The position numbers and the translations under genes are program-made. Shown piece by piece: positions 1-64,000 of a stretch of DNA of 64,000 bases; position 1 is the stretch's first letter, and each line of letters opens with the position of its first letter. Under the pieces are notes generated by a model. The model searched no databases. It was given only the letters and a program-made list of their open reading frames with translations, and was not told the DNA's origin. Source of the stretch: Minisyncoccota bacterium. Lineage in GTDB: Bacteria > Patescibacteriota > Minisyncoccia > Phycocordibacterales > PALSA-1337. The DNA lies in NCBI GenBank assembly GCA_041666915.1, contig JBAYFZ010000003.1, forward strand, positions 22,394-86,393. The letters run 5' to 3'.

Positions 1-1827
1 GAAGGTATGTGCTTTATAGATCCACACGGAAAGACTGCAGATTTGTTGCTGGAGTATGTTCCAAAGGAACGTATTCGTGATGTTATATATATTGCACCAT
101 TTGATACGGATTACCCTATTTCATTTAATGTTCTTGAAAGTGTAGATCCTCAAAAGAGACACTTGGTAGCCTCTGGTCTTATGAGTACTTTCAAAAAGAT
201 TTGGGAGGATGCTTGGTCTGCCAGAATGGAATATATTTTGACCAATACTCTTTTGGCCTTACTTGAAGCACCTGGTTCTACTTTACTCGGAGTAAACAGG
301 ATGTTGTCTGATAAAGAATATCGTAAAGAGATTGTTTCGCATGTTCAAGATCCGTCGGTCAAAACATTTTGGAATAAAGAGTTTGCTAGTTATACCGAAC
401 GTCAGGCTGCAGAAGCTGTACCAGCTATTCAAAATAAAGTTGGACAATTCACTGCCAATCCCTTGATCCGAAATATGATCGGTCAGGAACATTCTTCTTT
501 TGATTTCCGTGAAGCAATGGACAAAAAGAAAATCATCATCATCAACCTTTCAAAGGGAAGAATCGGTGATGAAAATATGAAACTCTTGGGCGGACTTCTT
601 GTAACCAAGATTTATCTTGCAGCTATGTCACGTGCTGATGTTCCAGATAGGACAGCAAAGATGTTGCCAAATTTCTATCTTTTTGTTGACGAATTTCAAA
701 ACTTCGCTAATGCTTCTTTTGCAGATATTCTCTCTGAAGCTAGAAAATATAAACTCAATCTAACTATTGCTCATCAGTATATAGAACAGATGGACGAGAT
801 AGTTCGTCCAGCCGTCTTTGGTAACGTCGGAACAATGATTGCTTTTCGTGTAGGCGCCACTGATGCTGAAGCTTTGGAAAAAGAATTCGCACCAATCTTT
901 GTTCTTGAAGATTTGGTCAATCTAGGTTTTGCTCAAATATATCTCAAATTGATGATTGATGGACTTTCTTCACAGCCGTTTTCTGCCACGACTTTACCAC
1001 CTATTGCTCATCCAGAAGTTTCTTATGTAAAAGAGATCATATCTGCTTCTCGTGAACAATTTGCTAGACCTAGAGCTGAAGTTGAGCAGATAGTTATGGC
1101 TTTTCATAATCCTGTTGCAAAGCCTCCAGTTACTAAGACTGTTCCAACGGTTAAAACCTCTATACCCAGTACGATTCCAAGTCCTGTAAATAAGGAGTCG
1201 GCTACGATTAAGGTGGTGCCAAATTCAAACCCTGTAAATAAAGAAGTGGTTCCTATTAAAGCTGTAGAAAATATTCCTAAACCGCCAACTATTAATACTG
1301 TAGTTAATTCAAACGTTTCAAAGTCGCCAGTTGTTAATTCGGCGGTTAATTCAAATGTCTCTCAATCTGTTGTGTCAGCCTCAAATCCAGAGCCGGCCGT
1401 TACTTCTTCAAAGTCCATAACTAATTCAAGTGCCCCTAAATCTGTAAGTGCTCCAATTCAACAAGTGTCAAAACCTCCACAATCAAAACCTTCTCCGTCA
1501 ATGCCTTCAATAAATTCGCATCATCCTTTGGAAGATCATACAAAGCCAGTCTCCTTGCATACATTAGCGGCAAGGCATGCTCCTAGAAATGATCCCAAGG
1601 TCCCAACACCAAAGAATGTTAATAGTCTGAAAGATGCTTTGTCAGCTGCTCTAGGTAAAACTAATATTGAAAAAAAGGATTCAGTTGTTCCGCAACAAAA
1701 ACCTGTGAATGTTGGAATTGTCAAACCTGTTCCTCCAACTAATATTTCACCAGCATCAATTCCTGCAAAAGAAGTGCCAAAAGAAGTTCCAGAAGATCTA
1801 TTAAAGAAGGTCTTGAAAGATGACTAA
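1..1827 (+). CDS. Type IV secretion coupling protein-like ATPase (TraG/TraD/VirD4 family), 5'-truncated by the window edge, with a roughly 270-aa disordered P/S/V/N-rich C-terminal tail
   Basis: The ORF runs from the window start. A hydrophobic beta-strand followed by acidic residues (IIIINLSKG...YLFVDEFQNF) looks like the Walker B region of TrwB/VirD4-like coupling ATPases. The C-terminal third is low-complexity (PVAKPPVTKTVPTVK... repeated VNSNVS). Confidence 0.55.
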   Translation, partial: EGMCFIDPHGKTADLLLEYVPKERIRDVIYIAPFDTDYPISFNVLESVDPQKRHLVASGLMSTFKKIWEDAWSARMEYILTNTLLALLEAPGSTLLGVNRMLSDKEYRKEIVSHVQDPSVKTFWNKEFASYTERQAAEAVPAIQNKVGQFTANPLIRNMIGQEHSSFDFREAMDKKKIIIINLSKGRIGDENMKLLGGLLVTKIYLAAMSRADVPDRTAKMLPNFYLFVDEFQNFANASFADILSEARKYKLNLTIAHQYIEQMDEIVRPAVFGNVGTMIAFRVGATDAEALEKEFAPIFVLEDLVNLGFAQIYLKLMIDGLSSQPFSATTLPPIAHPEVSYVKEIISASREQFARPRAEVEQIVMAFHNPVAKPPVTKTVPTVKTSIPSTIPSPVNKESATIKVVPNSNPVNKEVVPIKAVENIPKPPTINTVVNSNVSKSPVVNSAVNSNVSQSVVSASNPEPAVTSSKSITNSSAPKSVSAPIQQVSKPPQSKPSPSMPSINSHHPLEDHTKPVSLHTLAARHAPRNDPKVPTPKNVNSLKDALSAALGKTNIEKKDSVVPQQKPVNVGIVKPVPPTNISPASIPAKEVPKEVPEDLLKKVLKDD

Positions 1828-1847
1828 ATTTATGGAATTATGAAGGT

Positions 1848-3053
1848 ATGAAGCCAAGGCGCATACTCATATTTTCTCTCGTATATTATCCTCGTCTTAT
1901 TGGTGGGGCAGAAGTTGCCATAAAAGAGATAACAGATAGGATTTCTCCGGAAGATGTGGAATTTGATATGGTAACTTTGCGCAAGCATTCACCAGCTTTT
2001 GAACGTATTGGTAATGTTAATATCTATCGAGTTGGTTCAAAGATATTTCCATTTTCAAAATATTTATTTATATTCCTGGCATATTTCAAAGCTTTAGAAT
2101 TACATAAGAAAAATAAATATGATGCCATCTGGTCCATCATGGCCAATTATGCTGGATTTTCTGCACTTTTCTTTAAAAAGAAAAATCCAAAAGTACCATT
2201 TATCTTAACTTTACAAGAAGGGGATTCATTTGATCATATTCGTAGAAGGGTTGGGATTTTCTATCCACTTTTCAAAATGATCTTTGAACGTGCCGACCAT
2301 ATCCAAACCATTTCAAAATATTTGGCAAATTGGGCAAAAGATATGGGCGCAAGATGTCCAGTGACCGTCGTACCAAACGCTGTTGATTATGAATTATTCT
2401 CAAAAGATATTTCTGTAGAAGAAGCTAGTCAATTAAAAAATAAACTTGGTAAAAAAGAGGATGATGTTTTTCTAATAACCACATCTAGGTTGGTGATAAA
2501 AAATGCCGTGAATGACATAATTCAAGCTCTGGAGTATCTTCCAGGTAATATAAAATTTTTGATTCTCGGCACTGGTTATGAAGAAAAAAATCTCAAGAAG
2601 CAAGTTGTTGATTTAAAATTAGAGTACCGCGTCAAATTTTTGGGATTTGTACCACATGCTGAAATGCCGAAGTATTTACATATAAGTGACGTCTTCATCA
2701 GACCATCTCTATCTGAAGGTTTTGGTAACTCTTTTATTGAAGCCATGGCTGTAGGCATTCCTGTTATAGCAACACCAGTTGGTGGTATTGTAGATTTTCT
2801 GAAAGATGGTGAAACGGGACTTTTGTGTGAAGTTAATAATCCAAGAAGTATTGCTCAGAAAGTTGATAAGATAATCAAAGATAGAGAATCAAGAGAATAT
2901 ATTGTGAGACAAGCGAAGGAGATGGTGAAGAAACATTACCAGTGGGACACTGTCGTAGAAAAGATGAAGGAGATTTTTCTATCAGTTTCTACAGTTGAAG
3001 TCTCTCGTCAAGAAATGAAAAATAAGCTTAATTCTGCTAGACTTAAATTATGA
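1848..3053 (+). CDS. Glycosyltransferase family 4 (GT-B fold, retaining)
   Basis: C-terminal EGFGNSFIEAMAVGIPVIATPVGGIVDFL matches the GT4/GT1 E-X7-E donor-binding motif. Length of 401 aa is typical. Confidence 0.8.
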   Translation: MKPRRILIFSLVYYPRLIGGAEVAIKEITDRISPEDVEFDMVTLRKHSPAFERIGNVNIYRVGSKIFPFSKYLFIFLAYFKALELHKKNKYDAIWSIMANYAGFSALFFKKKNPKVPFILTLQEGDSFDHIRRRVGIFYPLFKMIFERADHIQTISKYLANWAKDMGARCPVTVVPNAVDYELFSKDISVEEASQLKNKLGKKEDDVFLITTSRLVIKNAVNDIIQALEYLPGNIKFLILGTGYEEKNLKKQVVDLKLEYRVKFLGFVPHAEMPKYLHISDVFIRPSLSEGFGNSFIEAMAVGIPVIATPVGGIVDFLKDGETGLLCEVNNPRSIAQKVDKIIKDRESREYIVRQAKEMVKKHYQWDTVVEKMKEIFLSVSTVEVSRQEMKNKLNSARLKL

Positions 3054-4159
3054 AAATTTTAATAGCAACCGGAATATACCCACCTGATATTGGAGGGCCT
3101 GCTACATATTCACAATTGCTTCGAGAAAAATTACCGGAGAAGGGAATTCAAGTTAAAATTTTGACCTTTGGAGAAGTTCGTTATTTACCAAAAGTTATCA
3201 GACATCTAGTCTTTTTTTGTAAAGCAATGATTAGGGGTCGTGATGTAGATATAATCTTTGCACAAGATCCAGTTTCGGTCGGCTTTCCATCATGGTTGAC
3301 AACTTTCATCATGCGTAAAAAATTCTTTATACGTGTAGCTGGTGATTATGCTTGGGAACAAGCTGTACAAAGATATGGTATCAAAGATAATATTGATGAT
3401 TTTCAAAAAAAGAAATATGGTGCAAAGACAAGTTTTTTGCGAATGATCCAGAGGTTTGTCGTTGGTAGAGCGGATACAGTATTTACACCTAGTATCTATT
3501 TTAGGGATTTGGTAGCTGGATGGAATAAAAAGCAAAAAAGAGTTTTCCATATTTATAATGGAATTGATATGTTGCCGGTGACTCAAAGTAAAGAAGATGC
3601 ACGAAAAGTGCTTGCGATTCCTAGTGATACAAAAGTTTTAGTAACTATTGGAAGACTTGTACCATGGAAAGGCTTTTTCGGTCTGATAGATGTTGTCGGG
3701 GATTTGCAAAAGGTTTCTTCACAATATCGTCTGTATATTGTTGGTACTGGTCCAGATAAGGAATCTTTGAAGAAATATATCTCTGAAAGAGGTCTTGATG
3801 AAGTGGTTTTTCTCACTGGAGCAGTCCCTCGTGAGAAAGTCTTTTCATATTTGGTAGCTTCAGATGTGTTTGTGCTAAATACGTCATTTGAGAGTTTCTC
3901 ATTCCAAATAGTTGAGGCAATGCACGCTGGTACGCCAGTTATCTCTACGGATATAGGAAATATTTCTGAAATTGTTGAAAATGGTGAGGAGGGAATACTT
4001 GTTGCACCTGATGATAAAAAAGCTTTGAGTGATTCAATCTTGAAAATTGTTAATGATGAACAATTTAGATCGTCTATTATCATGCAGGCTAAAATTAAGT
4101 CAAAGATGTTTTCTATTGAAAATACCTTGAATAAGTTATACACTTTTCTCGTTGAATAA
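3050..4159 (+). CDS. Glycosyltransferase family 4
   Basis: FESFSFQIVEAMHAGTPVISTDIGNISEIVENGEEG is a GT4 signature. The start overlaps the upstream stop by 4 bp, which suggests an operon. Confidence 0.8.
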   Translation: MKILIATGIYPPDIGGPATYSQLLREKLPEKGIQVKILTFGEVRYLPKVIRHLVFFCKAMIRGRDVDIIFAQDPVSVGFPSWLTTFIMRKKFFIRVAGDYAWEQAVQRYGIKDNIDDFQKKKYGAKTSFLRMIQRFVVGRADTVFTPSIYFRDLVAGWNKKQKRVFHIYNGIDMLPVTQSKEDARKVLAIPSDTKVLVTIGRLVPWKGFFGLIDVVGDLQKVSSQYRLYIVGTGPDKESLKKYISERGLDEVVFLTGAVPREKVFSYLVASDVFVLNTSFESFSFQIVEAMHAGTPVISTDIGNISEIVENGEEGILVAPDDKKALSDSILKIVNDEQFRSSIIMQAKIKSKMFSIENTLNKLYTFLVE

Positions 4160-5249
4160 TACCGTGAATCAAAAACGATTATTAATGATTTCGACCGACA
4201 GATTAATCTTTGATGAGAAGAGCGAAGTTCGTGCGCGCCAGATTGAATACGCTAAGAATTGGGACGAAGTACACATTGTCGTCTTTAATCGATACCCCCG
4301 GGGGGTATCAGATGCGAATTTGAAAATCTCCCCTAACTGCTGGATCTATTCAACAGAATCATATTCAAAGTTTTTGTACCCATTTGACGCCATCAAGCTT
4401 GGTCGTCAGATTATTACTGAACATAAAATCAGTGAAATAACTTGCCAAGATTCTTCTCTGACAGCAATGGTCGGCGTATCTCTTAAAAAGAAGTTTAATA
4501 TTCCACTGGAGATTCAGATTCATACGGATATCGGTAGTCCATATTTTGCTCGTACTATTACCAATAAGATCCGACTTATGATGGCAAAAAAATATTTGCT
4601 GGAAGCGGATAAAATAAGGGTCGTTTCAGAGAGAATTAAAAAATATGTTGAGGTGATTCTTTCCAATAAAGATTGTTGCGGTGATTGTAGGTGCGAAACA
4701 GGTAATAGTTGTAAATGTTGCGGTGATAATTGCGCCTGCGATAAGACTTTAATAGAAGTCCGTCCGATAGTTGTAGATACGGAATTTATTAAAAATGCAC
4801 CGATTACTGTTGATTTGCATAAAAAATATCCACAATTTACAAAGATAGTCCTGATGGCTTCACGATTGGAAAAAGAAAAAAATATTGAATTGGCTATTAG
4901 GTCTTGGTCAGAAATTATTAAAATCAATCCAACAGTTGGTTTGATCATAGTCGGTAGTGGCTCCGAAGGATCTAAACTCAAAACATTAATCTCAAAGTTG
5001 GGATTAAATAAGAATATTTTTATGGAAAAATGGGTAGATAAAAATATTCTAGCTTCATATTACAAAACAGCTGATCTGTTTTTGGTCACTTCATTATTTG
5101 AAGGTTACGGTATGACTCTAGTTGAAGCCAATGCTGTCGGGTGTAAGATTGTCTCTACTGACGTAGGAATAGCAAAAGAAATGAATGCGACGATCGTAGG
5201 ATATAATACTAAGGAAGTTGCAGATGTGATTGTTTCCAAGATTAGGTAG
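4152..5249 (+). CDS. Glycosyltransferase family 4 carrying a metallothionein-like Cys-rich insertion
   Basis: EGYGMTLVEANAVGCKIVSTDVG is a GT4 motif. The insert NKDCCGDCRCETGNSCKCCGDNCACDK (12 Cys in about 27 aa) lies between the two Rossmann halves. Confidence 0.7.
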   Translation: MNNTVNQKRLLMISTDRLIFDEKSEVRARQIEYAKNWDEVHIVVFNRYPRGVSDANLKISPNCWIYSTESYSKFLYPFDAIKLGRQIITEHKISEITCQDSSLTAMVGVSLKKKFNIPLEIQIHTDIGSPYFARTITNKIRLMMAKKYLLEADKIRVVSERIKKYVEVILSNKDCCGDCRCETGNSCKCCGDNCACDKTLIEVRPIVVDTEFIKNAPITVDLHKKYPQFTKIVLMASRLEKEKNIELAIRSWSEIIKINPTVGLIIVGSGSEGSKLKTLISKLGLNKNIFMEKWVDKNILASYYKTADLFLVTSLFEGYGMTLVEANAVGCKIVSTDVGIAKEMNATIVGYNTKEVADVIVSKIR

Positions 5250-6288
5250 CAGACGAATTATGAGATTACTGATAATAACCCAAAAAGTAGATAGAGAGGA
5301 TCCAGTATTGGGTTTTTTTCATGGCTGGATAGAAGAATTTTCAAGACGCTTCAAAGCGGTCGTTGTTATTTGTTTATCAAAAGGTAAATATGAATTACCT
5401 GGAAATGTTGCTGTTTTATCACTTGGTAAGGAAAAGTGGCAAAGTAAGGCCAAGTATATTTTTTTATTGTTCTATTTTTCTTTGAGATATTCCAATCGTT
5501 ATGATGCTGTCTTTGTTCACATGAACGAAGAATATGTCGTCTTGGCTGGTTGGTTGTGGAGAATAATGGGAAAGAAGGTTTTCATGTGGCGCAATCATCC
5601 TCATGGAAATACCATGACAGACATAGCTTCAATCTTTTGTAATAAAGTTTTCTGTACATCAAAATATTCTTATACAGCAAAATACAAGAAAACGACGCTT
5701 ATGCCTGTAGGTATAGATATGAATAAATTCAAGGTTGATAATTCTAAACCTAAGATAAAAAATTCCATTCTATTTCTAGGAAGAATAGCAAAGATAAAGA
5801 ATGTTCATATTTTTGTTGAAGCTTTAGGTATGTTGAAAAAAAGCGGAATAATCTTTACGGCTGATATATATGGAGATGCTTTACCAAAAGATACTCAATA
5901 TTTTGAAGAGATAAAGTCAAAAGCAAAAGAGCTTGGTCTTAATAACATGCTTAAATTTATGAGTGGAGTACCGAACTATAAAACACCAGAAATTTATAAT
6001 AGTCATGAAATATTTGTTAACCTGACTCCTAGTGGCGCTTATGATAAGACTATATTTGAAGCAATGGCTTGTGGATGTTTGACTTTGACTACCAATGATA
6101 ATCTGAAAGAACAGGTTGATGGAAGGTTGAGTATAAAGAGTATTGAAGTATCAGAAGTTGTGAAGCAATTGGACGAAGTCTTGTCTTTAGAAGAAGAGAG
6201 TAAAAAGAAGATTATTTCCAATTGTGTTAAGTTTGCTGAAACACAGAGTTTGACGAGTCTCGCTTCCAAGATTGCAGAAACTATCTAA
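5230..6288 (+). CDS. Glycosyltransferase (GT-B, GT4-like)
   Basis: C-terminal ...VNLTPSGAYDKTIFEAMACGCLTLTTND resembles the GT4 EX7E region. It is translationally coupled to its neighbours. Confidence 0.6.
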   Translation: MFPRLGSRRIMRLLIITQKVDREDPVLGFFHGWIEEFSRRFKAVVVICLSKGKYELPGNVAVLSLGKEKWQSKAKYIFLLFYFSLRYSNRYDAVFVHMNEEYVVLAGWLWRIMGKKVFMWRNHPHGNTMTDIASIFCNKVFCTSKYSYTAKYKKTTLMPVGIDMNKFKVDNSKPKIKNSILFLGRIAKIKNVHIFVEALGMLKKSGIIFTADIYGDALPKDTQYFEEIKSKAKELGLNNMLKFMSGVPNYKTPEIYNSHEIFVNLTPSGAYDKTIFEAMACGCLTLTTNDNLKEQVDGRLSIKSIEVSEVVKQLDEVLSLEEESKKKIISNCVKFAETQSLTSLASKIAETI

Positions 6289-6307
6289 TTAACCTATTAT
6301 AATCCCC

Positions 6308-6925
6308 ATGAGTAAACTCATTCCAAGTTTTTGGTATCTCTTAAGAGAGAAGATGAAAGGACGAAATTTTATTTACGAGTTTTATTTCAAAGGTAAAAGA
6401 ACTATTGATGTTGGTTGTGGTGGCGGTCAATTTTTGGCATTTGATAAGAAATTGATACACGGTGTAGATCTGAACGAAGTTGTGGTCCAAAAACTGGCTA
6501 GCGATGGTTTTATGGTCAAAGTTGCTAGTGCCGATAAGATCCCGTATGAAGATGGGAAGTTTGAAATGGCTCATTGTCATAATGTTATAGAACATCTTAT
6601 CCCTAAGACCGCTCACGGAATGTTATGCGAATCTGCAAGAGTTCTGAAAAGGGGCGGTATGTTGGTACTTAGTTCCGAAGTTATAACCAGAAAATTTTGG
6701 GGAACTTTCGGTCACACCAGACCTTATCCTCCAAGTGCTGTTAAAAAATTGTTACGCGAAGATAGTAGGGAAGAATTTGAACCGATTTCCAGCCTTGAAT
6801 GGGTCGGAGTATTTTATTTAGGTGATTATTATTCCAACAGAGTTATGTATTTGATTTCCGCTTTTCTGGGTTATTACACACCACTTTTCAGACGGGAATA
6901 TTTTTTGGTTTTGAGAAAAAAATAA
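6308..6925 (+). CDS. Class I SAM-dependent methyltransferase (Methyltransf_11-like)
   Basis: Motif I IDVGCGGGQFL is present, with a downstream acidic residue and the motif II/III pattern (VLKRGGMLVLS). Confidence 0.7.
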   Translation: MSKLIPSFWYLLREKMKGRNFIYEFYFKGKRTIDVGCGGGQFLAFDKKLIHGVDLNEVVVQKLASDGFMVKVASADKIPYEDGKFEMAHCHNVIEHLIPKTAHGMLCESARVLKRGGMLVLSSEVITRKFWGTFGHTRPYPPSAVKKLLREDSREEFEPISSLEWVGVFYLGDYYSNRVMYLISAFLGYYTPLFRREYFLVLRKK

Positions 6926-6932
6926 GATATTT

Positions 6933-7379
6933 ATGGTTGATTGGACAATAAAAAAATATATAGAATTGAATGATAAATATCCAACGCATACGAAGTTGGT
7001 CCGCTTTTTGATTTCTGGTGGTACAGCTACTTTTGTAAATATTGCTTTGTTGTATGTTTTTACTGACGTATTTGATATATGGTATATAACATCTGCAATA
7101 ATGGCTTTCGTTATTGCTTTTGTTGTTAGTTTTACTCTTCAGAAGTTTTGGACATTCCAAGATATGTCAAAAGAGGGTATGCACCGTCAGGCTATTATAT
7201 ATTTTACGATGGCATCTTTTAACCTTTGTCTGAATGCTGGTTTATTGTATTTATGTGTTGAATATATTGGCCTTCATTATTTATCTGCTCAGATTTTGAT
7301 AAGCATTTTGATTGCAATTGAAAATTATTTCGTTTATCAGTTTTTGATTTTTAGAAGGACTATTTTGATAAAACCATGA
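6933..7379 (+). CDS. GtrA-family membrane protein (polyprenol-phosphate-sugar flippase-like)
   Basis: 148 aa with 4 predicted TM segments. The N-terminal segment LVRFLISGGTATFVNIALLYVFT is typical of GtrA (PF04138). Confidence 0.7.
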   Translation: MVDWTIKKYIELNDKYPTHTKLVRFLISGGTATFVNIALLYVFTDVFDIWYITSAIMAFVIAFVVSFTLQKFWTFQDMSKEGMHRQAIIYFTMASFNLCLNAGLLYLCVEYIGLHYLSAQILISILIAIENYFVYQFLIFRRTILIKP

Positions 7380-9082
7380 TTATTCCAGAATCAAGATTAT
7401 TTTCTTATTCAAAAGAATTGAGAGTTATTCTTATATTATTACTAACCTTTTTTGTGATAAGGATATCGGGTGTCTCCATATCTTATTATCAAGATGAATG
7501 GAAAAATGTATCCTCGGCTTCAAGTGTTGAATCGGCTGGAGCTTTCTTTGCTCATCCGCCTTTGATGCAAATGTGGTTTGTCGCTGGGTATGCGATATTT
7601 GGTGAAAATAATTTTAGACTATTTCCAATACTATTCTCTGCGATGACGCTTGTCCTTCTGTATATTGTTGTGAGGAAAAGATTTGATAATACAACAGCTT
7701 TATTGTCAGCATCTCTTTTTACGGTAGTTTTTTATAGCATCTGGGGTTCTCTAATGGTTGATGTTGATGGCCCAGTGATGCCTTTGCTGTTTTTGCTTGC
7801 AGTATATTGTTACGATGAGTCCAATCTTTCAGCGGATAATTCTAAGCGTAAATGGTTTATATTACTTCTTTTGTCATGTCTTGCTGGATTTTTGATAAAA
7901 CTTAGTTTCATTTTAGTTGTTGGAGTTTTCTTATTGGACTATGTCTGGACTAATTGGCGCAGTTTAACTTTGAAGAAATGGGTGGTCTTGGCTGGATCTC
8001 TGGGTGGTTTCGGTATAATTTATGTCGTTGCTCTTTATGTCATCCAAGCTATTTATCCTGCATTTAGTATTGATTTTATGCTTGGTCATGCCAATCAATT
8101 TGTTCCTGATATTGGAAGGGATTATACACAAATAGTTGTTCAAGGAGTAAAAGCGATTTATTATCTTTCTCCACTTTTGATTGTGCCATTACTATTTTTA
8201 TCAAAAGAGATTTTTAGAAAAACGCGCATATTTTTCATATATCTTTTGGTCGGTTTTCTATTCTATTTCGTCATCTTTGATTTCTCTAGGGGGGTGTTGG
8301 ATAAATATTTGATATTTGCGACGATACCTCTCGCTGTTATATCCGGAGCTATTTTTGCCAGTCTTTTCAAGAATTTTAAACCTTCTTTGAAGAGTCTGAA
8401 AATACCAATAATTATTTCGGTTGTTGTCGCAGTCATTCTCATTGCTATCAATTTCTTACCTCACGCTGTAATGCCTTTGTATCCAAAGACAGAGTGGTTC
8501 TCTAGAGTTTTGCATGGTCAATGGAATTTCCTTAACCCGTTCAATGGTGGTTCTGGTCCAATTGGCTTCTACGTTTCTTTCTTATTTATCGCAGTCTCGT
8601 TTATCTTTTCAGCAGTAGTGGGTTTGGTTGGTCTTATAAAGAAAGATTGGAGACAATCTTGTGCAATTATTCTTATTGCTATTGGTTTGGTTTATAACAT
8701 TGTTCTTGCAGAGGAACTGATGTTCGGAAAGATTAATGGAAATTCTACAAAATTACTCGCCACAGCGGTTTCTTTTATAACCAAAACTGATTCAATAAAG
8801 AAGGTAATGTCATACAACAGTATTGGTATTCGTGAGTTGTCTCCAACTGGGAAATGGTATATGAGGTTTTATGCCGCTCCACAATTTGAGAGTAATCATC
8901 GTAAAGTATTCGCTGACTTCAAAGGGCAATATTTGGTAGTAGATATTCCACATATAAGTGAGAGTATTTTCTATGGAAAGTTCTTGGCTAAATGTGATGT
9001 TATTTTTGAATCTAGATCAGGAAAGATAACCGCTAGAGTTTATGATTGTCTGGACAGTAAGAAGATTATTGATAGTATATAA
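7376..9082 (+). CDS. GT-C fold membrane glycosyltransferase (GT39/ArnT/PMT-like)
   Basis: 568 aa, polytopic with more than 10 TM segments. A DE motif sits in the first extracytoplasmic loop (SYYQDEW). The gene sits between GtrA and a GtrB-like GT2. Confidence 0.5.
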   Translation: MIIPESRLFSYSKELRVILILLLTFFVIRISGVSISYYQDEWKNVSSASSVESAGAFFAHPPLMQMWFVAGYAIFGENNFRLFPILFSAMTLVLLYIVVRKRFDNTTALLSASLFTVVFYSIWGSLMVDVDGPVMPLLFLLAVYCYDESNLSADNSKRKWFILLLLSCLAGFLIKLSFILVVGVFLLDYVWTNWRSLTLKKWVVLAGSLGGFGIIYVVALYVIQAIYPAFSIDFMLGHANQFVPDIGRDYTQIVVQGVKAIYYLSPLLIVPLLFLSKEIFRKTRIFFIYLLVGFLFYFVIFDFSRGVLDKYLIFATIPLAVISGAIFASLFKNFKPSLKSLKIPIIISVVVAVILIAINFLPHAVMPLYPKTEWFSRVLHGQWNFLNPFNGGSGPIGFYVSFLFIAVSFIFSAVVGLVGLIKKDWRQSCAIILIAIGLVYNIVLAEELMFGKINGNSTKLLATAVSFITKTDSIKKVMSYNSIGIRELSPTGKWYMRFYAAPQFESNHRKVFADFKGQYLVVDIPHISESIFYGKFLAKCDVIFESRSGKITARVYDCLDSKKIIDSI

Positions 9083-9087
9083 TCACT

Positions 9088-10341
9088 ATGAAGAAAGACT
9101 TTTGGAAAAGATACTATTACGATTATTTAGATTCCTTCGTTTCTTTTCTTGTACCTGTAAATGCAAAAGTTCTTCATCTAAATCAGAATGAATTTGATAC
9201 GGCAAATCTTTTCTCAAATTCTTCTAAGTATGATTATGTGGTCACTTCTGACACTCTGGGTAATATTCGTGATATAGAGTTGTTCCTAAGGGGAACCAAG
9301 AAAATGCTTACAGATGACGGAAGAGTTGTTATAACTCAATATAATGCCCTTTGGGAGCCTATTTTGAGGCTTGCTTCTGCTTTGGGGTTGAGAAAAGCCG
9401 TTATAGAACAGAACTGGCTTTCAATGTTAGATCTAAAAAACTTTGCTTATTTGGCTGGTTTTGAAGTTATAAAATCTGGTACAAAATTGATTTTACCTGT
9501 TTATATTCCGATCCTATCATTCGTTTGTAATAAATTTTTGATGAATATTTGGCCATTTTCTCATCTTGGTCTTTTTCATTATATTGTTGCAAGAAAGTCC
9601 GGATTAAAGACAGGTGATAAACCATCTATATCTATTGTTGTCCCTGCTAGGAATGAAGCTGGAACAATAGAAAAAATAGCTAGAGAATTGCCAGAATTAG
9701 GTTCGTTCACAGAAATAATTTTTATTGAGGGTAATTCAACCGATAACACTTATTCTGAAATACAAAGAGTTGTAAAGATTTTTGGTAAGACAAAGAAAAT
9801 CAAGTTTGCAAAACAAAGTGGAAAAGGAAAAGGTGATGCTGTCAGAAAAGGTTTTGATATGGCAACTGGTGATATTCTCGCTATATATGATGCTGATATG
9901 ACAGTTCCAGCTGATGAAGTCGTCAAATTCTATGAAGCTATCGTCAGTAATAAAGGGGATTTTATTAATGGGTCTCGTTTGGTCTATCCTATGCAAAAGG
10001 AATCAATGCGAGTTTTGAATTTCTTTGGAAATAAGTTTTTCAGTTTGGCTTTTAGTTGGATTTTGGGACAACCACTCAAAGATACACTTTGTGGTACAAA
10101 AGTCTTGTGGCGTAGTGATTATGAAAAAATCAAACAAGGCAGAACTTTCTTCGGTGATTTTGATCCTTTTGGTGATTTTGATCTCCTGTTTGGTGCAGCA
10201 AAATTAAATTTGAAAATTATTGATATGCCAGTTCATTATGGAGAACGTGTCTATGGCACGACCAACATAAGTCGTTGGAAACATGGATGGTTACTCTTGA
10301 AGATGACAGTTTTCGCTTCAAAAAAGATGAAATTTTTGTAG
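9088..10341 (+). CDS. GT2 glycosyltransferase (polyprenol-phosphate sugar synthase / GtrB-like) with an N-terminal methyltransferase-like domain
   Basis: C-terminal half: SIVVPARNEAGTIEKI ... IYDADMTVPADEV (the GT-A DXD motif). Confidence 0.65.
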   Translation: MKKDFWKRYYYDYLDSFVSFLVPVNAKVLHLNQNEFDTANLFSNSSKYDYVVTSDTLGNIRDIELFLRGTKKMLTDDGRVVITQYNALWEPILRLASALGLRKAVIEQNWLSMLDLKNFAYLAGFEVIKSGTKLILPVYIPILSFVCNKFLMNIWPFSHLGLFHYIVARKSGLKTGDKPSISIVVPARNEAGTIEKIARELPELGSFTEIIFIEGNSTDNTYSEIQRVVKIFGKTKKIKFAKQSGKGKGDAVRKGFDMATGDILAIYDADMTVPADEVVKFYEAIVSNKGDFINGSRLVYPMQKESMRVLNFFGNKFFSLAFSWILGQPLKDTLCGTKVLWRSDYEKIKQGRTFFGDFDPFGDFDLLFGAAKLNLKIIDMPVHYGERVYGTTNISRWKHGWLLLKMTVFASKKMKFL

Positions 10342-10349
10342 TACCCGTG

Positions 10350-11258
10350 TTATTTTTTGACAGCAAAAATATTTTTGAATGATTCACCTTTGGGGAAAGT
10401 CTGAATAAATTCTTCTATATTTGTTATTGGTTGAATATCTTTTTTATTTTCATCTATTAGAGAAAGCGAAAAGCCAAGTCCCGCTAGGTTTTCAAGATAT
10501 CTTTGAGCATTGCCACCTAGTCTGGCCATGGCTTTTGGATAGACTTCAGTGAAGATTATCAAGTTAGGGCTTTTTTGTATTGTTTCTCGCATACCTTCTA
10601 GTGCCAAGAATTCAGCTCCTTCTATGTCTATTTTTATAATATCTATCTTTGGCGAACCAAATTGTTTGAGAGAATTATCTAAAGTATCCAATTCTATTGT
10701 TAATCCTGGTTTATCTTTGTCATAGACTAGAGAATGATGACCTTTATTATTTGGATCTAGATACAATGTATTTGAACCTTTTTTGTCGGACAAACCAATT
10801 TTTTGTGCTTTTACATTTGTAAGTCTATTGACCTCAATATTTTTTTGAAGAAAAGAGTAGTTTCTATTTTCTGGTTCGTAGGCGAATATTTTGCCGTTTG
10901 ATCCAATGTGTCCGCTAGCTATTATGGTGTAGTATCCGATATTTGCACCGATATCAACTACGGTAAAACCATTTTTCAGTGATTTTCGGAATAGCTCTAT
11001 CTCGGTATCTTCAAAACTTCCTAGAGCAAGTGTTCCTGACACTGCCACATCAGTTTGATCCAGTATGATAGTACCTTCTTGGATATTTATCTGTGGGGGG
11101 ATCTTGGATAAGATGATCTTATTTAGAATTGTTTTTAGAATTGGTACAAGTGATGCTGTACGGTAGATTTTTGCTGGTATAGAGGGTGGTAATAGACCAA
11201 TGATCTTTGTTAAAACCGAAGCGTGTCTATCGGATTTGAGAGCTTGTTGTTTCGGCAT
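10350..11258 (-). CDS. FkbM-family methyltransferase
   Basis: VVDIGANIGYYTIIAS, ending ...FAVKK. This is the Methyltransf_21 pattern. Confidence 0.75.
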   Translation of the reverse strand: MPKQQALKSDRHASVLTKIIGLLPPSIPAKIYRTASLVPILKTILNKIILSKIPPQINIQEGTIILDQTDVAVSGTLALGSFEDTEIELFRKSLKNGFTVVDIGANIGYYTIIASGHIGSNGKIFAYEPENRNYSFLQKNIEVNRLTNVKAQKIGLSDKKGSNTLYLDPNNKGHHSLVYDKDKPGLTIELDTLDNSLKQFGSPKIDIIKIDIEGAEFLALEGMRETIQKSPNLIIFTEVYPKAMARLGGNAQRYLENLAGLGFSLSLIDENKKDIQPITNIEEFIQTFPKGESFKNIFAVKK

Positions 11259-11260
11259 AA

Positions 11261-13480
11261 ATGATTATAATTACACGGTTAAAGATTTATATGAAAGCCT
11301 ATAGAGATATTATCATCATACCGACCTATAACGAGAAAGACAACATAGGCAAAATAATTGAAAAAGTTAGTGGGCTTTATCCTGAGCTGGAAATATGGGT
11401 AGTTGACGATAGTTCACCTGATGGAACAGCAAAGATTGTCTCTACAATCATGAAATCCAATCCAAAGGTGAGTTTGATTGTCCGTAAAGCAAAGACTGGT
11501 CTAGGCGATGCTTATAAAGATACTTTGATCAAAATCCAAAAAATGGGTGATGTTAGGAGTGTAATAACGATGGATGCTGATGGTTCTCATAATCCTTTGA
11601 AGATAAGAGAACTTCTAGATTCGCTTCAAAAAGTTGATTTGAGTATTGGTTCTAGATATACGAGCGGCGGTGGTGGAATGAAGGGTATGGGCATGTATAG
11701 GAATTTTTTGAGTATGGGTGGCAATCTATATGCTAGGATTATTATTGGTTTTGGTATCAATGATTCTACTGCTGGTTTTGTAGCCTTCAGGAGAACTGCT
11801 TTGGACGGTATCAATATTCCTGCTATTGCTAGTGCTGGTTATTCTTATCAAATAGAATTCAAGAATACTTTACTTGAAGCTGGAAGAAGTTGGAATGAAA
11901 TTCCTATTACTTTTGTTGATCGTATAGTAGGTACATCAAAAATGTCTGGAAGGATTATCAAAGAGGGAATTTTGACCCCTTGGAGAATAGCGGCTCGTAA
12001 AACATTCAAATGGTCACATTTCAAAGAGGTTTTGAAAAAAGCTTTACTGATTTCTACTGTGCTCTGTGCTTTTATGTTTGCTCTTTTCCATTTAAAAGAG
12101 AGTCCACCTGTCTGGTATGACGAAGGCTTGTATATTCAGGATGCTGTAAACCTTGTCCAAGATGGAATCGTAGGAGTTAGGTTTTCTCCAGATATTATCC
12201 GTCATGTTTCGGAGTTTAGTGTTGGTTTTCCATTGACTTATTCTTTGGCCGGATTTTTCAATATTTTTGGAATAGATATTTTCACAGCACGTTTGCTTAT
12301 GATTTTGTTTATTTTAGGTCTTATCATTTCTAGTTATTTTCTCATAAAGAAACTATATGGCAGAAATATAGCGATAATTTCTACAATTTTATTGTCTACA
12401 TTTCCACCTTTATATGGTAATGGTAAAAGTGTATTAGGTGAGACACCAGGATTGTTGTTTTTAGTCTTAGCTTTATTGTTTGTTTATTTAGCTAGAACAA
12501 AATTTGGATCAAGGAATAAATATATCGTGTTTGCTGGTTTATTTGTTGGTTTGGCTGTAGCTACAAAACCATTCTTTCTTATATTGATTCCAGCGCTTAT
12601 TGTTGGTTTGTTTTCCAGTAGAAAAATTATGCAGATTAAGATGTCTGATCTATATCTAGGTTCAATAGCTACGTTGATACCGATAATTATTTGGCTGACA
12701 ACCCAGTTCCAATCAGGAGATTCATTCTTGAAGATTTTTTCTTTCTACGCCAACCCCTATCAAGTTTCTAGTATTATTAGCATAGTCTTTAATAGTATTA
12801 AAAGTCTATTTACCAGTGTAGGCCCGCTATATCTTATGGTGGTATTGTTTGTCTGGTTGGTATCTTTGATAATTAAGTTTAAGAGACGTTCAGAAATTTC
12901 TCCAGAGGAAATAACAGCCTTCACTTTTTCTGTTCTCTGTGTTTTGGCTTATTTGAGAATATCAGGAATCTTTAGATACCTTTATCCAGCTCAAGTGATT
13001 TCTTTGATTTTCTTTCCATCAGCTTTAGCTTACATACTAAATACATTTTCAACTTCATGGTTTGATAATACGAAAAAGAAATTTGTAACGCTTGGTTTGG
13101 CTATTGTATTTATACCACTGACATTTCTCGGTATATATCAAGTTCTCTTCAATTCTTGGGTTGCTGAAGCTTATGGATCAAATAAGACTGCTGATTGGCA
13201 AAATTACTTTGAGAAGTTACCCTCAAAAGAATCCGTTTTCTTTTACGATACTCCTGAAGTTGCGATCTTTATGAATGGTAGTAATTATTATCAATATATA
13301 GAACCAGCGCCAAGTATGAAGATTGGTACTGAAGAATTGGATGTTATACGTCAAGGTATAACCGATAAAGTAGTTATTACTACAGGTAGATTGAGCGGAC
13401 TTGATCAGAGCCTGTTTGTAAAATATAGTTTAGACAAAACCTTTTACAAATATTCTATTTTGAAAAAGATTAAGAAATAG
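11261..13480 (+). CDS. Fusion: GT2 polyprenol-phosphate-sugar synthase (DPM1-like) + C-terminal polytopic GT-C-like membrane domain
   Basis: N-terminus: IIIPTYNEKDNIGKII, VVDDSSPDGT, DADGSHNP. After about residue 250 there are 10 or more TM helices, with a PMT/ArnT-like DE motif (PPVWYDEGLYIQDA) after the first TM. Confidence 0.65.
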   Translation: MIIITRLKIYMKAYRDIIIIPTYNEKDNIGKIIEKVSGLYPELEIWVVDDSSPDGTAKIVSTIMKSNPKVSLIVRKAKTGLGDAYKDTLIKIQKMGDVRSVITMDADGSHNPLKIRELLDSLQKVDLSIGSRYTSGGGGMKGMGMYRNFLSMGGNLYARIIIGFGINDSTAGFVAFRRTALDGINIPAIASAGYSYQIEFKNTLLEAGRSWNEIPITFVDRIVGTSKMSGRIIKEGILTPWRIAARKTFKWSHFKEVLKKALLISTVLCAFMFALFHLKESPPVWYDEGLYIQDAVNLVQDGIVGVRFSPDIIRHVSEFSVGFPLTYSLAGFFNIFGIDIFTARLLMILFILGLIISSYFLIKKLYGRNIAIISTILLSTFPPLYGNGKSVLGETPGLLFLVLALLFVYLARTKFGSRNKYIVFAGLFVGLAVATKPFFLILIPALIVGLFSSRKIMQIKMSDLYLGSIATLIPIIIWLTTQFQSGDSFLKIFSFYANPYQVSSIISIVFNSIKSLFTSVGPLYLMVVLFVWLVSLIIKFKRRSEISPEEITAFTFSVLCVLAYLRISGIFRYLYPAQVISLIFFPSALAYILNTFSTSWFDNTKKKFVTLGLAIVFIPLTFLGIYQVLFNSWVAEAYGSNKTADWQNYFEKLPSKESVFFYDTPEVAIFMNGSNYYQYIEPAPSMKIGTEELDVIRQGITDKVVITTGRLSGLDQSLFVKYSLDKTFYKYSILKKIKK

Positions 13481-14132
13481 GTTTCTTTAGTTCCAATATT
13501 ACGATACCAAGAAAAAATGGTCGTAGTAGATATACACGTGCAGATGGGGTAATCTTTTTGCCTATCTTTATCAATTCTTTTTTAGAAAAGAATGTTTGAT
13601 CAGTCCATGGCCATAGCGAGCGGAATATTTTTGGACGAGTAATAGTGTACCAAGGTGTGAGATATGACCATTTATACGGAACACTGATGAGGGTGGTTCC
13701 ACCTAGTTTTGTAGCTTTCCAATGTTGCTCTGCTACGAGTAGTGGATTATCAAAATGTTCCATGAGCCCTTGGCTCCAGACTATATCAAATGTCCCCTGA
13801 AAAGGGACATCAAGACAATTCCCGTCAATGAATTTGGCATTTGTAACTCCATATTTTTTTGCGCAATCTTGCGATATTTTCAAAGCTTCTGGAGAAATAT
13901 CTAAACCTACCAAACCCTTCATTTCTTTTGCTAAAGAGATCGTCAGTGTAGAAGTACCGCAACCAAGTTCTAGAAATTCCGTTTGCCCGTTGATATGCTT
14001 TCGCAACATTTTACGAAAGAAACCGTTGTAGACAAAACGTCCGTAATCTACAAAATAAGACAGTCTGTTTTTATGTAGCCAAATATTTTGCCAAATGTCT
14101 CTATGTTCTCTAGTGTTATTTCGGTGTTCCAT
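13470..14132 (-). CDS. Class I SAM-dependent methyltransferase
   Basis: FLELGCGTSTLTISLA is motif I. The protein is 220 aa. Confidence 0.7.
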   Translation of the reverse strand: MEHRNNTREHRDIWQNIWLHKNRLSYFVDYGRFVYNGFFRKMLRKHINGQTEFLELGCGTSTLTISLAKEMKGLVGLDISPEALKISQDCAKKYGVTNAKFIDGNCLDVPFQGTFDIVWSQGLMEHFDNPLLVAEQHWKATKLGGTTLISVPYKWSYLTPWYTITRPKIFRSLWPWTDQTFFSKKELIKIGKKITPSARVYLLRPFFLGIVILELKKPIS

Positions 14133-14171
14133 AAAATTTTTATTTAATATGCTGATTATATTATCATGAAA

Positions 14172-14855
14172 TCATTTGAATCGTTGAATAAATAATACCC
14201 AAATACCGATGATACCATCGCGGTATTTTATCTTTTTACCATTCTCAATAGTTCTTGGATTATGAGATATTGGTACTTCTGCTATTTTGAAATTATTTTT
14301 GACCAAGCTAGTCGAGAATATTAGTTCGGATTCAAATCTACCCGAAACAAAGAGGTGACCAGCTTTCTTCGGAAAGAGTTTATAACAAGTCCAAAGGTCG
14401 GTCAATTTTGAACCGTAAAGTATATTGAATTGTTTTGTTATGAACCAGACTCCAACTCGTGGAATATACATACCTTTTCTTTTTTCATGGTGGATGTTTC
14501 TTGATCCATATATAATGTCGGCTTTACCTTTGTTGAGTTCGTTTATAAGTAGAGGAATTTCTTTTGGGTTATATTCTAGATCAGCGTCTTGTATCAAGAT
14601 ATAATCTCCAGAACTGTTTTCTATACCTGTTTTGACGGCGCTACCTTTTCCTTGGTTTTTTGTGTGGTAAATAATTTTCAAGCGATCCTTGTAGTCATCT
14701 AGAATCTTTCTAGTATCATCTTGCGATCCATCGTCAACTACCACGATTTCTTTTTTCCAGTTTGACGGTAATGATACCTGTAAAACTCTTTGTAGAAGTT
14801 CATGAATAGTAGCTTGCTCGTTGAAGCAAGGTATTATGATGGAAAGAGTTTTCAT
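14172..14855 (-). CDS. Glycosyltransferase family 2
   Basis: LSIIIPCFNEQATI, VVDDGSQDDT, QDADLEY. Confidence 0.75.
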   Translation of the reverse strand: MKTLSIIIPCFNEQATIHELLQRVLQVSLPSNWKKEIVVVDDGSQDDTRKILDDYKDRLKIIYHTKNQGKGSAVKTGIENSSGDYILIQDADLEYNPKEIPLLINELNKGKADIIYGSRNIHHEKRKGMYIPRVGVWFITKQFNILYGSKLTDLWTCYKLFPKKAGHLFVSGRFESELIFSTSLVKNNFKIAEVPISHNPRTIENGKKIKYRDGIIGIWVLFIQRFK

Positions 14856-14869
14856 CGTATAATTGAAGC

Positions 14870-15955
14870 ATGGCGAATGACAAAAGTAAAATATTCTTTT
14901 GGGTTTTTGTAATTGTAATTTCTGTTGTATGTTTTGTTTCTTTATTCATTTTTAAGCCGGTTGTTGCTGGTGACGGTTTTTCATATGTAGATACGATCAA
15001 GGTTATCCAAGGTGGAAATATTCCAAGTGATTTTGTTCCAAATAGGATGATAGCCAATTTTTATGGTCTTGGACTTATAATCTTGCTATCAAAAATATTT
15101 GGAAATGTTGAACTGGGTTGGATTCTTCTAAACATAACACTATTTTTTGTTTCTAGTATTATTTTTTATAAAATAATACGGACCCTCTTTGAAAGTGATA
15201 AAACAGCTTTTATTGCTTCACTTTTCTTTGCTACCAATTACGCCGTCATTTCGTTTGGTTTAGCTTATTTGATGGATATTGGAGGTTGGGCTTTCTACTT
15301 ATTATCCCTCTATTTGACCCTAAAATACGTCCAGACTGGAGATAGAAAGATGTTGTTGTATTCTGCCGTTGTTATTGGTTTCGGAGGTTTATTCAAGGAA
15401 TATGCCTTTTTGGGAGTTATACCTATTGCTATTGTATTAGCTTATGAAAATTGGCCAAAATTTATTACGATTATAAAAAAAGGATTAGTTCCAGCCTTGA
15501 TAGTCTTTGTCCCTGCAATCCCAGTTTATTTGGTTGTTTATAAAAAATTTGGTTACACCTATGCTACGTGGCTCTCTTCTAACCAAGAGCATTACGTTTA
15601 TGCTCATAAGTATATTGAATACATAAAAAGTCTTGGTTCTTTGTATAATTTTCTCGCTTTCTTGTTTATAGGTGGAATATTCTATTTTATTTATAATCGA
15701 AAGGAATTGGTGGCAGATAATAGACTTAGAGTTTTTATTATCTCTGTTTCTTTGTCTATACTCCCAGTCTTTATTTGGCCAGCTATAACTCAGAGGATAT
15801 TATTTATTACCGTTCCAGCCGCTATTGTTATCGCTTCGTTTATGTTCAAAAAATGGGAAAAATATTGGTGGGTTTTCATATTGCCACTTATTTTGTATAT
15901 TGTAGTTAACTTCAATATGAATTACGTCCTTTCCAATTTTAATCTACCGTTTTAA
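14870..15955 (+). CDS. Polytopic membrane protein (possible GT-C-like glycosyltransferase or polymerase)
   Basis: 361 aa with about 10 hydrophobic helices and no soluble domain. It lies in the glycan locus. Confidence 0.35.
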   Translation: MANDKSKIFFWVFVIVISVVCFVSLFIFKPVVAGDGFSYVDTIKVIQGGNIPSDFVPNRMIANFYGLGLIILLSKIFGNVELGWILLNITLFFVSSIIFYKIIRTLFESDKTAFIASLFFATNYAVISFGLAYLMDIGGWAFYLLSLYLTLKYVQTGDRKMLLYSAVVIGFGGLFKEYAFLGVIPIAIVLAYENWPKFITIIKKGLVPALIVFVPAIPVYLVVYKKFGYTYATWLSSNQEHYVYAHKYIEYIKSLGSLYNFLAFLFIGGIFYFIYNRKELVADNRLRVFIISVSLSILPVFIWPAITQRILFITVPAAIVIASFMFKKWEKYWWVFILPLILYIVVNFNMNYVLSNFNLPF

Positions 15956-15957
15956 AC

Positions 15958-17070
15958 ATGAAACTGATTTACCTAACTTCAAAAAGATTCCCAGCGACTA
16001 CGGCCGATCATTTTTTTGTCAAAGAGATGGCCAAAGCTTTTACGAAGATTTTGTCAAAAGATTTTTTACTTGTAGTGGCAGACAACACTTCCGATGAGCT
16101 CAAAGATATTTCTTATAAGAGTTTGGAACTCAAAGCTATAAGACGTCTTGGTATTAGATATTTTGTATGGTTGCCATATTTTATTTGGAAAGATGGTCTA
16201 AATAATATAGACACATTATTTTTTTCCAACGATGCCAATCTATTATCAATCCTCATTTTTTGGAAGAAAGTTTTTGGTTTGAAATACAAGATTGTTTCTG
16301 ATTGGCATATGTTGTTTGAAAATTGGCGAGATAGGTTTGTTTCAAAAAATAGTGCAAAAATGATTACAACCACAGATCATTTGAAAGATTTGTTGGTTGC
16401 TAGTTCTGGCGTTGATAATAAAGATGTCCTGACTGCTTATGGTGGAGTTGATCTGTTGAAGTTTGATGCTGTTACAGAGTCCGTATCTTCTTTGAGAAAT
16501 CGTCTAGGTTTACCAGTTGATGCTTTTATCGTTGGTTATATAGGCTTTTATAAGACGATGAAAATGACCAAAGGTTTGGATACTATGATAAATGCTTTAT
16601 CTTTGATTGAAGATAATAATATAAAGATGGTTTTTGTTGGTGGTAAACCAGATGAGATAGAAGAATATAAGCTTATAGCAAAGAATACTGGCGTTGCTGA
16701 CAGGATCGTCTTTGTGCCAGTTGTACCAGCCGACGGTATGCCAGCTTATGAAAAGGCCATGGATGTTTTGGTTATACCTTATCCTGACCGGCCTCATTTT
16801 AGGAAGTACGGTTTTCCTATGAAAGCTTATGAATATTTGGCTAGCAATAGACCAGTTTTATATTCAAATCTTCCTATAATGAAAGAGGTGCTTGCTGGTT
16901 GTGCTATTTCTTTTGAACCAGGATCAAGTCAAGATTTAGCCAATAAAATTCTTGAATTGAAATCAAATCCAAATAAGGGAAGTGAACTCGTAATGAATGC
17001 CTCTAAGAAAGTTGTCAGTTGTACTTGGTTGGAGCGTGCAAAAAATATCGTTGAGTTTGTGAGGGGTTAG
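15958..17070 (+). CDS. Glycosyltransferase (GT-B, GT4/GT1-like)
   Basis: Two-Rossmann-domain architecture. The C-terminal half has the KAMDVLVIPY...FRKYGFPMKAYEYLASNRPVL region. Confidence 0.6.
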   Translation: MKLIYLTSKRFPATTADHFFVKEMAKAFTKILSKDFLLVVADNTSDELKDISYKSLELKAIRRLGIRYFVWLPYFIWKDGLNNIDTLFFSNDANLLSILIFWKKVFGLKYKIVSDWHMLFENWRDRFVSKNSAKMITTTDHLKDLLVASSGVDNKDVLTAYGGVDLLKFDAVTESVSSLRNRLGLPVDAFIVGYIGFYKTMKMTKGLDTMINALSLIEDNNIKMVFVGGKPDEIEEYKLIAKNTGVADRIVFVPVVPADGMPAYEKAMDVLVIPYPDRPHFRKYGFPMKAYEYLASNRPVLYSNLPIMKEVLAGCAISFEPGSSQDLANKILELKSNPNKGSELVMNASKKVVSCTWLERAKNIVEFVRG

Positions 17071-17087
17071 AGGTGAAATCAGCCCAA

Positions 17088-18113
17088 CTACATCTTTAGT
17101 ATACTTTTTATCAGTATCTTAATGTTGTCAATTGATTTTTTATTCGTAACTAACTTATAGAGTGGTGATGTTTTAAACGCTTTCCACGTCTTCAGTCCTT
17201 GAGTGGTATTAAAACCACAAATTGTTCGCCATCTTTTGTAGACGATTTTATTTAGAGAGTCACTATTATAGATATTAGATTTTATATTTTGTGAGATTAT
17301 TTTCGATAACCAAATATCCTCTTTTTCTATAAAAGATTTAATAGTCTGATATTCTTTTGGTAGTATGGAATTATGGAGACGAATTTCTTCTTCAGATGGT
17401 TTTAGGTCAATTTTATTTAATAATCGAAGTCTAATATTTGTGGCCACATCGGATGTTTCTTTTTTGAAAATTTGCGATGTACTTTTGTCGTGAATACGGT
17501 ATTTCAATAATACTTTATCAATATTAGCAACGTGGAAAAAATTAGTGCACCTGCTCCAAAGATCATAATCTTCACCGTGATTTAGGTTTTCATTATAGGA
17601 TAGACAAAATTTATCGAATAGACTTTTCTTTATCATTACTGAAGGATGAATAAGTGATGTGTTAAATAGAAGGCTAGCCCTAATATCTTCAGGATTTGTA
17701 TAAACTTTATTTACTGTTGATTTACCGTATCCGAACGATTTACACCATGAACCGCATAGACCAACTTCGGGGTGAGAATTCATAAATTCTACCTGTTTTT
17801 CTAGACGCTTAGGTAAACTTATGTCGTCAGCATCCATTCTAGCGATATATTCTCCTTTGGCCTCTTTAATACCTAAGTTGAGTGCTTTTGGTAGATTATC
17901 ATCAGCAGTACGAAATATAAGACGTATTCTATTGTCATTGAATGAATTTATTACATCTAGGCTTTCTTTGTTTGTAGTTGCAGAGATTAAAATTAGTAGT
18001 TCAAAGTTTTTGTATGTTTGATCTAAAATACTTTGTATAGCCTGTCCGACGTATTGTTCACCGTTATGAACAGGTAAAATAACACTTATCAACTGTGGTT
18101 GTTTTTTATTCAT
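17088..18113 (-). CDS. Glycosyltransferase family 2
   Basis: ISVILPVHNGEQYV ... RMDADDISLPKRLEKQVEFM. Confidence 0.75.
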   Translation of the reverse strand: MNKKQPQLISVILPVHNGEQYVGQAIQSILDQTYKNFELLILISATTNKESLDVINSFNDNRIRLIFRTADDNLPKALNLGIKEAKGEYIARMDADDISLPKRLEKQVEFMNSHPEVGLCGSWCKSFGYGKSTVNKVYTNPEDIRASLLFNTSLIHPSVMIKKSLFDKFCLSYNENLNHGEDYDLWSRCTNFFHVANIDKVLLKYRIHDKSTSQIFKKETSDVATNIRLRLLNKIDLKPSEEEIRLHNSILPKEYQTIKSFIEKEDIWLSKIISQNIKSNIYNSDSLNKIVYKRWRTICGFNTTQGLKTWKAFKTSPLYKLVTNKKSIDNIKILIKSILKM

Positions 18114-19095
18114 TCTTAAAAATGATCTCAGATTTTTTATTGGTAAAAGAGAATGGAATATGACGCAAATCTTTCAAAGCATCTTTTAGTTTTTCTTGAT
18201 TCTTCTTTTCACAATAGAATAGGAGACAACCACCACCTCCAGCCCCTAGAAGTTTGCCGCCCAAAGCACCATTTTTAAGTCCAATCTCATAGTATTTATC
18301 AATAATACTATTTGATATTGTTGAAGCCACTGTCTTTTTTAGAAGCCAACCTTTGTGTAGTAATTCTCCGAATTTATCTATACTATCGTCTTCAAGGGCA
18401 TTTCTCATTTCATGGGCAAGTTCTGTCATCTTTCGTAGGGTTGATACAGTTTCTCCGGATTTTTTTATATTATTCTTTTGTTCGCCTAGGATATCATCGG
18501 CTGAACGAGTAATCCCGGTGTAAAAAAGTACAAGATTTTCATTTAGTTCCTTCTTTTTCTTAGGAGAAATATTTACGGGCTCCACTATGACCTTGTTATT
18601 TGGAAGAAATCTATAAAAATTAAAACCTCCATATGCTGAGGCATACTGATCCTGTTTTCCAATTGGATGTCTGAGTTTGTTTATCTCTATATCACAAGCA
18701 TAAGAAGCAAGTTCTTCGGGAGTTAGCTTTTTGTGTTTATATGCACTTAGTGCGTTGTATAAACCAACCGCAAAAGCGCTTGATGAGCCCAGTCCAGTCT
18801 TTGTTGGCACATCTCCAGAACTAGCAATTTCAAGCCCTGTGATTTTTGTATCAGTGAGGATGGTCCTGAATATATCGTTTTTTAAATCTCTTGCGTCAGT
18901 AACTTCTTCAGTTTGGGAATATTTTACTAATAATCTATCAGTGTAAAAGTTTGGATGTAAAAAAATATGGATGTATTTATCGATTGCTGTGCTGATAACA
19001 GCACCTTCCTGTTTTTCATAAAAATCTGGCATATCAGATCCACCTCCTGCGAAACTTATACGAAGTGGGGTTCTACTGATTATCATATTAATCAA
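18106..19095 (-). CDS. GHMP-family sugar kinase (HddA / fucokinase-like)
   Basis: N-terminal SRTPLRISFAGGGSDMPDFY is the hallmark of D-glycero-D-manno-heptose-7-P kinase and fucokinase. The ATP-binding loop PTKTGLGSSSAFAVG is present. Confidence 0.7.
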   Translation of the reverse strand: MINMIISRTPLRISFAGGGSDMPDFYEKQEGAVISTAIDKYIHIFLHPNFYTDRLLVKYSQTEEVTDARDLKNDIFRTILTDTKITGLEIASSGDVPTKTGLGSSSAFAVGLYNALSAYKHKKLTPEELASYACDIEINKLRHPIGKQDQYASAYGGFNFYRFLPNNKVIVEPVNISPKKKKELNENLVLFYTGITRSADDILGEQKNNIKKSGETVSTLRKMTELAHEMRNALEDDSIDKFGELLHKGWLLKKTVASTISNSIIDKYYEIGLKNGALGGKLLGAGGGGCLLFYCEKKNQEKLKDALKDLRHIPFSFTNKKSEIIFKNE

Positions 19096-19142
19096 TATTA
19101 TACTATTCTATCTTTATTTCCAAGCTTTGTTATAATACAAAA

Positions 19143-20066
19143 ATGTTAAAAAATAAGACTATTTTGGTAACCGGTGGTGCTGGATTTATAGGATCCAATA
19201 CCGTAGAACTTCTTTGTGATCAGGGGTATTCGGTTCGAGTAATTGATGATTTGTCTTTCGGGTTTAAGAAATTTTTGGACCCTAGAGCGAAATTTTATGA
19301 AGCTTCAATAGCAGATGAGAAGGTACTAGAAGAAGCTTTATTGGGAGTTGATGCGGTATTTCACTTTGCAGCATCGAGTATTATCAAATTTTCTATTGAT
19401 GACCCAGCATCTTATTTTGAAAATAATATAATCAATGGCGTTAAGTTGCTCGATTCTATGCGTAAAATTGGAGTAAAGAAAATTATCTTTTCTTCCTCAG
19501 CTTCTGTATATGGTGAGCCTGAACAAGTCCCAGTAAAAGAAGATCAGATGAAAAAGCCACTTCAACCTTATGGGGCTAGTAAGTTAGCCTTTGAAGCTGT
19601 GTTATCAGCTTATTACCATAGTTTTGGTATAGAGAGTACCTCATTGCGATATTTCAATGCTTATGGCCCAAGAGATGAGCAAATACCTGCTACGAGGGCG
19701 GTACCGATGTGGATAAAGGAAATATTGGCGAATGAGCCCATTAAAGTATATTGGAAAGGTTGTCAACTTAGAGATTACGTCTTTGTAAAAGATATTGCTC
19801 AAGCACATATAGATGTTCTTGATCTTGGTGGTTGTAACGTCTTCAATGTTGGTTCTGGTACAGGGGTAGTTATGACAGATCTATTGGAAGAAATATTCGA
19901 GATTATTGTCAAACGAAATGAGGTTATTGATTTGGGTGAACGTGTAGGCGATCCGATGAAACTTGTTGCGGATACGAGTGCAATATACAAAGCTGTTGGA
20001 TGGAGACCAAAATATTCTTTACATGATGGGCTTGTAGAAGCAATAAACTTTTATAAGAATCAATGA
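19143..20066 (+). CDS. NAD-dependent sugar epimerase (SDR extended family, GalE-like)
   Basis: VTGGAGFIGSN is the Rossmann motif. Catalytic S...YGASK is present. There is no TDE dehydratase motif. Confidence 0.8.
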   Translation: MLKNKTILVTGGAGFIGSNTVELLCDQGYSVRVIDDLSFGFKKFLDPRAKFYEASIADEKVLEEALLGVDAVFHFAASSIIKFSIDDPASYFENNIINGVKLLDSMRKIGVKKIIFSSSASVYGEPEQVPVKEDQMKKPLQPYGASKLAFEAVLSAYYHSFGIESTSLRYFNAYGPRDEQIPATRAVPMWIKEILANEPIKVYWKGCQLRDYVFVKDIAQAHIDVLDLGGCNVFNVGSGTGVVMTDLLEEIFEIIVKRNEVIDLGERVGDPMKLVADTSAIYKAVGWRPKYSLHDGLVEAINFYKNQ

Positions 20067-21271
20067 AAGCTGTAATTTTATGTGCAGGACTTGGTACTAG
20101 ACTCCGTCCTATAACAAATACGATCCCTAAAGTGATGATTCCTATAGGGGGAAAGCCATTACTTCAACATCATATAGAATGGCTGGTCGGAAATGGAATA
20201 AGAGATATAGGGATAAATTTATTTTATTTACCTGAAGTTGTGGTGGATTATTTCGGTGATGGATCAAAATTTGGTGCACGTATACATTATTCGCATCAGA
20301 AAACTTTATCTGAAACTGCGAGCGGTTTCAAAAATTTTAAAGATTTTGTTGGCAATGAAAGTTGTTTGATTGTTTATGGAGATAACATGTTTGATTTGAG
20401 TGTTTCAGATTTTTCCGATTATCATAAGAAGAAAGGAGGCCTTGCAACTATTGCACTCAAAGAATGGGAAAATCCAGGATCAAAAGGTATAGTTGGCTTG
20501 GATAAAGAAGAAAAGATCTTGTGGTTCAGAGAAAAGCCACAGCCTCATGAAATAACAACAAATGTTGGCAATGCGGGAATATACATAGTAGAACCAGAGA
20601 TTTTTTCTTTCATACCTAGTGATAGAGATTATGATTTTGGTAAGGATATTTTTCCAGCACTTTTGAATGAAGGCAAATTTATTTATGGATACCATTTACA
20701 GGGGTATCATATTGATATTGGCTCCCCAGAAGCTTTAGTGAAAGCTCGGGAAGATTACAAAATATTGTTTCCCAATAAGGCAATATTTATTGATCGTGAT
20801 GGCGTCTTGAATAGAAAACCTAGAGAACATGACTATGTAAAGAATTTCAGCGAATTTTTTTGGAATGATGGGGCTCAAGATCTGATTAAAGAATTTAAAA
20901 CTCGGGGATTTTTGGTTATTGTTATCAGTAATCAACAGGGAATTGCTAAGGGTAAGGTTTCAGAAAAGTTCATTGAGGATTTGCATAAAAAGATGAACGA
21001 AGATCTCAAAACTATCGGAACGAATATCGACGGTTTCTATTATTGCCCGCATCTTGAATCTGAAGGTTGCGTGTGCCGGAAACCTAGCCCAGGACTTTTA
21101 TTTAAGGCTGAATATGATTATAAGATTGATATGTCTAGAAGTTTTATGATTGGTGATTCCAAAAGCGATATTGAGGTGGGGGACAGGGCTGGATGTTTTA
21201 CAATTCAAATTGAGACAGATCTAATTGGTGGACGTTCTGTTCTAGATAAGATAATGCAGAGAGATAAATAG
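20063..21271 (+). CDS. Bifunctional sugar-1-phosphate nucleotidyltransferase (HddC/ManC-like) + HAD phosphatase (GmhB-like)
   Basis: N-terminus: MKAVILCAGLGTRLRPITNTIPKVMIPIGGKPLL. C-terminus: AIFIDRDGVLN ... CPHLESEGCVCRKPSPGLL (the GmhB zinc loop) ... GDSKSD. Confidence 0.7.
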   Translation: MKAVILCAGLGTRLRPITNTIPKVMIPIGGKPLLQHHIEWLVGNGIRDIGINLFYLPEVVVDYFGDGSKFGARIHYSHQKTLSETASGFKNFKDFVGNESCLIVYGDNMFDLSVSDFSDYHKKKGGLATIALKEWENPGSKGIVGLDKEEKILWFREKPQPHEITTNVGNAGIYIVEPEIFSFIPSDRDYDFGKDIFPALLNEGKFIYGYHLQGYHIDIGSPEALVKAREDYKILFPNKAIFIDRDGVLNRKPREHDYVKNFSEFFWNDGAQDLIKEFKTRGFLVIVISNQQGIAKGKVSEKFIEDLHKKMNEDLKTIGTNIDGFYYCPHLESEGCVCRKPSPGLLFKAEYDYKIDMSRSFMIGDSKSDIEVGDRAGCFTIQIETDLIGGRSVLDKIMQRDK

Positions 21272-21296
21272 TTTTTGGTTGATTTTAGACAAAGAA

Positions 21297-22070
21297 TTAT
21301 AGTTTTATCCAACTAGAAGGAATAAGACCTGTCTCTTCTTTATTTTTTTCAACAAACCATTTTTGTGGTGTTGTTACGATTTTTTGTGGGTTTGTATTTA
21401 ACCAAGCACTCCACCAACTAAATGTGCTGTTTGCTGTGATATTATGTTTGCATTGAGTCATAAGGTAGAGTTCTTCAGAATTAGAAAAACCATTTCCAGA
21501 TACGAATTTGATTGGAATATCAAAAGGTATCTTTAAGTTATTTCTTACCCAATCTATATCATCGGAAAAAACAAATACTTTTAATTTATTACTCGAGACA
21601 TCATTTGTTATACCTAGTGTGGTACGAATTTTTTCTATTGCTTTTGAGTAGTATTCTAGTGGAATTTGAAGGTAAACTTTTTGGTTCTTTGTTGCCAGGT
21701 AGTCAGTTCGTCGTATGTGGAGAGAAACTGATTCAGTATTTTTAATTTCTGAAAGATAGGGGTTTAGCTTTTCTTCGTTAATATTTTTTAGTTGGAATTC
21801 TTTTCGTATTATTTTTTCTATAGATTTAAAATACTGTTCACTTTGGAAATAGCCTATAACATGTGTATTGAAAGGATTTAATCTATCAATAAGATTTGCC
21901 ACTTTCGCGTTGATTGAGAAATTTCCTAATTCGTAAGTCCGAAAATTCTTTCGGTCGTATTCTCTCGTATCTAATAATAGTTTCGTATTATTTTTTATAC
22001 TCAAAGAACGTCCCATTGCATATTGGAACATTTGATTACCGAGACCTCCTTGTAGTTTAACGATGATCAT
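21297..22070 (-). CDS. GT11 alpha-1,2-fucosyltransferase-like
   Basis: N-terminal MIIVKLQGGLGNQMFQYA is the GT11 signature. C-terminal STFSWWSAWL. Confidence 0.75.
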   Translation of the reverse strand: MIIVKLQGGLGNQMFQYAMGRSLSIKNNTKLLLDTREYDRKNFRTYELGNFSINAKVANLIDRLNPFNTHVIGYFQSEQYFKSIEKIIRKEFQLKNINEEKLNPYLSEIKNTESVSLHIRRTDYLATKNQKVYLQIPLEYYSKAIEKIRTTLGITNDVSSNKLKVFVFSDDIDWVRNNLKIPFDIPIKFVSGNGFSNSEELYLMTQCKHNITANSTFSWWSAWLNTNPQKIVTTPQKWFVEKNKEETGLIPSSWIKL

Positions 22071-22079
22071 CTGTGGGAT

Positions 22080-22811
22080 TTAAATCTTTTGCGCTAAAAC
22101 GTGGTATCCAAAGCATAGTAATTCTTTGGAACCGATATCTTTCTTGTTGTATTTGTTGAGTAAACGCAACATAAGTTTGATCGAAAGTTTTTCAAATATA
22201 CTTACTTTAGTATTGGAATATTTACTAACAATGTTTGGTACACGACGTATCTCTTGAGCAATATATTCATAGTAGTTTCCATTAGGTATTATCTCTAATA
22301 CCTTAAAACCGTTAGCTTTGAGCACAGTCTCGTAGAAGTATTTATTGAAGCCAGTCGCAAAATGGTAAGGAGTAAAGTGAGATAGACTGCAAAATGGGGC
22401 AGTGATAATCAGTTTGCCGCCAGATTTTAGTAGGCGAGAGAATTCTTTGAAAGCTTCGTTGGGATAAGGGATATGTTCCAGAACCTCAACGCACATTACG
22501 GTGTCAAAGGATTTGTCTGGCCTTGGTATTGAACCAATGTCACTAACGATATCTAATTTGGAGTTGTCCCAGCTACCTGGTTGTAGGGCTGATTCGTTGC
22601 CTCTACCATCATACTTAGCGAAGTCCTGAGAAGTATATTTGAGATGCTGACAGAATTTTTTGTATTGCAATTCACCAGCGCCGGCATCTAGAATGGATAG
22701 GCCCTTAGGTATCTTTTCTAGCGTTGATTTGAGCCAAGTCTCGCGAACTGTTTTGTTATTGGTTCCAATGCTACCATCGGCGAATAGTTTTTTTATAATA
22801 TTGATCGTCAT
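22080..22811 (-). CDS. Class I SAM-dependent methyltransferase
   Basis: ILDAGAGELQY is motif I. Motif II/III VMCVEVLEHIPYP is present. Confidence 0.7.
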   Translation of the reverse strand: MTINIIKKLFADGSIGTNNKTVRETWLKSTLEKIPKGLSILDAGAGELQYKKFCQHLKYTSQDFAKYDGRGNESALQPGSWDNSKLDIVSDIGSIPRPDKSFDTVMCVEVLEHIPYPNEAFKEFSRLLKSGGKLIITAPFCSLSHFTPYHFATGFNKYFYETVLKANGFKVLEIIPNGNYYEYIAQEIRRVPNIVSKYSNTKVSIFEKLSIKLMLRLLNKYNKKDIGSKELLCFGYHVLAQKI

Positions 22812-22820
22812 ATCTTTAAG

Positions 22821-24464
22821 TTATTTTTTAATAAACCAAAAACAACCACAGCCGTAATTTTGAATATTTGCGATTTCTTCTGTAGCATTCTTTATAATTC
22901 CAGCATAGCTTGCATTATCAGGAATCAGGGTGAATTCTTTCAGATCGAATCCTGTAAATAATGAAACAATCTGTTTATAGGAGTAAACACGATGGGAATT
23001 GAATATAACCTTTGGTTTCCCAATAGGTATAACAAAGAGCAAGCTTCCTCCTATTGCTGTAACCCTCTTTAGCTCATCTATAGCTTTGATGTCTGCTGTG
23101 GGATCTATTGGATCACCATATCTCCCTAGTCCTATATGTTCTACTGTATGCATGCATGATATAGAAGTGATACTGTTGTTTTTTAACGGTAATGAAAGAA
23201 GATCTCCTTTTCTTGATTCTAAATCACTCAATGTTATCTTTGCTGGACGAAAGTCGTAGAATTTTACGGGTATAAAGGCTGATAGTATTGATGAAAAAGA
23301 AAGTGTTGATGATATGTCTACGTGAAATTCTGGGTTAATTTGTTTAACTATCCTAGCCGCCCAAGCAGGATGGTAAATATAGTGAGTATCAAATTTTGTG
23401 TCCGCGGTTTTGTCATTCAGTTCTGGTCGTCTATTTTTCCATGAGATTTTAAATCTATAGTCTTTTTTAGACGTAGAATATTGTCGAAATTTTACGAATT
23501 CTTTTAAGTAGATTGTATATTTATAGATCTTTTTTATTGAATTGTAGATTTTTGAAGGAATAAATCTTTTTATTTTTGATAAAAAGGAACTATCAGATAG
23601 AACTATTTTGTAGCCGGTTGTACCAACCTCGCCTGACTTGACTCGTATAGGTCTGTAAATGTAGTTTCTATATTCAAACCATTCTTTTCCACCTTTTTCA
23701 CTGGCAATGTACGCAGCATCCTCATCATTTAATAAGTGTAAATATGGCAATATCATTTTGGTTGCCATGATTGAACTTTTACCAATATCTTGAGCCTTAC
23801 GAACAAACAAGGAATTAATACCATAACGATGTAAATAATATGAATTAGGTAACACAACAAATTTTGCTCCGTTGACGAGTTGTTTGAGAGTAAAACCCCA
23901 TGCTTCCTGAACCCCTTCTCCATATTCCCAATAACCACCGATTTTCTCCCAACTTTTTTTCGTGTACATGAAGTTACCACCAGGTCCGGGATTGATTGGT
24001 CCAGCTAAGAAATCTGCTAGATTCATAACGCCTGGTTTATATGTCCACTTGTGTGTTATTTTATTTATTTTATGTTTTTGAAAATAATGGTATTCACTGA
24101 AAGAAGCCATGTCAGCGTTTTCTGAAAGCAAATAGTTTTTCATTCGTTTGATACTTCCTGGAATCAGGACATTGTCTGAATCTAGATTGAAGATAAGGGG
24201 ATTCTTCGATCTTCTAACACCTATATTGCGACTTGCGGGACACCCAACATTTTTTGGATTATCAATTTCGATTATCGTTGTAAACCTTTTTTTGAGCTTC
24301 CGAATAACGTCTCTTGTCGCATCTGTTGATGCATTGTCAACGATTATAACTTCATCACCATCTTCAAAGTTGCCATTATAAATAGATTCGACCGCTTCAG
24401 CTAAGGTGTCAATACTATTGTACGCCGGTATGACGAAGCTTACTTTTTGATTATTGTTATTCAT
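22821..24464 (-). CDS. GT2 glycosyltransferase fused to a C-terminal DUF268-like putative methyltransferase domain
   Basis: N-terminus: VSFVIPAYNSIDTL, IIVDNASTDAT. C-terminus: SISCMHTVEHIGLGRYGDPIDP ... LLFVIPIGK. Confidence 0.55.
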   Translation of the reverse strand: MNNNNQKVSFVIPAYNSIDTLAEAVESIYNGNFEDGDEVIIVDNASTDATRDVIRKLKKRFTTIIEIDNPKNVGCPASRNIGVRRSKNPLIFNLDSDNVLIPGSIKRMKNYLLSENADMASFSEYHYFQKHKINKITHKWTYKPGVMNLADFLAGPINPGPGGNFMYTKKSWEKIGGYWEYGEGVQEAWGFTLKQLVNGAKFVVLPNSYYLHRYGINSLFVRKAQDIGKSSIMATKMILPYLHLLNDEDAAYIASEKGGKEWFEYRNYIYRPIRVKSGEVGTTGYKIVLSDSSFLSKIKRFIPSKIYNSIKKIYKYTIYLKEFVKFRQYSTSKKDYRFKISWKNRRPELNDKTADTKFDTHYIYHPAWAARIVKQINPEFHVDISSTLSFSSILSAFIPVKFYDFRPAKITLSDLESRKGDLLSLPLKNNSITSISCMHTVEHIGLGRYGDPIDPTADIKAIDELKRVTAIGGSLLFVIPIGKPKVIFNSHRVYSYKQIVSLFTGFDLKEFTLIPDNASYAGIIKNATEEIANIQNYGCGCFWFIKK

Positions 24465-25395
24465 TTTTTCTGAAAACTATTAGAACCGAGTGTCCGATAA
24501 TAAATTTGGTGACAGCTGACACCCCTGTACAAGCTATGCGTCTTGAAATTGGCATTATAAATTTGGTTATAAAACCAATCCTCTTCCTTAGTTTGGTTTC
24601 AATATTTTTATATGCAAGTTTCATTGCATATCCGGAGTGGTATTCTTGTAGGGGCTCTAGGTGAACAGATTCTACGTACATATCAAAATATTTTTGTAAT
24701 TTTATTAGAGAATTTATATCCCATAGGCCCATATGGTGAGGTGGCATATTCAGACTTATTTTATTAGATTGGAAAATAATACTATCGTTGTTGGGGACGC
24801 TTATTATCATTAGTCCTCCAGGTTTCAAGACTGACAGGGAAGATTGAATAAAATTTTTGACCTCAGGTACATGTTCTAGAACTTGGAAAGAACATACCAT
24901 ATCGTATTTATTTGGATTATTTAGAGAGAATTTTTCGATGGAGTCGGTTTTTACTGAGATACCAGAGTTTGTACATGTTCTTGCTGCATCAGAATTCATT
25001 TCTAAGCCTTCAACAATAGCACCTTTATCTTTTAAGGTCTGAAGAAAACTTCCTCGGGCACATCCGATCTCAAGTACCTTATTTCCTTTATTGACATAGT
25101 TTGATGCAATTATATGTTCCCACTTATTATTCATGTAGTACCATGGGAATTTTTCAATTTCTTGATAGAATTTATCATCACCGGCTGTATTGAATGGGGA
25201 ATAGAAACGGTACCCGGTATCGATACACTTGAAGATAGAGATATTTTCAATTGATTTAAAAAAGCTCTTGACGTCTATGTTTAAACCGTTCTTATATTCA
25301 TCGATTATTAGAGAGATTGGGATTTCTTTTTCTAGAATAACGTTATTTGAACCTGTTATTGGGCTTTTTGGTGTCATGGTATTTAATGTTATCAT
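24457..25395 (-). CDS. Class I SAM-dependent methyltransferase
   Basis: VLEIGCARGSFLQTL, then MVCSFQVLEHVPE. Confidence 0.7.
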   Translation of the reverse strand: MITLNTMTPKSPITGSNNVILEKEIPISLIIDEYKNGLNIDVKSFFKSIENISIFKCIDTGYRFYSPFNTAGDDKFYQEIEKFPWYYMNNKWEHIIASNYVNKGNKVLEIGCARGSFLQTLKDKGAIVEGLEMNSDAARTCTNSGISVKTDSIEKFSLNNPNKYDMVCSFQVLEHVPEVKNFIQSSLSVLKPGGLMIISVPNNDSIIFQSNKISLNMPPHHMGLWDINSLIKLQKYFDMYVESVHLEPLQEYHSGYAMKLAYKNIETKLRKRIGFITKFIMPISRRIACTGVSAVTKFIIGHSVLIVFRKNE

Positions 25396-26270
25396 ATTTT
25401 ATTCATAATATATTTCGTAGTCTTCTTTATTGGCTCTGGAATTACTCTTAATAATTTTTGTATTAGAAATCCGATATTATTACCGTTAAACATCTTACGA
25501 TGTGTCATGAGATCGGCAGACAAATTAATTCTAATTACTTTTGGATGAATCAGAGGAAATATAATAGGGTAAGTGGGTAGATTTGAATATTCTGTTATTG
25601 TTGGTGTGTGTGTTGCTTCATTACCAAATCCAATATTAGAAACAAGATTAACATTAGGAAGTATTGATAAACCATTATTTTTGTTTACGGATATTAACCA
25701 TTGTTTATCCCAACTAGAGTAACGTTTTTCTGGTGAGATGCAATTGAAATCATAATAATTCCATGCACGCTTCCAAGTCGCCCATCCCCAGATATGAGTA
25801 TATTCGGAGAAATAATATGATGAATTTCCACGTTTTTTACCATATTGAAAATTATTACCACTTATGTGCATAATTTTATTGTTATTTTTGTAGTATTCTA
25901 ATAATTCCTGACAATAATAATAAAATGATTCATTGGGGAGACAATCATCTTCCAAGATTATTCCATATTCAACATTGTCAAAAAACCAATTAATGGCTGT
26001 TGATACCCCATGACCACAACCGAGATTTTTTTCTTGGAATAATGTTTTTACTTTACATGGCCAGTCTATTTGCTTGGTTATATTACGAGCATCAGAACAT
26101 AGTTGTTTGTCTTCAGATTTATTATTTCTTGGACCATCTCCAGCAATAAATAATCTTTCTGGTTTAACTTTGCGGATCGATTCGAAGACCTTTGCTGTCG
26201 TTTGTGGTCTATTAAAGATAATAAATAGGACAGGTATATCCAGTGATTTTTTTATAGTTTGTTTGTCCAT
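25392..26270 (-). CDS. GT-A fold glycosyltransferase (GNT-I / HlpA-like family)
   Basis: VLFIIFNRPQTT...LFIAGDGPR...NLGCGHGVSTAINWFF...GIILEDDCLP. Confidence 0.5.
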   Translation of the reverse strand: MDKQTIKKSLDIPVLFIIFNRPQTTAKVFESIRKVKPERLFIAGDGPRNNKSEDKQLCSDARNITKQIDWPCKVKTLFQEKNLGCGHGVSTAINWFFDNVEYGIILEDDCLPNESFYYYCQELLEYYKNNNKIMHISGNNFQYGKKRGNSSYYFSEYTHIWGWATWKRAWNYYDFNCISPEKRYSSWDKQWLISVNKNNGLSILPNVNLVSNIGFGNEATHTPTITEYSNLPTYPIIFPLIHPKVIRINLSADLMTHRKMFNGNNIGFLIQKLLRVIPEPIKKTTKYIMNKI

Positions 26271-26317
26271 GTTCTTTTATATAAATAGTTGGTGTTAGAT
26301 AAGTTTTTCGGTTCAGT

Positions 26318-27379
26318 CTAACGTCCGGCGTCAACTTTTACAGTTGAAGCTAGCTTGCTATATCTTTTTTTGAATAATTTTGAAGATATTCTAGAAATTA
26401 TACTTGCACCCCTTGTGATTTCCGGTTTTATTGTTACCCTAACTTTACTAGAATGAGCGTTGTCTCTATTTAATGTATTCATCACCTCACATAATCTAGG
26501 AAAAATCTGATATCTATCTAATATCTGTTTTTTTGCTTCAGATATTTCTTTATGGAATTTTCTGTAATAATCATTTTGAATAGCATTTTCAATAGCCAAT
26601 ATTGCTTCAAAAGGTTTATTTATATCTATCTTTACTATTGTATTTGGAGAAAAATAATCATCGATATTTGGGCAGCCAAAATAGAATGGATAAGATTCAG
26701 CTAATAATGAGTCCGCGAGTTTTTCAGTCCAATAATTTTTATATACGTTATTTTCAATAACTACGTGATATCTGTAAGGAGCGATTCCGTCCCATTTGTC
26801 TGATATCATGTTGATACCGGAACCTAACACATCGAGTTTTTCTTTGAAATGATCTTTTAAAATTTTTATGAATTTTAATCTTTTTCGGTGTCCTCGGGTC
26901 GTAGTTTTACTCGATGATATCACTGATATTAATTTTGTCTTGGATATATCGGTAAGCCGTTTCAATTCATCGTAACTCTTTGTGAAAGGACCAAGTTTAT
27001 TGTTTTTTAAATCAAAATGAGCACCAATATACCACGGTAAGAGCTGGAATTTAAAAATATTTTTATTATCTAATCCTTCTTGAGTAGTGATGATGGTATT
27101 AAACTGCTTGGTGAAGTCTTTGTTGTATTTTTTTATACTTGGAGGTTCACCTGTAATAAGTATTGTATTTTCCGGATAGCACTTTATTGTTTGTTCTCTT
27201 GGTATTCCATCAATGATTACCCACCAGTCAAATTCTTCTGTATTGTCGTCTGTATAAAATTGGTAATTTCCCCAAATCCCCTTTGATTCTGGAGTCTGTC
27301 TCAAGAATGACCAACCATGAGAGTTTGATGATATTTTGACTTTGATTCTTTCGTTCATATTATTATGATTTGTACCCAA
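26318..27379 (-). CDS. GT10-like alpha-1,3/4-fucosyltransferase (candidate)
   Basis: C-terminal YRYHVVIENNVYKNYWTEKLADSLLAESYPFYFG resembles the GT10 F-x-L-x-FENS-x4-Y-x-TEK motif. Confidence 0.45.
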   Translation of the reverse strand: MGTNHNNMNERIKVKISSNSHGWSFLRQTPESKGIWGNYQFYTDDNTEEFDWWVIIDGIPREQTIKCYPENTILITGEPPSIKKYNKDFTKQFNTIITTQEGLDNKNIFKFQLLPWYIGAHFDLKNNKLGPFTKSYDELKRLTDISKTKLISVISSSKTTTRGHRKRLKFIKILKDHFKEKLDVLGSGINMISDKWDGIAPYRYHVVIENNVYKNYWTEKLADSLLAESYPFYFGCPNIDDYFSPNTIVKIDINKPFEAILAIENAIQNDYYRKFHKEISEAKKQILDRYQIFPRLCEVMNTLNRDNAHSSKVRVTIKPEITRGASIISRISSKLFKKRYSKLASTVKVDAGR

Positions 27380-28091
27380 TCAATCTTTTTATAGACCTCT
27401 TGATTTTCTTCATTATTACTTCGTATTTATTTTTTAGTGGTTCTTTGTATGTATTGAAAATAGATTTTTTTAATATGAAAATATCATCGATTTTGATTCT
27501 AGTTAGTTTCTTGTATCCTTTATTAGACAAAAAATTATTTAGACGTTTATCTTCAAATGGATTTTCAACAGAGATACATTCAATATGGAAGCGACCAAAA
27601 TCAATTGATTGTAATATTTCTAGTTCGCCACCTTCAGTATCTAAACTGAAGTAGTCTATATGGGAAAGCCTGAATTTTTCTAGGACATCGTTGATTGTCA
27701 TTGTTTGAACATCTATTGTGGTAGTTGTAACTCCACGTTCTGATGCTTCTTTTTGTAGCCTGTCAAGGTATCGTTTATCAAAGGTTTCAACTAATCCAGA
27801 AATCTGACCCATATCTCCAGGCGCTTCAATAAATTTTTTTGTAGTAGCTTTATTCGAAGAGATAGCTATGTTTGTTGTCTGACAGTGGCGGTTTTTTACA
27901 AGTTTTTCGTAGGCGGACTTTCTTGGTTCTATACATAAACCTGACCAACCCCTTTCGCGTTCAAAGAAAAGAGTATTGCTACCAACCACTCCGTCATCTG
28001 CACCCATCTCCAGAAATACTCCATTTTTGAATTGTTTGAATACATTTTCATCGAGAAATTTATCCTGATTGTATTGGCTATAGTATCTCAT
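27363..28091 (-). CDS. FkbM-family methyltransferase
   Basis: FLEMGADDGVVGSNTL ... IDYFSLDTEGGE. Confidence 0.7.
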   Translation of the reverse strand: MRYYSQYNQDKFLDENVFKQFKNGVFLEMGADDGVVGSNTLFFERERGWSGLCIEPRKSAYEKLVKNRHCQTTNIAISSNKATTKKFIEAPGDMGQISGLVETFDKRYLDRLQKEASERGVTTTTIDVQTMTINDVLEKFRLSHIDYFSLDTEGGELEILQSIDFGRFHIECISVENPFEDKRLNNFLSNKGYKKLTRIKIDDIFILKKSIFNTYKEPLKNKYEVIMKKIKRSIKRLIGYKS

Positions 28092-28093
28092 GG

Positions 28094-28840
28094 TTATTTT
28101 ATTAGTTCTGTTCTGATAAAAATTGCATCCCCAGAGATTAATACATTATCTTTGTCATAGTATAGATTGAAATTTTTATAAAAATGGTAATCATATTGAG
28201 CTAAGAATTTCTCTATGTCTTTGAATAATGGTTGGTTTTTGTAAATAGCTACAAATTCAACTTCAGAGTATATAAGATCAATAGCTTTTTTTGAAAGCAT
28301 CTCTTTTGCACCTTCAAGGACCAACATTTCTCCACCCTGAACATCTATTTTGAGAATGTTTATATGATTCAAATTATTCTTATCACAAAAATTGTCGAGA
28401 GTATTTGTAATAATCTGAATTTGTGATTTTGATTTCAAATTTTCTTTACCGCTGTATTTATCGTCGAAAGGTAAGAGGGAATTGGTATAGTGACATTCGT
28501 TAGAATAAAAAGATGCTGTTCCGGTGTGATTTGAAAGGGCGATATTGTTTCGTAGTGTCATTTTGTCGCCGTCAGTATTGTTTGAATATATTTTAAAAAC
28601 ATCCTTGAATGGTTCGAAACCAAATATTTTACTTTTTGGAAATAGTTTACGATATTTTTGTGTTGTCTGACCTACATTTGCTCCGACGTCAAAAATAATT
28701 TTAGTATTGGTATCTCGTAATAATTTTTTTTGTTCAATGAAATCTGAAGTCATTATTATTTTCCTTAGGCTTAAATCAAGACCAAGAAATTTTCTTGCCA
28801 TAGATTTTATTAATTTCTTTGTATCTTGTATCAGTTTCAT
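28094..28840 (-). CDS. FkbM-family methyltransferase
   Basis: IFDVGANVGQTTQKY ... ILKIDVQGGE. Confidence 0.7.
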   Translation of the reverse strand: MKLIQDTKKLIKSMARKFLGLDLSLRKIIMTSDFIEQKKLLRDTNTKIIFDVGANVGQTTQKYRKLFPKSKIFGFEPFKDVFKIYSNNTDGDKMTLRNNIALSNHTGTASFYSNECHYTNSLLPFDDKYSGKENLKSKSQIQIITNTLDNFCDKNNLNHINILKIDVQGGEMLVLEGAKEMLSKKAIDLIYSEVEFVAIYKNQPLFKDIEKFLAQYDYHFYKNFNLYYDKDNVLISGDAIFIRTELIK

Positions 28841-28844
28841 TATG

Positions 28845-29705
28845 TTAGATTGTTATCCACGATTTCAATATTAGATGTTTGGTATATTCCGCATTCATGA
28901 CTGGGTCGATAAACCATTTTTTTGGATTGATTACGATTTTGTTAGGGTTGGCATTCAACCATGCACCCCACCAACTAAATGTACTATTGCCAATAATGTT
29001 GTGTTTACATCTACTCATTATCGACAGCTCTTCATAGTCAGTTATTTCTTTTCTAGATACAAAAGTTACTGGATTAATAAAATTTAGATTTTCTTTTGCC
29101 CACTTAATATCGTCAGAAAAAACAAAATAATGCGGGTTACTCGTATTTTTAGAGATATAATCAACAGCTTTTTCGTAGTAATCAACTGAAGTTGTTGGTT
29201 TTTCAAATTTCACATTTCCCAACATGATGTCACCCCTTCTAATGTGGATAGAAACAGAGTTGGTATTTGTTATGGCGTTAATCTCGTCTTTGTATTTGAG
29301 ATCTATAGACTGTTTTAATTTGAATTCTTCCCTGAGAATGTCTTCTATTCCTTCAAAATATTTTGGACTTTGAAAAATTCCACGTATGTACATATTTTTT
29401 CTCTTAATACCGATAAGGTTTTTATCAAAAGCCCAGTTTTTTTCCCAGACAAATCTTCTCCTGTAATAGGGTATTAATCGTTCGAGGTAGTATAGAAAAT
29501 CTTTATTTTTTAGTTTTTTGCATTCACTCTCGGTTGCGACAACATCTTTGATATTAAAGAATCTAATTTTAAGAGCGTCCATTACGTTGACGTAACTCCT
29601 AAGATCGAGCTTGATTTCTGTGTGACTGTCATGTGCAAATTTTCGTGCAGCAGCGTACTGAAACAATTGATTTCCTAATTGACCTTTGAAAGCAGTGATA
29701 ATCAT
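28845..29705 (-). CDS. GT11 alpha-1,2-fucosyltransferase-like (paralog of 21297-22070)
   Basis: MIITAFKGQLGNQLFQYA ... STFSWWGAWL. Confidence 0.75.
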   Translation of the reverse strand: MIITAFKGQLGNQLFQYAAARKFAHDSHTEIKLDLRSYVNVMDALKIRFFNIKDVVATESECKKLKNKDFLYYLERLIPYYRRRFVWEKNWAFDKNLIGIKRKNMYIRGIFQSPKYFEGIEDILREEFKLKQSIDLKYKDEINAITNTNSVSIHIRRGDIMLGNVKFEKPTTSVDYYEKAVDYISKNTSNPHYFVFSDDIKWAKENLNFINPVTFVSRKEITDYEELSIMSRCKHNIIGNSTFSWWGAWLNANPNKIVINPKKWFIDPVMNAEYTKHLILKSWITI

Positions 29706-29717
29706 GATGATGTTTAA

Positions 29718-30506
29718 TTATTTAGCGTATACGTCCCCGTAATAAATTGGTTGATTGTTTGCATGTTTTTTTTCTATTTCAGATAACAAGTGTTCAGCAT
29801 TAAGCCAATACAGTGATGCCATTTTAGAGTCTGCTGCAATTACAAAATTGAATTCCGTAAAACCTATTGACTGTAATTTAGATACACATCGCTCGGTGTG
29901 CTGTTTGTCGTCAGTGTGGAATTCAAAATTTATAAGCGGGATTTTTTTTGATAAACCTGATAGTACTTCATACTCAAATCCCTCAACGTCTATTTTGCAA
30001 AAATATGGTATGCCATATTTGGAGATAAGTTTGTCTAACGTTGTTATCTTAACTTTTTCGGTTTTCTCGAATGTGTGATATTTTGTTCCTTGTTGCCATG
30101 TCTTGATAAAACTAGAAAACCCTGGATATTTCGTAGAAATGTTGATTTCAGCCTCACCATCTTCTTTGCCAATACCACATCGCTCAACCGCCACATTTTT
30201 ATTATTTGTATATTTTATTCTGAGGCGGTTGGCCAAATCAGATTGTGGTTCTACTGCAATAACCTTGCATCCTAATTTTAAAAATAGATTAGTTTTGTCA
30301 CCAATATTGGCTCCGATATCAAAAATAAGTTTATTTTTGCCGATGTATTTGTTGTAAAATATAAGTTGCTTCCTATCCGATTCCAAGTCTTTTAATGATT
30401 TGATTACCGTCAAGTTTATAAATTTACCAGTCAGATATTGTCTTAGTATTTTTATACTTTCTGAATATGGTCGTTCAAATAATATTTTTTTAATTTTATT
30501 TTTCAT
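29718..30506 (-). CDS. FkbM-family methyltransferase
   Basis: IFDIGANIGDKTNLF ... CKIDVEGFE. Confidence 0.7.
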   Translation of the reverse strand: MKNKIKKILFERPYSESIKILRQYLTGKFINLTVIKSLKDLESDRKQLIFYNKYIGKNKLIFDIGANIGDKTNLFLKLGCKVIAVEPQSDLANRLRIKYTNNKNVAVERCGIGKEDGEAEINISTKYPGFSSFIKTWQQGTKYHTFEKTEKVKITTLDKLISKYGIPYFCKIDVEGFEYEVLSGLSKKIPLINFEFHTDDKQHTERCVSKLQSIGFTEFNFVIAADSKMASLYWLNAEHLLSEIEKKHANNQPIYYGDVYAK

Positions 30507-31776
30507 TTTGTGTGATTGGTTGAGTCTCGTATTTTAAAATAGTGGCTATTTTACCCCAATGATTATCTCCGAATATTGCTTGTCTTGGATTGTTTTTATT
30601 TGTAATTTCAAAATTGATGTCTTTGACTATATCTACACCACTCTTACCCTCATTGAAATGTTTGAAGCTTATTACTACAGAAATATTGCCAATTTGAAAT
30701 AGGGAACTCGGTATTTCAACTCGAGTTTTATATTTTCCTACTTCATAATCGCGATGTTTTCCATTGGCATCTCCTTCTGTAGATACTAATATCAAATCAC
30801 CATGATAATAGAAGTGAAGTACAATAAGTTTATTTTCTAATTTTTTTCTAACATCTAATTCTATCTCTATAAAAAACTTTTCTCCAACGGGTATTTGAGT
30901 CTGAGATTGATTGTCTTTGTCTAATATAACCACTCTTGTGATCTGTCCCTCGGGATTATTGTTGATAGGATATTCTGTAATAGAATCAAGAGTTCTTTCT
31001 GATTGTAGATAGTAGTTGATAACTTCTGAGGTTTTGCCAAATTTAATAAGCTCACCTTTTTTAAGTAAAACAGTTTTGGTACACAATCTTTCAATCGCAT
31101 CTAAATTATGGCTCACGAAAATGATCGTCCTTCCATCCTGATGCGTTACCTCCTCTATCTTACCCAAACATTTCTTTTGGAATTCGGCGTCACCAACGGC
31201 CAAGACTTCGTCAATGATCAAAATATCTGGTTCCATGTGGGCGGCAACGGAGAAGGCGAGGCGAACGTACATGCCACTGGAGTAATATTTTACGGGTGTA
31301 TCCAAGAATTTTTCAATGCCAGCAAATCCGACGATTTGATCAAATTTCTTGGCTATTTCTTTTTGGGTCATACCTAGAATGGCACCGTTGAGAAAAATAT
31401 TCTCGCGGCCGGTAAGTTCTGGATGGAAACCGGTTCCAACTTCTAGGAGACTACCGACTTTACCACGAAGGATTATTTCTCCTTCGGTTGGTGGGGTGAT
31501 TTGAGAAAGAATTTTCAAAAGAGTTGATTTGCCGGCACCATTTTTACCGATGATACCTATAACCTCGCCTTTATTTACGGTGAAGTTAACATCTTTGAGT
31601 GCCCAGAAATCTTCTTTCTTTTCTAAACCAGCAACTGATTTGGCTTTTGTTTTTAGATAAGAAAGAGGTTGCTTGATTATATTCATCATGACGTCACGCA
31701 AAGCAATATAACCACCACGCTCATGGTTTATCTTATATTTTTTACTTATATTTCTTACTTCAATGATAGGTTCCAT
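30496..31776 (-). CDS. wzt: Polysaccharide ABC exporter ATP-binding protein (Wzt/TagH type) with a C-terminal carbohydrate-binding domain
   Basis: Walker A GIIGKNGAGKSTLLKIL, the ABC signature YSSGMYVRLAF, Walker B ILIIDEVLAVGD. There is an extra beta-rich domain of about 150 aa, as in Wzt_C. Confidence 0.8.
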   Translation of the reverse strand: MEPIIEVRNISKKYKINHERGGYIALRDVMMNIIKQPLSYLKTKAKSVAGLEKKEDFWALKDVNFTVNKGEVIGIIGKNGAGKSTLLKILSQITPPTEGEIILRGKVGSLLEVGTGFHPELTGRENIFLNGAILGMTQKEIAKKFDQIVGFAGIEKFLDTPVKYYSSGMYVRLAFSVAAHMEPDILIIDEVLAVGDAEFQKKCLGKIEEVTHQDGRTIIFVSHNLDAIERLCTKTVLLKKGELIKFGKTSEVINYYLQSERTLDSITEYPINNNPEGQITRVVILDKDNQSQTQIPVGEKFFIEIELDVRKKLENKLIVLHFYYHGDLILVSTEGDANGKHRDYEVGKYKTRVEIPSSLFQIGNISVVISFKHFNEGKSGVDIVKDINFEITNKNNPRQAIFGDNHWGKIATILKYETQPITQNEK

Positions 31777-31784
31777 ATATTTTT

Positions 31785-32633
31785 TTAAACAATATCTGCG
31801 AAATATCTTTCAACTTTCTTGAAAACATAAATTCCTACGAATAAAAGTATTACACAAGCAATGAATGAAATACCCAATAACATCCAGTTGATGGGTGCTG
31901 TACCGAGTAAGGCTGCACGAGCATTTTGGATGACTCCCATCATTGGGTTTAGAGCTAAAATTGTTGAATATTTGCCAGCAATACTAGCGGGGTAAATAAC
32001 TGGCGTTACAAACATAAGAATTTGGATGAAAAAGGGAAGGGCGTATCTAACGTCGCGGTATTTGACGTTGATAGCGGCTAGGAATAGTCCGCCACCAACT
32101 GATGCCATGAAAGTGATAATAAGTAGTAGTGGAACAATGAAAAGACCGGCTAGATGAGGAACGTACCCATAGTAGAACATCAGGCCAATCAATATTACTG
32201 AAGCAATAATAAAATCAACCAGCTTTGTCATAACTGAAGAAATGGGGAGGATGAGTCTTGGAAAATAAACTTTGGTGATGATGGCTTGATTGGTTACTAA
32301 AGTAGTACTTGTTTCGGAAAGAGCACCGGAGAAGAATTGCCAAAATAGAAGTCCGACATAAACGAATATAGGGTAGGGTACTCCGTCAGAAGGGATTTTT
32401 GCTAGTCCACCGAAGAAGACTGAAAAGATAACCATTGTTACGAATGGTTGGAAAATAGCCCAAGCAACACCGATAGCAGTTTGTTTGTATCGGACTTTGA
32501 GATCTCTCCAAGTAAAGAAATAAAGTAATTCACGATACTGCCACAGCTCTTTTAGATCAGAGAAATGGAATAATTTTTTTGGTCTTATGACTGTAATTGA
32601 AGAATTCGTTGTCATGGTTTTAGATTTTACCAT
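31785..32633 (-). CDS. wzm: Polysaccharide ABC exporter permease (ABC-2, Wzm type)
   Basis: 282 aa with 6 TM segments and an N-terminal ...LKELWQYRELLYFFTWRDLKVRYKQT motif. It sits immediately upstream of wzt with a start/stop overlap. Confidence 0.75.
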   Translation of the reverse strand: MVKSKTMTTNSSITVIRPKKLFHFSDLKELWQYRELLYFFTWRDLKVRYKQTAIGVAWAIFQPFVTMVIFSVFFGGLAKIPSDGVPYPIFVYVGLLFWQFFSGALSETSTTLVTNQAIITKVYFPRLILPISSVMTKLVDFIIASVILIGLMFYYGYVPHLAGLFIVPLLLIITFMASVGGGLFLAAINVKYRDVRYALPFFIQILMFVTPVIYPASIAGKYSTILALNPMMGVIQNARAALLGTAPINWMLLGISFIACVILLFVGIYVFKKVERYFADIV

Positions 32634-32875
32634 TTGTTTATCTTATTAACGACTTTCTTTTTTAGTGAAAGATAAGACTTCACAGCTTCTTGTTCTATTT
32701 CGGGGGAGAGGACACGTAGGATTTCTTTGCCAAGGATGCGGTACTGTCCACCAACTTTATTGGCACGGAGCAAACCTTTTTTTAGAAGGCGTTTGACCGT
32801 ACTTTCACTGATCCTCAAAATGTCTTGAGTCTCAGAGGTTGTATATACACTGTTTGGTTTGATTTCTTCTGCCAT
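32627..32875 (-). CDS. Small HTH DNA-binding protein (Xis/HTH_17-type, MerR superfamily)
   Basis: 82 aa. ...TSETQDILRISESTVKRLLKKGLLRANKVGGQYRI fits the HTH_17 pattern. It overlaps the wzm start by 7 bp and is the first gene of the minus-strand operon. Confidence 0.55.
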   Translation of the reverse strand: MAEEIKPNSVYTTSETQDILRISESTVKRLLKKGLLRANKVGGQYRILGKEILRVLSPEIEQEAVKSYLSLKKKVVNKINKW

Positions 32876-32883
32876 AAGGTCAT

Positions 32884-33110
32884 TTTAGCTGAAGTGTCAA
32901 ATGGTGTCAAATAGGGTCAAAGACACATCAGAACATTCCTTTTGAAAGCCGAGAATCTGTCTGAGCGCAGTTTTAGTTTCTTAGTAAAATGCGAATGTCC
33001 TTGGAATTACGAGAGGACGATTAGTCCTCCGTAATTCCTGAGCAGTTTACTTAGAAAGTAAACGGAGCGAGTCTCGCAGGCTTTCAAAAGGAATGTTCTG
33101 ACGTGTCTTT
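32884..33110. promoter_or_regulatory. Three direct GTCAAA-type repeats followed by a 202-bp nested palindromic element bounded by 32-bp inverted repeats (31/32 match); a MITE-like element or a structured leader/operator
   Basis: Direct repeats TGTCAAAT(G/A)G at 32884-32914. Inverted arms are 32909-32940 and 33079-33110. Inside are a perfect hairpin at 33003-33038 (ggaattacgagagga...tcctccgtaattcc) and a second hairpin at 33045-33063. The element lies in the divergent region between the HTH gene and the ligase-like gene. Confidence 0.5.
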
Positions 33111-33139
33111 GGGGGTTCAACATTGAAATCCGTACTGGT

Positions 33140-35401
33140 ATGATGTACGATACCCTTACTTTTACTAATATCAATTTACTCAAAAATATGCCCCTCAAGA
33201 AAATAGTTCATGGTATAACGGTCGCTTCTTTATTCCTTTTGCCGCTTTTTGCTCTATTTCCAATACCTCATACTCCGTTTGAAGTATCTAACCTTTTCTT
33301 TTTCCCATTCATTACCGGTAAAGCTTTCTATTTCAGATTGATGGTTGAGGTCGCTTTCGCAGGATGGCTTATCTTAACTTTTATTGATGCAAAATATAGA
33401 CCAAAATTAACACCACTTACTATTGGTGTAACTTTGTTTACCGTTATCGCTTTTCTTGCGGATATTCTCGGGGTCAATCCTCTTCGCAGTCTTTGGTCAA
33501 ACTTTGAACGTATGGAAGGTTGGATAACAATAGTTCATTTGTGGGCATTGTTCATGGTAACTACAAATGTCTTTGGTTCTGGAGAAGAAGGTAAGAGAAT
33601 GTGGCATCGTTGGTTGAATATGTCTCTTGCTGTTGCTTTGGTCACTGCCTTTTATGGATTGGCTCAATATTTTGGTTGGGCAGAGATTCACCAAGGTAGT
33701 ACACGTTTGGACGCTTCTCTTGGTAACTCAGCATATATGGCAGTTTATATGCTGATCCATGCTTTCATCGCTGCTTATATGTATTTTGTTGCTAAGGCAA
33801 AAAAGATTGTCAATGCTGATTTTTTGAAATGGTTTTATCCTATAATTTCTTTATTGTTTGCTTTCCTTGTATTCCAAACACAGACTCGCGGTACTATTCT
33901 AGGACTCATCGGAGGAATTCTCTTGGCTCTTGGTCTATATGCTTTGCTCGCCAAAAATGAATCAAGTAAATCTCGCGGTATTGCGGTAGGAGTTATAGCT
34001 GTCATCATCTTGATCGGTGTTATCTTCTGGACGAATCGCAATTCTTCTTTTGTTCAAAATAGTCAATTGCTCAATCGTATGGCTAGTATTTCTTGGTCAG
34101 AAGCCAAGGGTCAAGCTCGTAATTACATTTGGCCATTAGCTATAAAAGGTGCAATGGAAAGACCAATTCTCGGTTGGGGACAAGAAAACTTCAACTATAT
34201 ATTCAATGCCAATTACAATCCGGCAATGTACACCCAGGAACAATGGTTTGACCGTGCTCACAGTGTGTTCATAGATTGGTTGGTTGCAGGTGGTTTTGTA
34301 GGTGTTATTGCATATCTTGCATTGTATGTACTATTACTTATGGCAGTCTGGAAATCTTCCATGACCATTGCAGAAAAGAGTGTTCTTACAGGACTTACGG
34401 CTGGATATTTTATCCACAATATCTTCGTCTTTGATAACTTGGCTAGTTACGTTCTATTCTTTACTGTTTTAGGTTTTGCCAATTCACAAACTAGAAGTGA
34501 ACATCGTACATTATTTGGTAAAAATACAGTTAGCAAAGATGCTGTTGAATATGTAGTCGCTCCGATAGTTATAGTTTGTCTGGTTGGTGTATTGTATTTC
34601 TTCCAATATCGTTTGGTACAAGCCAATACACGTCTTATTACTGCTCTGGTTTCTTGTTCAGGAAGCGGTCAGCCAGATGCGACTTTGTATGAGAAAGCTT
34701 TGGATGTAAATGTTTACGGTGCCAACCAAGAGATTCGCGAGCAGATACTTAGTTGTGCTGGTAGAGTTATTCCTTCTCAACAACTTGCAGGTCCTATCCG
34801 ACAAGCTTTCTTTTCTACAGCAATGAATGAGATCCAAGCTCAGATAAAAGCTACTCCTAAAGATACTCGTATTTATACTTTAGGTGGTTCATTCTTGAAT
34901 AGTATAGGACAATTCAATGAAGCTTTACCTCTTCTTGAAAAAGCTCATGAATTATCACCAGCAAAGCAATCAATCTCCTTTGAGTTGGCAACTGATTATT
35001 TGAATCTTGAAAAAGCCGATAAAGCTGTCATCTTACTAAAGCAGGTTTATGAAACCACTCCAGATTTTTATCAAGCAAAATCTTCTTATGCTACAGCCTT
35101 GGTTCTTTCTGGAAAAGAGACAGAGGCTAGAAAGATATTTAGCGATGATTTGGGAATCTTCAACACCGCTCAGATGGCAAAGGCTTTTGTGATGCTCAAA
35201 CAATATTCCAAAGCTATTACAATATATAGAGGTTTGATAAAGGCTAATCCAAAAGATGTAGATCTCCGTGCTCAATTGGCCCAGATACAATATATGGCAG
35301 GTCAGATTTATGAAGCAGTTGCAACTTTGCGTGATATAGAAAAGAGTAATCCAGAATTGAAAGCTCAAATTGACGCTACTATAAAGCAGATACAAAAATA
35401 G
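33140..35401 (+). CDS. O-antigen ligase/polymerase-like membrane protein (Wzy_C-type) with C-terminal TPR repeats
   Basis: An N-terminal domain of about 470 aa has more than 10 TM helices and a large periplasmic loop. The C-terminal 250 aa are TPR-like (YEKALDVN..., AKSSYATALVLSGKETEARKIF...). Confidence 0.6.
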   Translation: MMYDTLTFTNINLLKNMPLKKIVHGITVASLFLLPLFALFPIPHTPFEVSNLFFFPFITGKAFYFRLMVEVAFAGWLILTFIDAKYRPKLTPLTIGVTLFTVIAFLADILGVNPLRSLWSNFERMEGWITIVHLWALFMVTTNVFGSGEEGKRMWHRWLNMSLAVALVTAFYGLAQYFGWAEIHQGSTRLDASLGNSAYMAVYMLIHAFIAAYMYFVAKAKKIVNADFLKWFYPIISLLFAFLVFQTQTRGTILGLIGGILLALGLYALLAKNESSKSRGIAVGVIAVIILIGVIFWTNRNSSFVQNSQLLNRMASISWSEAKGQARNYIWPLAIKGAMERPILGWGQENFNYIFNANYNPAMYTQEQWFDRAHSVFIDWLVAGGFVGVIAYLALYVLLLMAVWKSSMTIAEKSVLTGLTAGYFIHNIFVFDNLASYVLFFTVLGFANSQTRSEHRTLFGKNTVSKDAVEYVVAPIVIVCLVGVLYFFQYRLVQANTRLITALVSCSGSGQPDATLYEKALDVNVYGANQEIREQILSCAGRVIPSQQLAGPIRQAFFSTAMNEIQAQIKATPKDTRIYTLGGSFLNSIGQFNEALPLLEKAHELSPAKQSISFELATDYLNLEKADKAVILLKQVYETTPDFYQAKSSYATALVLSGKETEARKIFSDDLGIFNTAQMAKAFVMLKQYSKAITIYRGLIKANPKDVDLRAQLAQIQYMAGQIYEAVATLRDIEKSNPELKAQIDATIKQIQK

Positions 35402-35537
35402 GGGAAAAGGGTGCCCGCACTTCGAAGTTCCGTCAGGAACGAAGAAGTGGGGATAACTTGTTGAAAACTCTAAAATAGTGTGGTAGTATACCAATGTGTG
35501 AAGTACGGTGTGAGATCTCCTATATAAATGTTTCGCA

Positions 35538-35563
35538 AAGTCCCGCCTCGGCGGGCTTTTGCG
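35538..35563 (+). terminator. Candidate rho-independent terminator
   Basis: GC stem cccgcc-tc-ggcggg followed by cttttgcg, about 135 nt downstream of the 33140-35401 stop. Confidence 0.35.
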
Positions 35564-35581
35564 TTGTGGAGAGGTGGGGTT

Positions 35582-35621
35582 TTTACGGAAGCGAGGCTTC
35601 CGGAGGTGTAACCTCCGTAAA
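35582..35621. repeat. REP-like palindrome (composite: outer TTTACGGA...TCCGTAAA enclosing the 23-bp REP core)
   Basis: tttacggaagcgaggcttccggaggtgtaacctccgtaaa. The core recurs at least 7 more times in the window. Confidence 0.7.
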
Positions 35622-35772
35622 TTTTGCGTTCGCAGTAGCTTTTAAGTTATAATACTTGAGGATTGTACCAAGTGACGGCGACGGTTGTACTCACATAATT
35701 CTAAACATTTTATTTGGAGCTCGCACCCGTCGCCATCATTGGGCGCAAAATTAGTGCACAACTTAAATATTC

Positions 35773-36822
35773 ATGACTATTCAGGAAAACATTCCGCTTG
35801 CACAGTATACAACGTTCAAAATTGGCGGATTAGCTAGATATTTTTGTGTGGTTACAAATGAGACAGAACTTATTGAAGCTGTAAAATTTGCTAAAAGTAA
35901 AAAGTTGCACGTATTTATTTTGGGTGGAGGTTCAAATTTGTTGATTTCAGATGAAGGTTTTCGTGGTTTGGTTATAAAGATAGAAAATCGTGGCATTTCT
36001 TACGTAAATAATATGGTTACAGCATTTGCTGGTGAGATCTGGGATGAATTTGTTGCAAATACAGTCAGTCGTGGTTTTGGCGGTTTAGAAAATCTTTCTG
36101 CTATCCCTGGGACTGTAGGTGCTACCGCTGTACAAAATATTGGAGCTTATGGCTCGGATGTTTCCAGTGTTATTGAATCGGTTAGGGTTTTTGATACTAG
36201 TAATTTGGAATTTGTAGTTTTTTCAAATTCTGATTGCGGTTTTGATTATAGAGATAGTATATTCAAACATCAGAAAGGTCGCTTCATCGTAGTTAGTGTT
36301 ACTTTCAAACTTGAAAAGAATAAGAAAGTAGATATTGGCTACAAGGATTTGGCGGAATATTTTTCTAAAAAAGGCTTTGGTGTAGATAGTTCCGATGTGG
36401 GCAACTCTGGTGCGGATGAAAAAATCCCTTCAATTTTAGAAGTTCGTAATGCGGTTATTGAAATACGTGGTAATAAATTGCCTGATTGGAAAATGTGGGG
36501 GACAGCAGGTTCATTTTTCAAAAATCCGATAATTAAAACTAAACAATATGACGATTTGAAAAAGAAATTTCCAGATTTGCCAGGTTTTGTAGAACCAAAT
36601 GGAATGATTAAGATCCCTCTTGGTTGGATTTTGGATAAGATATGTAATTTTAAGGGACAATTTTTTGGTCACGTTGGTGTCTATGAAAAACAAGCTTTGG
36701 TTATTGTGACCAGGCCTGGTGCAAGTTCTACTGAAGTCGTAGAACTTACTAAAAAAATGCAAGATAAAGTCAAAGAAAAAACTGGTTTGATAATAGAAGC
36801 AGAGGTTGAGTGGGTCAATTGA
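35773..36822 (+). CDS. murB: UDP-N-acetylenolpyruvoylglucosamine reductase
   Basis: N-terminal ...LAQYTTFKIGGLARYFCVV...FILGGGSNLL is the FAD-binding MurB signature. The C-terminal MurB domain is present. Confidence 0.85.
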   Translation: MTIQENIPLAQYTTFKIGGLARYFCVVTNETELIEAVKFAKSKKLHVFILGGGSNLLISDEGFRGLVIKIENRGISYVNNMVTAFAGEIWDEFVANTVSRGFGGLENLSAIPGTVGATAVQNIGAYGSDVSSVIESVRVFDTSNLEFVVFSNSDCGFDYRDSIFKHQKGRFIVVSVTFKLEKNKKVDIGYKDLAEYFSKKGFGVDSSDVGNSGADEKIPSILEVRNAVIEIRGNKLPDWKMWGTAGSFFKNPIIKTKQYDDLKKKFPDLPGFVEPNGMIKIPLGWILDKICNFKGQFFGHVGVYEKQALVIVTRPGASSTEVVELTKKMQDKVKEKTGLIIEAEVEWVN

Positions 36823-36826
36823 TTTT

Positions 36827-37211
36827 GTGTCATTCCCGCGAAGGCGGGAATCCAGGATATTACCAAAACATAACGAATAATATGAATAAGGTATATTATG
36901 TTTATATATTAACAAATGATAAGAATGGTACTTTATATATAGGTGTTACTAATGATCTTAGAAGAAGATTGCATGAACACAAGAATAACCTAGTAAAAGG
37001 ATTTACAGAGAAATATAGTATTCACAAATTAGTTTGGTACGAGTGTACTAATAGTATTGATTCTGCAATACAAAGAGAGAAACAGCTTAAAAAGTGGAAT
37101 CGTAGATGGAAGATTAGATTGATTGAAGAAACTAATCCAATTTGGAAAGATTTATCCAGTAATGATCTATAGTGGTAATATCCTGGATTCCCGCCTTCGC
37201 GGGAATGACAC
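36827..37211. mobile_element. Small GIY-YIG element bounded by perfect 38-bp terminal inverted repeats
   Basis: Left: gtgtcattcccgcgaaggcgggaatccaggatattacc (36827-36864). Right: ggtaatatcctggattcccgccttcgcgggaatgacac (37174-37211). These are exact reverse complements, and each arm is itself a hairpin (ttcccgc/gcgggaa). The element is inserted between the murB stop and secA. Confidence 0.65.
36882..37172 (+). CDS. GIY-YIG nuclease family protein
   Basis: MNKVYYVYILTNDKNGTLYIGVTNDLRRRLHEHKNN...KKWNRRWK has the GIY-YIG core (YVYIL...YIGVT...R...E...N). The track ORF starting at 36810 reads through the left repeat; the internal ATG at 36882 is the more likely start. Confidence 0.75.
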   Translation: MNKVYYVYILTNDKNGTLYIGVTNDLRRRLHEHKNNLVKGFTEKYSIHKLVWYECTNSIDSAIQREKQLKKWNRRWKIRLIEETNPIWKDLSSNDL

Positions 37212-37276
37212 AAGAGGCAGTAATGTAACAAAAAGAAAGCACACAAGGCTCGCCTCACCTCAATAAATGTGATAAA

Positions 37277-39988
37277 GTGGCTCTACGCATGTCATTTTTG
37301 GATAAATTAAGAGGTGGTTCTCATACGAAGGCCTTGAAAGGGTTTCAGCCTATCGTAAAAGAGATAAATCAGCTTGAAGCAAAGATTCAGGCTCTTTCTG
37401 ATGAAGAATTGAAAAGAAAGACAGTTGAATTTAAAAAAAGACTTGAAATAGTTGATCCTAAATCTGGCGAAACCTTGAAATTTACCGACCCTGCAGAAGA
37501 AAAGAAAATTTTGAATGCGAAATTAAATGAGATTTTGCCCGAAGCTTTTGCAGTGATTCGTGAAGCATCTCGCCGTACTTTGGGTCAGAGACATTTTGAT
37601 GTTCAACTTCTGGGAGGTATGGTTTTGAATTCTGGAGGTATTGCAGAGATGCGAACTGGTGAAGGTAAGACTTTGGTGGCCACATTACCAGCGTATTTGA
37701 ATGCTCTGACTGGTAAAGGTGTACATATTGTTACAGTCAACGATTATCTCTCTAGACGTGATGCCGTTTGGATGGGTCAGATTTATTCTTTCTTGGGTCT
37801 TTCTGTAGGTGTTATAAACCACGAAGCATCTTTTTTGTATGATGCTACTGCTGTCACACCTAGTGGTGATATCCTGGATTCCCGCCGAAGTTTATCCTCG
37901 AAGGGGACGGTAAATGACAACAAGAGCCAGGAGGTCACACCTCCAGATTCGCTTCCAGATTCACTAGATAAAGAACGCGATTCACTCGGTGCTTTCAAAG
38001 TTGTTCATGAATTTCTACGACCAGTTTCTAGGCACGAAGCCTACATGGCTGACATTACTTATGGTACTAATAATGAATTCGGTTTTGATTATTTGCGTGA
38101 CAATCTAGAATATTCTAGAGATAGGTTGCGTCAGAGAACTTTCAATTACGCTATTGTTGATGAGATTGACTCTATTCTTATAGATGAAGCTAGGACACCT
38201 CTCATTATCTCTGCACCAACTCGTGATGCCGAAAGTACTTACAAACAATTTGCCCAGCTTGTTACTTCATTCAAAAAAGATGAGGACTACACGGTTGAGG
38301 AGAAACATCGTTCAATCTCTCTTACTCCAGCTGGTATTACCAAAGCTGAAAAGGCTCTGGGTATAGAAAATATTTATACAGAAAAGGGTATCAAGTCAGT
38401 CCATCATTTGGAAACTGCTATCAAGGCCGTAGCTTTGTATAACAATAACAAAGAGTATGTGGTCAAAGATAACCAGATCTTGATCGTTGATGAATTTACA
38501 GGACGTATTCAACCAGGAAGACGTTGGTCTGATGGTTTGCATCAGGCTATAGAAGCCAAAGAAGGTGTTTCTATTCAACAAGAGTCTAGGACTTATGCAT
38601 CTATTACATTCCAGAACTTTTTCCGTATGTATCCGAAGTTGTCGGGTATGACAGGTACAGCCGTCACTTCATCTGAAGAATTTTTCAAAGTTTATGGTTT
38701 GGAAGTTACAACGGTGCCTACGAACGTTCCTGCTGTTCGTAAAGATGAGAATGATCAGATCTTCCGCACGGAGATCGGTAAATACAAAGCTATTTCTCGC
38801 AAAGTAAAAGAGCTTCATGCCAAGGGTCAACCTGTTCTTATTGGTACAGTCTCTATTGAAAAAAATGAAGTTTTGTCACAGTTTTTGAAAGCGGAGGGTG
38901 TTCCTCATGAAATTTTGAATGCCAAGAATCATGAACGTGAAGGAGAGATTATCGCTCAGGCTGGCAAAAAGGGTGCTGTGACTATTGCCACAAACATGGC
39001 TGGTCGCGGAGTTGATATCAAACTTGGTGGTAATCCAAATACTCCAGAATCTTATGCAGAGATAAAACAAAACGGTGGTCTTTTTGTCCTTGGTACAGAG
39101 AGACATGAAGCACGTCGCATTGATAATCAACTTCGAGGCCGTTCGGGTCGTCAGGGTGATCCGGGTGAGACGCAATTCTTCGTTTCTCTTGAAGATACTC
39201 TCATGCGTGTCTTTGCTTCGGATATGTTGAAGTCAATGATGGGTAAGCTCGGCATGCCAGAAGATGAGGCTATTGAACATAAGATCATTTCTAGGTCTTT
39301 GGAATCTGCTCAAGAAAAGATTGAGGGATTCAATTTTGATTCTAGAAAACATGTTTTGGAATTTGATGACATCATAAATCACCAGAGAACTGCTATCTAT
39401 GGTAGACGTCGCAAATTGCTTATGGGTACAGTTGATGATGTTGAAGCGGAGTTAGGTCAGATTATTGGGGGAGAGAACTCTGATGTTACGGGAATAATTC
39501 AAAAGAAAATTGCAGAATTTGGTCGCGAACCTTTCTTGATGGCTGTTCGTATAATTTTATTACAGACGATTGATATGTATTGGGTGGAACACCTAGAGGT
39601 AATGGATTACACGCGTTCAAGTGTAAATCTACGCGCTTACGGTCAACGTGATCCTCTGGTTGAATACAAGAAGGAAGGTCTCAGACTATTCAAAGAAATG
39701 CAGGGCGCTATGAGGGAGCAAGTTATTAAAATCATTCCTCATGTAGTCCCAGTCAATGATGGTAATCCTATTGTCAGCAGTAATTCAAGCAATTCAAATG
39801 GCGCTTCAAAACCTGTTGGTATTCAAGCTGATCTGAAGGAGGTTCATGAAAATGCTCAGATTATTGGTGCAGGTGATGGCTCAAGTAGTTCAAATTCTAT
39901 TAAAAAAGAACCTGAAGTAGGTCGCAACGATCCTTGTCCTTGCGGAAGTGGTAAGAAATACAAGAAATGTCATGGGGCGGGGAAGTAA
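37277..39988 (+). CDS. secA: Preprotein translocase ATPase SecA
   Basis: [59 protein letters not shown], and the C-terminal zinc finger [14 protein letters not shown]. It has an in-frame insertion of about 55 aa after LGLSVGVI. Confidence 0.9.
37861..37886. repeat. 26-nt copy (25/26) of the outer end of the GIY-YIG element's right inverted repeat plus its preceding 'tagtggt', embedded in-frame in secA
   Basis: tagtggtgatatcctggattcccgcc at 37861-37886 versus tagtggtaatatcctggattcccgcc at 37171-37196. Confidence 0.6.
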
Positions 39989-40464
39989 TTTTTCAAATGA
40001 AAAAACAACTAACACTTTGCATAGTTCATCAACATCCAAAAGTCCTTCTTGGAATGAAGAAGAAAGGCTTTGGAGCTGGTAGATGGAATGGTTTTGGTGG
40101 TAAGGTTGAAAAAGGAGAGACTATAGAGGATGCTGCGGTGAGGGAACTACATGAAGAAGCGGGTATCAAAGCTGTCAATCTTGAAAAAGTTGGAATTTTG
40201 GATTTTGAATTTCAGGGCAACCCCGAGATTTTGGAAGTCCATATATTTAAGACCGATGATTTTCGTGGTAGACCAACCGAGAGTGATGAGATGAAACCGC
40301 AATGGTTTTTCGTAGAGGAGATTCCGTTCAAAGAAATGTGGCCAGATGACGTCTATTGGATACCACTATTTTTGAAGAGAAAGAAATTTAAAGGGAAGTT
40401 TCTCTTTGGTGAAGCAGATAAAATACTAGACAAAGATTTGACCGTGGTTGACTATTTGGAGTGA
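39967..40464 (+). CDS. NUDIX hydrolase (MutT-like)
   Basis: Nudix box [24 protein letters not shown]. Confidence 0.8.
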
Positions 40465-40522
40465 TTTTCTGGTCGCCTCCGCCCTTCGACAAGCTCAGGG
40501 CTTTGGCGAACCGAAGGAATAA

Positions 40523-40756
40523 TTATTTACCACCAAAGACTTTTTGTAATTCCTCCTTATGTTTTTCTACAGTCTCCATGACAGCTGTAGTCTGATCTTT
40601 TCCGTTTTTGACTTTACTTTGCACTTCCTCAGCTATTTTTTTGAAGAAATCGGGATTTTTTTCTAATAATTCAAAAATTTTATCCTGTTCTGCTTGAGGA
40701 ACATCCTTCATCTTTGATTTGAGTAATTGCTTGAATAAGAAGTTTTGTATGGCCAT
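40523..40756 (-). CDS. Small hypothetical alpha-helical K/E-rich protein
   Basis: 77-aa ORF in an otherwise empty gap. No recognisable domain. Confidence 0.3.
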   Translation of the reverse strand: MAIQNFLFKQLLKSKMKDVPQAEQDKIFELLEKNPDFFKKIAEEVQSKVKNGKDQTTAVMETVEKHKEELQKVFGGK

Positions 40757-40766
40757 AATGATGTGG

Positions 40767-40832
40767 TTTACGGAAGCGAGGCTTCCAGAAGTTGTTGAAA
40801 TATAGCATATTTCCGGATGTCAGGCATCTGGT
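40767..40832. repeat. Partial REP-composite (left half tttacggaagcgaggcttcc, identical to 35582-35601) plus a second hairpin family TTCCGGATGTCAGRCATC that is also at 43888-43908
   Basis: Exact 20-nt match to the element at 35582. ccggatgtcaggcatctgg versus ccggatgtcagacatcag. Confidence 0.5.
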
Positions 40833-40866
40833 TCCCAAAACCTTTATGGTGTGTTAATCTATAGTC

Positions 40867-41943
40867 ATGATTTCAAGAGTCTCCGCATACTTCTTTTTTG
40901 TCTTATTACTCTGTGCTGTTGTAGCGTCAGTCTTTATTTTCTTGCCATTTTTGACACCGATCATTTTGGGTATAGCTGCTTCGGTTATTGCTTACCCAGT
41001 CTATCGTTGGTTCAGTAAACTTTTTGGAGTTGGTAAAGTTGGTGCTGGAGCAGCTAGGACAAATTTGGCTGCTTTTCTTACCGTCCTTATTCTTGTTGTC
41101 GTTGTCGTTGTACCAGTATTCTTTTTGATCAGTAGAATGTACGTTGAAGTCCAATCTCTTTACACAGCTTTAACAGATGAATCAGAACGCTCGGTTATTA
41201 TCAATAGTCTAAATTCATTGTCCCAGTCATTATCAAATAGACTTTTCAATGTTTTCCCAGCTTATTCTTTTGATTCGCTGAACATTACAGAGTATATGAA
41301 AGGCTTTTTGATCTGGATATTTGGCAATCTGGATAAGATTTTCACTGGTGTAGCGACGGTTGCAATCTATTTGTTCGTCTTCTTATTATCAATGTTCTAT
41401 TTCCTTAGAGATGGAGCAATGATCAAGAGAAAATTTGTCTCATGGAGTCCCTTGCTTGATAATTATGATGAGTATATTACCATAACTTTGAAGAAAGCCA
41501 TTCTGTCGGTTTTCGGAGGTACTGTCGTCGTTGCTTTGATTCAAGGAATACTGACTGGATTTGGCTTCTGGATTTTCGGTGTGCCGGCTCCAGCGGTTTG
41601 GGGTGCCGTGGCATCTATCGCAGCCTTTATTCCTGGAATAGGTACAAGTCTGGTTATTGTCCCTGGAATATTGTACTTGGTATTAACTGGTAATTATCCT
41701 TATGCGGTAGGGTTAACTATTTGGGGAACAGTCGCGGTAGGCCTTATTGATAATATTCTTGGTCCTCATTTGATCAATAAAGGAGTACACATTCATCCAT
41801 TCCTTATTCTTATTTCAGTCTTGGGTGGATTGTCAGTTTTTGGACCAGTCGGATTTGTTCTAGGACCTCTCATACTTTCATTACTCTTTGCATTACTAGA
41901 GATATATAGAACATCATTTACTAACATCAAGGATGGAGAGTAG
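40867..41943 (+). CDS. AI-2E family transporter (PerM/UPF0118 membrane protein)
   Basis: 358 aa, about 8 TM segments, the characteristic length and topology. C-terminal ...GPLILSLLFALLE. Confidence 0.7.
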   Translation: MISRVSAYFFFVLLLCAVVASVFIFLPFLTPIILGIAASVIAYPVYRWFSKLFGVGKVGAGAARTNLAAFLTVLILVVVVVVPVFFLISRMYVEVQSLYTALTDESERSVIINSLNSLSQSLSNRLFNVFPAYSFDSLNITEYMKGFLIWIFGNLDKIFTGVATVAIYLFVFLLSMFYFLRDGAMIKRKFVSWSPLLDNYDEYITITLKKAILSVFGGTVVVALIQGILTGFGFWIFGVPAPAVWGAVASIAAFIPGIGTSLVIVPGILYLVLTGNYPYAVGLTIWGTVAVGLIDNILGPHLINKGVHIHPFLILISVLGGLSVFGPVGFVLGPLILSLLFALLEIYRTSFTNIKDGE

Positions 41944-41995
41944 AGCTAAGAGTTAAGAGGTAAGAGCTAAGATTAATCACAAATTACATCGGCTT

Positions 41996-42043
41996 CTTTA
42001 CCTCTTACCTCTTACCTCTTACCTCTTACCTCTTACCTCTACC
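41996..42043. repeat. Heptanucleotide microsatellite (CCTCTTA)x6 immediately upstream of the obg start
   Basis: cctcttacctcttacctcttacctcttacctcttacctcta. The purine-rich complement (gttaagaggtaagag) lies at 41951-41967, so a stem-loop is possible. Confidence 0.8.
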
Positions 42044-42046
42044 ATC

Positions 42047-43036
42047 ATGGCTCTCATTGACGAAATACAATTTCATGCAAAAGCAGGCAACGGCGGTAAC
42101 GGCGTTGTTCGTTGGCGTCATGAGAAGAATAAAGAATTTGCTGGCGCAGGAGGTGGTAACGGTGGACCTGGTGGGGATGTCTACGTACGGACTGTTCGCG
42201 ATATAAATATCTTAGCTAGACATAAAACTACAAAATTATTCCAAGCTAGAAATGGTGACGATGGACAAAATTTTAATATGCAAGGTAAGGCTGGAGATGA
42301 TTGTTATATAGATTTACCGATCGGTTCAGTGATTGTAAATCTGCAGACTGGACGTACAATTGAGCTATTCAATGAAGGGGAAGAACAGAAGATTCTACAC
42401 GGTGGTCGTGGCGGTCTTGGTAATGAGTACTTCAAGGCTTCTACAAATATTAGACCTGAGCAATCAACTGACGGTGTCTATGGTGAAGAGGCTGACTTTA
42501 CGGTTGAATTGAACCTCATCGCTGACGCGGGGCTTATTGGTCTTCCTAATGCAGGTAAATCTAGTCTGCTGAACGCACTCACGGAGGCACGCGCGAAGGT
42601 TGGTAGTTATCAATTTACAACTCTGGATCCTAACCTAGGAGCTTTACCAGGAGGTTATATTCTCGCTGATTTGCCAGGACTTATAGAAGGTGCGGCTGAA
42701 GGTAAAGGTCTCGGTCATAAGTTCTTGAAGCATGTAAAGAGAACAAAAATGTTGCTCCATCTTGTTTCTTTGGAGAATGAAAATGTTATAGAAGTTTATC
42801 AAGGTATTAGAAAAGAATTGGAGAGATTTGGTGAGGGTTTGGATCAAAAAGAAGAAATAATAATTCTTACGAAGACGGATCTTGTAGGTCCAGAAAAGAT
42901 AGAAGAAGCGAGAAAGAGTCTTTCCGGAGGTGTAACCTCCGGAAATAAGACGCCGACTATTCTCACTGTTAGTATTTTAGATGATGGATCTATTAAAGAT
43001 TTGTCGGATAAATTGACTAAGAAGTTGGCGGAGTAG
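42047..43036 (+). CDS. obg: GTPase Obg/CgtA
   Basis: N-terminal glycine-rich Obg fold (GGNGGPGGDVYV). G1 GLPNAGKSSLLNAL, G3 DLPGLIEGA, G4 TKTD. Confidence 0.9.
   Translation: MALIDEIQFHAKAGNGGNGVVRWRHEKNKEFAGAGGGNGGPGGDVYVRTVRDINILARHKTTKLFQARNGDDGQNFNMQGKAGDDCYIDLPIGSVIVNLQTGRTIELFNEGEEQKILHGGRGGLGNEYFKASTNIRPEQSTDGVYGEEADFTVELNLIADAGLIGLPNAGKSSLLNALTEARAKVGSYQFTTLDPNLGALPGGYILADLPGLIEGAAEGKGLGHKFLKHVKRTKMLLHLVSLENENVIEVYQGIRKELERFGEGLDQKEEIIILTKTDLVGPEKIEEARKSLSGGVTSGNKTPTILTVSILDDGSIKDLSDKLTKKLAE
42922..42944. repeat. REP copy inside the obg coding sequence (encodes SGGVTSGN)
   Basis: ttccggaggtgtaacctccggaa, a perfect 10-bp-arm palindrome. Confidence 0.8.
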
Positions 43037-43628
43037 GGAAGTTTCTTCCGGAGGTGTAACCTCCGGAAAACAGTATTGGTGTTTGTTTACGAATCTCACC
43101 TAAATAATCTTTGAAGCTAGAGTACTCATAATTTTTAGAATAGGCCATTGCTTCCATGGCATGTTCCTTCTGAGCTTCTTTTGACATTTCTGGTTCCTTG
43201 ATCCCGTAAGGATTTAGATGGACATAATTGATTAGCTTATCAAGATAATCTTTTTCGTACACACCTTTTTCTTTGAACGATCCTTGCCAGATAGTTCCAG
43301 AATGATCGTATTTTTTGTTGTAATAACCAGAATAGCCAGTGCAGAATTTATGCATGAATTTAGTAATGTTTTCTGGAGGTGAAGCCTCCGGAAGTTTTAA
43401 GACGATATGGAAATGATTAGGCATTAAACAATAAGCGACAATATCAACAAGCGTACCTTTACGTTCAATTGAAAATATATCTTTTTCTCCGAAACCTTTG
43501 AGTTCAAAAGATTCGGTATTATTAGCTATATAGAGTAGTTTCAACATACGCCAATAGTCGCTGGCGTCATTAAAAATGACTGCTTTATGAGCTCCTCGGT
43601 TGTAGATATGATAGTAAATTTCTTTCAT
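43017..43628 (-). CDS. REP-associated tyrosine transposase (RAYT; IS200/IS605-like Y1 HuH transposase)
   Basis: HuH motif MPNHFHIVLKLPE. Catalytic Tyr region DYLDKLINYVHLNPYG and a downstream YSSF, as in E. coli RAYT (YIYINPVKHG...WPWSSF). It is flanked on both sides by REP palindromes. Confidence 0.75.
   Translation of the reverse strand: MKEIYYHIYNRGAHKAVIFNDASDYWRMLKLLYIANNTESFELKGFGEKDIFSIERKGTLVDIVAYCLMPNHFHIVLKLPEASPPENITKFMHKFCTGYSGYYNKKYDHSGTIWQGSFKEKGVYEKDYLDKLINYVHLNPYGIKEPEMSKEAQKEHAMEAMAYSKNYEYSSFKDYLGEIRKQTPILFSGGYTSGRNFPTPPTS
43046..43068. repeat. REP copy (terminator-like hairpin between convergent obg and RAYT)
   Basis: ttccggaggtgtaacctccggaa, 9 nt after the obg stop. Confidence 0.8.
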
Positions 43629-43632
43629 ATTT

Positions 43633-43654
43633 TTCCGGAGGTGTAACCTCCGAA
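43633..43654. repeat. REP copy immediately 5' of the RAYT start
   Basis: ttccggaggtgtaacctccgaa. Confidence 0.75.
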
Positions 43655-43742
43655 ATTGTATATTATCAGGACGAGTTAAAATCCTGATAAAGAAAGGTTA
43701 AAGAAATGATAAAAAAGTTATGAAGAAACAATGAAGATTTCC

Positions 43743-43765
43743 TCCGGAGGTGTAACCTCCGGAGT
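43743..43765. repeat. REP copy
   Basis: ctccggaggtgtaacctccggag. Confidence 0.75.
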
Positions 43766-43817
43766 CAGCCGAGATTTCGGAAAAACAGAGACATGTCTCT
43801 CGAAAGGGTAGGGAATT

Positions 43818-43842
43818 AAAACACCGCTAGTTGGCGGTGTTT
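43818..43842 (-). terminator. Candidate bidirectional rho-independent terminator downstream of gatB
   Basis: aaacaccgc-tagtt-ggcggtgttt. The minus-strand reading is followed by ttaatt; the plus-strand reading is followed by tattat. Confidence 0.4.
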
Positions 43843-43914
43843 ATTATAGTTTATTAATGTTTAAATATTTTATATGGCTCTAATTCGTTCCGGATGTCAG
43901 ACATCAGAAAAGTG

Positions 43915-45498
43915 TTAACCAATCTTTTCTATGAGTAACTTCTTCAGTATTTCAGGGTTGGCTGAACCTTTTGTGGCTTTCATCGCTTGACCTATGAGGA
44001 ATTGGAGTGAAGCAGTTTTACCGTTTTTGTATTCAGCTATTACAGAAGGGTTGGTAGAGATGATGTTTGCGATGACTGGATCAAGTGCACCAAGATCACT
44101 CTTTTGGATAAGGTTATTTTTTTCAGCGAATGCACGCAATTGACCAGCTTCAACATGAGTCGATTTGCTATCAGTTCCACCTACGAGTAATATCAAAAGA
44201 TCTTTTGCTCCACGTGAAGAAAGGTCACCACTTACGATGAGTTCAATGAGTTCAGCGAAGGTGTCTGATCCGATTGGTCCGAGAATGCCCGAAGATTTTG
44301 CATCAGATCCGATTGAACCTTTTTTATCTGCTGAATTATTTTTTTCGGTGTTTGTATTTGAACTGACATTTTCTGTTGAATCGGTCGTGCCAGTTGAATC
44401 ATTTGTACCAGAGACTTTTTTGAGTAGTCCCAAGTAATCAGTGAGGAGATAGTTGACAGCAAGTTTGATCTTCTTTGCATCACCTTTGAATGTGGAAATG
44501 ACTGATTCAAAATATTTTGCAACTTCTGGTTGTTCTATGAATACCGCAACTTCTTTGTCAGTCATGCCAAAAGAATTTTTGAAGCGATCTCGTTTTGTCC
44601 ATGGCAACTCTGGCAAATCTTTTTCTATAACATTTTTAGAAAATTCCGGCATCTCAGAAATTTTCAACTTTGGAATATCTGGTTCAGGGAAGTAGCGATA
44701 GTCATGAGAACTTTCTTTTTTTCGTTGAGAATAAGTTTCTCCGGCGGAGTCATCCCAACCTCGAGTCTCTTGCACGACAACTTCACCAGCTTCAAGGAGA
44801 GAAGTCTGACGTAGAAGTTCACACTCAATAGCTTTTTCTACAGAACGAAATGAATTTAAATTTTTGACTTCAGTCTTCGTTCCAAATTTTCCTTTGGTAG
44901 TGTCAGCGGGGGAGGCGATAGAAATATTTGCTTCAACACGCATTTCTCCTTTTTCCATATTTGCTTCACCAGCTCCAAGGTAACGTAAAAGTAGTTGCAA
45001 CTCTTTTGCGAAACGTACAGCAGTGACGGCATCATGGATGACAGGTTTTGTAACGAGCTCCATGAGCGGTACTCCAGATCTATTAAAATTTACTAAACTT
45101 TTTTCGTGTGAGTCGTGAGTGGACTGGGCAGTGTCTTCTTCAAGATGGATTCTCTCTAGTTCAATGCCAGCAAGATTTCCTCCAGAGACGAGAGGGTATT
45201 TGTATTGAGAGATCTGGTAACCTTTTGGTATATCAGGATAAAAATAATTTTTGCGATCCCATTCTGTAAAATCGGCAATAGTTCCACCTATGGCTGTACC
45301 TACGCGGATAACATGTTTGATTGCTTCTTTGTTGAGGACTGGAAGAGTACCTGGGTGAGCTAGACAGATAGGGCAGACATTTTGGTTAGGTTTTTCTTCA
45401 TCTGGATTGTTCCTACAAGAACAGAACATCTTTGAATTAGTACGAAGCTCGGCGTGTATTTCCAAGCCAATAGTTGGTATATATTTATTGTTTTCCAT
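43915..45498 (-). CDS. gatB: Asp-tRNA(Asn)/Glu-tRNA(Gln) amidotransferase subunit B
   Basis: MENNKYIPTIGLEIHAELRTNSKMFCSC..., VCPICLAHPGTLPVLNKEA, and a C-terminal GatB/YqeY domain. A low-complexity S/T/N/D-rich insert of about 50 aa sits before the tail domain. Confidence 0.9.
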   Translation of the reverse strand: MENNKYIPTIGLEIHAELRTNSKMFCSCRNNPDEEKPNQNVCPICLAHPGTLPVLNKEAIKHVIRVGTAIGGTIADFTEWDRKNYFYPDIPKGYQISQYKYPLVSGGNLAGIELERIHLEEDTAQSTHDSHEKSLVNFNRSGVPLMELVTKPVIHDAVTAVRFAKELQLLLRYLGAGEANMEKGEMRVEANISIASPADTTKGKFGTKTEVKNLNSFRSVEKAIECELLRQTSLLEAGEVVVQETRGWDDSAGETYSQRKKESSHDYRYFPEPDIPKLKISEMPEFSKNVIEKDLPELPWTKRDRFKNSFGMTDKEVAVFIEQPEVAKYFESVISTFKGDAKKIKLAVNYLLTDYLGLLKKVSGTNDSTGTTDSTENVSSNTNTEKNNSADKKGSIGSDAKSSGILGPIGSDTFAELIELIVSGDLSSRGAKDLLILLVGGTDSKSTHVEAGQLRAFAEKNNLIQKSDLGALDPVIANIISTNPSVIAEYKNGKTASLQFLIGQAMKATKGSANPEILKKLLIEKIG

Positions 45499-45516
45499 AT
45501 ACCGTATAGATTAACA

Positions 45517-45768
45517 TTAATCTGTCAGATGTTGAACCATGAGTTTACGGACCTGCTTTTTCGTAGGCTTCTTCATTCCACGACTGACTTCTATTTCTAT
45601 AAGTAGTTTCTCTATATCAGATACTTTATAAACGCGGTAATTGTTGATAGGGTGACGTCCTGCTGAGAATTTACCGCTATTGTCCCAATTGCGTAATGTG
45701 AGAGGGGTAACACCCAATATCTCGGCTGCTTTCTGTATAGTTATAAGTTTTGTTTGAAGAATATCCAT
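45517..45768 (-). CDS. Small MerR-type HTH DNA-binding protein
   Basis: 83 aa. ITIQKAAEILGVTPLTLRNWDNSGKF...NYRVYKVSDIEKL fits the MerR N-terminal HTH. It is divergent from the surface-locus operon. Confidence 0.55.
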   Translation of the reverse strand: MDILQTKLITIQKAAEILGVTPLTLRNWDNSGKFSAGRHPINNYRVYKVSDIEKLLIEIEVSRGMKKPTKKQVRKLMVQHLTD

Positions 45769-46224
45769 AAAATTAAAGGTTAATAAACATTGATAATAGT
45801 TATTAAATATATATAAATTGAATAAAATGTAATCTAAAATTATGCAAATTCTGTCTAAATCGTATTAATGTTTATAAAGGGTAAAATAAGATAGAAAATT
45901 TTAATAAAAATTCATGATCAACTTTTAGCTTTACGTTTATAAGTTTAACATATTTATTAAGGTGCAACTCTTAAAAATGTGCATAAAGCCCTATAAACGA
46001 TTTTAAAGCCAAGTTTTGAATTGAAATTATTGTCTACTTGTAAAACCATCATATTTATTTATATCACACCTTATAATATTAGCCGTATATTTATTGTGTG
46101 AGTACTATTTATATACTAAGTTTATCCCTTCCTGATTAAAACAGGTCTCTACACGATCTAGTCGCCCGACTCTTTTAAGTATTGATATATCTTTCCCTAT
46201 AAATGAAATTACAGCCTCTGAGAT

Positions 46225-46247
46225 TTACGGAGGTTACACCTCCGGAA
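46225..46247. repeat. REP copy in inverted orientation, within the AT-rich 45769-46350 control region
   Basis: ttacggaggttacacctccggaa (loop tta/cac, the reverse of gtgtaac). Confidence 0.7.
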
Positions 46248-46350
46248 AAATTACTACATACCTTTTTTTATTTCTGTTTTATAATTTGTTGTCCACAGTT
46301 TTCCTGAATATTTTCGTTAAAGATTACGATATAATGATTAGCGAACCAAT

Positions 46351-47526
46351 ATGAAAGATAGCTTTATTATTGAAGGTAAAAAATACATCTCGTCTAGACG
46401 AGCTTCCGAAATCTCGGACTATGCTTCTGATTACATCGGACAACTTTGTCGAGCAGGAAAGTTGGATTGCAAAATGGTCGGACGTGCATGGTTCATTACC
46501 GAAGAGTCTCTCAGTCTACACAAAACAAATGTTCTCCAAGATGAAGTTGTCAGAAACAGGATTGAAAATCTCCGTGGAAAGAAAAATAGGAACTTGGTTG
46601 TAAGCTCAGAAGCAATTAAGACTTCCGCTTCTACACAGACTCAGACTTCAACCAATGTTGTAACAGTTACAAACTCCTCAATAGTTGTTAGTTCAAATCC
46701 TGTAATATCAAATCAACAAGCTCCTGTTGTTTCGGGGTCTACTCCTGCACAATCCAAAGTTTCTGGTTCATCATTTGTTTACACTTCTGATGAAAGGCCA
46801 TTGTTACCAGTATTGAAGAAGCCTGTTACACCAGTTGCGAATGTTTCTAAGAATAAAAAAATACTTTCATTCTTATCAAAGAATGAAAGTAAATCAGCTG
46901 TTACAAAAAATAGATCAGCTAGTGAGATCGCTGGAAAAGTTACAAAGTCTCTCAAGAAGTTAACTACAGTAGGAAAACCTATCATCTCATATCCAGAACT
47001 TACTCGTTCAATAATTTTGAGACGTGCACTTGCTTCAGCTCTAGTAATCATGTTCTTTATCGGTATGGGTACGATGACTTTCAATATTTTCAATAGTGAA
47101 GAAGTCTCGGTCGCAACCAATGCTTCTAGTTCTCCTAGTGTTGCATCGGGATCGGCCAGAGCAAATGTTTACGATGTGATAATGGTTGCTACTTCTTTTG
47201 TTAAAAATGGATTTGGCAATATTGCATCTTTGTTTACAAAAACATCAAAACTCACTCTCAACGATACATCTCCGCCAGATGGTTTTGGTGGTAGTCAAGG
47301 ACTATCACCAAATGGTTTAGCAGTCACATCATCAAGTGGTTCGGATAGTGTAGATGAAGCGGTTAAACAAAAGATTAAGGGTTCGTTTTCAGATGAAGTT
47401 GAAGTTAGTCCAGATGAGAGTGGTACAGCAGGTGTGATCACTCCAGTGTTTAGAGAGTCAAAAGGAAAAGATTTTATTTATGTAATGGTTCCGGTAGATG
47501 GTAAGGGGGCAAGCGTGACACCGTAA
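46351..47526 (+). CDS. Membrane-tethered protein: N-terminal Xis/HTH_17-like DNA-binding domain, S/T-rich linker, single TM, extracytoplasmic C-terminal domain
   Basis: N-terminus: KKYISSRRASEISDYASDYIGQLCRAGKLDCKMVGRAWFITEESL, which is an HTH_17 pattern. TM: ILRRALASALVIMFFIGMGTMTF at about aa 215-237. No known domain after the TM. Confidence 0.45.
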   Translation: MKDSFIIEGKKYISSRRASEISDYASDYIGQLCRAGKLDCKMVGRAWFITEESLSLHKTNVLQDEVVRNRIENLRGKKNRNLVVSSEAIKTSASTQTQTSTNVVTVTNSSIVVSSNPVISNQQAPVVSGSTPAQSKVSGSSFVYTSDERPLLPVLKKPVTPVANVSKNKKILSFLSKNESKSAVTKNRSASEIAGKVTKSLKKLTTVGKPIISYPELTRSIILRRALASALVIMFFIGMGTMTFNIFNSEEVSVATNASSSPSVASGSARANVYDVIMVATSFVKNGFGNIASLFTKTSKLTLNDTSPPDGFGGSQGLSPNGLAVTSSSGSDSVDEAVKQKIKGSFSDEVEVSPDESGTAGVITPVFRESKGKDFIYVMVPVDGKGASVTP

Positions 47527-47579
47527 AGTTTATCAAAAGACATAATGAGCCCTCTATTATAAAGATTTAAGGTAAAAAT

Positions 47580-48257
47580 ATGAAAAAAAATATTATCAGT
47601 GCAATATTGGAAATAGGAATAGGATTCTTTGCAATCTTCTGGATATTCCTATTTTTAGAACCAGCGATATTACAGGGTGCCCAGAACACCTTCACTATCG
47701 CGCAAACAGTCTCCAAAGAGATTTCCTTCACGACACCAGGGTCCAATGTAACCCTTTCTCCTTCTTTGGGAGGTTTGACTGGGGGTACAGCAACAGGCGA
47801 AACGCAGATAGTGGTGACTACTAACAGTAGTCTTGGGTACATGATGACTATCATGGCTAGTTCATCGGTAGGTATGATCGGTAATGCTAGTTCATCCAAT
47901 TCTATTCCAGCTTATGTAACAGCTACAGCAGGTGTTCCAGATTTTAGTTTTACTGTTCCAGCCAATAAGGCATATTTTGGTTATTCAGTTGAAGCGTCTA
48001 CGACTGCTGACCTAGCAACTTCTTTCAAAGACGCTGCTAGTGCTTGTGATTCTGCTGGTGGAAGTGATACTGCTGACAAATGTTGGATAGCAGCAACTTC
48101 AACAGCGTATACGGTAGTCAATAGAACTTGGCAGACGCCAGCTTCTGGAGCAACAACTACTTTGAAATTTAGAGTTACTATCAATGCCAATCCAAGTCCA
48201 GTTATCCCAGATGATACTTATGTTGCTACAACGACACTTACAGCGACTGCAAATTAA
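47580..48257 (+). CDS. Secreted/anchored beta-rich protein of unknown function (paralog of 49363-50178; WxL-like candidate)
   Basis: N-terminal hydrophobic signal/anchor MKKNIISAILEIGIGFFAIFWIFLF. Shares blocks with the downstream paralog (VTLSPSLGGLTGGTATGETQIVVTTNSS... / ...TTTLKFRVTINAN...TYVATTTLTATAN). Confidence 0.45.
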   Translation: MKKNIISAILEIGIGFFAIFWIFLFLEPAILQGAQNTFTIAQTVSKEISFTTPGSNVTLSPSLGGLTGGTATGETQIVVTTNSSLGYMMTIMASSSVGMIGNASSSNSIPAYVTATAGVPDFSFTVPANKAYFGYSVEASTTADLATSFKDAASACDSAGGSDTADKCWIAATSTAYTVVNRTWQTPASGATTTLKFRVTINANPSPVIPDDTYVATTTLTATAN

Positions 48258-48261
48258 AAAT

Positions 48262-49311
48262 ATGAAAAAAATCACGATTATAAACAAATTGAATACTGTC
48301 AATCTGAATAAGGTGCTAGCGATCCTTGCAATATTTGTAGTCGTAGTCGGTGTCTCCAATATGGTGTTGGCAAAAGTAGAAACATCCACCACGACAAGTC
48401 CTGTTACAGAAAAAGCAGTAGTCTCTTTTGAAACTTTGCCAGAAAATACAGTATTCAATGATTTTGTTGTTGGTCCAGGAAAAGTCCAGATAGATATTGC
48501 TCCTGGAGAATCAAAAACTTTTGAACTTACTATTGCGAACAGATTAGGTACAGAGAAAACTTTTTCAATCGTAGAAGAAGATTTCGTCGGCTCAAATGAT
48601 CCAGACAAAACTGTTGTCTTGTTGGGTAATGACCGTGGCCCATATTCGCTCAAGGATTATTTGAAGATAGGTACAAGTTCAATAGACATTCCTCATGCTG
48701 TAAAGTCTCGCGTCTTGATAACTGTATCTGTTCCTAAGAATGCTCAGCCAGGTGGTCTATATGGAAGTGTTGTCATCGGTACCGTGAGTAAGGCTGGTGA
48801 CAATTCTAGTTCAACCGGAGTCAATACAACTAATCCAATAATCACTCGTATAGGTACTTTGGTTTTTGTGAGAGTTGCTGGTGCAGTCAAAGAAAGTGGT
48901 GAGCTTACAGGTTTTATATTAGCTGGCAATCACAAGTTTATTTCTGGAGGAGAGCCTGTAGTCTTTGATCTTTTGTACAAGAATTCAGGAAATATTCACC
49001 TCAATCCAAGTGGAACAATAACTATAAACAATCTGCTTGGTTCAAATGTTGGAAATATAAAAGTTGAACCATGGTTTGCTATGCCAAATTCACTTCGCTT
49101 TCGTGAGGTTGAATGGAAAGCACCTTTTCTCTTTGGAAGATACACAGCTCATGCGGTCATAGAGAGAGGTTACGGTGACCTCAAAGATGAGATGAGTGTC
49201 ACATTCTGGATCGTGCCGTGGAAGATGATGTTGATGGTGATAGCGGGTCTGGTGGTTTTTATAGGATTAGTGAGATGGATATTCAAGAAGTTCAAGATAA
49301 CGAGAAAGTAG
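48262..49311 (+). CDS. Cell-surface protein with N-terminal signal peptide, two beta-sandwich-like regions and a C-terminal TM anchor plus basic tail (DUF916/DUF3324-like architecture)
   Basis: Signal AILAIFVVVVGVSNMVLA. APGESKTFELTIANR looks like a CARDB/DUF916-like strand. C-terminal WKMMLMVIAGLVVFIGLVRWIFKKFKITRK. The track ORF at 48184 overlaps the upstream gene; the ATG at 48262 follows its stop. Confidence 0.4.
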   Translation: MKKITIINKLNTVNLNKVLAILAIFVVVVGVSNMVLAKVETSTTTSPVTEKAVVSFETLPENTVFNDFVVGPGKVQIDIAPGESKTFELTIANRLGTEKTFSIVEEDFVGSNDPDKTVVLLGNDRGPYSLKDYLKIGTSSIDIPHAVKSRVLITVSVPKNAQPGGLYGSVVIGTVSKAGDNSSSTGVNTTNPIITRIGTLVFVRVAGAVKESGELTGFILAGNHKFISGGEPVVFDLLYKNSGNIHLNPSGTITINNLLGSNVGNIKVEPWFAMPNSLRFREVEWKAPFLFGRYTAHAVIERGYGDLKDEMSVTFWIVPWKMMLMVIAGLVVFIGLVRWIFKKFKITRK

Positions 49312-49362
49312 AAGGAAGAGGTAAGAGTTAAGAGGTAGGAGGTAAGAGTTAAGAAAGAAGCA

Positions 49363-50178
49363 ATGAACAAAAATTTCATTAAAAACTTAAGGAAAAATTC
49401 TTGTGATGTCGGATATCACAGCAAGTTTACCGTCTTAATCGTTACTGCCTTTTTTGTAGTTTCAATCTTTGGTCTATTGAATGTTGTCAACGCAGAGGTT
49501 ATGTCTAGCACAAATTACAAACTTGAAAATGACAGTATCAATTTTGGTGGAGGACGTGCCACTTCTACTTCTTATGTCATTGAAGATACTGCCGGAGAAA
49601 TTGCAACAGGTATGTCGTCTAGTACCAATTACATTATGAAAGCTGGTTATCAACAGACTCAAGATATCTACACAGTTTCAGTCACGCAATCTTCAAATGT
49701 AACAATGTCTCCTTCATTCGGAGGTGTTACCGGAGGTACAGCCAATGGACAGACATCCTTTACTGTAACTACCGACAATCCTGCTGGTTATTCAGCGACG
49801 ATCGCAGCAACTATGTCTCCAGCACTTAGGACATCGGCAGATAGTTTTACGGATTATGTTCCAGCTGGTGCGGTCCCTGATTTTACTTTTACGAACGCTT
49901 CAACAAATTCTTCTTTTGCCTTTACTCCAGAGAGTACTGATTTGGATGTTGATTATGAAGATTCTGGTGGAGTTTGTGGGGTTGCAGGAAGTGATACTGC
50001 AGATGCTTGTTGGAATGGTTTATCAACGACAGGAAAGACGATACTAAATAGAACTTCATCAAACAATCCATCTGGTACAGCGTCAACGATAAAGTTTAGA
50101 GCGGAATCAGGGAGTAATCATATACAAGTAGACGGAGTTTATATGGCAACGACAACGATTACGGTAGTGGCATTGTGA
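49363..50178 (+). CDS. Secreted beta-rich protein, paralog of 47580-48257
   Basis: Signal peptide TVLIVTAFFVVSIFGLLNVVNA. VTMSPSFGGVTGGTANGQTSFTVTTDNPAGYSATIAATMS. C-terminal ...TIKFRAESGSNHIQVDGVYMATTTITVVAL. Confidence 0.45.
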   Translation: MNKNFIKNLRKNSCDVGYHSKFTVLIVTAFFVVSIFGLLNVVNAEVMSSTNYKLENDSINFGGGRATSTSYVIEDTAGEIATGMSSSTNYIMKAGYQQTQDIYTVSVTQSSNVTMSPSFGGVTGGTANGQTSFTVTTDNPAGYSATIAATMSPALRTSADSFTDYVPAGAVPDFTFTNASTNSSFAFTPESTDLDVDYEDSGGVCGVAGSDTADACWNGLSTTGKTILNRTSSNNPSGTASTIKFRAESGSNHIQVDGVYMATTTITVVAL

Positions 50179-50234
50179 GGGTAAGGGATTAGAGGATAGA
50201 GAATTAGGGATTAGAAAAAGGGGGCAAAGAAGCA

Positions 50235-53200
50235 ATGAATAAAAATTTTATTAAAAACTTAGGAAAAAATATCATCAAGGTTGCACCTCGATGTTTTGTT
50301 ATCTTTACTTTAATTATTTCTTTCATTGTTTCTCCTTTGTCAGTTTTTGCCGTTCAGTCTACATTTACAACTTCTCTAACTACTACTGGAGTTGCTACAA
50401 CACCACCGGCAATACCTTCCAATCTTTTGGCTACCGCAGTCTCTGATACACAGATTGATCTTTCTTGGACAGCTTCGGTTCCGACATTCTACACAGTTAC
50501 TGGTTATAGGATTTTCCGTGATTCTGTATTTTTGGCCACAACTAGTTCAGTGGTTTATTCCGATACAGGTTTGACTCCAGAGACAGCTTATTCATATACA
50601 GTAGAAGCTTTTGATTCAATTATTCAATTGTCTGGACAGTCTGCCACTTCTACAGCTACAACTACAGCAACACCAGTTGTTCCTCCTGTAACTCCTCCAG
50701 TAACACCACCTTCTTCTGGTGGAGGAAGTTCGGGATCTTCAGTGATCAATATCACTGATATTAAGGTCGTCGCTGGAACAAATAATGCAAATATTTCATT
50801 TAAGACCAATGTATCAGCTCAGACGAAAGTCCAGTGGGGATTCTCAAATGATTTTGAAATCGGTTCCCTTCAAAATATTTTTTATGGAAAAGAACATTCT
50901 CAAATGATAAATGGTCTTGTTGAAGGTTTAACATATTTTGTCAGGATTACAGCTACCAATAGTCAAGGTATATCTACATATAGAGATATTTCTTTCAAGA
51001 CTGATCTTGCTGTAGTAGAACTTGGTCCTTTGCCAAACCCATCAAATTTCTTGGCACAAGCTACAGACAAAAATATCAATCTTACTTGGGACAATCCTAT
51101 AGATGAGAGATTCAATAATGTCAGAATAGTTCGTACAGAAGGATTTTTCCCAATAGATCAATTTGACGGTACTCCTATATATGAGGGTGATGGTCAATCT
51201 TTTGTAGATAAGAGTGCAAAAATCGGTACTACGTATTACTATGCTATTTTTGCAAAGGGTATAGATGGAGAATATTCTTCAGGTGCTTTGGCTCAAGCTC
51301 GCATCGCTCCAGCTGGAGAGATAGTAGTCTCGCCAACTTCAACAGATCCATTTATAAATATTCCAGAGTCAACAAATGTGGATCCGATGATCAAAAAGAT
51401 TACTTTGTCTGATTTTGAATTTATTCAAGAAGGGAAAAATCTTTCAGTTATCGGTAGTACGGTTGCTATAAAAGGTGGCGAAAATCTAACTATTCGTCTT
51501 GCATACAACAAAGTTCCTGAAATTTTGAAGACAGTTGCTTTCACCTTGCAAGATCCATCAGATAAAACAAAAGTCTTCCCATTTTTGTTACGTATCAATG
51601 CTGACAAGACTTACTATGAAGCGACTATTGGTGCTTTGGGTAAATCTGGTCGTTATGGAATGTCAGTAGTTATTTTGGATTATGAAAATAAAGGTTTGAA
51701 ACGTTTGAATGGAACTCTTGCTGCGCTTGCTTTCAATGCAATGCCTTTTGATTTCGGTAATAATTTTGATTTCTTGGGCATATTGTTGTTGCTCTTGGTA
51801 ATCATCCTTGTTATTTTGGCTATCGCATTGCTTCGTAAGTGGATCAATTATTCTCCAGAACATCAGACTGTAGACAAACCAAAAACTTCTGGAGTTACTA
51901 TTTCCAGAGATGTTTTCAATGCTATTTCAAAGATTTCAATATTTGTCTTGGTTGTTACGGCTTCATTCGGAATTCAACAAGCATTTGCTACTACTTTCAA
52001 TCCAGAGATAAATTATCAAGGTAAATTGACCGATAGTGTTGGTTCAAATGTTGCCAATGGTTCATATAGTATTCGTTTCAAACTTTATACGACCTTGTCT
52101 GGAGGTTCACCTATTTGGACTGAGACATGGTGTAACACTTCAACTTGTGATGGTTTGGGTACAGGTGCGGATAGTAGAATAACTTTGACTAGTGGATTAT
52201 TTAGCACCATGCTTGGAAGTACGACTGCTTTAGATGGCATTGATTTCAATCAGCCTCTATATCTCGGTGTTGAGATCGGAGGTTCTGGAGCAACGGCTTC
52301 ATGGGATGGGGAAATGTCACCTCGTAAGATTCTCGGAGCTGTCCCTTCCGCATTTTATTCCGCAACTTCTACGGTGGCTCTTTCTGCAAATTCTGCTGAC
52401 ACCTTATCTGGATTGAATTCTTCACAATTCCTTCGCTCTGATATACAAAATGCTACTTCATCATCTTCAACTTTCTTCAGTGTCTTACAATCTGGTGCTG
52501 GTAAGATTGCAGAATTTTTTGGGAGCGCAGCACAAAGTGTCTTTTCAATTTTATCAAATGGTAATGTCGGAGTCGGAACAACTACTCCATCATCTAGGTT
52601 TAATGTTTATGGTGACGTATCTTTCCAAACTCCATCAAATTCAGCCACAGCTTTTCAGATACTAAACTCGGCCACCAGTTCGGTTTTCTCTGTAGCTACT
52701 ACAGGCTTTGGTACTACTACTTTAGCTGGTCTAACTATTTCTGGTTCAGCTACTTCTACCTCTAACGTAGGTTGGAATATCTCCACGGGATGTTTTGCAG
52801 TCAACGGTGTCTGTTTGAGTGGTGCAGATGGTACGGCCAGTTCCACTCTATTATCTGATACCAACACATGGACAGGTTTGAATGTCTTTGGTTATGCAAG
52901 TACCACTCAGATCAGTTCAACAGGAAATGCTTATCTTGCTACGACTGGTGGGAATGTTGGTATCGGCACCACTTCGCCATTCGCAAAATTTGCAATCAAT
53001 CCAATTGCTGGTGATGGGGCGTCATTCGTCATTGGTTCTTCTACTAGAACAGATTTTATAGTTACAAATGAAGGAATGATTGGGGTTGGAAGCACGAGCC
53101 CTTCTGCAATTTTCAGTATCTTAGGACGAAACGGCAAGACACAAGGTACGGCGGAAACTAGGATTGCACCAACAGCTCTCTATGTTCAAGGAGGAACCGG

Positions 53201-56200
53201 TGGTGGAGGATCTTCGATCCCTGGGGGTAAAGGAGCGGATATTATCCTTATCGCTGGTAATGGAGCAAGTTCTGCTTTAGGAGATGGTAACGGAGGTAGT
53301 TTAACATTTACGGCCGGTAATGGTGGTGCTACTGATGGGAGTGGTGTTGGTGGAAATGTAACAATAAATCCAGGTCTAACTGGAGGTGGAGGTAATGGTA
53401 AAATTGTCTTAGCTGATTTGCGAGGTAATGTTGGAGTTGGTACCACTTCACCATTCAGTAAACTTTCAGTTTCTACTCCTGCTCAACAAAGCGGATCATT
53501 ACCACTCTTTACAGTTGCTTCTACAACGAGTGCCTCGCTACTTACGGTTCTTGGGAATGGCAATGTGGGGATTGGTACGGCGGTGCCTACAAGTGTTTTA
53601 GATGTTAATGGAAATATAAATGCTACAACCATGATAGCCGGTACTCATCTACTTGTTCAGAATACAGGAATATATTATGACTCGGTTTCCAATGGAGCGT
53701 ATTCTTTTGCAAATTCTGGTGTTGATCTTGCTCTCAAAACAGCCTCTGTCGGCACAGTTATGACGATTAAAGATGCCGGCCTCGTAGGCATCGGCACCTC
53801 TACCCCATATTCCAAACTCTCCGTCTGGGGTTCTTCAACAGGAACAAACAGAATGTTTGAATTAACCAACAGTGCTTCAACAACACTAATGAGTATGTTG
53901 GAAAATGGTACAGGTTATTTCTTGGGTAATATCGGAATTGGCACCACCACTCCAGGTACTATTCTTTCTCTTGGAAATACCGGTGATAGCACCATCAATC
54001 TTTCAGTTACAGCCACTTCAACCTTTGGTACAGGAATAAATCTACGAACAGGTTGCTTCGCTGTAAACGGAACTTGTGTCGGTGGTGCAGATGGTACTTC
54101 AAGTTCTACTCTATTATCAGACACTAACACTTGGACAGGTTTGAATGTCTTTGGGTACGCAAGTACCACGCAGATATCTTCAACAGGTTCCGCCTATTTC
54201 GCAACAACTGGTGGGAATGTTGGAGTTGGTACAACTTCACCTTTCAGTAAACTTTCAGTTTCTACTTCTGCACAACAGAGTGGAACATTACCACTCTTTA
54301 CAGTTGCTTCTACAACGAGTGCTTCATTATTTACAGTTTTGGGAAATGGGAATGTGGGGATTGGGACTTCTACTGTTTCAGAAAAACTTTTTGTGGAAGG
54401 CAACATTGCTCCTTCAATGACTAACCTATATACCGCTGGTAGCTACACTCTAAATTCCGCTGTTGCTTCCGTAGCTAATATTACAGCTTCAGGAATCGCT
54501 AATTCAGATCTACTTGGTGTTAGTTCCGCTTCTGCTGGAGATGTGAATGGTGATGGTATTAACGATGTTATTATCGGTGCAACTGCTGCTGATGGTGCAG
54601 GTACCGATCGTGGTCAAGCTTACATCTTCTTTGGTTCAACCACTCCTAGGACAACATTTGCTCCTGCTTCTGCCGACGTTATCCTTTCTGGTTCAGAAGA
54701 TTCTGGTAGTTTTGGTACTAGTGTCGCCTCTGCTGGAGATGTAAACGGTGATGGATATGGCGATGTGATAGTCGGAGCTACTAATGTTGCTGGCGGAGGT
54801 TCATATCGTGGTCAAACATATATCTTTTATGGAGGCCCAAATTTCACAGGTGCAATAATTGCTTCTTCTGCAAATGTAATTATTTCCGGAGCGGCTGATT
54901 ATGATAGTAATGGTCAAGTTGTAGCTTCTGCAGGAGATGTAAACGGTGATGGATATGGCGATGTGATCATGACTGCATTGTCTGCTGATGATGGAGGTTT
55001 TGATCGTGGTCAAGCCTATATCTTTTATGGTAAGCCAAACCTTGCAAGTACATATACTACAGCAAATGCTGATGTTATTATTTCAGGAAATACCGATGGT
55101 GTTCAGATGGGTAATAGCGTAGCTTCTGTTGGAGATGTGAACGGTGATGGATATGGCGATGTGATCATTGGTGCACAATCTGCAGATGTTGGAGGTAATA
55201 ATCGCGGTCAAGCCTATATCTTTTATGGTAAGCCAAACCTTGCAAGTGCTTATTCAGCTTCTTCTGCGAATGTTATTGTCACTGGAATGGTAGATATGGG
55301 CTTTATGGGTATCAGTTCTGCTTCTGCTGGAGATGTGAACGGTGATGGATATTCTGACTTTATCATTGGGGCAAGTAGTGCAGCTGGTGGAGGTACTTCT
55401 CGCGGTCAAGCCTATGTCTTCTACGGTAAATCAAATTTAGCAAGTACATATTCTGCATCTTCCGCTAATGTAACTATTTCCGGAATCGCCAATAGTGATG
55501 CTCTTGGTTACAGTGTTGCCTCCGCTGGAGATGTGAATGGTGACGGATATGGAGATATTATAGTTGGAGCAGTTGGTGCCGCTGGTGGAGGTACATCTCG
55601 CGGTCAAGCATATATTTTCTACGGTAAGTCTGATCTTTCAAGTACTTATACAGCTTCATCTGCAGACGTTGCTTTTTCAGGAATTGCCACTAGTGATGCT
55701 TTTGGTTCCAGTGTTACTTCTGCTGGAGATATAAATAATGATGGGTACTCTGATGTTATGGTTGGAGCATATGGTGCCGCTGGCGGAGGTACATCTCGCG
55801 GTCAAACATATATCTTTACCCCAACCGGCAATCGTTTCAAATCTATTTATGCACAAAGTGGTAGCTTTACAAAGGGAATACAACTAGGTGGTGGAATGTC
55901 AACGTTGAATGCTTACGGTCTTTCAAGCCTAAGTCAATTTTCATTAAACACGGCAGATTGGTCAATCAGTAAATCAGGAACTTCTTCCATGCAGAGTTTG
56001 ATAGTTTCTGGAAATGTTGGTATCGGTACAACTTCGCCATTCTCAACTCTTTCTGTTTCTACTCCTGTACAGCAGAGTGGATTGTTATCGCTCTTCACGG
56101 TTGCTTCTACTACGGGCGCTTCTCTATTTTCTGTCTTAGGCAATGGAAATATCGGCATCGGCACGACCACTCCGGGCACACTTTTATCTCTTGGAAACAC

Positions 56201-59200
56201 CGGCAACAGTACCATTAATATTTCGGCTACTGCCACTTCAACCTTTGGTACGGGAATAGATTTAAGAACAGGTTGTTTCGCCATTAACGGCGTCTGTTTG
56301 AGCGGTGCAGACGGTACAGCAAGTTCTACACTTTTGTCTGATACTAATACTTGGACAGGTTTGAATGTCTTTGGTTACGCAAGTACCACGCAGATCAGTT
56401 CAACAGGAAATGCTTACTTTGCAACGACTGGAGGAAAGGTAGGAGTTGGAACAACTTCGCCATTCTCAACCCTTTCTGTTTCTACTCCTGCACAACAGAG
56501 CGGGTCATTACCACTTCTTACAGTAGCTTCTACGACTGGTGCGACGCTATTAACTGTTTTGGGAAATGGGAATGTGGGGATTGGAACAATGAATCCAGCG
56601 TATCCATTAGATGTTAATGGAAGTGTGAACGCAGCCTCTTATAGAACAAGTAATGTGATTTCTCTTATATTAGCAAATTCTGCTATAAATATAGGAGATA
56701 CTTATGGAAGTACTTATCCTCTTGTAGTTAATGCTGGTGGTTCAGAAAGGATGAGAGTCTCGACTGGTGGCAACGTCGGCATCGGCACCACCTCTCCATA
56801 TTCCAAACTCTCCGTCTGGGGTGCTTCAACAGGAACAAACAGAATGTTTGAATTAACCAACAGTGCTTCAACAACACTCATGAGTATGTTGGAAAATGGC
56901 ACAGGCTATTTCTTGGGTAATATTGGAATTGGAACAACTTCACCATACGCGAAACTTTCAGTGGTTGGTCCGGTAGTGGCTGAATATTTCTATGCAACCT
57001 CCACAACAGCAACTTCAACATTTGCTGGTGGGCTTGATGTAGGAAATGGTGGACTTGTTTATGAGGCTTCTACAGGTATCACTTCAGCTTCTTCATTCCA
57101 AATGGGTAACTTAAGTTTTGATCTCAATGCAGGTGCTGTATCTTGGATAGATCTTCCAATAGATAGTAGTGCCCCAGCAAATACACCACAGAGTTACACT
57201 GCCAACTTGAACGGTTTGCCAATGCTCACTATCGGAGGTCTTTCTGATGGTGCTGGGAATATTATAAATGCTGGTATCGGAATCGGTACAACTACCTCAT
57301 ATTCCAAACTCTCCGTCTGGGGTTCTTCAACAGGAACAAACAGAATGTTTGAATTAACCAACAGTGCTTCAACAACACTCATGAGTATGTTGGAAAATGG
57401 CACAGGATATTTCTTGGGTAATATTGGAATTGGAACAACCACCCCAGGTACACTCCTTTCTCTTGGAAATACCGGCAACAGTACCATTAATATTTCAGCT
57501 ACTGCCACTTCAACATTTGGTACAGGAATAAATCTAAGAACAGGTTGCTTCGCCGTCAACGGAATTTGTGTCGGTGGTGCAGATGGTACAGCAAGTTCTA
57601 CTCTACTATCAGACACCAACACATGGACAGGTTTGAATGTCTTTGGGTATGCCTCTTCAACACAATTCACAACAACGGCTGATACATATCTTGCGACATT
57701 GGGAGGCAATGTTGGCATTGGTACGACAAGTCCTGTCAGTAAGTTTTCAGTTGATGGGACTTCTAGCTTTAGTGGCTACACTATCATTGGTGGAACATCA
57801 CTTATAGATAATTCAGTTCCTCTTAATGTCATAGCTGATGGTTATTTTGGTACAGCAGGTAAGATAGCAAACTTTATTTCCAATCAAGATTATGGACATG
57901 TGGGTATATTCAAAGATGATAATTCTCGCGGATTGTTCCTCGGTTACGGTACTGGTAATTTGCTAGCAGGTAATGATAATGATGCTTTTATACAGATTGG
58001 AGCCGCATCAAGTAGTCGTGGTTACCTCCATTTGGTTGATGGTGTAGGTGCTGGTTCTGATGGTCAATTCGGTCTAATGAGTCCTTATGTTCTCATTGGA
58101 GCTTCTACTGCAAATGGAAGTGGCTCAGTCTTACAAGTTGAAGGCTTGTCTACTCTTGTTGGTAATGTTGGTGTTGGAACGACTTCACCTTTGGCAAGAT
58201 TGGATGTTGCCGGAGTCTTGGGTTCTCAAGCAGATTTATTCAATGTTTCTTCAACGACAGCAACAGATATAGTCTCAAGTCTATTTAAAGTTTCTGCAAA
58301 TGGTAATGTTACTATCGGTTATTTGAATGGTTCTCTCCAAGCTGTCAACGGAGTAGTTTCTGCAACTTCAACACTTTCAATTGCTTATGGAGGTACAGGT
58401 ACATCTACATCTCCAACATATGGAAAATTACTTATGGGTGATGGTACTGGAAAATATGACTTAGTTGCAACTTCAACATTGGGAATTTTGGGTGCTAGTG
58501 CTATTGCATTGGGTACACCTGGTCAGATACCTTATTACTCTGCAAATTTGCAAGCAGTTTCTGCAACTTCTTCTATATTTATAAATCAGACAAATAGTTT
58601 TATTGGTATCGGTACAACTACTCCTACCTCAGCTTTGTCAGTCTTCAACGCTTCCGCTCCTCAATTCCAGCTCGCATATAACACGAGTAATTACATGAAT
58701 GTCGGGGTTTCTTCTACTGGTGGAGTTACAATGGCAGTCAATGGTTCTCTCGGAGGCTTTGCTATCACAAATCCTCAACCGACCGTTGTTGGTAGTGGTA
58801 CAGGTACAAATGCTCCTCTAGGTTTCTCTGTAGCCGGTGGTATCGGAGGAAATTCAAATGATACAAATATTGGTGTTGGTGGTATCGGTGGCGGTTTGCA
58901 ACTTACAGCTGGTGTTGGAGGTTCCGCAGGACTTTCTACTTTCTCAGAGACAGGTGGTGCTGGAGGTGCAGTATCTATGCTTGCTGGTGCTGGAGGTGCA
59001 ACGGCTTCTCCTAGTATTGATTTTATGTCTAGAGTTGCAGGTAACGGAGGTCTCATGACTTTGGCTGGTGGTGCTGGAGGTAATGCTTCAAATGGTGGTC
59101 TAGCAAGTTCTAATACTGCTGGTAATGGTGGAGCTTTCACTTTGAAAGGTGGTGCTGGAGGTAATGCTAGTGGTGCTACAACCAATAATGGTGGTGCTGG

Positions 59201-62200
59201 AGGGAGTCTATATATATCAGGTGGTGCTGGAGGTACAGGTTCTACTGCAAATGGTACTGCTGGTAATCTTTATCTCGGTTATGATTCTTCAAGCGCTCTT
59301 GGTAATGTTTATTTCGGCAATCAGGGTGCCTCGTACATTACAAGTACAGGGAATTTTGGAGTTGGTACCACTTCTCCTTTCAGTAAACTTTCAGTTTCTA
59401 CTTCTGCTCAACAGGATGGATCAACGCCACTCTTTACAGTAGCTTCTACTACAAGTGCTTCGTTATTTACAGTTTTGGGAAATGGGAATGTTGGGATTGG
59501 GACAAATAATCCAACAAAGCTTTTTATTGTCGCGTCTGGAGCAAACACAGTTATGAGTATGAATTCTTCGGGTCTATTGAATATAGCAACTTATCTTCAA
59601 CTTAATGGTGGAACCGCTGTTTCTTATAGTGGTACACAGTTACAGTTGGGTACTGGTTTTACTACGCAATATTTACCAGGCAACGTCGGCATCGGCACCA
59701 CCACTCCATTAGCCAAACTTAACATCTACGGCGACGTGGTTTTCCAGACTCCAACCAATTCAGCCACGGCTTTCCAGATACTGAACGCGGCTACCAGCTC
59801 GGTCTTCTCTGTAGCTACCACCGGCTTTGGCACTACTACTTTGGCTGGTCTAAATATCTCCGGTTCAGCTACTTCTACTTCTAACGTAGGTTGGAATATT
59901 ACATCCGGTTGTTTTGCCATTAACGGCGTCTGCGTAGGAGGTGGTGCAGGCGCAGGTGATGGTACAGCAAGTTCTACTCTTTTGTCTGATAATAATACTT
60001 GGACAGGTTCTAATATATTCAATAGTAATGTTGGAATTGGTACCACCTCACCATTCTCAACTCTTTCTGTTTCTACTTCTGCACAACAAAATGGAGCATC
60101 ACCACTCTTTACAGTAGCTTCTACGACTGGTGCGACGTTATTAACTGTTTTGGGAAATGGGTATGTTGGAATTGGTAAATCTAATCCAACGGTTGCTTTG
60201 GATGTGACAGGGGGAATATCTGCTAGTGGAAATATTGCTGCTGGTGGAGCCTTATATGCGGGTGGTGTTTACGGCTTGATATGGAATGGTCGTAGTAGTA
60301 TTTATTCAACTGCTGATGGTCAATTTTCTTTCTATAATAACGCTGGAACATCTTTTTCAAGAATTAATCTTGGAGGAACCACTTCAGCTTTTCCTGCAAT
60401 TGGGGCTTCTGGATCTAATCTTATAGTCCAGTCTGCTGATGGAACACTTGGCACTAATTTAGGAGTAGGCACCTCCTCCCCATACTCCAAACTCTCCGTC
60501 TGGGGTTCTTCAACAGGAACAAACAGAATGTTTGAGCTAACCAACAGTGCCTCAACAACACTTATGAGTATGTTGGAAAATGGTACAGGCTATTTCTTGG
60601 GTAATGTTGGAATTGGTACAACTTCTCCTTATGCAAAACTTTCAGTAGTTGGTCCAGTAGTGGCTGAATACTTCCATGCAACTTCTACAACAGCAACCTC
60701 AACATTTGCTGGTGGTTTTGATGTAGGTAGTGGTGGACTTACTTACGAACAGGGTTCAGGTATTACTTATATCAGTTCTCTACAGACTTCTAATTTCAAT
60801 TTTGAAACAAATGCAGGTATGGTCTCATGGGTAGATCTTCCTACAGATTCCAATGCTCCAAGCGGTACAGTCCAGAGTTATTCAGCAGGTCTAAACGGAA
60901 GTTCAACACTTACTATATATGGTATATCAGATGGTGCTGGTAATCTTCAATCTGATTGGCCGAGAGTATCTATCGGAGGTACATCTGCAGGTACGACTAC
61001 ACCTAGTTCAAAATTGACAGTTTTTGGTAATGGTACTGGAACAGGAGGAATATTTGAGCTTGTAGATAGTGCCTCAACAACACTTATGAAAGTTTTGAAT
61101 AATGGAAGTGTCGGTATCGGCACAACCTCTCCAGGTACTCTTCTTTCTCTCGGAAACACTGGAAACAATACAATCAACATCTCAGCTACTGCCACTTCAA
61201 CCTTTGGCACAGGAATAAACCTAAGAACAGGATGTTTTGCTGTTAATGATGTTTGTATAGGTGGCGGTGGTGGTGCAGGCGACGGCACATCAAGTTCTAC
61301 TCTACTATCTGATTACAACACATGGACAGGTTTGAATGTCTTCGGATATGCAAGTACCACACAGATCAGTTCAACTGGAAATGCTTACTTTGCTACAACA
61401 GGTGGAAAGGTAGGAGTTGGAACAACTTCACCATTCTCAACTCTTTCAGTTTCTACTTCTGCACAACAAGATGGAGCATTACCACTCTTTACAGTGGCTT
61501 CTACTACTGGAGCTTCGTTACTTACAGTTTTGGGAAATGGGTATGTTGGTATCGGAACAGCAAGCCCAACAAATGTTCTTGATGTCAGTGGAACATTCAA
61601 ATCTAGTGGCCAATCAATAGTCGCTGACGCCTTCCGTTTCTATACAGGCAACAGTGATGCTGGTACCTCATACAGTGATTTTAGAACAAATCCTGCAACC
61701 GGTAATGCAATACTTAGCGCAAAGTCTGGAGCTGTCTATTTCAACTACGATCACGGCAATCAAGGAGTCATCTTTTCAAACGGATCTCAAGCTACGGTAG
61801 CTACTATAAATAGTACTGGACACGCAGTGTTCTATGGTACGGGTGATAACTCATTTGCAGGAGAATTGGGCGTTGGTACAACCACTCCATATTCCAGACT
61901 TTCAGTTTGGGGGGCTTCAACAGGAACAAATAGGATGTTTGAATTAACAAACAGTGCTTCAACAACACTCATGAGTGTATTGGAAAATGGTACAGGTTAT
62001 TTCTCAGGAAATATTGGAATAGGAACAACCACCCCAGGTTCTATCCTTTCTTTGGGTGATACTGGCAGTAACACCATCAACATCTCAGCCACAGCCACTT
62101 CAACATTTGGCACAGGTATAAACCTAAGAACAGGATGTTTTGCTGTTAATGATGTTTGTATAGGTGGCGGTGGTGGTGCAGGCGACGGCACATCAAGTTC

Positions 62201-64000
62201 TACTCTATTATCTGATTACAATACATGGACAGGCTTGAATGTCTTCGGATATGCAAGTACCACACAGATCAGTTCAACAGGAAATGCTTACTTTGCTACA
62301 ACTGGTGGCAATGTCGGTATCGGTAGCACTTCACCATTTGCAAAACTTTCTATTCACGCCGGAGCAACTGATACTTATAACTCCACCTTGTTTGCAATCG
62401 CTTCTTCTACCAGTGCTTATGCCACAACCACTCTCTTTAGTGTCTTAGCAAACGGCAGTATAAGCATGGGTACTTCTACAGCAACGACTACTATCGCTGG
62501 TGGATTTAATGTTGGAAATGGTGGTCTTATCTACGAAGCTTACACAGGTATTACTTCAGCTTCTTCACTCCAAACAGGAAACTTCAATTTTGAAACAAAT
62601 GCCGGTGCTGTATCATGGGCAGAACTTGTCATAGATTCTGGCGCTCCTGCAAATACACCACAGAGTTATACTGCTCATTTGAATAGTGCGCCAATGCTTA
62701 CTATCGGAGGTCTTTCTGATGGTGGAGGTAATATTACAAATGCCGGAGTAGGTATCGGTACGACTTCTCCTTGGGGTAGTTTTGCAATCTCACCATTTAC
62801 AACCACATACCCAGCTTTCAATATTGGTACGACAACAGCAACATTCACTGGTTCATACTTTATGGTTAGCGGTACTGGAAATGTGGGAATTGCTACATCT
62901 TCACCATACGCAAAACTTTCTATCCAAGGAGCAACTTCTGGTACTACACCTTTGTTTGCAATTTCTACTTCAACCAATGCCTCACCATCTCTACAAATTG
63001 ATCAGAATGGACTTTTGACAATGAATACACCCGGAGCAACTTCTACTATCACTGGTAACTTACAGGTCATAGGCGGTTTCCGTGCAGACAATACCTATAC
63101 TGGTGATCTATTCTTCGCAAACAACTTCAGCTTCACTGAAGCACAACCTATCAATTCAACCACTACTCAGGCTTTGTATTTAAAGAGTCAAAAAGGCGAG
63201 AGAGTTTTGTCTATTGACGATCTAGGAAATGTAAATATTTCTGGAGACATTTGTTCAAATAATGTCACTTGTGTCAGTCAGTCATTGAGTAAATTGTCTG
63301 GAGATATGAGTTCTTTGGCTTCAAGTACAGCTGATATGCAAGCGGGTATTGATGGTCAGATCAAGACAACCTCTTCGTCAGTACAAAGTCTAGCCGACGC
63401 TATCGTAGCTTTGGATTTGAAAGTTGATGCAATATTAGCTTCAAGTACTTTGAATATGGAACTTCTCGTAGCTTCAACTAGCGCTACTGTTGCTTCAAAC
63501 TTGGCTTCAAGTACAGAATTTGTTACTGCTGTCTCTTCTTCAACAGCTTCTGTTTTGACTTCAAATCCTTCATTTGTTGCCGTTGTCGCAGAGGCGGTCA
63601 AAAATATTATTTCTTCAGCAGGTGATTGGGTCGTAGACAGATTTACGGCCAAGGTCGCTTATATCAATCGTGTTGAAGCAGGAACAGTCGCTATCTCCAA
63701 AGGTATGGAAATCGTAGATCAGGCTTCTGGTGCAGTATGGTGTGTAACTATCAAGAATGGTGATTGGAATAAGATTCAAGGTACATGTGCTAGTGTTCCT
63801 CTTCCAGAAGTTGCAACTTCAACAATACCAGTAGTTCCAGAGAATCCTGCGATAGTCACTCCAAATCCAGTAGTAATTCCAGTAGAACCTGTAGTTAATC
63901 CTATTCAAGCAAGTTCAACTCCTCCTGTTGTTGCAACGAGTACACCTCCAGTTTCTGAACCAATCCCAACTCCAGATCCAACACCATCTCCAATTACAGA
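50235..64000 (+). CDS. Giant repetitive fibrous surface protein (more than 4,580 aa in the window, 3' end beyond the window). It has a signal peptide, 2 FN3-like domains, an internal TM hairpin, seven FG-GAP repeats and many tail-fibre-like GNVGIGTTSP beta-helix repeats
   Basis: Frame 0 from the ATG at 50235 was read by hand up to about 57.4 kb with no stop; continuity to the window end is inferred from the recurring in-frame repeat blocks. N-terminal signal CFVIFTLIISFIVSPLSVFA. FN3-like LLATAVSDTQIDLSWTA...YSYTVEAFD. TM GILLLLLVIILVILAIALL, then a second hydrophobic segment ISIFVLVVTASFGIQQAFA. Seven FG-GAP repeats SAGDVNGDGYGDVIVGA...RGQAYIFYG (54.5-55.8 kb). More than 20 repeats of ...PFSKLSVST.AQQ.G.LPLFTVASTT.ASL.TVLGNGNVGIGT. 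Confidence 0.7.
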   Translation, partial: MNKNFIKNLGKNIIKVAPRCFVIFTLIISFIVSPLSVFAVQSTFTTSLTTTGVATTPPAIPSNLLATAVSDTQIDLSWTASVPTFYTVTGYRIFRDSVFLATTSSVVYSDTGLTPETAYSYTVEAFDSIIQLSGQSATSTATTTATPVVPPVTPPVTPPSSGGGSSGSSVINITDIKVVAGTNNANISFKTNVSAQTKVQWGFSNDFEIGSLQNIFYGKEHSQMINGLVEGLTYFVRITATNSQGISTYRDISFKTDLAVVELGPLPNPSNFLAQATDKNINLTWDNPIDERFNNVRIVRTEGFFPIDQFDGTPIYEGDGQSFVDKSAKIGTTYYYAIFAKGIDGEYSSGALAQARIAPAGEIVVSPTSTDPFINIPESTNVDPMIKKITLSDFEFIQEGKNLSVIGSTVAIKGGENLTIRLAYNKVPEILKTVAFTLQDPSDKTKVFPFLLRINADKTYYEATIGALGKSGRYGMSVVILDYENKGLKRLNGTLAALAFNAMPFDFGNNFDFLGILLLLLVIILVILAIALLRKWINYSPEHQTVDKPKTSGVTISRDVFNAISKISIFVLVVTASFGIQQAFATTFNPEINYQGKLTDSVGSNVANGSYSIRFKLYTTLSGGSPIWTETWCNTSTCDGLGTGADSRITLTSGLFSTMLGSTTALDGIDFNQPLYLGVEIGGSGATASWDGEMSPRKILGAVPSAFYSATSTVALSANSADTLSGLNSSQFLRSDIQNATSSSSTFFSVLQSGAGKIAEFFGSAAQSVFSILSNGNVGVGTTTPSSRFNVYGDVSFQTPSNSATAFQILNSATSSVFSVATTGFGTTTLAGLTISGSATSTSNVGWNISTGCFAVNGVCLSGADGTASSTLLSDTNTWTGLNVFGYASTTQISSTGNAYLATTGGNVGIGTTSPFAKFAINPIAGDGASFVIGSSTRTDFIVTNEGMIGVGSTSPSAIFSILGRNGKTQGTAETRIAPTALYVQGGTGGGGSSIPGGKGADIILIAGNGASSALGDGNGGSLTFTAGNGGATDGSGVGGNVTINPGLTGGGGNGKIVLADLRGNVGVGTTSPFSKLSVSTPAQQSGSLPLFTVASTTSASLLTVLGNGNVGIGTAVPTSVLDVNGNINATTMIAGTHLLVQNTGIYYDSVSNGAYSFANSGVDLALKTASVGTVMTIKDAGLVGIGTSTPYSKLSVWGSSTGTNRMFELTNSASTTLMSMLENGTGYFLGNIGIGTTTPGTILSLGNTGDSTINLSVTATSTFGTGINLRTGCFAVNGTCVGGADGTSSSTLLSDTNTWTGLNVFGYASTTQISSTGSAYFATTGGNVGVGTTSPFSKLSVSTSAQQSGTLPLFTVASTTSASLFTVLGNGNVGIGTSTVSEKLFVEGNIAPSMTNLYTAGSYTLNSAVASVANITASGIANSDLLGVSSASAGDVNGDGINDVIIGATAADGAGTDRGQAYIFFGSTTPRTTFAPASADVILSGSEDSGSFGTSVASAGDVNGDGYGDVIVGATNVAGGGSYRGQTYIFYGGPNFTGAIIASSANVIISGAADYDSNGQVVASAGDVNGDGYGDVIMTALSADDGGFDRGQAYIFYGKPNLASTYTTANADVIISGNTDGVQMGNSVASVGDVNGDGYGDVIIGAQSADVGGNNRGQAYIFYGKPNLASAYSASSANVIVTGMVDMGFMGISSASAGDVNGDGYSDFIIGASSAAGGGTSRGQAYVFYGKSNLASTYSASSANVTISGIANSDALGYSVASAGDVNGDGYGDIIVGAVGAAGGGTSRGQAYIFYGKSDLSSTYTASSADVAFSGIATSDAFGSSVTSAGDINNDGYSDVMVGAYGAAGGGTSRGQTYIFTPTGNRFKSIYAQSGSFTKGIQLGGGMSTLNAYGLSSLSQFSLNTADWSISKSGTSSMQSLIVSGNVGIGTTSPFSTLSVSTPVQQSGLLSLFTVASTTGASLFSVLGNGNIGIGTTTPGTLLSLGNTGNSTINISATATSTFGTGIDLRTGCFAINGVCLSGADGTASSTLLSDTNTWTGLNVFGYASTTQISSTGNAYFATTGGKVGVGTTSPFSTLSVSTPAQQSGSLPLLTVASTTGATLLTVLGNGNVGIGTMNPAYPLDVNGSVNAASYRTSNVISLILANSAINIGDTYGSTYPLVVNAGGSERMRVSTGGNVGIGTTSPYSKLSVWGASTGTNRMFELTNSASTTLMSMLENGTGYFLGNIGIGTTSPYAKLSVVGPVVAEYFYATSTTATSTFAGGLDVGNGGLVYEASTGITSASSFQMGNLSFDLNAGAVSWIDLPIDSSAPANTPQSYTANLNGLPMLTIGGLSDGAGNIINAGIGIGTTTSYSKLSVWGSSTGTNRMFELTNSASTTLMSMLENGTGYFLGNIGIGTTTPGTLLSLGNTGNSTINISATATSTFGTGINLRTGCFAVNGICVGGADGTASSTLLSDTNTWTGLNVFGYASSTQFTTTADTYLATLGGNVGIGTTSPVSKFSVDGTSSFSGYTIIGGTSLIDNSVPLNVIADGYFGTAGKIANFISNQDYGHVGIFKDDNSRGLFLGYGTGNLLAGNDNDAFIQIGAASSSRGYLHLVDGVGAGSDGQFGLMSPYVLIGASTANGSGSVLQVEGLSTLVGNVGVGTTSPLARLDVAGVLGSQADLFNVSSTTATDIVSSLFKVSANGNVTIGYLNGSLQAVNGVVSATSTLSIAYGGTGTSTSPTYGKLLMGDGTGKYDLVATSTLGILGASAIALGTPGQIPYYSANLQAVSATSSIFINQTNSFIGIGTTTPTSALSVFNASAPQFQLAYNTSNYMNVGVSSTGGVTMAVNGSLGGFAITNPQPTVVGSGTGTNAPLGFSVAGGIGGNSNDTNIGVGGIGGGLQLTAGVGGSAGLSTFSETGGAGGAVSMLAGAGGATASPSIDFMSRVAGNGGLMTLAGGAGGNASNGGLASSNTAGNGGAFTLKGGAGGNASGATTNNGGAGGSLYISGGAGGTGSTANGTAGNLYLGYDSSSALGNVYFGNQGASYITSTGNFGVGTTSPFSKLSVSTSAQQDGSTPLFTVASTTSASLFTVLGNGNVGIGTNNPTKLFIVASGANTVMSMNSSGLLNIATYLQLNGGTAVSYSGTQLQLGTGFTTQYLPGNVGIGTTTPLAKLNIYGDVVFQTPTNSATAFQILNAATSSVFSVATTGFGTTTLAGLNISGSATSTSNVGWNITSGCFAINGVCVGGGAGAGDGTASSTLLSDNNTWTGSNIFNSNVGIGTTSPFSTLSVSTSAQQNGASPLFTVASTTGATLLTVLGNGYVGIGKSNPTVALDVTGGISASGNIAAGGALYAGGVYGLIWNGRSSIYSTADGQFSFYNNAGTSFSRINLGGTTSAFPAIGASGSNLIVQSADGTLGTNLGVGTSSPYSKLSVWGSSTGTNRMFELTNSASTTLMSMLENGTGYFLGNVGIGTTSPYAKLSVVGPVVAEYFHATSTTATSTFAGGFDVGSGGLTYEQGSGITYISSLQTSNFNFETNAGMVSWVDLPTDSNAPSGTVQSYSAGLNGSSTLTIYGISDGAGNLQSDWPRVSIGGTSAGTTTPSSKLTVFGNGTGTGGIFELVDSASTTLMKVLNNGSVGIGTTSPGTLLSLGNTGNNTINISATATSTFGTGINLRTGCFAVNDVCIGGGGGAGDGTSSSTLLSDYNTWTGLNVFGYASTTQISSTGNAYFATTGGKVGVGTTSPFSTLSVSTSAQQDGALPLFTVASTTGASLLTVLGNGYVGIGTASPTNVLDVSGTFKSSGQSIVADAFRFYTGNSDAGTSYSDFRTNPATGNAILSAKSGAVYFNYDHGNQGVIFSNGSQATVATINSTGHAVFYGTGDNSFAGELGVGTTTPYSRLSVWGASTGTNRMFELTNSASTTLMSVLENGTGYFSGNIGIGTTTPGSILSLGDTGSNTINISATATSTFGTGINLRTGCFAVNDVCIGGGGGAGDGTSSSTLLSDYNTWTGLNVFGYASTTQISSTGNAYFATTGGNVGIGSTSPFAKLSIHAGATDTYNSTLFAIASSTSAYATTTLFSVLANGSISMGTSTATTTIAGGFNVGNGGLIYEAYTGITSASSLQTGNFNFETNAGAVSWAELVIDSGAPANTPQSYTAHLNSAPMLTIGGLSDGGGNITNAGVGIGTTSPWGSFAISPFTTTYPAFNIGTTTATFTGSYFMVSGTGNVGIATSSPYAKLSIQGATSGTTPLFAISTSTNASPSLQIDQNGLLTMNTPGATSTITGNLQVIGGFRADNTYTGDLFFANNFSFTEAQPINSTTTQALYLKSQKGERVLSIDDLGNVNISGDICSNNVTCVSQSLSKLSGDMSSLASSTADMQAGIDGQIKTTSSSVQSLADAIVALDLKVDAILASSTLNMELLVASTSATVASNLASSTEFVTAVSSSTASVLTSNPSFVAVVAEAVKNIISSAGDWVVDRFTAKVAYINRVEAGTVAISKGMEIVDQASGAVWCVTIKNGDWNKIQGTCASVPLPEVATSTIPVVPENPAIVTPNPVVIPVEPVVNPIQASSTPPVVATSTPPVSEPIPTPDPTPSPIT

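Follow-up and report, generated by a model that had tools for sequence, protein, structure and literature searches.

Gtr-type systems (those of Shigella phages, CsbB/GtcA/YfhO and GacI-L) carry out a three-component glycosylation in which the GT2 enzyme is the polyprenyl-phosphate sugar synthase, and in Gram-positive bacteria wall teichoic acids, lipoteichoic acids and streptococcal rhamnans are among the polymers that GtrA/GT2/GT-C modules decorate. In Vibrio cholerae O1, an O-antigen exported by an ABC transporter is methylated on its non-reducing terminal sugar by RfbT. The GmhA/HddA/GmhB/HddC pathway serves the S-layer glycan of Aneurinibacillus and the capsules of Campylobacter and Burkholderia. 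Cells of Patescibacteria (CPR) are monoderm, without outer membrane or LPS synthesis. The closest described analogue found for the present locus was the S-layer glycan (slg) cluster of Gram-positive Bacillales. S-layer glycan systems use wzm/wzt export, a methyltransferase-glycosyltransferase fusion (WsaE) responsible for a 2-O-methyl cap, O-oligosaccharyltransferases of the Wzy_C type that end in a TPR domain (WsfB, PglL) and side branching from lipid-glucose, and their clusters show low GC and overlapping ORFs (PMC2943079). The carbohydrate-binding domain (CBD) of Aquifex aeolicus Wzt binds a 3-O-methyl-mannose/rhamnose cap (PMC9445017). The locus analysed here encodes an ordinary kind of pathway, in which a surface sugar polymer, probably methyl-capped, would be exported by an ABC transporter.

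Extent and gene content of the locus

The 33-kb locus occupied positions 1848-35401 of the window (the whole 64-kb stretch of DNA analysed), exactly from the start of the first GT4 gene to the end of the Wzy_C/TPR gene. It was approximately 99% coding with internal gaps of at most 47 nt, and its GC content was 0.343 compared to 0.385-0.42 in the flanks. The left half (1848-21271) was mostly on the plus strand and the right operon (21297-32875) on the minus strand. Wzt had a 100% identical counterpart at NCBI, a protein whose name refers to a Candidatus Paceibacterota (Patescibacteria) MAG, and, judged by this sequence, the host is an uncultivated, ultra-small Candidatus Paceibacterota (CPR/Parcubacteria) bacterium. 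The Pfam scan covered every ORF of 100 aa or more in the interval (32 in total) and a 33rd gene, a small HTH gene (Table 1), and nearly all the family calls of an earlier sequence-only reading were upheld.

Table 1. Coordinates, strand, assignment and supporting matches of the annotated genes
Position	Strand	Assignment	Evidence
1848..3053	+	GT4 (a)	PF00534 148 bits, PF13439 61 bits
3050..4159	+	GT4 (b)	PF00534 142 bits
4152..5249	+	GT4 (c)	PF00534 94.5 bits
5230..6288	+	GT4 (d)	PF00534 57 bits
6308..6925	+	Class I SAM methyltransferase	PF08241 52.9 bits
6933..7379	+	GtrA-family small membrane protein; candidate flippase for polyprenyl-P-sugar	PF04138 87 bits
7376..9082	+	GT-C membrane glycosyltransferase (PMT_2), 568 aa	PF13231 48.6 bits
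9088..10341	+	Degenerate methyltransferase remnant + TM helix + GT2 (GtrB/DPMS-like)	PF00535 73 bits
10350..11258	-	FkbM methyltransferase, also matching V. cholerae RfbT	PF05050 63.9 bits; PF05575 28.4 bits (threshold 27.9)
11261..13480	+	Fusion of DPMS-type GT2 (res 18-243) and GT-C/PMT_2 (res ~260-739)	PF00535 88 bits, PF13231 53 bits
13470..14132	-	Class I SAM methyltransferase	PF13847 64.6 bits
14172..14855	-	Short soluble GT2, polyprenyl-phosphate glycosyl synthase type (AglJ/PpgS/DPM-like)	PF00535 126.5 bits
14870..15955	+	GT-C membrane glycosyltransferase (PMT_2/PMT), 361 aa	PF13231 52.8 bits; PF02366 22.8 bits (threshold 22.7)
15958..17070	+	GT4 (e)	PF00534 67 bits
17088..18113	-	GT2 glycosyltransferase	PF00535 98 bits
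18106..19095	-	GHMP sugar kinase, heptose-7-phosphate kinase (HddA) clade	NCBIfam HddA 189 bits vs Fkp 104 bits
19143..20066	+	Extended SDR epimerase/dehydratase (GalE-like)	PF01370 198 bits; GalE 234 bits (cut-off 262)
20063..21271	+	Sugar-1-phosphate nucleotidylyltransferase (ManC/HddC-like) fused to GmhB-type HAD phosphatase	PF00483 145 bits
21297..22070	-	GT11 family (alpha-1,2-fucosyltransferase family)	PF01531 104 bits
22080..22811	-	Class I SAM methyltransferase	PF08241 49.9 bits
22821..24464	-	GT2 + DUF268 methyltransferase fusion, bifunctional GT/MT, WsaE-like logic	PF00535 98 bits, PF03269 59 bits
24457..25395	-	Class I SAM methyltransferase, 312 aa	PF13489 66.8 bits
25392..26270	-	Probable GT-A fold glycosyltransferase, sub-threshold GT2	PF00535 21.4 bits (threshold 23.3)
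26318..27379	-	GT10-like (alpha-1,3/4-fucosyltransferase family), C-terminal domain only	PF00852 33.4 bits (threshold 23.9)
27363..28091	-	FkbM methyltransferase	PF05050 75 bits
28094..28840	-	FkbM methyltransferase	PF05050 96 bits
28845..29705	-	GT11 family	PF01531 115 bits
29718..30506	-	FkbM methyltransferase; overlaps wzt stop by 11 nt	PF05050 66.7 bits, RfbT 23.2 bits
30496..31776	-	Wzt: ABC ATPase (res ~54-258) + C-terminal beta-sandwich CBD (res ~265-420)	PF00005 87.5 bits
31785..32633	-	Wzm: ABC-2 permease	PF01061 58 bits
32627..32875	-	Small HTH_17/MerR-like protein, candidate regulator	PF12728 45.7 bits
33140..35401	+	Wzy_C (WaaL-fold, 12 TM) + 13th TM + C-terminal TPR; candidate glycan:acceptor transferase	PF04932 68 bits + TPR families

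HMM searches identified 14 Leloir-type glycosyltransferase domains (five GT4, six GT2 with the sub-threshold 25392 included, two GT11 and one GT10), where at least 12 glycosyltransferases had first been counted, and the membership of the two GT11 proteins and the GT10-like protein in their families held. Membrane GT-C enzymes were present as predicted, with three domains (7376, 14870 and the C-terminal half of 11261) instead of two. The sole PDB matches of the GT10-like protein were the fucosyltransferases 7yro and 2nzw, both weak. The probable glycosyltransferase at 25392 carried an 'EDD' motif (within IILEDDCLP) and had orthologues in eight relatives with 35-62% identity.

The sugar-nucleotide enzymes were also retained as a GHMP kinase, an SDR and a fused NTP-transferase and HAD protein. 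The kinase matched the PDB heptose kinases 3k85/4n3o with an E value of 4e-45 compared to 2e-14 for Fkp, and 4usk was also matched. The SDR overlapped the next gene (20063) by 4 nt and showed only 23-24% identity with Gmd/Fcl of the relatives. The fusion protein matched NCBIfam GmhB models at 115-148 bits, TIGR01656 at 127 bits (above cut-off) and HddC at 101 bits. These three genes point to the GDP-D-glycero-D-manno-heptose route, with all scores of the heptose-route matches below the NCBIfam equivalog cut-offs, and the Pfam scan found no GmhA in the 64-kb window. The gmd/fcl genes for GDP-fucose, present in eight relatives, were not found anywhere in the 64-kb window; thus, a fucose-containing polymer, as had been suggested, is plausible but is not provided for here.

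Nine credible methyltransferase domains and one degenerate domain were found by HMM searches. The four FkbM-type enzymes first reported were recovered, together with four stand-alone class I proteins (five class I enzymes had first been counted) and the DUF268 domain of a fusion protein. Of the two glycosyltransferase-methyltransferase fusions proposed, the one at 22821 was confirmed and found again in relatives (35-63% identity), whereas 9088 carried only a truncated remnant, in which Methyltransf_23 matched profile positions 66-163 only and the glycine-rich SAM motif (GxGxG) was absent from the sequence. The genes at 24457 and 25392 were kept together in four relatives (L004, L013, L024 and L025). 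The methyltransferase density had been called exceptional, but it is so in relative terms only; at least one close relative, L004, is typically rich in the same way, with five FkbM-type and three other domains in 21 kb.

Exporter, cap recognition and the conserved core

The HTH gene was the first of the wzm-wzt operon and overlapped wzm by 7 nt; it was 72-82% identical in 9 relatives, and a TTGACA-17-TAAAAT match was located directly upstream (32910-32882). The sole NCBIfam match of Wzm was the galactan Wzm/RfbD permease model, and its identity in Patescibacteria relatives was 58-84%, except for L019 at 42%. The predicted CBD at the Wzt C-terminus scored below threshold in a direct search on its own (PF14524, Wzt_C; 19.8 bits, threshold 30.4). 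However, a profile of 51 Wzt homologues aligned to A. aeolicus Wzt as far as residue 359 of 404, past the NBD, and the C-terminus was all-beta in the AF2 model. The top Foldseek matches were full-length WzmWzt (8dku/7k2t) over 396 columns, with an E value of 2.6e-38 compared to 5.8e-28 for NBD-only entries, and nine of ten relatives' C-termini that BLAST could not align passed the PF14524 threshold. By profile, predicted AlphaFold structure and Foldseek, the C-terminus is confirmed as a genuine Wzt_C-type CBD grouped with Aquifex Wzt, in line with the Wzm/Wzt export originally proposed. The A. aeolicus cap-pocket residues were neither conserved nor alignable in the window Wzt, and no WbdD-like kinase/coiled-coil ruler was recognised in the locus.

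Two of the four FkbM proteins matched V. cholerae O1 RfbT (WbeT) weakly, with 10350 above and 29718 below the threshold. The overlap of 29718 with the wzt stop is as expected for a cap enzyme, and the gene following wzt was a methyltransferase in approximately 30 of 54 related loci, which supports the earlier suggestion of terminator-based length control. Of the ten methyltransferase domains competing for the role of cap or terminator enzyme, FkbM 29718 is the best candidate. Overall, ABC-dependent export with the terminus read by the CBD is considered highly probable, and a methyl group is the moderately likely cap.

The relatives shared a syntenic core of SecA-MurB-Wzy_C/TPR facing HTH-Wzm-Wzt, followed by variable glycosyltransferase/methyltransferase cassettes, at the same chromosomal spot across the lineage. 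The Wzt NBD was 72-84% identical among relatives, whereas the CBD showed 31-59% identity in 12 relatives and was undetectable or marginal by BLAST in the other 16. With a conserved NBD and a divergent CBD, the boundary between the conserved and variable parts falls within wzt, the CBD belonging to the variable part. The interval is thus the variable section of a locus that Parcubacteria conserve and not the one-off, very large investment in one glycan that had been suggested; with some confidence, it can be described as the serotype-like section of a surface-glycan locus on the chromosome that follows the ABC-transporter-dependent route.

Putative pathway, acceptor and alternative readings

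The Wzy_C/TPR call stood, and the AF2 model (pLDDT 85) showed 13 helices in the helix map, with WaaL (7tpg_B, TM-score 0.63) as the best Foldseek match of the membrane part. The 120 best-listed full-length homologues were 53-72% identical, those named being from Parcubacteria, and a loop (WGQENFNY...EQWFDRAH), C506 and C539 were invariant. From the 13 helices, the K/R-rich 450-465 loop and the invariant Cys pair after TM13, the TPR domain is placed outside the cytoplasm in the predicted topology. No initiating phosphoglycosyl transferase (WecA/MraY-like or WbaP-like) was found in the 64-kb window or in the flanks of three Pfam-annotated relatives, and none of the genes in the 64-kb window was recognisable as coding for an S-layer protein or a pilin.

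Tool output underlies the assignments to families and folds, the synteny, the variability of the CBD and the wzt-methyltransferase adjacency, while the cap chemistry, step order, terminating methyltransferase and acceptor in the following pathway are inferred. In the cytoplasm, GT4, GT2, GT10-like and GT11 enzymes would assemble the polymer on a polyprenyl carrier, with donors including a GDP-heptose-type sugar from the HddA-like kinase, the GmhB-HddC-like fusion and the SDR. Several FkbM and class I methyltransferases would O-methylate the polymer, and a terminal modification, most likely methylation by FkbM 29718, would stop chain growth; the divergent Wzt CBD would then read the cap and license export via Wzm/Wzt. 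Outside the membrane, three DPMS-type GT2/GT-C pairs (one fused), aided by GtrA, would add side-branch sugars from polyprenyl-phosphate donors. Finally, the Wzy_C-TPR enzyme would transfer the finished glycan to an acceptor, for which the presumed monoderm envelope without LPS and the analogy with Bacillales S-layers tentatively favour a surface protein (S-layer, pilin or adhesin).

The same synthesis and export could yield a secondary cell-wall polysaccharide or lipoglycan (teichoic-acid/rhamnan-like) on peptidoglycan or a membrane glycolipid, with Wzy_C-TPR either ligating the polymer to a lipid or to the wall or having no part in it. Among curated families, the Wzt NBD matched TagH teichoic-acid exporters (204 and 182 bits) and the mycobacterial galactan Wzt best, TagH/TarH entries were hit in the PDB, murB adjoined the core in approximately six Patescibacteria relatives, and GtrA/GT2/GT-C modules of Gram-positives are generally known to decorate wall polymers. 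However, the similarity to TagH reflects a shared ABC subfamily and not the substrate, and no LCP (LytR-CpsA-Psr) gene was present in the 64-kb window. In addition, at least 15 relatives carry a Wzy_C-TPR gene as the divergent partner of wzm-wzt, and the Wzy_C-TPR architecture matched that of the S-layer O-oligosaccharyltransferase WsfB, which makes a wall product rather unlikely.

The genes at 6933 (upheld as GtrA), 7376 (with multiple hydrophobic helices) and 9088 form a complete Gtr-like triad. The N-terminal part of 11261 matched Pyrococcus furiosus Dol-P-Man synthase (5mlz, E 7e-22), and its fused form was rare (approximately 7 of the 150 nearest cluster representatives). The best NCBIfam matches of 14172, the divergent partner of GT-C 14870, were AglJ, PgfS, ArnC and PpgS, every one below its cut-off. 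The three GT-C domains make up three GtrB/GtrC-like pairs. The module that had been offered as an alternative, protein O-glycosylation system does exist, but relatives place such modules beside or inside wzm-wzt (a GT2+GtrA fusion between wzm and wzt in L004; GT2 and GtrA directly upstream of wzm in L017), so it is more likely the branch-adding part of the same pathway. The same arrangement weighs against two or more independent adjacent systems, in which the minus operon from HTH-Wzm-Wzt to GT11 (21297-32875) makes the capped polymer and the left half (1848-17070; GT4, GT2/GT-C/GtrA) glycosylates proteins directly in the manner of O-mannosylation or produces a glycolipid of its own. That division would fit the different strand organisation of the halves, the match of GT-C 14870 to the protein-O-mannosyltransferase family PF02366, the very many stand-alone relatives of PMT_2 GT-C proteins (23,463 at E ≤ 0.001) and the conservation, in most relatives, of only the right half within 10 kb of wzt. 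It too is rather unlikely, as L004 runs from GT11 into GT2b and GT4e orthologues in the window order, and low GC and unbroken packing are uniform over the whole interval.

A classical LPS O-antigen locus with WaaL-type ligation to lipid A-core is highly improbable despite the WaaL fold of the Wzy_C membrane domain and Wzt relatives with alignable CBDs (44-50% identity) in diderm phyla such as Verrucomicrobiota, Bacteroidota and Acidobacteriota, since the source and all close relatives are Patescibacteria, which are known to have neither an outer membrane nor LPS synthesis, the 64-kb window contained no Lpx, Lpt or Waa genes, and the extra TM helix and TPR domain of Wzy_C-TPR are not found in WaaL.

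Comparison with known systems

Like the Gtr-type systems, the locus has GtrA, a GT2 synthase and a GT-C protein together (6933-10341), but it contains two further GT2/GT-C pairs, giving three modules with one GtrA; in one of these modules DPMS and GT-C are united in a single polypeptide, and the GT-C domains are of the PMT_2 type and not of the GtrC or YfhO type. An HddA-clade kinase, a GmhB-type HAD and a nucleotidylyltransferase are shared with the GDP-D-glycero-alpha-D-manno-heptose pathway (GmhA, HddA, GmhB, HddC); the differences are the lack of GmhA in the window, the fusion of GmhB to the nucleotidylyltransferase and the extra adjacent SDR. With the cap-dependent WzmWzt export of A. aeolicus and E. 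coli O8/O9a it shares an ABC-2 permease and an ATPase with a C-terminal beta-sandwich CBD, A. aeolicus WzmWzt being the best PDB sequence and fold match of the window Wzt. However, the cap-pocket residues are not conserved, the ligase-like enzyme has its additional helix and TPR domain, and in a host without LPS the O8/O9a analogy is mechanistic only.

Compared to the slg clusters of Geobacillus stearothermophilus NRS 2004/3a and Paenibacillus alvei CCM 2051T, the present locus, known from genes alone, belongs to a different phylum (CPR), lacks the initiating Gal-1-P transferase (WsaP/WsfP) and an S-layer gene, and has a GDP-heptose-type set instead of rml genes, 9-10 methyltransferases against one, and three GT-C modules, of which one forms a fusion protein with its donor synthase. 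Shared with these clusters are a monoderm host, wzm/wzt beside polymer glycosyltransferases, a methyltransferase-glycosyltransferase fusion (WsaE in slg), a Wzy_C transferase (with a C-terminal TPR in WsfB), low GC, overlapping ORFs and a lipid-linked side-branch donor, which is known in P. alvei and predicted here.

Gene content and sugar donors of the locus

The surface-glycan locus contained 33 genes, named here by their start coordinates, with a coding density of about 99% and a largest internal gap of 47 nt. The ORF listing and a Pfam scan of every ORF of at least 100 aa between window positions 1 and 45,500 showed that the gene inventory of the sequence-only reading was essentially right and its limits for the locus exact. 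Leloir-type glycosyltransferases assigned by Pfam comprised five GT4, six GT2 domains, two GT11 and one GT10-like, with the GT2 domain of 25392 scoring just under the Pfam threshold. Both GT-C transferases noticed earlier were recovered and the total was raised to three GT-C/PMT_2 domains, 11261 being a GT2-GT-C fusion. One GtrA gene was present, and the remaining parts identified by Pfam were a GHMP kinase, an SDR, an NTP-transferase/HAD fusion, Wzm, Wzt and the Wzy_C-TPR membrane protein. The earlier inventory had missed a small HTH_17 gene that overlaps the wzm start; two small MerR/HTH_17-type proteins are encoded in the window.

The methyltransferases were four FkbM, four stand-alone class I proteins and a DUF268 domain fused to GT2 (22821). 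Of the two glycosyltransferase-methyltransferase fusions proposed earlier, 22821 stood. The methyltransferase part of 9088 was truncated, matching only the C-terminal half of methyltransferase profiles, and lacking the glycine-rich SAM-binding motif. It is probably a degenerate remnant, which would leave nine active methyltransferases rather than ten.

Features of the surface-glycan locus and its flanks in the window
Feature	Coordinates	Strand	Basis or remark
TraG/VirD4-like type IV secretion coupling protein	7-1827	+	PF12696 and PF02534; stops 20 nt before the first GT4
Surface-glycan locus	1848-35401		ORF listing and Pfam scan
Methyltransferase part of 9088	9088-9480	+	N-terminal
Multidomain methyltransferase-glycosyltransferase (GT2+DUF268 fusion)	22821-24464		Pfam
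Wzt	30496-31776		
Wzm	31785-32633		
HTH_17 protein	32627-32875	-	MerR/HTH_17-type
Wzy_C-TPR protein	33140-35401		
Small GIY-YIG nuclease	36810-37172	+	Overlaps the murB end
IS200-like Y1 transposase homologue	43017-43628	-	33 bits; between obg and gatB
Second small HTH protein	45517-45768	-	MerR/HTH_17-type
Four Ser/Thr-rich protein genes	46351-50178	+	Just upstream of the giant ORF
Giant ORF	50208-64000	+	At least 4,597 codons in a single frame; runs past the window end

Divergent gene pairs were separated by 2 nt (10350-11261), 14 nt (14855-14870) and 47 nt (19095-19143), which leaves no space for intergenic promoters there. The sole sizeable non-coding stretch of the locus is the 264 nt spacer between the HTH and Wzy_C-TPR genes, which contains a TTGACA-17-TAAAAT match. 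The GC content of the locus was 0.343 compared to 0.385-0.42 in the flanks, and Rfam and tRNA scans of the window gave no matches.

The GHMP kinase (18106) scored 189 bits with the NCBIfam model HddA (cut-off 600) against 104 bits with Fkp. In the PDB it matched the heptose kinases 3k85, 4n3o and 4usk with E values of 4e-45 to 3e-38, against 2e-14 for Fkp, and by these similarities it belongs to the heptose-7-phosphate kinase clade. Gene 20063 encodes a ManC/HddC-like nucleotidylyltransferase fused to a GmhB-type HAD phosphatase and is overlapped by the SDR gene by 4 nt; its HAD domain scored 115-148 bits with GmhB models, just below the cut-offs, while ManC, RmlA and HddC matched the nucleotidylyltransferase about equally. 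Judged from these matches, the donor genes suggest a GDP-D-glycero-D-manno-heptose-type route, albeit without the sedoheptulose-7-phosphate isomerase GmhA, no SIS-domain protein being found in the window. A split Fkp-like fucose salvage pathway for 18106 and 20063 was disfavoured because the kinase is nearer to the heptose kinases and the fused HAD domain is GmhB-type.

HMM search upheld the GT11 and GT10 assignments: the GT11 proteins scored 104 and 115 bits with PF01531 and the GT10-like protein 33 bits with PF00852 (threshold 23.9), the PDB matches of the latter being fucosyltransferases only. No gmd or fcl orthologue was found in the 64-kb window (best 23-24% identity). Within 10 kb of wzt, gmd, fcl or both were present in eight relatives. 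The three relatives that were scanned gave 551-582 bits for gmd, which exceeds the cut-off, and fcl scored 444-494 bits. In four of the eight, the gmd/fcl pair was located directly between the HTH gene and wzm. On this gene content, fucose is a real theme of the locus family, of which the window holds a variant without a locally encoded donor.

Wzm/Wzt export and proposed cap recognition

Wzm scored 58 bits with PF01061 and its gene is separated from wzt by just 8 nt. The ATPase domain (NBD) of Wzt was assigned to the Wzt/TagH subfamily (PF00005; A. aeolicus Wzt NBD 6amx, E 1e-64). The C-terminus alone reached 19.8 bits with PF14524 (Wzt_C; threshold 30.4), and as an isolated query of 174-177 aa it matched no Wzt carbohydrate-binding domain (CBD) in the PDB by sequence; a word-indexed protein search with it returned a single homologue, itself with a precomputed PF14524 match. 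Full-length Wzt homologues with 58-76% identity were abundant and about half of them carried a precomputed PF14524 match. A profile built from 51 homologues aligned to A. aeolicus Wzt up to residue 359 of 404, with 302 bits versus 281 for NBD-only entries. In the AlphaFold model, residues 265-420 formed an all-beta block with pLDDT mostly 73-92, and the top Foldseek match of Wzt was the full-length A. aeolicus WzmWzt (8dku_A, 396 alignment columns, E 2.6e-38), with NBD-only entries ranking lower (E 5.8e-28). Among relatives' C-termini that were not BLAST-alignable to the window CBD, nine of ten exceeded the PF14524 threshold. The sequence-only reading depended on a carbohydrate-binding Wzt C-terminus, and this is borne out: although the single-sequence score is below threshold, the homologues, the profile, the AlphaFold model and the Foldseek search agree on a divergent Wzt_C carbohydrate-binding domain.

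The Wzt of A. aeolicus binds a 3-O-methyl-mannose/rhamnose cap (PMC9445017). The positions aligned to its cap-pocket residues Leu300, Thr346 and Ala348 differ in the window Wzt and the alignment ends short of Trp362, so the chemistry of the cap cannot be inferred from this pocket. The FkbM gene 29718 overlaps the wzt stop by 11 nt, and a methyltransferase directly followed wzt in about 30 of 54 loci across phyla (13 FkbM, about 10 class I, seven Methyltransf_24/TylF and one CmcI). This adjacency, together with cap binding by the A. aeolicus protein, supports the earlier proposal that a methylated terminator is read by Wzt; for the cap chemistry and the terminating enzyme, only candidates can be put forward. 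No initiating enzyme of the WecA/WbaP type (PF00953 or PF02397) was found in the 64-kb window. It may be encoded elsewhere in the genome; in E. coli, wecA is sited away from the O-antigen locus. A WbdD/WbbB-like coiled-coil ruler was not evident when the GT2-DUF268 linker sequence was read by eye.

Conserved core and variable region in relatives

Relatives were collected by three exact-protein look-ups and a one-genome-per-species scan (80 loci), and their locus ORFs were compared with the window proteins by BLAST. The core, in which secA, murB and the Wzy_C-TPR gene face the HTH gene, wzm and wzt, was conserved in 28 Patescibacteria loci. The wzm and wzt genes were neighbours wherever the contig spanned both, with Wzm 58-84% identical except in one locus (42%). 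The Wzy_C-TPR gene was divergent and upstream of wzm-wzt in at least 15 relatives, with secA or murB beside it in about 10. The HTH gene headed the wzm operon in nine relatives, and its product was among the best-conserved locus proteins (72-82% identity). The window Wzt was 100% identical to an NCBI protein of a 'Candidatus Paceibacterota bacterium' MAG, and all named close homologues of Wzt and Wzy_C-TPR were from Parcubacteria/Patescibacteria. One locus binned as 'Candidatus Nanoarchaeia archaeon' (L036, DATJQC010000007.1) encoded a Wzt 56% identical to that of the window over residues 1-307, which could be a mis-binned Patescibacteria contig or a lateral transfer.

The region downstream of wzt varied and drew on cassettes also present in the window, namely GT11, GT10, the 25392/24457 pair and GT2-DUF268. 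The relative's locus L004 (Wzt 72% identical) kept the gene order of the window across much of the operon and encoded five FkbM-type and three other methyltransferase domains. Methyltransferase richness is therefore not unique to the window, and the exceptional density claimed for it was not upheld. A further observation in L004 was an insert of about 5 kb that separates wzm and wzt (L004:4657-9731, Logan SRR26386571) and encodes an AbiEii toxin-family gene, a 617-aa protein without a Pfam match, a GT2+GtrA fusion and a methyltransferase. In another relative, an asparagine-synthase homologue lies within the variable region (L006:15102-16871); the S-layer glycan cluster of Paenibacillus alvei likewise encodes such a homologue, wsfA (PMC2943079).

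All 28 Patescibacteria loci encoded a Wzt NBD with 72-84% identity. The CBD was 31-59% identical in 12 of the 28 and undetectable or marginal by BLAST in the rest; Wzts with BLAST-divergent CBDs were unchanged in length and retained the Wzt_C family. In the 51-sequence alignment, mean identity to the window Wzt was 81% for the NBD and 44% for the CBD. As judged from these alignments, the boundary between conserved and variable parts falls within wzt, and the overall pattern is that of an O-antigen-like serotype locus that has been laterally shuffled. Low GC and the shuffling of cassettes suggest that the variable part is exchanged laterally. A mobile-element origin, considered from the TraG/VirD4-like gene abutting the locus and the IS200-like gene 8 kb downstream, was not supported as the source of the entire locus, since many genomes keep the core in synteny with secA/murB. 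A homologue of the TraG/VirD4-like protein (41% identical) was also observed upstream of wzm in the relative's locus L021. In the conserved flank, the IS200-like transposase and GIY-YIG genes are possible mobile or selfish elements.

Wzy_C-TPR, the proposed pathway and known systems

The reading we favour, with somewhat better than even confidence, has five steps. The polymer would be assembled and methylated in the cytoplasm on a polyprenyl carrier, its chain would be ended by a cap that the Wzt CBD reads, and Wzm/Wzt would export it; GT2/GT-C modules would then add branches, and Wzy_C-TPR would hand the glycan to a surface protein.

Wzy_C-TPR had at least 120 full-length homologue clusters (53-72% identity), with an invariant WGQENFNY...EQWFDRAH loop and two invariant Cys past the last TM helix. 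Its AlphaFold model (pLDDT 85, pTM 0.80) showed in order nine helices, a 299-375 loop, three helices, a short K/R-rich loop, a long 13th helix and the TPR domain. Topology was taken from this AF2 helix map, a crude hydropathy scan being insufficient. The best Foldseek match of the membrane domain was the WaaL O-antigen ligase 7tpg (TM-score 0.63 on the target); the fold is shared, but the extra TM helix and the TPR domain are not found in WaaL. With a WaaL core of 12 TM helices and one further helix, the TPR domain would be extracellular and share its side of the membrane with the catalytic loop. None of the curated O-OTase models matched. The O-oligosaccharyltransferases WsfB and PglL join Wzy_C to a C-terminal TPR (PMC2943079), and by analogy of architecture with WsfB, Wzy_C-TPR may be a candidate O-oligosaccharyltransferase. 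In the main rival reading, which we regard as unlikely, steps one to four are unchanged and the glycan ends up on peptidoglycan or a lipid anchor.

The acceptor can be proposed only by inference. No S-layer family match was found in the window, where the acceptor candidates are limited to secreted proteins rich in Ser/Thr and a giant protein of FG-GAP/fn3 type, at a distance of 11-15 kb. In the giant ORF, a signal-peptide-like N-terminus is combined with an fn3 domain and numerous FG-GAP repeats (Ser+Thr 26%, Gly 14%, GC 0.419); by these features its product resembles a surface protein or adhesin and could conceivably be glycosylated by this system. Three of the four Ser/Thr-rich proteins encoded upstream of it have signal-peptide-like N-termini, and 47580 and 49363 appeared paralogue-like on side-by-side reading. 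Gene 48184 showed a weak WxL-interacting-protein peptidoglycan-binding match (DUF916-like, 18.7 bits, sub-threshold) and a C-terminal membrane anchor. The gene arrangement is reminiscent of the 'csc' cell-surface-complex clusters known from Firmicutes.

Three pairs of donor synthase and GT-C (9088/7376, the fusion 11261 and 14172/14870) accompany the one GtrA. The GT2 half of 11261 matched the Pyrococcus dolichol-phosphate mannose synthase 5mlz (E 7e-22), and the best NCBIfam matches of 14172 were AglJ, PpgS and other polyprenyl-phosphate glycosyl synthases. The membrane-anchored GT2 9088 follows GtrA (6933) and GT-C (7376), with which it forms a Gtr-type set encoded together. By analogy with the Gtr, CsbB/YfhO and GacI-L systems, the GT2/GT-C modules would attach branch sugars on the outer side of the membrane. 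That the interval holds two unrelated systems seems improbable: modules of this type lie between wzm and wzt in L004 and directly upstream of wzm in the relative's locus L017, which argues that the same polymer is served. The fused synthase-GT-C form is uncommon: about seven of the 150 nearest cluster representatives of 11261 were full-length fusions, and the others were mostly stand-alone GT-C of roughly 480 aa. A true LPS O-antigen is highly implausible: CPR bacteria, the host lineage, are monoderms with small genomes and are not known to make LPS, so the polymer would not strictly count as an O-antigen.

Members of the CPR/Patescibacteria are ultra-small, have for the most part not been cultivated and are presumed to live attached to other cells; very little is known of their surface chemistry. 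Here a Parcubacterium with a presumably small genome devotes about 33 kb to one surface-glycan family, in a locus that would use cap-and-export logic familiar from O-antigens and S-layer glycans. A full-text literature search found no description of this locus type or arrangement in CPR, and searches combining CPR, Parcubacteria or Patescibacteria with O-antigen, Wzt or O-antigen ligase returned nothing relevant. All components belong to known families and the pathway logic is textbook, so current understanding is not overturned; new here are the lineage-wide syntenic core, the variable unit that includes the CBD, the donor set of this variant, probably for heptose rather than fucose, and the rare synthase-GT-C fusion. 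Tentatively, Parcubacteria may possess a hypervariable serotype-like locus at a fixed site next to secA/murB, whose product a lineage-wide Wzy_C-TPR would put on surface proteins such as S-layers, pili or giant adhesins of the kind encoded 15 kb from the locus; the swap unit would begin inside wzt, so that the cap-reading CBD would be exchanged together with the downstream methyltransferase and glycosyltransferase cassettes. If true, the locus would be among the main factors that govern how these episymbionts attach to hosts and how susceptible they are to phages. The conserved core could anchor population-genomic 'serotyping', the variable CBD-plus-methyltransferase unit predicts co-evolution of cap and reader, and the conserved Wzy_C-TPR enzyme is a testable putative O-oligosaccharyltransferase for glyco-engineering hosts.

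The S-layer glycan (slg) clusters of Bacillales encode wzm/wzt, lipid-linked addition of side branches and a fused methyltransferase-glycosyltransferase by which a methyl cap is made, and have low GC and overlapping ORFs (PMC2943079). These features and the WsfB/PglL architecture make the slg cluster the closest known system. Compared to it, the window locus has neither an initiating transferase nor an S-layer gene, carries heptose-type instead of rhamnose genes, and encodes many more methyltransferases and three GT-C modules.

What the first reader, a model, noticed from the sequence alone, without database searches (positions are those of the whole stretch)
4665..4750. Metallothionein-like Cys cluster (12 Cys in about 27 aa) inserted in the inter-domain region of a GT4 glycosyltransferase
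The segment NKDCCGDCRCETGNSCKCCGDNCACDK is coded by repeated tgt/tgc codons. It sits between the N- and C-terminal Rossmann halves of an otherwise ordinary GT4 enzyme. Such a dense CC/CxC cluster implies metal (Zn/Cu/Fe-S) binding or redox sensing, which is not a known feature of GT4 enzymes.
Basis: seen in the sequence. Interest (0 to 1): 0.5.

Follow-up and report, generated by a model that had tools for sequence, protein, structure and literature searches.

The report
One-off cysteine-rich loop in a glycosyltransferase
A sugar-transferring enzyme of an uncultured Paceibacteria (CPR) bacterium carries a real 9-cysteine, metallothionein-like stretch in a naturally variable surface loop, but no relative has it, so it is a curiosity, not a new class of enzyme.

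Summary
The segment NKDCCGDCRCETGNSCKCCGDNCACDK is real. It lies at nt 4665-4745, aa 172-198 of the intact ORF 4152-5249 (+). It holds 9 Cys, not 12; 12 is the count for the whole protein. Nine Cys in 22 residues against a local 0.8% Cys background is not chance (p about 6e-14).

The host protein is an ordinary GT4/GT-B glycosyltransferase with all family-invariant residues. AlphaFold2 gives pLDDT 93.7, and the best structural matches are MshA, sucrose-phosphate synthase and BshA.

The insert is not in the inter-domain linker. It sits in the loop between the last helix and the last strand of the N-terminal domain. That loop varies in length among close relatives.

None of 146 family members (67% identity or less) has a Cys cluster there. 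No metallothionein family matches beyond composition.

The DNA points to a local origin. A 12-nt unit, TGTTGCGGTGAT, occurs twice in the insert. A near-copy lies out of frame 28 nt upstream, and its single mismatch turns TGA into TGC.

My best reading is a lineage-specific, locally generated insertion that probably binds Zn or Cu as a thiolate cluster. Any benefit to the cell is unproven. Interest is modest.

The parts
4152..5249 (+). GT4 (GT-B fold) glycosyltransferase gene, 365 aa from a TTG start. Other gene callers start at GTG 4164 (361 aa) or ATG 4185 (354 aa).
   Evidence: ORF. (Pfam PF00534 94.5 bits, cutoff 26.4; PF13692; weak PF13439 in the N-half). (three start calls). (AF2 pLDDT 93.7; Foldseek matches to MshA, SPS, BshA).
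4665..4745 (+). Cys-rich insert NKDCCGDCRCETGNSCKCCGDNCACDK (aa 172-198). The nine Cys span nt 4674-4739.
   Evidence: Absent from all 146 homologues examined. Predicted coil with pLDDT about 58-61.
4674..4685 (+). First copy of the exact 12-nt repeat TGTTGCGGTGAT, encoding CCGD. It begins the unit CCGD-CRC-E.
   Evidence: An internal exact 12-mer repeat occurs in only 90 of 20000 random 86-nt segments of the window.
4716..4727 (+). Second copy of TGTTGCGGTGAT (CCGD), 42 nt (14 codons) downstream. It begins the unit CCGDN-CAC-D.
4646..4657 (+). Upstream near-copy TGTTGAGGTGAT, lying in another frame within the conserved helix (read there as Y-V-E-V-I). In the insert's frame it would read TGT TGA GGT GAT. 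The single mismatch is TGA (stop) versus TGC (Cys).
   Evidence: and direct reading.
4705..4716 (+). ATAGTTGTAAAT inside the insert (read as N-S-C-K). It matches a downstream flank sequence at 11 of 12 positions.
4767..4778 (+). Downstream near-copy ATAGTTGTAGAT, read in the gene's frame as I-V-V-D and out of frame relative to the copy in the insert.
   Evidence: Two or more such flank matches occur in 10 of 1500 random segments.
4629..4664 (+). Last alpha-helix of the N-terminal domain (ERIKKYVEVILS), conserved as RIKxYVEKLL or RIKxYLv in homologues. It forms the N-terminal boundary of the variable loop.
   Evidence: helix 156-167 in P0001 numbering; profile alignment to SPS 6kih.
4749..4769 (+). 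Conserved LIEVRPI: the last beta-strand of the N-terminal domain, which leads into the inter-domain crossover. It forms the C-terminal boundary of the variable loop.
   Evidence: strand 196-199 in P0001 numbering.
5100..5126 (+). EGYGMTLVE, the EX7E motif of retaining GT4 enzymes. It is intact.
   Evidence: E313, G314, Y315 and G316 invariant; E321 nearly invariant, P0001 numbering. Sequence.

Best explanation
The segment is a lineage-specific insertion, about 24 residues longer than the family's short loop. It lies in a surface loop that is already length-variable in the closest relatives. The loop connects the last helix and the last strand of the N-terminal Rossmann-like domain of a cytoplasmic GT4 glycosyltransferase from a Paceibacteria (Patescibacteria/CPR) bacterium.

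Shown: the insert is real, in frame and unique to this protein. The enzyme around it keeps every family-invariant residue and is confidently predicted to fold as GT-B.

Inferred from DNA: the insert arose locally, not by capture of a metallothionein gene. A 12-nt unit from the adjacent helix-coding sequence appears to have been copied out of frame. In that frame GTT-GAG-GTG-AT becomes TGT-TGx-GGT-GAT, that is C-C-G-D. The TGA this would create is TGC in both insert copies. The unit was then duplicated again with a 42-nt period, giving two CCGD(x)CxC(D/E) units.

Inferred from chemistry: in the reducing cytoplasm, nine thiolates arranged as CC, CxC and CxxC, with only small and polar residues between them, would chelate soft metal ions. 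One possibility is a Zn3Cys9-type cluster, as in the 9-Cys beta-domain of vertebrate metallothionein. Another is a Cu(I) cluster. The spacing CxC-x5-CxC-x3/4-CxC resembles fungal Cu-metallothionein. Either would fold an otherwise floppy loop into a compact knob.

Inferred from Rossmann-fold topology: a helix-to-strand loop lies on the face opposite the substrate cleft. The knob is therefore unlikely to take part in catalysis. Any role would be structural, a contact surface, or incidental metal buffering.
For: - Reality and frame.
- Non-chance Cys density.
- Ordinary GT4 host: Pfam; all invariant columns are present, including R234/K239 and EX7E; pLDDT 93.7, pTM 0.89; MshA, SPS, BshA, TarM and others.
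- Position: one search shows most homologues have ...YLvxxLgIdxSKIxVRPI, while the nearest subfamily has 13-25 unrelated polar residues there. One search places the insert between helix 156-167 and strand 196-199. One search gives the equivalent short loop in SPS 6kih.
- Uniqueness. Of 146 members, only this protein exceeds 3 Cys per 25 aa, and the other long loops are 0.6% Cys. In one search, a 61-aa insert-plus-flanks query against 1.84 billion representatives gave only one spurious hit.
- Local origin. Empirical frequencies are 10 of 1500 for two flank matches and 90 of 20000 for an internal exact 12-mer repeat.
- Metallothionein-like chemistry: composition C9 D4 N3 K3 G3 with no aromatics. 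The best pattern match is to N. crassa Cu-MT, z = 2.7.
- Precedent for a structural Cys-metal insertion about 20 A from the cleft of a GT-B-like enzyme: TibC (PMC4358343).
Against: - No metal binding was or could be tested.
- AF2 gives the insert low confidence (about 58-61) and no defined structure. I had no access to coordinates to inspect Cys geometry.
- There is no conservation, so there is no evidence of purifying selection on the Cys. The closest relative is only 63-67% identical, so it is unknown whether sister species keep the insert.
- The N. crassa similarity (p about 0.016) does not survive correction for five comparisons. Similarity to human, plant and cyanobacterial metallothioneins is at composition level only.
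- The flank matches are short (12-14 nt) and their significance is modest (about 0.007).
- Local duplication accounts directly for only 4 of the 9 Cys.
Confidence: 0.5

Rival explanations
1. Neutral passenger. The loop tolerates any insertion. Slippage or duplication happened to create Cys codons, and the segment is disordered, has no selected function, and binds metal only adventitiously or not at all.
For: The loop is hypervariable in length and sequence in the nearest subfamily. The insert is a singleton among 146 members. AF2 predicts low-confidence coil. The DNA shows signs of local duplication.
Against: Nine Cys in 22 residues, in a proteome that uses 0.8% Cys, is hard to reach by drift. 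Duplication explains 4 Cys, so 5 more Cys codons are needed. Free clustered thiols are reactive and would be expected to be selected against unless metal-bound. The TGA-to-TGC change shows at least selection to keep the frame open.
Confidence: 0.3
2. Redox switch. The clustered Cys form reversible disulfides, or release Zn, under oxidative stress. That would change loop conformation and so enzyme activity or partner binding.
For: Vicinal CC and CxxC motifs are redox-active in other proteins. Zn-thiolate clusters release Zn on oxidation (general knowledge of metallothioneins and Hsp33).
Against: By Rossmann-fold topology the loop lies on the face away from the catalytic cleft. No homologue has it, so no regulatory circuit is conserved. 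Nothing in the neighbourhood is redox-related; the neighbours are GT4s, methyltransferases, GtrA and PMT_2.
Confidence: 0.08
3. An iron site. This could be a rubredoxin- or TibC-like Fe(Cys)4 finger formed by the two knuckles C176-G-D-C179 and C190-G-D-N-C194, or a small Fe-S cluster.
For: Two CxxC/Cx3C knuckles lie 10 residues apart. TibC shows that a GT-B-like enzyme can carry an Fe(Cys)4 insertion with a structural role.
Against: There is no ferredoxin-type CxxCxxCxxxC motif. The five extra Cys and the CC and CxC motifs are typical of metallothionein-type clusters, not of Fe sites. Pfam gave no hit, and AF2 predicted no beta-hairpin knuckles.
Confidence: 0.05
4. Assembly or sequencing artefact, or a decaying pseudogene.
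For: It is a singleton sequence from metagenome assemblies. The fetched copies are identical and may derive from the same data.
Against: It is in frame, and both flanks are conserved and correctly spaced. Three different assemblers or records give the same protein. All 20 family-invariant residues are retained. The fold prediction is confident on both sides.
Confidence: 0.02

Closest known systems
Retaining GT4 glycosyltransferases of the GT-B fold (MshA 3c4q, sucrose-phosphate synthase 6kih, BshA 5d00/6n1x, PimA 2gej)
   Same: The host protein has the two-Rossmann GT-B fold, the Glycos_transf_1 domain, the EX7E motif and the R/K phosphate-binding pair. It lies in a cluster with other GT4, GT2, GtrA and PMT_2 genes.
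   Different: These enzymes have a short helix-to-strand turn where this protein has the 9-Cys insert. No specific NCBIfam equivalog is reached, so donor and acceptor are unknown.
Metallothioneins, especially the 9-Cys Zn3/Cu6 beta-domain of vertebrate MT, fungal Cu-MT (N. crassa) and the CC-containing N-domain of plant type-2 MT
   Same: About 33% Cys. CC, CxC and CxxC motifs. No aromatic residues. Gly, Asp, Asn, Lys and Ser as spacers. Nine Cys, as in the M3S9 beta-domain. The spacing CxC-x5-CxC-x3/4-CxC is close to N. crassa Cu-MT. CCGDNCAC resembles plant CCGGNCGC (reference sequences validated by Pfam).
   Different: It is not a free small protein but an internal loop of a 40-kDa enzyme. 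It hits no metallothionein Pfam family. Alignment scores are no better than shuffled controls, except a marginal z = 2.7. It appears to have been generated locally and is not homologous to any metallothionein. Metal binding is untested.
TibC/BAHT heptosyltransferases with a Cys4 'iron-finger' insertion (eLife 2014, PMC4358343)
   Same: [quoted passage not shown] Its role is structural (oligomerisation and substrate contact), not catalytic.
   Different: It belongs to a different GT family. The insertion is in the C-lobe. Four Cys bind one Fe in a finger that is conserved across the family and shown experimentally to be essential. Here there are nine Cys, the insert is in the N-domain, and it is a singleton with no experiment.
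Enzyme-metallothionein fusions (Trx-Mt 'TrxA' of Runella aurantiaca, PMC13578184)
   Same: A Cys-rich metal-binding segment is covalently joined to an enzyme domain in a bacterium. AF2 confidence is low in the Cys-rich part.
   Different: That case is a C-terminal fusion of a bona fide SmtA-family metallothionein (98% identical to Synechococcus SmtA) through a 56-residue linker. This case is an internal, non-homologous insert.

Membership tests
GT4 glycosyltransferase (CAZy GT4 / Pfam Glycos_transf_1) | Pfam PF00534 match above the gathering score | tested here: met
   94.5 bits against a cutoff of 26.4, aa 230-347.
GT4 glycosyltransferase (CAZy GT4 / Pfam Glycos_transf_1) | GT-B fold: two Rossmann-like domains with a cleft | tested here: met
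   AF2 pLDDT 93.7 and pTM 0.89. Foldseek E values of 1e-16 to 1e-18 to MshA, SPS and BshA, with TM up to 0.73.
GT4 glycosyltransferase (CAZy GT4 / Pfam Glycos_transf_1) | EX7E motif and the conserved Arg/Lys pair of the C-domain | tested here: met
   EGYGMTLVE at nt 5100-5126. R234, K239 and E313 are invariant columns of alignment A1.
GT4 glycosyltransferase (CAZy GT4 / Pfam Glycos_transf_1) | Retaining glycosyl transfer from a nucleotide sugar | not testable with these tools
   Needs an enzyme assay. No NCBIfam equivalog is reached.
Metallothionein | High Cys content with CC/CxC/CxxC motifs and no aromatic residues | tested here: met
   9 of 27 residues are Cys. Composition is C9 D4 N3 K3 G3 R E T S A.
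Metallothionein | Sequence membership in a recognised metallothionein family (PF00131, PF01439, PF02069 and others) | tested here: not met
   No Pfam hit at E up to 10. No PDB sequence hit better than E = 0.76. Smith-Waterman z scores of -0.3 to 1.1 against human, plant, SmtA and MymT, and 2.7 against N. crassa.
Metallothionein | Small free-standing protein | tested here: not met
   It is an internal loop of a 354-365-aa enzyme.
Metallothionein | Forms metal-thiolate clusters | not testable with these tools
   Needs metal analysis and spectroscopy.
Zinc ribbon / rubredoxin-like Cys4 finger (including the TibC iron finger) | Two CxxC-type knuckles on beta-hairpins ligating one metal | tested here: inconclusive
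   C176-x2-C179 and C190-x3-C194 are present. AF2 predicts coil at pLDDT about 60 and no hairpins. No Pfam hit.
Ferredoxin-type Fe-S cluster site | CxxCxxCxxxC(P) or an equivalent conserved motif | tested here: not met
   The motif is absent from the sequence. No Pfam hit.
Conserved functional domain of this GT4 family | Present in orthologues or close homologues | tested here: not met
   Present in 0 of 146 other family members, all 67% identical or less.

The most novel reading that the evidence does not exclude
A metal-thiolate (Zn3Cys9- or Cu(I)-cluster) mini-domain was born de novo inside an enzyme, by out-of-frame duplication of the neighbouring coding sequence. It is now functional in this ultra-small CPR bacterium. 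It could act as a built-in metal buffer in an organism with no dedicated metallothionein, or as a metal- or redox-dependent contact surface that controls assembly or activity of the envelope-glycan glycosyltransferase. That would be a caught-in-the-act example of how metallothionein-like modules originate.
Probability: 0.15. Interest if true: 0.6.

Novelty: new variant of a known kind. Interest (0 to 1): 0.3.

Why it matters
If the loop binds metal, it would be the first GT4 enzyme I could find with a metallothionein-type cluster. It would also be a clean natural example of a metal-binding module created from frame-shifted copies of adjacent coding DNA, which bears on how Cys-rich metal sites and metallothioneins arise repeatedly. 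If it is a neutral passenger, it mainly shows how tolerant this GT-B surface loop is. That is useful for engineering tags or metal sites into GT4 enzymes. Either way it rests on one sequence, with no sister taxa and no experiment, so its present weight is small.

Tried and rejected
1.. A 53-aa query (insert plus flanks) to the word-indexed protein search returned 'no candidate'. The identical P0001 should have matched, so this is a failed control and is uninformative.
2.. I scanned genome contigs and metagenome contigs with a Cys-only degenerate DNA pattern at the insert's exact spacing. I had underestimated (TGC/TGT)n microsatellites. After filtering, nothing relevant remained.
3.. An exhaustive HMMER search of 1.84 billion representatives with the 61-aa insert plus flanks gave one spurious repeat protein (E = 9.7e-4). 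The library holds only one representative per 50%-identity cluster, so a homologue carrying the insert could be hidden inside a cluster.
4.. Pfam and PDB sequence searches with the insert alone found nothing.
5.. A profile search of the long-loop subfamily added 26 new members, none with Cys.
6.. A literature look-up of the sample and protein accessions found nothing, so the environment (for example metal-rich or not) is unknown.
7. I considered a DGR variable region, an intein remnant, and a gene or RNA on the opposite strand. I rejected them because no long template repeat exists in the window, the other frames have stops, and there are no Rfam hits.
8. Cys-Cys distances in the model could not be measured, because model coordinates are not exposed.

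Full report
**1. Observation**

The window encodes one uninterrupted ORF at 4152-5249 on the + strand (365 aa from TTG). Other gene callers start it at GTG 4164 or ATG 4185. The peptide NKDCCGDCRCETGNSCKCCGDNCACDK is aa 172-198, nt 4665-4745. The other five frames of this stretch contain stops.

The segment has 9 Cys (4 TGT, 5 TGC), and 12 is the number in the whole protein. Long ORFs of the window use 0.80% Cys, so 9 in 22 residues has a binomial probability of about 6e-14. No other ORF of 150 aa or more in the window exceeds 4 Cys per 25 aa. The codons are interspersed with Gly, Asp, Asn, Lys and Arg codons, so this is not a trinucleotide microsatellite.

The identical protein is on record from an ENA 112-kb contig, a Logan 5-kb contig, and an NCBI/JGI 99-kb MAG contig named 'Candidatus Paceibacterota bacterium'. 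The two DNA copies I fetched are 100% identical to the window over 7.1 and 4.2 kb. The frame is therefore intact in every assembly, but there is no independent variation to learn from.

**2. The host protein**

Pfam gives Glycos_transf_1 (94.5 bits), Glyco_trans_1_4, and a weak Glyco_transf_4 match in the N-half. NCBIfam gives only generic sub-threshold GT4 hits.

A 118-sequence alignment shows that the protein keeps all 20 invariant columns, including R234, K239 and the EX7E motif EGYGMTLVE. AlphaFold2 with that alignment gives pLDDT 93.7 and pTM 0.89. Foldseek against the PDB returns retaining GT-B enzymes such as MshA, sucrose-phosphate synthase, BshA, OtsA and PimA.

The gene sits in a run of envelope-glycan genes: three more GT4-like genes, a methyltransferase, GtrA, a PMT_2 membrane glycosyltransferase and GT2 fusions. 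It is an ordinary, apparently functional cytoplasmic GT4.

**3. Where the insert is**

Most homologues read ...RIKxYLvxxLgIdxSKIxVRPI.... This is the last helix of the N-terminal domain, a 7-residue turn, and the last N-domain strand, which then crosses to the C-domain. The nearest subfamily reads ...RIKxYVEKLL[13-25 unrelated polar residues]IEVRPI....

In the model the insert is coil at pLDDT about 58-61, between helix 156-167 and strand 196-199 in P0001 numbering. The first strand of the C-domain comes about 30 residues later. The profile alignment to SPS 6kih shows the equivalent short turn.

So it is an insertion, but in a hypervariable helix-to-strand loop of the N-domain and not in the inter-domain linker. 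In Rossmann-type folds, helix-to-strand loops lie on the face opposite the ligand-binding edge. From this I infer that the insert is distant from the catalytic cleft. I could not measure the distance because coordinates are not exposed.

**4. Conservation**

Two searches of the 5.8-billion-protein collection gave 146 distinct family members, all Patescibacteria-type and 67% identical or less. One search used the protein and one used a profile of the long-loop subfamily.

None of these has more than 3 Cys in any 25-aa window. None has a Cys cluster in this loop. The other long loops are 0.6% Cys, and this loop is the longest: 53 residues between fixed alignment columns, against 29 typically and 45 for the next longest. 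One homologue (P0010) has GCSGC there.

An exhaustive HMMER search of 1.84 billion cluster representatives with insert plus flanks gave only a spurious hit. Pfam and PDB sequence searches with the insert found nothing.

The feature is therefore a singleton.

There are three caveats:
- No relative closer than about 65% identity exists in the databases.
- My two DNA-pattern scans were swamped by (TGC)n repeats and are uninformative.
- One protein search failed its own positive control.

**5. Origin**

- The 12-mer TGTTGCGGTGAT (CCGD) occurs twice in the insert, exactly 42 nt apart. This gives two units, CCGD-CRC-E and CCGDN-CAC-D. Only 0.45% of random 86-nt segments of the window contain such an internal repeat.
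- A near-copy, TGTTGAGGTGAT, lies 28 nt upstream in a different frame. It falls inside the conserved helix codons TAT-GTT-GAG-GTG-ATT; homologues also have TAT GTT GAG there.
- Read in the insert's frame, that upstream copy is TGT-TGA-GGT-GAT. Its only difference from the insert copies is TGA (stop) versus TGC (Cys).
- A second insert 12-mer, ATAGTTGTAAAT (NSCK), matches ATAGTTGTAGAT (IVVD) at 11 of 12 positions, 62 nt downstream and again out of frame.
- Two or more such flank matches occur in 10 of 1500 random segments.

I infer that the insert was built by local slippage or template-switch duplications of flanking sequence read out of frame. Val-rich GTT-Gxx codons become TGT/TGC Cys codons in that frame. 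This was followed by repair of the stop and a further 42-nt duplication. The statistics are suggestive (p about 0.005-0.007 each), not conclusive. The model directly explains only four of the nine Cys.

**6. Likely working**

The segment is 33% Cys, with CC, CxC, CxxC and Cx3C motifs. It has no aromatic or large hydrophobic residue, and its spacers are Gly, Asp, Asn, Lys and Ser. That is the compositional signature of metallothioneins.

Nine Cys matches the number in the M(II)3Cys9 beta-domain of vertebrate metallothionein (general knowledge). The spacing CxC-x5-CxC-x3/4-CxC is close to N. crassa Cu-MT.

They align to the insert no better than to shuffled versions of it (z of -0.3 to 1.1). N. 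crassa Cu-MT is marginally better (z = 2.7, 16 of 1000 shuffles), which is not significant after five tests. The resemblance is therefore convergent and not homology.

In a reducing cytoplasm, such a thiolate cluster would most plausibly bind Zn(II) or Cu(I) and condense the loop into a compact knob. Reaching nine Cys in a proteome with 0.8% Cys argues for some selection for Cys, and hence for metal ligation. I give about 0.5-0.6 to metal binding in vivo, and much less to any specific physiological role.

A verified precedent exists for a structural Cys-metal insertion far from the cleft of a GT-B-like enzyme. It is the Fe(Cys)4 'iron finger' of TibC, which is needed for oligomer assembly (PMC4358343). 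Metal-binding Cys insertions are therefore not unknown in this fold class. I found none reported for GT4.

**7. Rivals**

- Neutral passenger in an insertion-tolerant loop (0.3).
- Redox switch (0.08).
- Fe(Cys)4 or Fe-S site (0.05).
- Artefact or pseudogene (0.02).

Evidence for and against each is in the Rival explanations section.

**8. Verdict**

The insertion is confirmed but mislocated. The metal-binding interpretation is chemically reasonable and untested. The lack of any conservation makes it a one-off.

Novelty: a new variant of a known kind, namely a GT4 enzyme with a metallothionein-like loop that is not homologous to known metallothioneins.

Interest: 0.3. The most novel reading still open is a de novo-born, functional metal-cluster module (probability about 0.15, interest 0.6 if true).

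Noticed in passing
window 50235-64000 (+), runs off the window end: A giant open reading frame of more than 4588 aa, with no stop before the window ends. It has an N-terminal hydrophobic signal-like segment and FN3-like sequence. It contains many internal repeat families, including six tandem 198-nt units at 54528-55817 and about 25 copies of a 'GNVGIGTTSP...KLSV' module. It is probably a huge surface protein. The ORF listing does not list it because it runs off the end.
   Followed up: partly
window 49354-49398 and 50226-50270: A 45-nt stretch covering the ribosome-binding region and the first codons (MNKNFIKNL...) is 91% identical between ORF 49363-50178 and the giant ORF. The two therefore share paralogous start and signal regions.
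   Followed up: no
window 7-1827 (+): A TraG/VirD4/TrwB-type coupling-protein homologue. About 250 residues at its C-terminus form a low-complexity Ser/Pro/Val/Asn-rich tail. It lies directly upstream of the glycosyltransferase cluster.
   Followed up: partly
window 1848-13480: A dense envelope-glycosylation cluster. It holds four consecutive GT4-type genes (1848, 3050, 4152, 5230), a class I methyltransferase (6308), GtrA (6933), a PMT_2 membrane glycosyltransferase (7376), an AglJ-like GT2 with an N-terminal extension (9088) and a GT2 fused to a large membrane domain (11261).
   Followed up: partly
whole window 1-64000: There are no tRNA genes and no Rfam family at gathering threshold in 64 kb. 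GC content is 37%.
   Followed up: yes
homologue P0010 (Logan contig, 357 aa), same loop: This is the only other family member with paired Cys in this loop (…FLGCSGCDTSRLGDVTHPEIEVRPI). A subclade shares the sequence 'GDVTHPEIEVRPI', whose GD may correspond to the second CCGD of the insert.
   Followed up: partly
literature: PMC13578184 (Runella aurantiaca 'TrxA' Trx-metallothionein chimera): The paper reports the Trx part as 96% identical to Citrobacter Trx and the metallothionein part as 98% identical to Synechococcus SmtA, in a Bacteroidota genome. That pattern would also fit an expression-vector fusion contaminating an assembly. I did not check this.
   Followed up: no
tool behaviour: The word-indexed protein search returned 'no candidate shares three 5-residue words' for a 53-aa query that is an exact substring of P0001, a protein in that database. 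Short or Cys-rich queries seem not to work there.
   Followed up: no

Follow-up and report, generated by a model that had tools for sequence, protein, structure and literature searches.

The window (the whole stretch of DNA analysed, 64,000 nucleotides) comes from an uncultured ultra-small bacterium of the CPR/Paceibacterota and carries a gene whose product joins a GT2 and a GT-C glycosyltransferase in one chain. Features of this gene and its surroundings are as follows.

6933..7379, forward strand: GtrA-family small membrane protein, candidate lipid-linked-sugar flippase (PF04138, GtrA_DPMS_TM, E 1.2e-24)
7376..9082, forward: GT-C#1, 568 aa (PMT_2 E 1.3e-12; D40-E41)
9088..10341, forward: GT2 (AglJ-like) with a partial methyltransferase-like N-terminal domain (Glycos_transf_2 E 3.4e-20, residues 182-313)
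10350..11258, reverse: FkbM-family SAM methyltransferase, 302 aa, divergent from the fusion (Methyltransf_21 E 2.6e-17)
11261..13480, forward: fusion gene, DPMS/Ppm1-type GT2 plus GT-C glycosyltransferase, 739 aa from the first ATG
11291..11947, forward: cytoplasmic GT-A (GT2) catalytic domain of the fusion, residues 11-229
11573-11581, forward: DAD motif of the fusion GT2, D105-A106-D107
11948..12010, forward: helix 230-249 and junction to TM1, at the DPMS IFH2 position (AF2 secondary structure)
12011..13147, forward: GT-C membrane domain of the fusion, residues 251-629, 11 predicted TM helices
12119-12124, forward: DE motif D287-E288, first outward-facing loop of the GT-C domain
12401-12451, forward: motif 'FPPLYGNGKSVLGE(V/T)PG' of the second outward-facing loop (EL2)
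13148..13477, forward: C-terminal alpha/beta domain of the fusion, residues 630-739, predicted outward-facing
13470..14132, reverse: convergent SAM methyltransferase, 220 aa (Pfam Methyltransf_31/25/11)
14172..14855, reverse: small soluble GT2, 227 aa, AglJ/PpgS-like, divergent from GT-C#3 (Pfam GT2 E 1.3e-36)
14870..15955, forward: GT-C#3, 361 aa (PMT_2 E 6.8e-14, PMT E 7.5e-05)
30496-31776, reverse: Wzt-like ABC ATPase (Pfam ABC_tran, weak Wzt_C match)
31785-32633, reverse: Wzm-like ABC-2 permease (ABC2_membrane)
33140..35401, forward: Wzy_C (O-antigen-ligase / O-oligosaccharyltransferase-like) membrane protein (Wzy_C E 9.7e-19)

The four open reading frames of the initial annotation (GtrA, GT-C#1, the GT2 at 9088-10341 and the fusion) were all confirmed at their coordinates. 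The minus-strand FkbM gene and the GT2/GT-C pair at 14172-14855 and 14870-15955 had been passed over in that first description.

Both Pfam domains of the fusion, Glycos_transf_2 (E 7e-25, residues 18-182) and PMT_2 (E 6.8e-14, residues 327-478), lie in a single unbroken reading frame. The true start is likely ATG 11291, giving a protein of 729 aa, since the NCBI annotation (P0001), ortholog starts and the resulting 32-bp divergent spacer (24-58 bp in other fusion loci) agree. A search for similar fusions, as had been suggested, recovered 26 ortholog clusters at 90% identity with the same architecture, 42-70% identical, from NCBI, JGI, ENA and Logan assemblies. The recurrence of one architecture across these independent assemblies rules out a frameshift or assembly artefact. 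Every named source of the fusion belonged to the Patescibacteria. The earlier description of the fusion as uncommon was borne out: of the 150 top-ranked representatives at 50% identity, about 5 were fused and >130 were GT-Cs of the same subfamily standing alone. The fusion is a genuine, though rare, version of a familiar surface-glycosylation scheme.

The assignment of the protein as a DPM1-like GT2 followed by a true GT-C with a PMT/ArnT-type DE motif was upheld by Pfam, AF2 and conservation. Mapping of the PfDPMS functional residues listed in PMC5526996 showed that 14 of 17 were identical in the fusion (Y10, E12, D39, which reads guanine N1/N2, R63, G68, L69, D89, D91, H94, R117, R131, S135, R202 and K208, in PfDPMS numbering), with one conservative change. 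The guanine-reading Asp, the DAD motif, the lipid-phosphate Arg/Arg/Ser triad and the A-loop Arg/Lys are all retained, and the 14 positions are invariant or nearly so across the 26 fusion orthologs. Two PfDPMS residues are replaced, Q93 by S109 and K178 by S195; K178 touches mannose O4 and the phosphoester (PMC5526996), and given this change the sugar specificity of the fusion could differ from that of PfDPMS. Among the proteins closest in sequence to the GT2 half are Lnt-GT2 fusions of the Ppm1 type and entries annotated as polyprenol monophosphomannose synthase, and a PDB search gave no sequence-detectable match of the fusion GT2 to GtrB or ArnC. By sequence, the GT2 is placed in the DPMS (GDP-sugar) lineage and not in the GtrB/CsbB (UDP-sugar) lineage. 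Its junction with the GT-C half aligns with PfDPMS residue 230, where the GtrA-like TM domain of PfDPMS starts (PMC5526996), and the helix/junction segment is K/R-rich (6 K+R per 21 residues, loop charge count).

Fold and topology checks of the C-terminal half found GT-C features. The AF2 model of the fusion reached a pLDDT of 94.5 and a pTM of 0.88, and TM prediction gave 11 helices, with 13 K/R per 46 residues in inside loops and 8 per 113 in outside loops. The 'PPVWYDEGLY' motif lies at residues 282-291. Positions E280-S281-P282, W285-Y286-D287-E288-G289, K436, R566 and R572 were invariant in the 26 fusions, the EL2 loop motif (residues 381-397) was largely so, and many residues of the C-terminal domain were conserved among orthologs 42-70% identical. 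Most of these GT-C positions remained at least 90% conserved once standalone homologs joined the alignment. As modelled, the C-terminal half has the GT-C fold, its acidic motif faces outward, and it is presumably an active transferase. Of the Pfam models, PMT_2 (PF13231) matched the fusion and PMT (GT39; PF02366) did not; the C-terminal domain of the fusion gave a weak ArnT-like match.

Both halves also occur in other combinations. Free-standing versions were found for the GT-C (P0028 in L001) and for the GT2 (239 aa, in L089), and in L005 an unfused GT-C of the fusion subfamily has a GT2 of another lineage (35 bits) as its partner. Members of this GT-C subfamily are joined to GtrA in P0073, P0148, P0200, P0227, P0241 and P0213, and P0147 and P0203 each carry one joined to a different GT2; these fusions would lend Rosetta-stone support to the proposed pairing. 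Partners fused to DPM1-like GT2 domains include Lnt/CN-hydrolase, GtrA, DedA, PF11028, MraY-like, radical SAM, YkuD and PAP2 domains.

The initial annotation had grouped its four genes into one module, but comparative neighbourhoods resolved two independent conserved units: GtrA-GT-C#1-(MT-like)GT2, which recurs as a block, and the divergent FkbM methyltransferase with the fusion. In the former, GT-C#1 shares its first 4 nt with the end of GtrA, and the GtrA to GT-C#1 order recurs in the P0003 locus and L005. GT-C#1, with D40-E41 within 'YYQDEWK' right after TM1, has orthologs 60% (L001), 46% (L005) and 42% (L089) identical. It showed no BLAST-detectable similarity to the fusion C-terminal half or GT-C#3, and is assigned to a GT-C subfamily other than that of the fusion. 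The third protein of the block had been described as a GT2 with an N-terminal methyltransferase-like domain. The GT2 part stood, and its 35.7 bits against the fusion GT2 profile mark a different GT2 lineage; the methyltransferase match is partial (Methyltransf_23 profile positions 66-163, E 7.9e-07) and this domain is probably inactive.

The FkbM protein scored 99 bits against TIGR01444 (cut-off 37.7). An ortholog lies directly upstream and divergent, with a spacer of 24-58 bp, in 7 of the 8 fusion loci, and 2 unfused GT-Cs of the fusion subfamily also have one as a neighbour. These partners are 43-66% identical to one another and at most 30% identical to other FkbM paralogs in the window. Its likeliest role is cytoplasmic-side O-methylation of the sugar handled by the fusion. 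GtrA was absent from the examined flanks of 4 of the 8 fusion loci (L003, L004, L087 and L088), and those of L088 held no further glycosyltransferase gene.

Beyond the fusion, the small GT2 at 14172-14855, with NCBIfam AglJ- and PpgS-like matches under the curated cut-offs, and GT-C#3, with ~10 hydrophobic segments, form a candidate third synthase/transferase pair, so that three mutually unrelated GT-C proteins lie inside 9 kb. The Wzm/Wzt genes (NCBIfam TagH- and Wzt-like matches under cut-offs) are a predicted exporter of lipid-linked glycan at the far end of a ~30-kb glycan locus, which also contains the Wzy_C ligase-like protein with its C-terminal TPR repeats (Pfam TPR families), many glycosyltransferases and methyltransferases, and GDP-heptose-type genes.

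We consider it probable that the fusion makes a polyprenyl-phosphate sugar inside the cell and uses it outside through its own GT-C, the two active sites of a single polypeptide lying on opposite faces of the cytoplasmic membrane. The N-terminal GT-A domain, a putative DPM1/Ppm1/PfDPMS-type dolichyl/polyprenyl-phosphate mannose synthase, would transfer a GDP-activated manno-configured sugar to polyprenyl phosphate. The donor is most likely GDP-mannose; GDP-glycero-manno-heptose may be an alternative, as the locus has pathway-like genes. In the model and the topology, the chain then enters TM1 of the 11-TM GT-C where PfDPMS enters its GtrA-like TM domain, so the GT-C, in taking the place of that domain, also anchors the synthase. 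The polyprenyl-phosphate sugar could reach the outer leaflet via the locus GtrA, an unlinked flippase or the fusion itself; since GtrA is not a conserved neighbour, this step is not assigned to it. Finally, the invariant DE motif and conserved basic and aromatic outer-loop residues would move the sugar off its lipid and onto an acceptor outside the cytoplasm. That acceptor would be a secreted or surface protein, as with Pmt, or else the glycan that the same-locus Wzm/Wzt exports. The donor sugar and its linkage are inferred here, as are the lipid carrier and the acceptor; no indication of protein over glycan or lipid as acceptor class was found. Fusion guarantees 1:1 stoichiometry and co-localisation of synthase and transferase. 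Substrate channelling may also result, but as a mechanism it is incomplete: the lipid-linked sugar has yet to pass through the membrane to get from one active site to the other.

Functionally, the fusion is proposed to represent in one chain the actinobacterial pair of Ppm1 and Pmt (GT39 protein O-mannosyltransferase), which are two separate proteins without a dedicated FkbM methyltransferase partner. It differs further in matching PMT_2 (PF13231) and not PMT (PF02366), in its patescibacterial host and in that a protein acceptor is only a candidate here. M. tuberculosis Ppm1 (Rv2051c) is itself a natural fusion of an Lnt-like membrane domain D1 and a catalytic D2; depending on the species, the DPM-type catalytic domain and the polytopic membrane domain form one protein or come from two separate genes (PMC3485146). 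The halves of the window fusion show the same lability, but the Ppm1 partner is N-terminal and of Lnt/CN-hydrolase type, whereas here it is a C-terminal GT-C and candidate consumer of the product. In place of the four-helix GtrA-like TM module of the type-III DPMS of Pyrococcus furiosus (PfDPMS, PDB 5mlz), the fusion has an 11-TM GT-C with an outward-facing domain; by the definition in PMC12992685, type III occurs in archaea only. Gtr-type three-component systems combine a GtrB/CsbB/GacI-type GT2, a GtrA/GtcA flippase and a GT-C of the GtrC/YfhO/GacL kind (Mann & Whitfield 2016, as cited in PMC10821137; Kelly et al. 2024, PMC11127046). The fusion region follows the same logic with the same component families, a canonical unfused copy (GtrA-GT-C#1-GT2) adjoins the fusion, and the locus holds an ABC-transporter glycan pathway of the kind such systems decorate. 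In contrast, synthase and transferase are fused here, the GT2 is of DPMS and not GtrB/CsbB lineage, and GtrA does not consistently accompany the fusion. In the Gtr-type literature, GacJ-GacI was the only natural fusion found described (PMC10821137). ArnC and ArnT (undecaprenyl-P-Ara4N synthase and lipid A transferase) are separate proteins acting on a different sugar and acceptor, and neither matched the fusion at the sequence level.

DPM1-like GT2 domains join many unrelated domains, from Lnt/CN-hydrolase to PAP2, and the fused GT-C therefore need not be the consumer. The GT2 could instead be a general polyprenyl-P-mannose synthase that supplies the entire cell or every GT-C of the locus, with coupling limited to localisation, as DPM1-type catalytic domains need a membrane partner. 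This is consistent with M. tuberculosis Ppm1, where membrane D1 does not consume the product and D2 needs no other domain for catalysis (PMC3485146), and with PfDPMS, whose TM domain was truncated and tested as separable from catalysis (PMC5526996; PMC12992685). Three unrelated GT-Cs within 9 kb could likewise share one donor pool. However, two further small GT2 synthase-like proteins in the window each adjoin their own GT-C, favouring one synthase per transferase over a shared pool. Furthermore, the fusion and FkbM genes move as a self-contained cassette, even outside a glycan locus (L088, examined flanks), and most recorded partners of this GT2 lineage are polyprenyl-phosphate-linked glycan enzymes, which fits functional linkage. 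We regard the anchoring role alone as unlikely, if still the strongest competitor.

It is quite improbable that the C-terminal half no longer works as a transferase and serves instead as a scaffold or a re-purposed translocator of the lipid-linked sugar. Another component must move the product where no GtrA is nearby, and a 2026 PfDPMS study proposes that the TM domain of the synthase can hold flipped Dol-P-Man (PMC12992685). Yet the invariant DE motif, the largely invariant EL2 sequence and the conserved K436, R566, R572 and many C-terminal-domain residues also occur in the much larger set of standalone GT-Cs, as expected of a functioning outward-facing active site and not of a relic. GT2 domains fused to multiple TM helices are also typical of processive cellulose, hyaluronan and chitin synthases, in which the membrane domain would be an export channel for a glycan polymerised from nucleotide sugar. 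This model, already disfavoured, is very hard to sustain here, as the GT2 half is DPMS residue for residue, including the Arg/Arg/Ser triad and A-loop Arg/Lys, and the membrane half resembles a GT-C and not a synthase channel.

The convergent methyltransferase gene at 13470..14132 overlaps the 3′ end of the fusion with its own 3′ end by 11 nt. It is kept beside the closest ortholog only, with a 66%-identical copy downstream of P0002 in L003.

All ORFs named by the initial annotation were found in the window at the positions it had given them, and each assignment was backed by Pfam. The central gene joins a DPMS-type GT2 domain to a GT-C membrane domain in one chain (hereafter the fusion). It lies among the following features.

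6933-7379, forward strand: GtrA (Pfam GtrA_DPMS_TM, E 1.2e-24)
7376-9082, forward strand: GT-C#1, PMT_2-type (Pfam E 1.3e-12), with D40-E41 directly past the first TM helix
9088-10341: GT2 with a methyltransferase-like N-terminus (Pfam GT2 E 3.4e-20, residues 182-313)
10350-11258, reverse strand: FkbM-family methyltransferase of 302 aa, divergent from the fusion and passed over by the initial annotation
11261-13480, forward strand: the fusion, in a single frame (Pfam Glycos_transf_2 E 7e-25, residues 18-182; PMT_2 E 6.8e-14, residues 327-478)
13470-14132, reverse strand: methyltransferase gene convergent with the fusion
14172-14855: GT2 of a third GT2/GT-C pair just downstream of the fusion, divergent from its GT-C
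14870-15955, forward strand: GT-C#3, the GT-C of that pair

The motif PPVWYDEGLY occupies residues 282-291 of the fusion. An identical protein of 729 aa, P0001, is already public under the label 'glycosyltransferase' from a Candidatus Paceibacterota MAG, Paceibacterota being the phylum today called Minisyncoccota, within Patescibacteria/CPR. The annotated start of P0001 is ATG 11291. Since ortholog starts align to this position, and since the resulting divergent spacer of 32 bp to the FkbM gene fits the 24-58 bp found at other loci, ATG 11291 is the likelier start. An assembly or frameshift artefact was ruled out by 26 fusion clusters from independent assemblies that share the architecture, at 42-70% identity and with constant linker length. 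Production of a separate GT-C by internal restart was also ruled out, there being no Met at residues 240-260.

The GT2 half has a GT-A fold, with DPMS as the nearest fold. At the sequence level the type-III DPMS of Pyrococcus furiosus (PfDPMS) was the sole solved relative under E 1e-3 (7e-22), and neither GtrB nor ArnC matched the GT2 half in this search of solved structures. We mapped the functional residues described in the PfDPMS structure paper (PMC5526996) onto the fusion via sequence alignment: 14 of 17 are identical, and all 14 are invariant or nearly so across 26 orthologs. Y23 and E25 correspond to ribose and A-loop residues, and the A-loop pair R221/K227 is kept. So are the guanine contacts D50, G80, L81 and R75, (near-)invariant equivalents of the guanine-specific Asp39, Gly68, Leu69 and Arg63 of PfDPMS (PMC5526996). 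The DADxxH motif is present as D105-A106-D107-G-S109-H110, its D, D, S and H being invariant in 26/26 orthologs, and H110 represents the mannose O3 contact. Equally invariant (26/26) is the lipid-phosphate triad R132/R147/S151, which corresponds to the Arg117/Arg131/Ser135 triad of PfDPMS, 'conserved in bona fide DPMSs' (PMC5526996). As to the differences, F177 of PfDPMS is replaced conservatively by Tyr and Q93 by Ser (S109); the mannose-contacting Lys178 aligns to S195 (S/A/M in orthologs), an uncertain equivalence in a gapped local alignment. Since most functional residues of PfDPMS are kept, we class the N-terminal half as a predicted GDP-sugar-dependent polyprenyl-phosphate glycosyltransferase of the DPM1/Ppm1/DPMS type, for which mannose would be the sugar expected by default. 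The same residue match ruled out a processive synthase.

The initial annotation had read the membrane half as a GT-C domain and had named an Lnt-like or transporter-like domain as the result that would overturn this reading. Fold searches returned a GT-C fold and ruled out both. The predicted model comprises a Rossmann-like core (residues 15-220), a K/R-rich helix (230-249) where DPMS interface helix 2 would sit, 11 membrane helices (AF2; from 251-275 to 602-629) and, last, an alpha/beta domain of 110 residues. Since the GT2/GT-C junction falls at the point where PfDPMS runs on into its own GtrA-like TM domain, the GT-C half stands in for that domain. AF2 helices and a positive-inside count (13 K/R in 46 residues of cytoplasmic-side loops versus 8 in 113 on the opposite side) predict a polytopic protein with its N-terminus inside and its first loop outside. 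The DE motif (D287-E288) lies 12 residues past TM1 in this first outward-facing loop; it is invariant in the 26 fusions and at least 90% conserved among 77 sequences including standalone forms. With the GT2 half inside, all conserved elements map to outward-facing loops of the predicted topology: the DE motif, a 'FPPLYGNGKSVLGE(V/T)PG' loop (381-397), K436, N498-P499 and R566/R572. These are invariant or largely so in the fusions, and most still reach at least 90% conservation once about 50 standalone homologs are included. Together with the predicted topology, this pattern argues for an active GT-C site rather than a relic anchor. Judging from the fold and the fused synthase, the donor would be a polyprenyl-phosphate-linked sugar; a search with the C-terminal domain gave no clue to the acceptor.

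The protein is thus a member of both the DPMS-type GT2 family and the GT-C superfamily. Comparison with mycobacterial Ppm1 and with Gtr systems, proposed by the initial annotation, revealed a similar component logic, but the fusion is not a Ppm1 D1-D2 protein. By analogy, it would perform the same two-step function as actinobacterial Ppm1 and Pmt, with both components placed in one chain, and the same function as a Gtr-type three-component system, two components of which would be one chain here; GT2 and GT-C, genetically linked in Gtr-type systems, are linked here in the strongest form, by fusion. In M. tuberculosis-type Ppm1 the DPM1-like domain is joined to Lnt (PMC3485146). This Lnt/CN-hydrolase membrane domain is N-terminal in D1-D2 proteins, whereas the membrane half of the fusion is C-terminal and GT-C, not CN_hydrolase/Lnt. 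Type-III DPMSs carry a C-terminal GtrA-like four-helix TM domain, whereas the fusion carries an 11-TM GT-C without a PF04138 match. With GT39 PMTs it shares the DE motif in loop 1. In the window the fusion matched PF13231 (PMT_2) but neither PF02366 (PMT) nor PMT_4TMC, and PF02366 was matched by few orthologs only (P0011); with the PMT family model and the 4TMC domain both unmatched, it is not demonstrably a GT39 PMT from its sequence. In the open-access literature searched, GacJ-GacI and Ppm1 D1-D2 were the only fusions found, and none joining GT2 to GT-C was described; in the literature covered on three-component systems, GacJ-GacI was the only natural fusion mentioned.

The initial annotation had grouped GtrA, GT-C#1, the GT2 and the fusion into a four-gene module. 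Comparison of the neighbourhoods of eight fusion genes, the window's own included, did not bear this out: the constant neighbour of the fusion is the divergent FkbM gene, present at 7/8 loci. An FkbM partner also adjoins two standalone GT-Cs of the fusion's subfamily (loci L001 and L005). The partners share 43-66% identity with one another and at most 30% with the window's three other FkbM paralogs. The cassette occurs outside glycan loci at L003 and L088; at L088 the pair stands alone amid peptidase, SWIB, BacA and helicase genes. In the window GtrA lies 3.9 kb upstream of the fusion, but as part of the adjacent GtrA-GT-C#1-GT2 block, and no GtrA was found within 6-10 kb of the fusion at L003, L004, L087 or L088. 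This separate block recurs in full order at the locus of P0003, and partially as GtrA-GT-C#1 in L005 and as GT-C#1-GT2 in L001 and L086; the GT-C#1 orthologs of L001 and L005 show 46-60% identity.

The methyltransferase-like domain of the block's GT2 (window 9088-9600, ∼170 aa) aligns with methyltransferase profiles over their C-terminal two-thirds only, its Methyltransf_23 match being limited to profile positions 66-163. At the expected site of the glycine-rich SAM-binding motif I it reads 'VLHLNQNE'; upstream there is no space for the missing part, and the domain is probably an inactive relic. The architecture is kept in relatives of 394-434 aa; P0081, P0082 and P0085 have the opposite domain order, and alignment of the N-terminus with them was uninformative. 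Since the window's three GT-Cs are mutually without BLAST-detectable similarity and its three GT2s are distant, the three GT2/GT-C pairs would imply three different specificities. Downstream, the 3′ ends of the fusion and of the convergent methyltransferase gene overlap by 11 nt (window 13470-13480), and an ortholog of the latter (66% identity) also follows P0002, the closest ortholog of the fusion. At L087, in the genome encoding P0021, the cassette has as its immediate upstream neighbours a second GT2+PMT_2 fusion (1-1742, forward strand) and a 724-aa GT2-containing protein (1793-3967, forward strand), so that one genome can carry several such fusions. In two relatives, GT-C or fusion genes have B12-binding radical-SAM enzymes next to them (L001 494-2671 and 5603-7072; L003 7953-9452; all on the reverse strand). 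One of the L001 enzymes has a GT2 domain in the same chain (725 aa), and P0105 and P0112 are similar rSAM-GT2 fusions.

A search with a profile of the 26 fusions covered 1.84 billion 50%-identity representatives. The fusion proved as uncommon as the initial annotation had supposed: five full-length representatives of the orthogroup (P0015, P0007, P0025, P0022 and P0123) and a few fragments were recovered, versus more than 130 standalone GT-Cs of ∼480 aa and the same subfamily among the best 150 matches. Members of this subfamily also occur with an N-terminal GtrA (six proteins: P0148, P0200, P0227, P0241, P0213 and P0073) or joined to an unrelated GT2 (P0147, P0203). A second search, seeded with P0244 from a different lineage, yielded more DPM1-like GT2 + PMT_2 fusions, some TPR-tailed (P0266, P0277, P0306, P0313, P0323, P0325, P0341 and P0357). 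Wherever an organism is given, DPM1-like GT2 + PMT_2 fusions come from Patescibacteria/Parcubacteria, and one carries the automatic name 'polyprenol monophosphomannose synthase'. When GTDB species representatives were scanned with the fusion alignment, one of the matches listed was full-length-like (L006, Paceibacterota), its region being split over several ORFs; the listed matches are dominated by the widespread GT2 motif [VI]DD[NS]SPDGT and say nothing on taxonomic spread. The DPM1-like domain is promiscuous, its partners including Lnt, GtrA, DedA, radical SAM and YkuD.

Each half also exists alone. P0028, a standalone GT-C 57% identical to the C-terminal half, occupies a syntenic locus (L001) without a GT2 upstream, and L089 encodes a standalone DPMS-type GT2 of 239 aa with its own stop codon, located after a GT-C#1-type gene rather than one of the fusion's subfamily. 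The GT2 that comes after a same-subfamily GT-C at L005 belongs to another lineage (35 bits); an exact split counterpart, that is, an unfused GT2/GT-C gene pair, was sought at L005 and L089 and not found. In an NJ tree of 194 GT-C domains, fusions lie in one sector, interleaved with standalone forms; the tree has short deep branches and no support values, and is compatible with a single or several fusion origins. Since free-standing halves exist and fused and standalone forms interleave, the fused state looks evolutionarily labile, as for Ppm1.

The window is a glycan locus throughout 1848-35401. Its transferase genes belong to GT4 (five genes) and to GT2, GT10 and GT11 (several), and its export and ligation genes encode Wzm/Wzt and a ligase-like protein of Wzy_C + TPR type. 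SAM methyltransferase genes are so many (about nine, four FkbM-family and some five others) that heavy methylation of the glycan is probable. The stretch 18106-21271 encodes an HddA-like GHMP kinase, a GalE/heptose-epimerase-like SDR and a fusion of guanylyltransferase with GmhB-like phosphatase; all score under NCBIfam cut-offs, and together they look like a GDP-D-glycero-D-manno-heptose pathway. At L004 the FkbM/fusion pair has SIS, HAD and transaldolase genes as its immediate upstream neighbours.

Starting from the established identities of the two domains, the catalytic residues conserved on both sides and the genetic linkage to FkbM, we envisage that the GT2 half would make polyprenyl-P-mannose or, since the window's locus and L004 carry GDP-heptose-type genes, another GDP-activated manno-sugar. 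The FkbM partner, being SAM-dependent, would act in the cytoplasm, perhaps on this sugar. Candidates for flipping the lipid-linked sugar are GtrA, an unlinked protein and the fusion itself; the GT-C half would then move the sugar to a protein or to a Wzm/Wzt-exported glycan. A separately assembled glycan as acceptor would fit the Wzm/Wzt pathway that the locus contains; the cassette is also found away from such loci. The modelled topology is consistent with active sites on opposite membrane faces. Fusion guarantees stoichiometry and proximity of synthase and transferase. The substrate channelling suggested by the initial annotation gained no support in its strict sense, and it would have to accommodate a transbilayer step.

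Alternatively, FkbM and the fusion could constitute a self-sufficient two-gene surface-modification device, in which one polypeptide would make a polyprenyl-P-manno-sugar (maybe FkbM-methylated on the cytoplasmic face, or a heptose), flip it via its own GT-C domain without GtrA and transfer it to an outside acceptor. Translocation by the fusion is raised because the PfDPMS TM domain was suggested to bind flipped Dol-P-Man in a 2026 study (PMC12992685). Participation of the synthase-attached membrane domain in translocation appears unlikely here on the evidence at hand, and we consider the complete device improbable. It would add a fourth anchoring type to DPMS types I-III (PMC12992685). Such a device would, in addition, offer a natural model of Dol-P/Und-P-monosaccharide flipping.

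The logic of a cytoplasmic synthase and an outside GT-C underlies protein O-/C-mannosylation, GPI and N-glycan mannosylation and LAM synthesis, and the same two steps serve to modify lipid A with Ara4N and to decorate O-antigen and teichoic acids. To our knowledge, synthase and GT-C are separate enzymes in all characterised cases, passage of the donor across the membrane between them is poorly understood, and no catalyst of Dol-P-Man flipping has been identified. For CPR bacteria, which lack genetics, a well-conserved single chain is Rosetta-stone-type evidence, not proof, of a link between this DPMS lineage and the GT-C subfamily. The chain also draws attention to a methyltransferase partner that is tightly linked and had gone unrecognised, and its confident model makes it attractive for cryo-EM and biochemistry on the arrangement of synthase and consumer around their lipid carrier. 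The fusion sequences are already public under generic names; new beyond the initial annotation are the conserved FkbM partner, the re-partitioned module and the residue-level support for a GDP-sugar DPMS. The fusion adds to a sparse picture of surface building in ultra-small Patescibacteria and overturns no concept.

Several further features of the window deserve mention. The Wzy_C (O-antigen ligase/O-oligosaccharyltransferase-like) membrane protein (33140-35401, forward strand) has TPR repeats arrayed at its C-terminus and is divergent from Wzm/Wzt, a layout that resembles ABC-transporter-dependent S-layer/protein O-glycosylation loci of Gram-positive bacteria. At 22821-24464 (reverse strand) a GT2 is fused to DUF268, a methyltransferase-like family named from Caenorhabditis. 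The halves of a GT4 ORF (4152-5249) are split at residues 175-197 by a Cys-rich insert, CCGDCRCETGNSCKCCGDNCACD, with 9 Cys in 23 residues (window 4674-4742); it has a metal-binding or metallothionein-like look, which is uncommon in GT-B enzymes. Immediately upstream of the glycan locus, the left edge of the window encodes a TraG/VirD4-like type IV coupling protein (7-1827, forward strand). At the other end, a giant ORF of at least 4597 aa (50208-64000, forward strand), with an fn3 domain and six FG-GAP repeats, runs past the window end in a region where GC content rises from ∼0.35 to 0.43. It probably encodes a huge surface protein, which could conceivably be a target of glycosylation.
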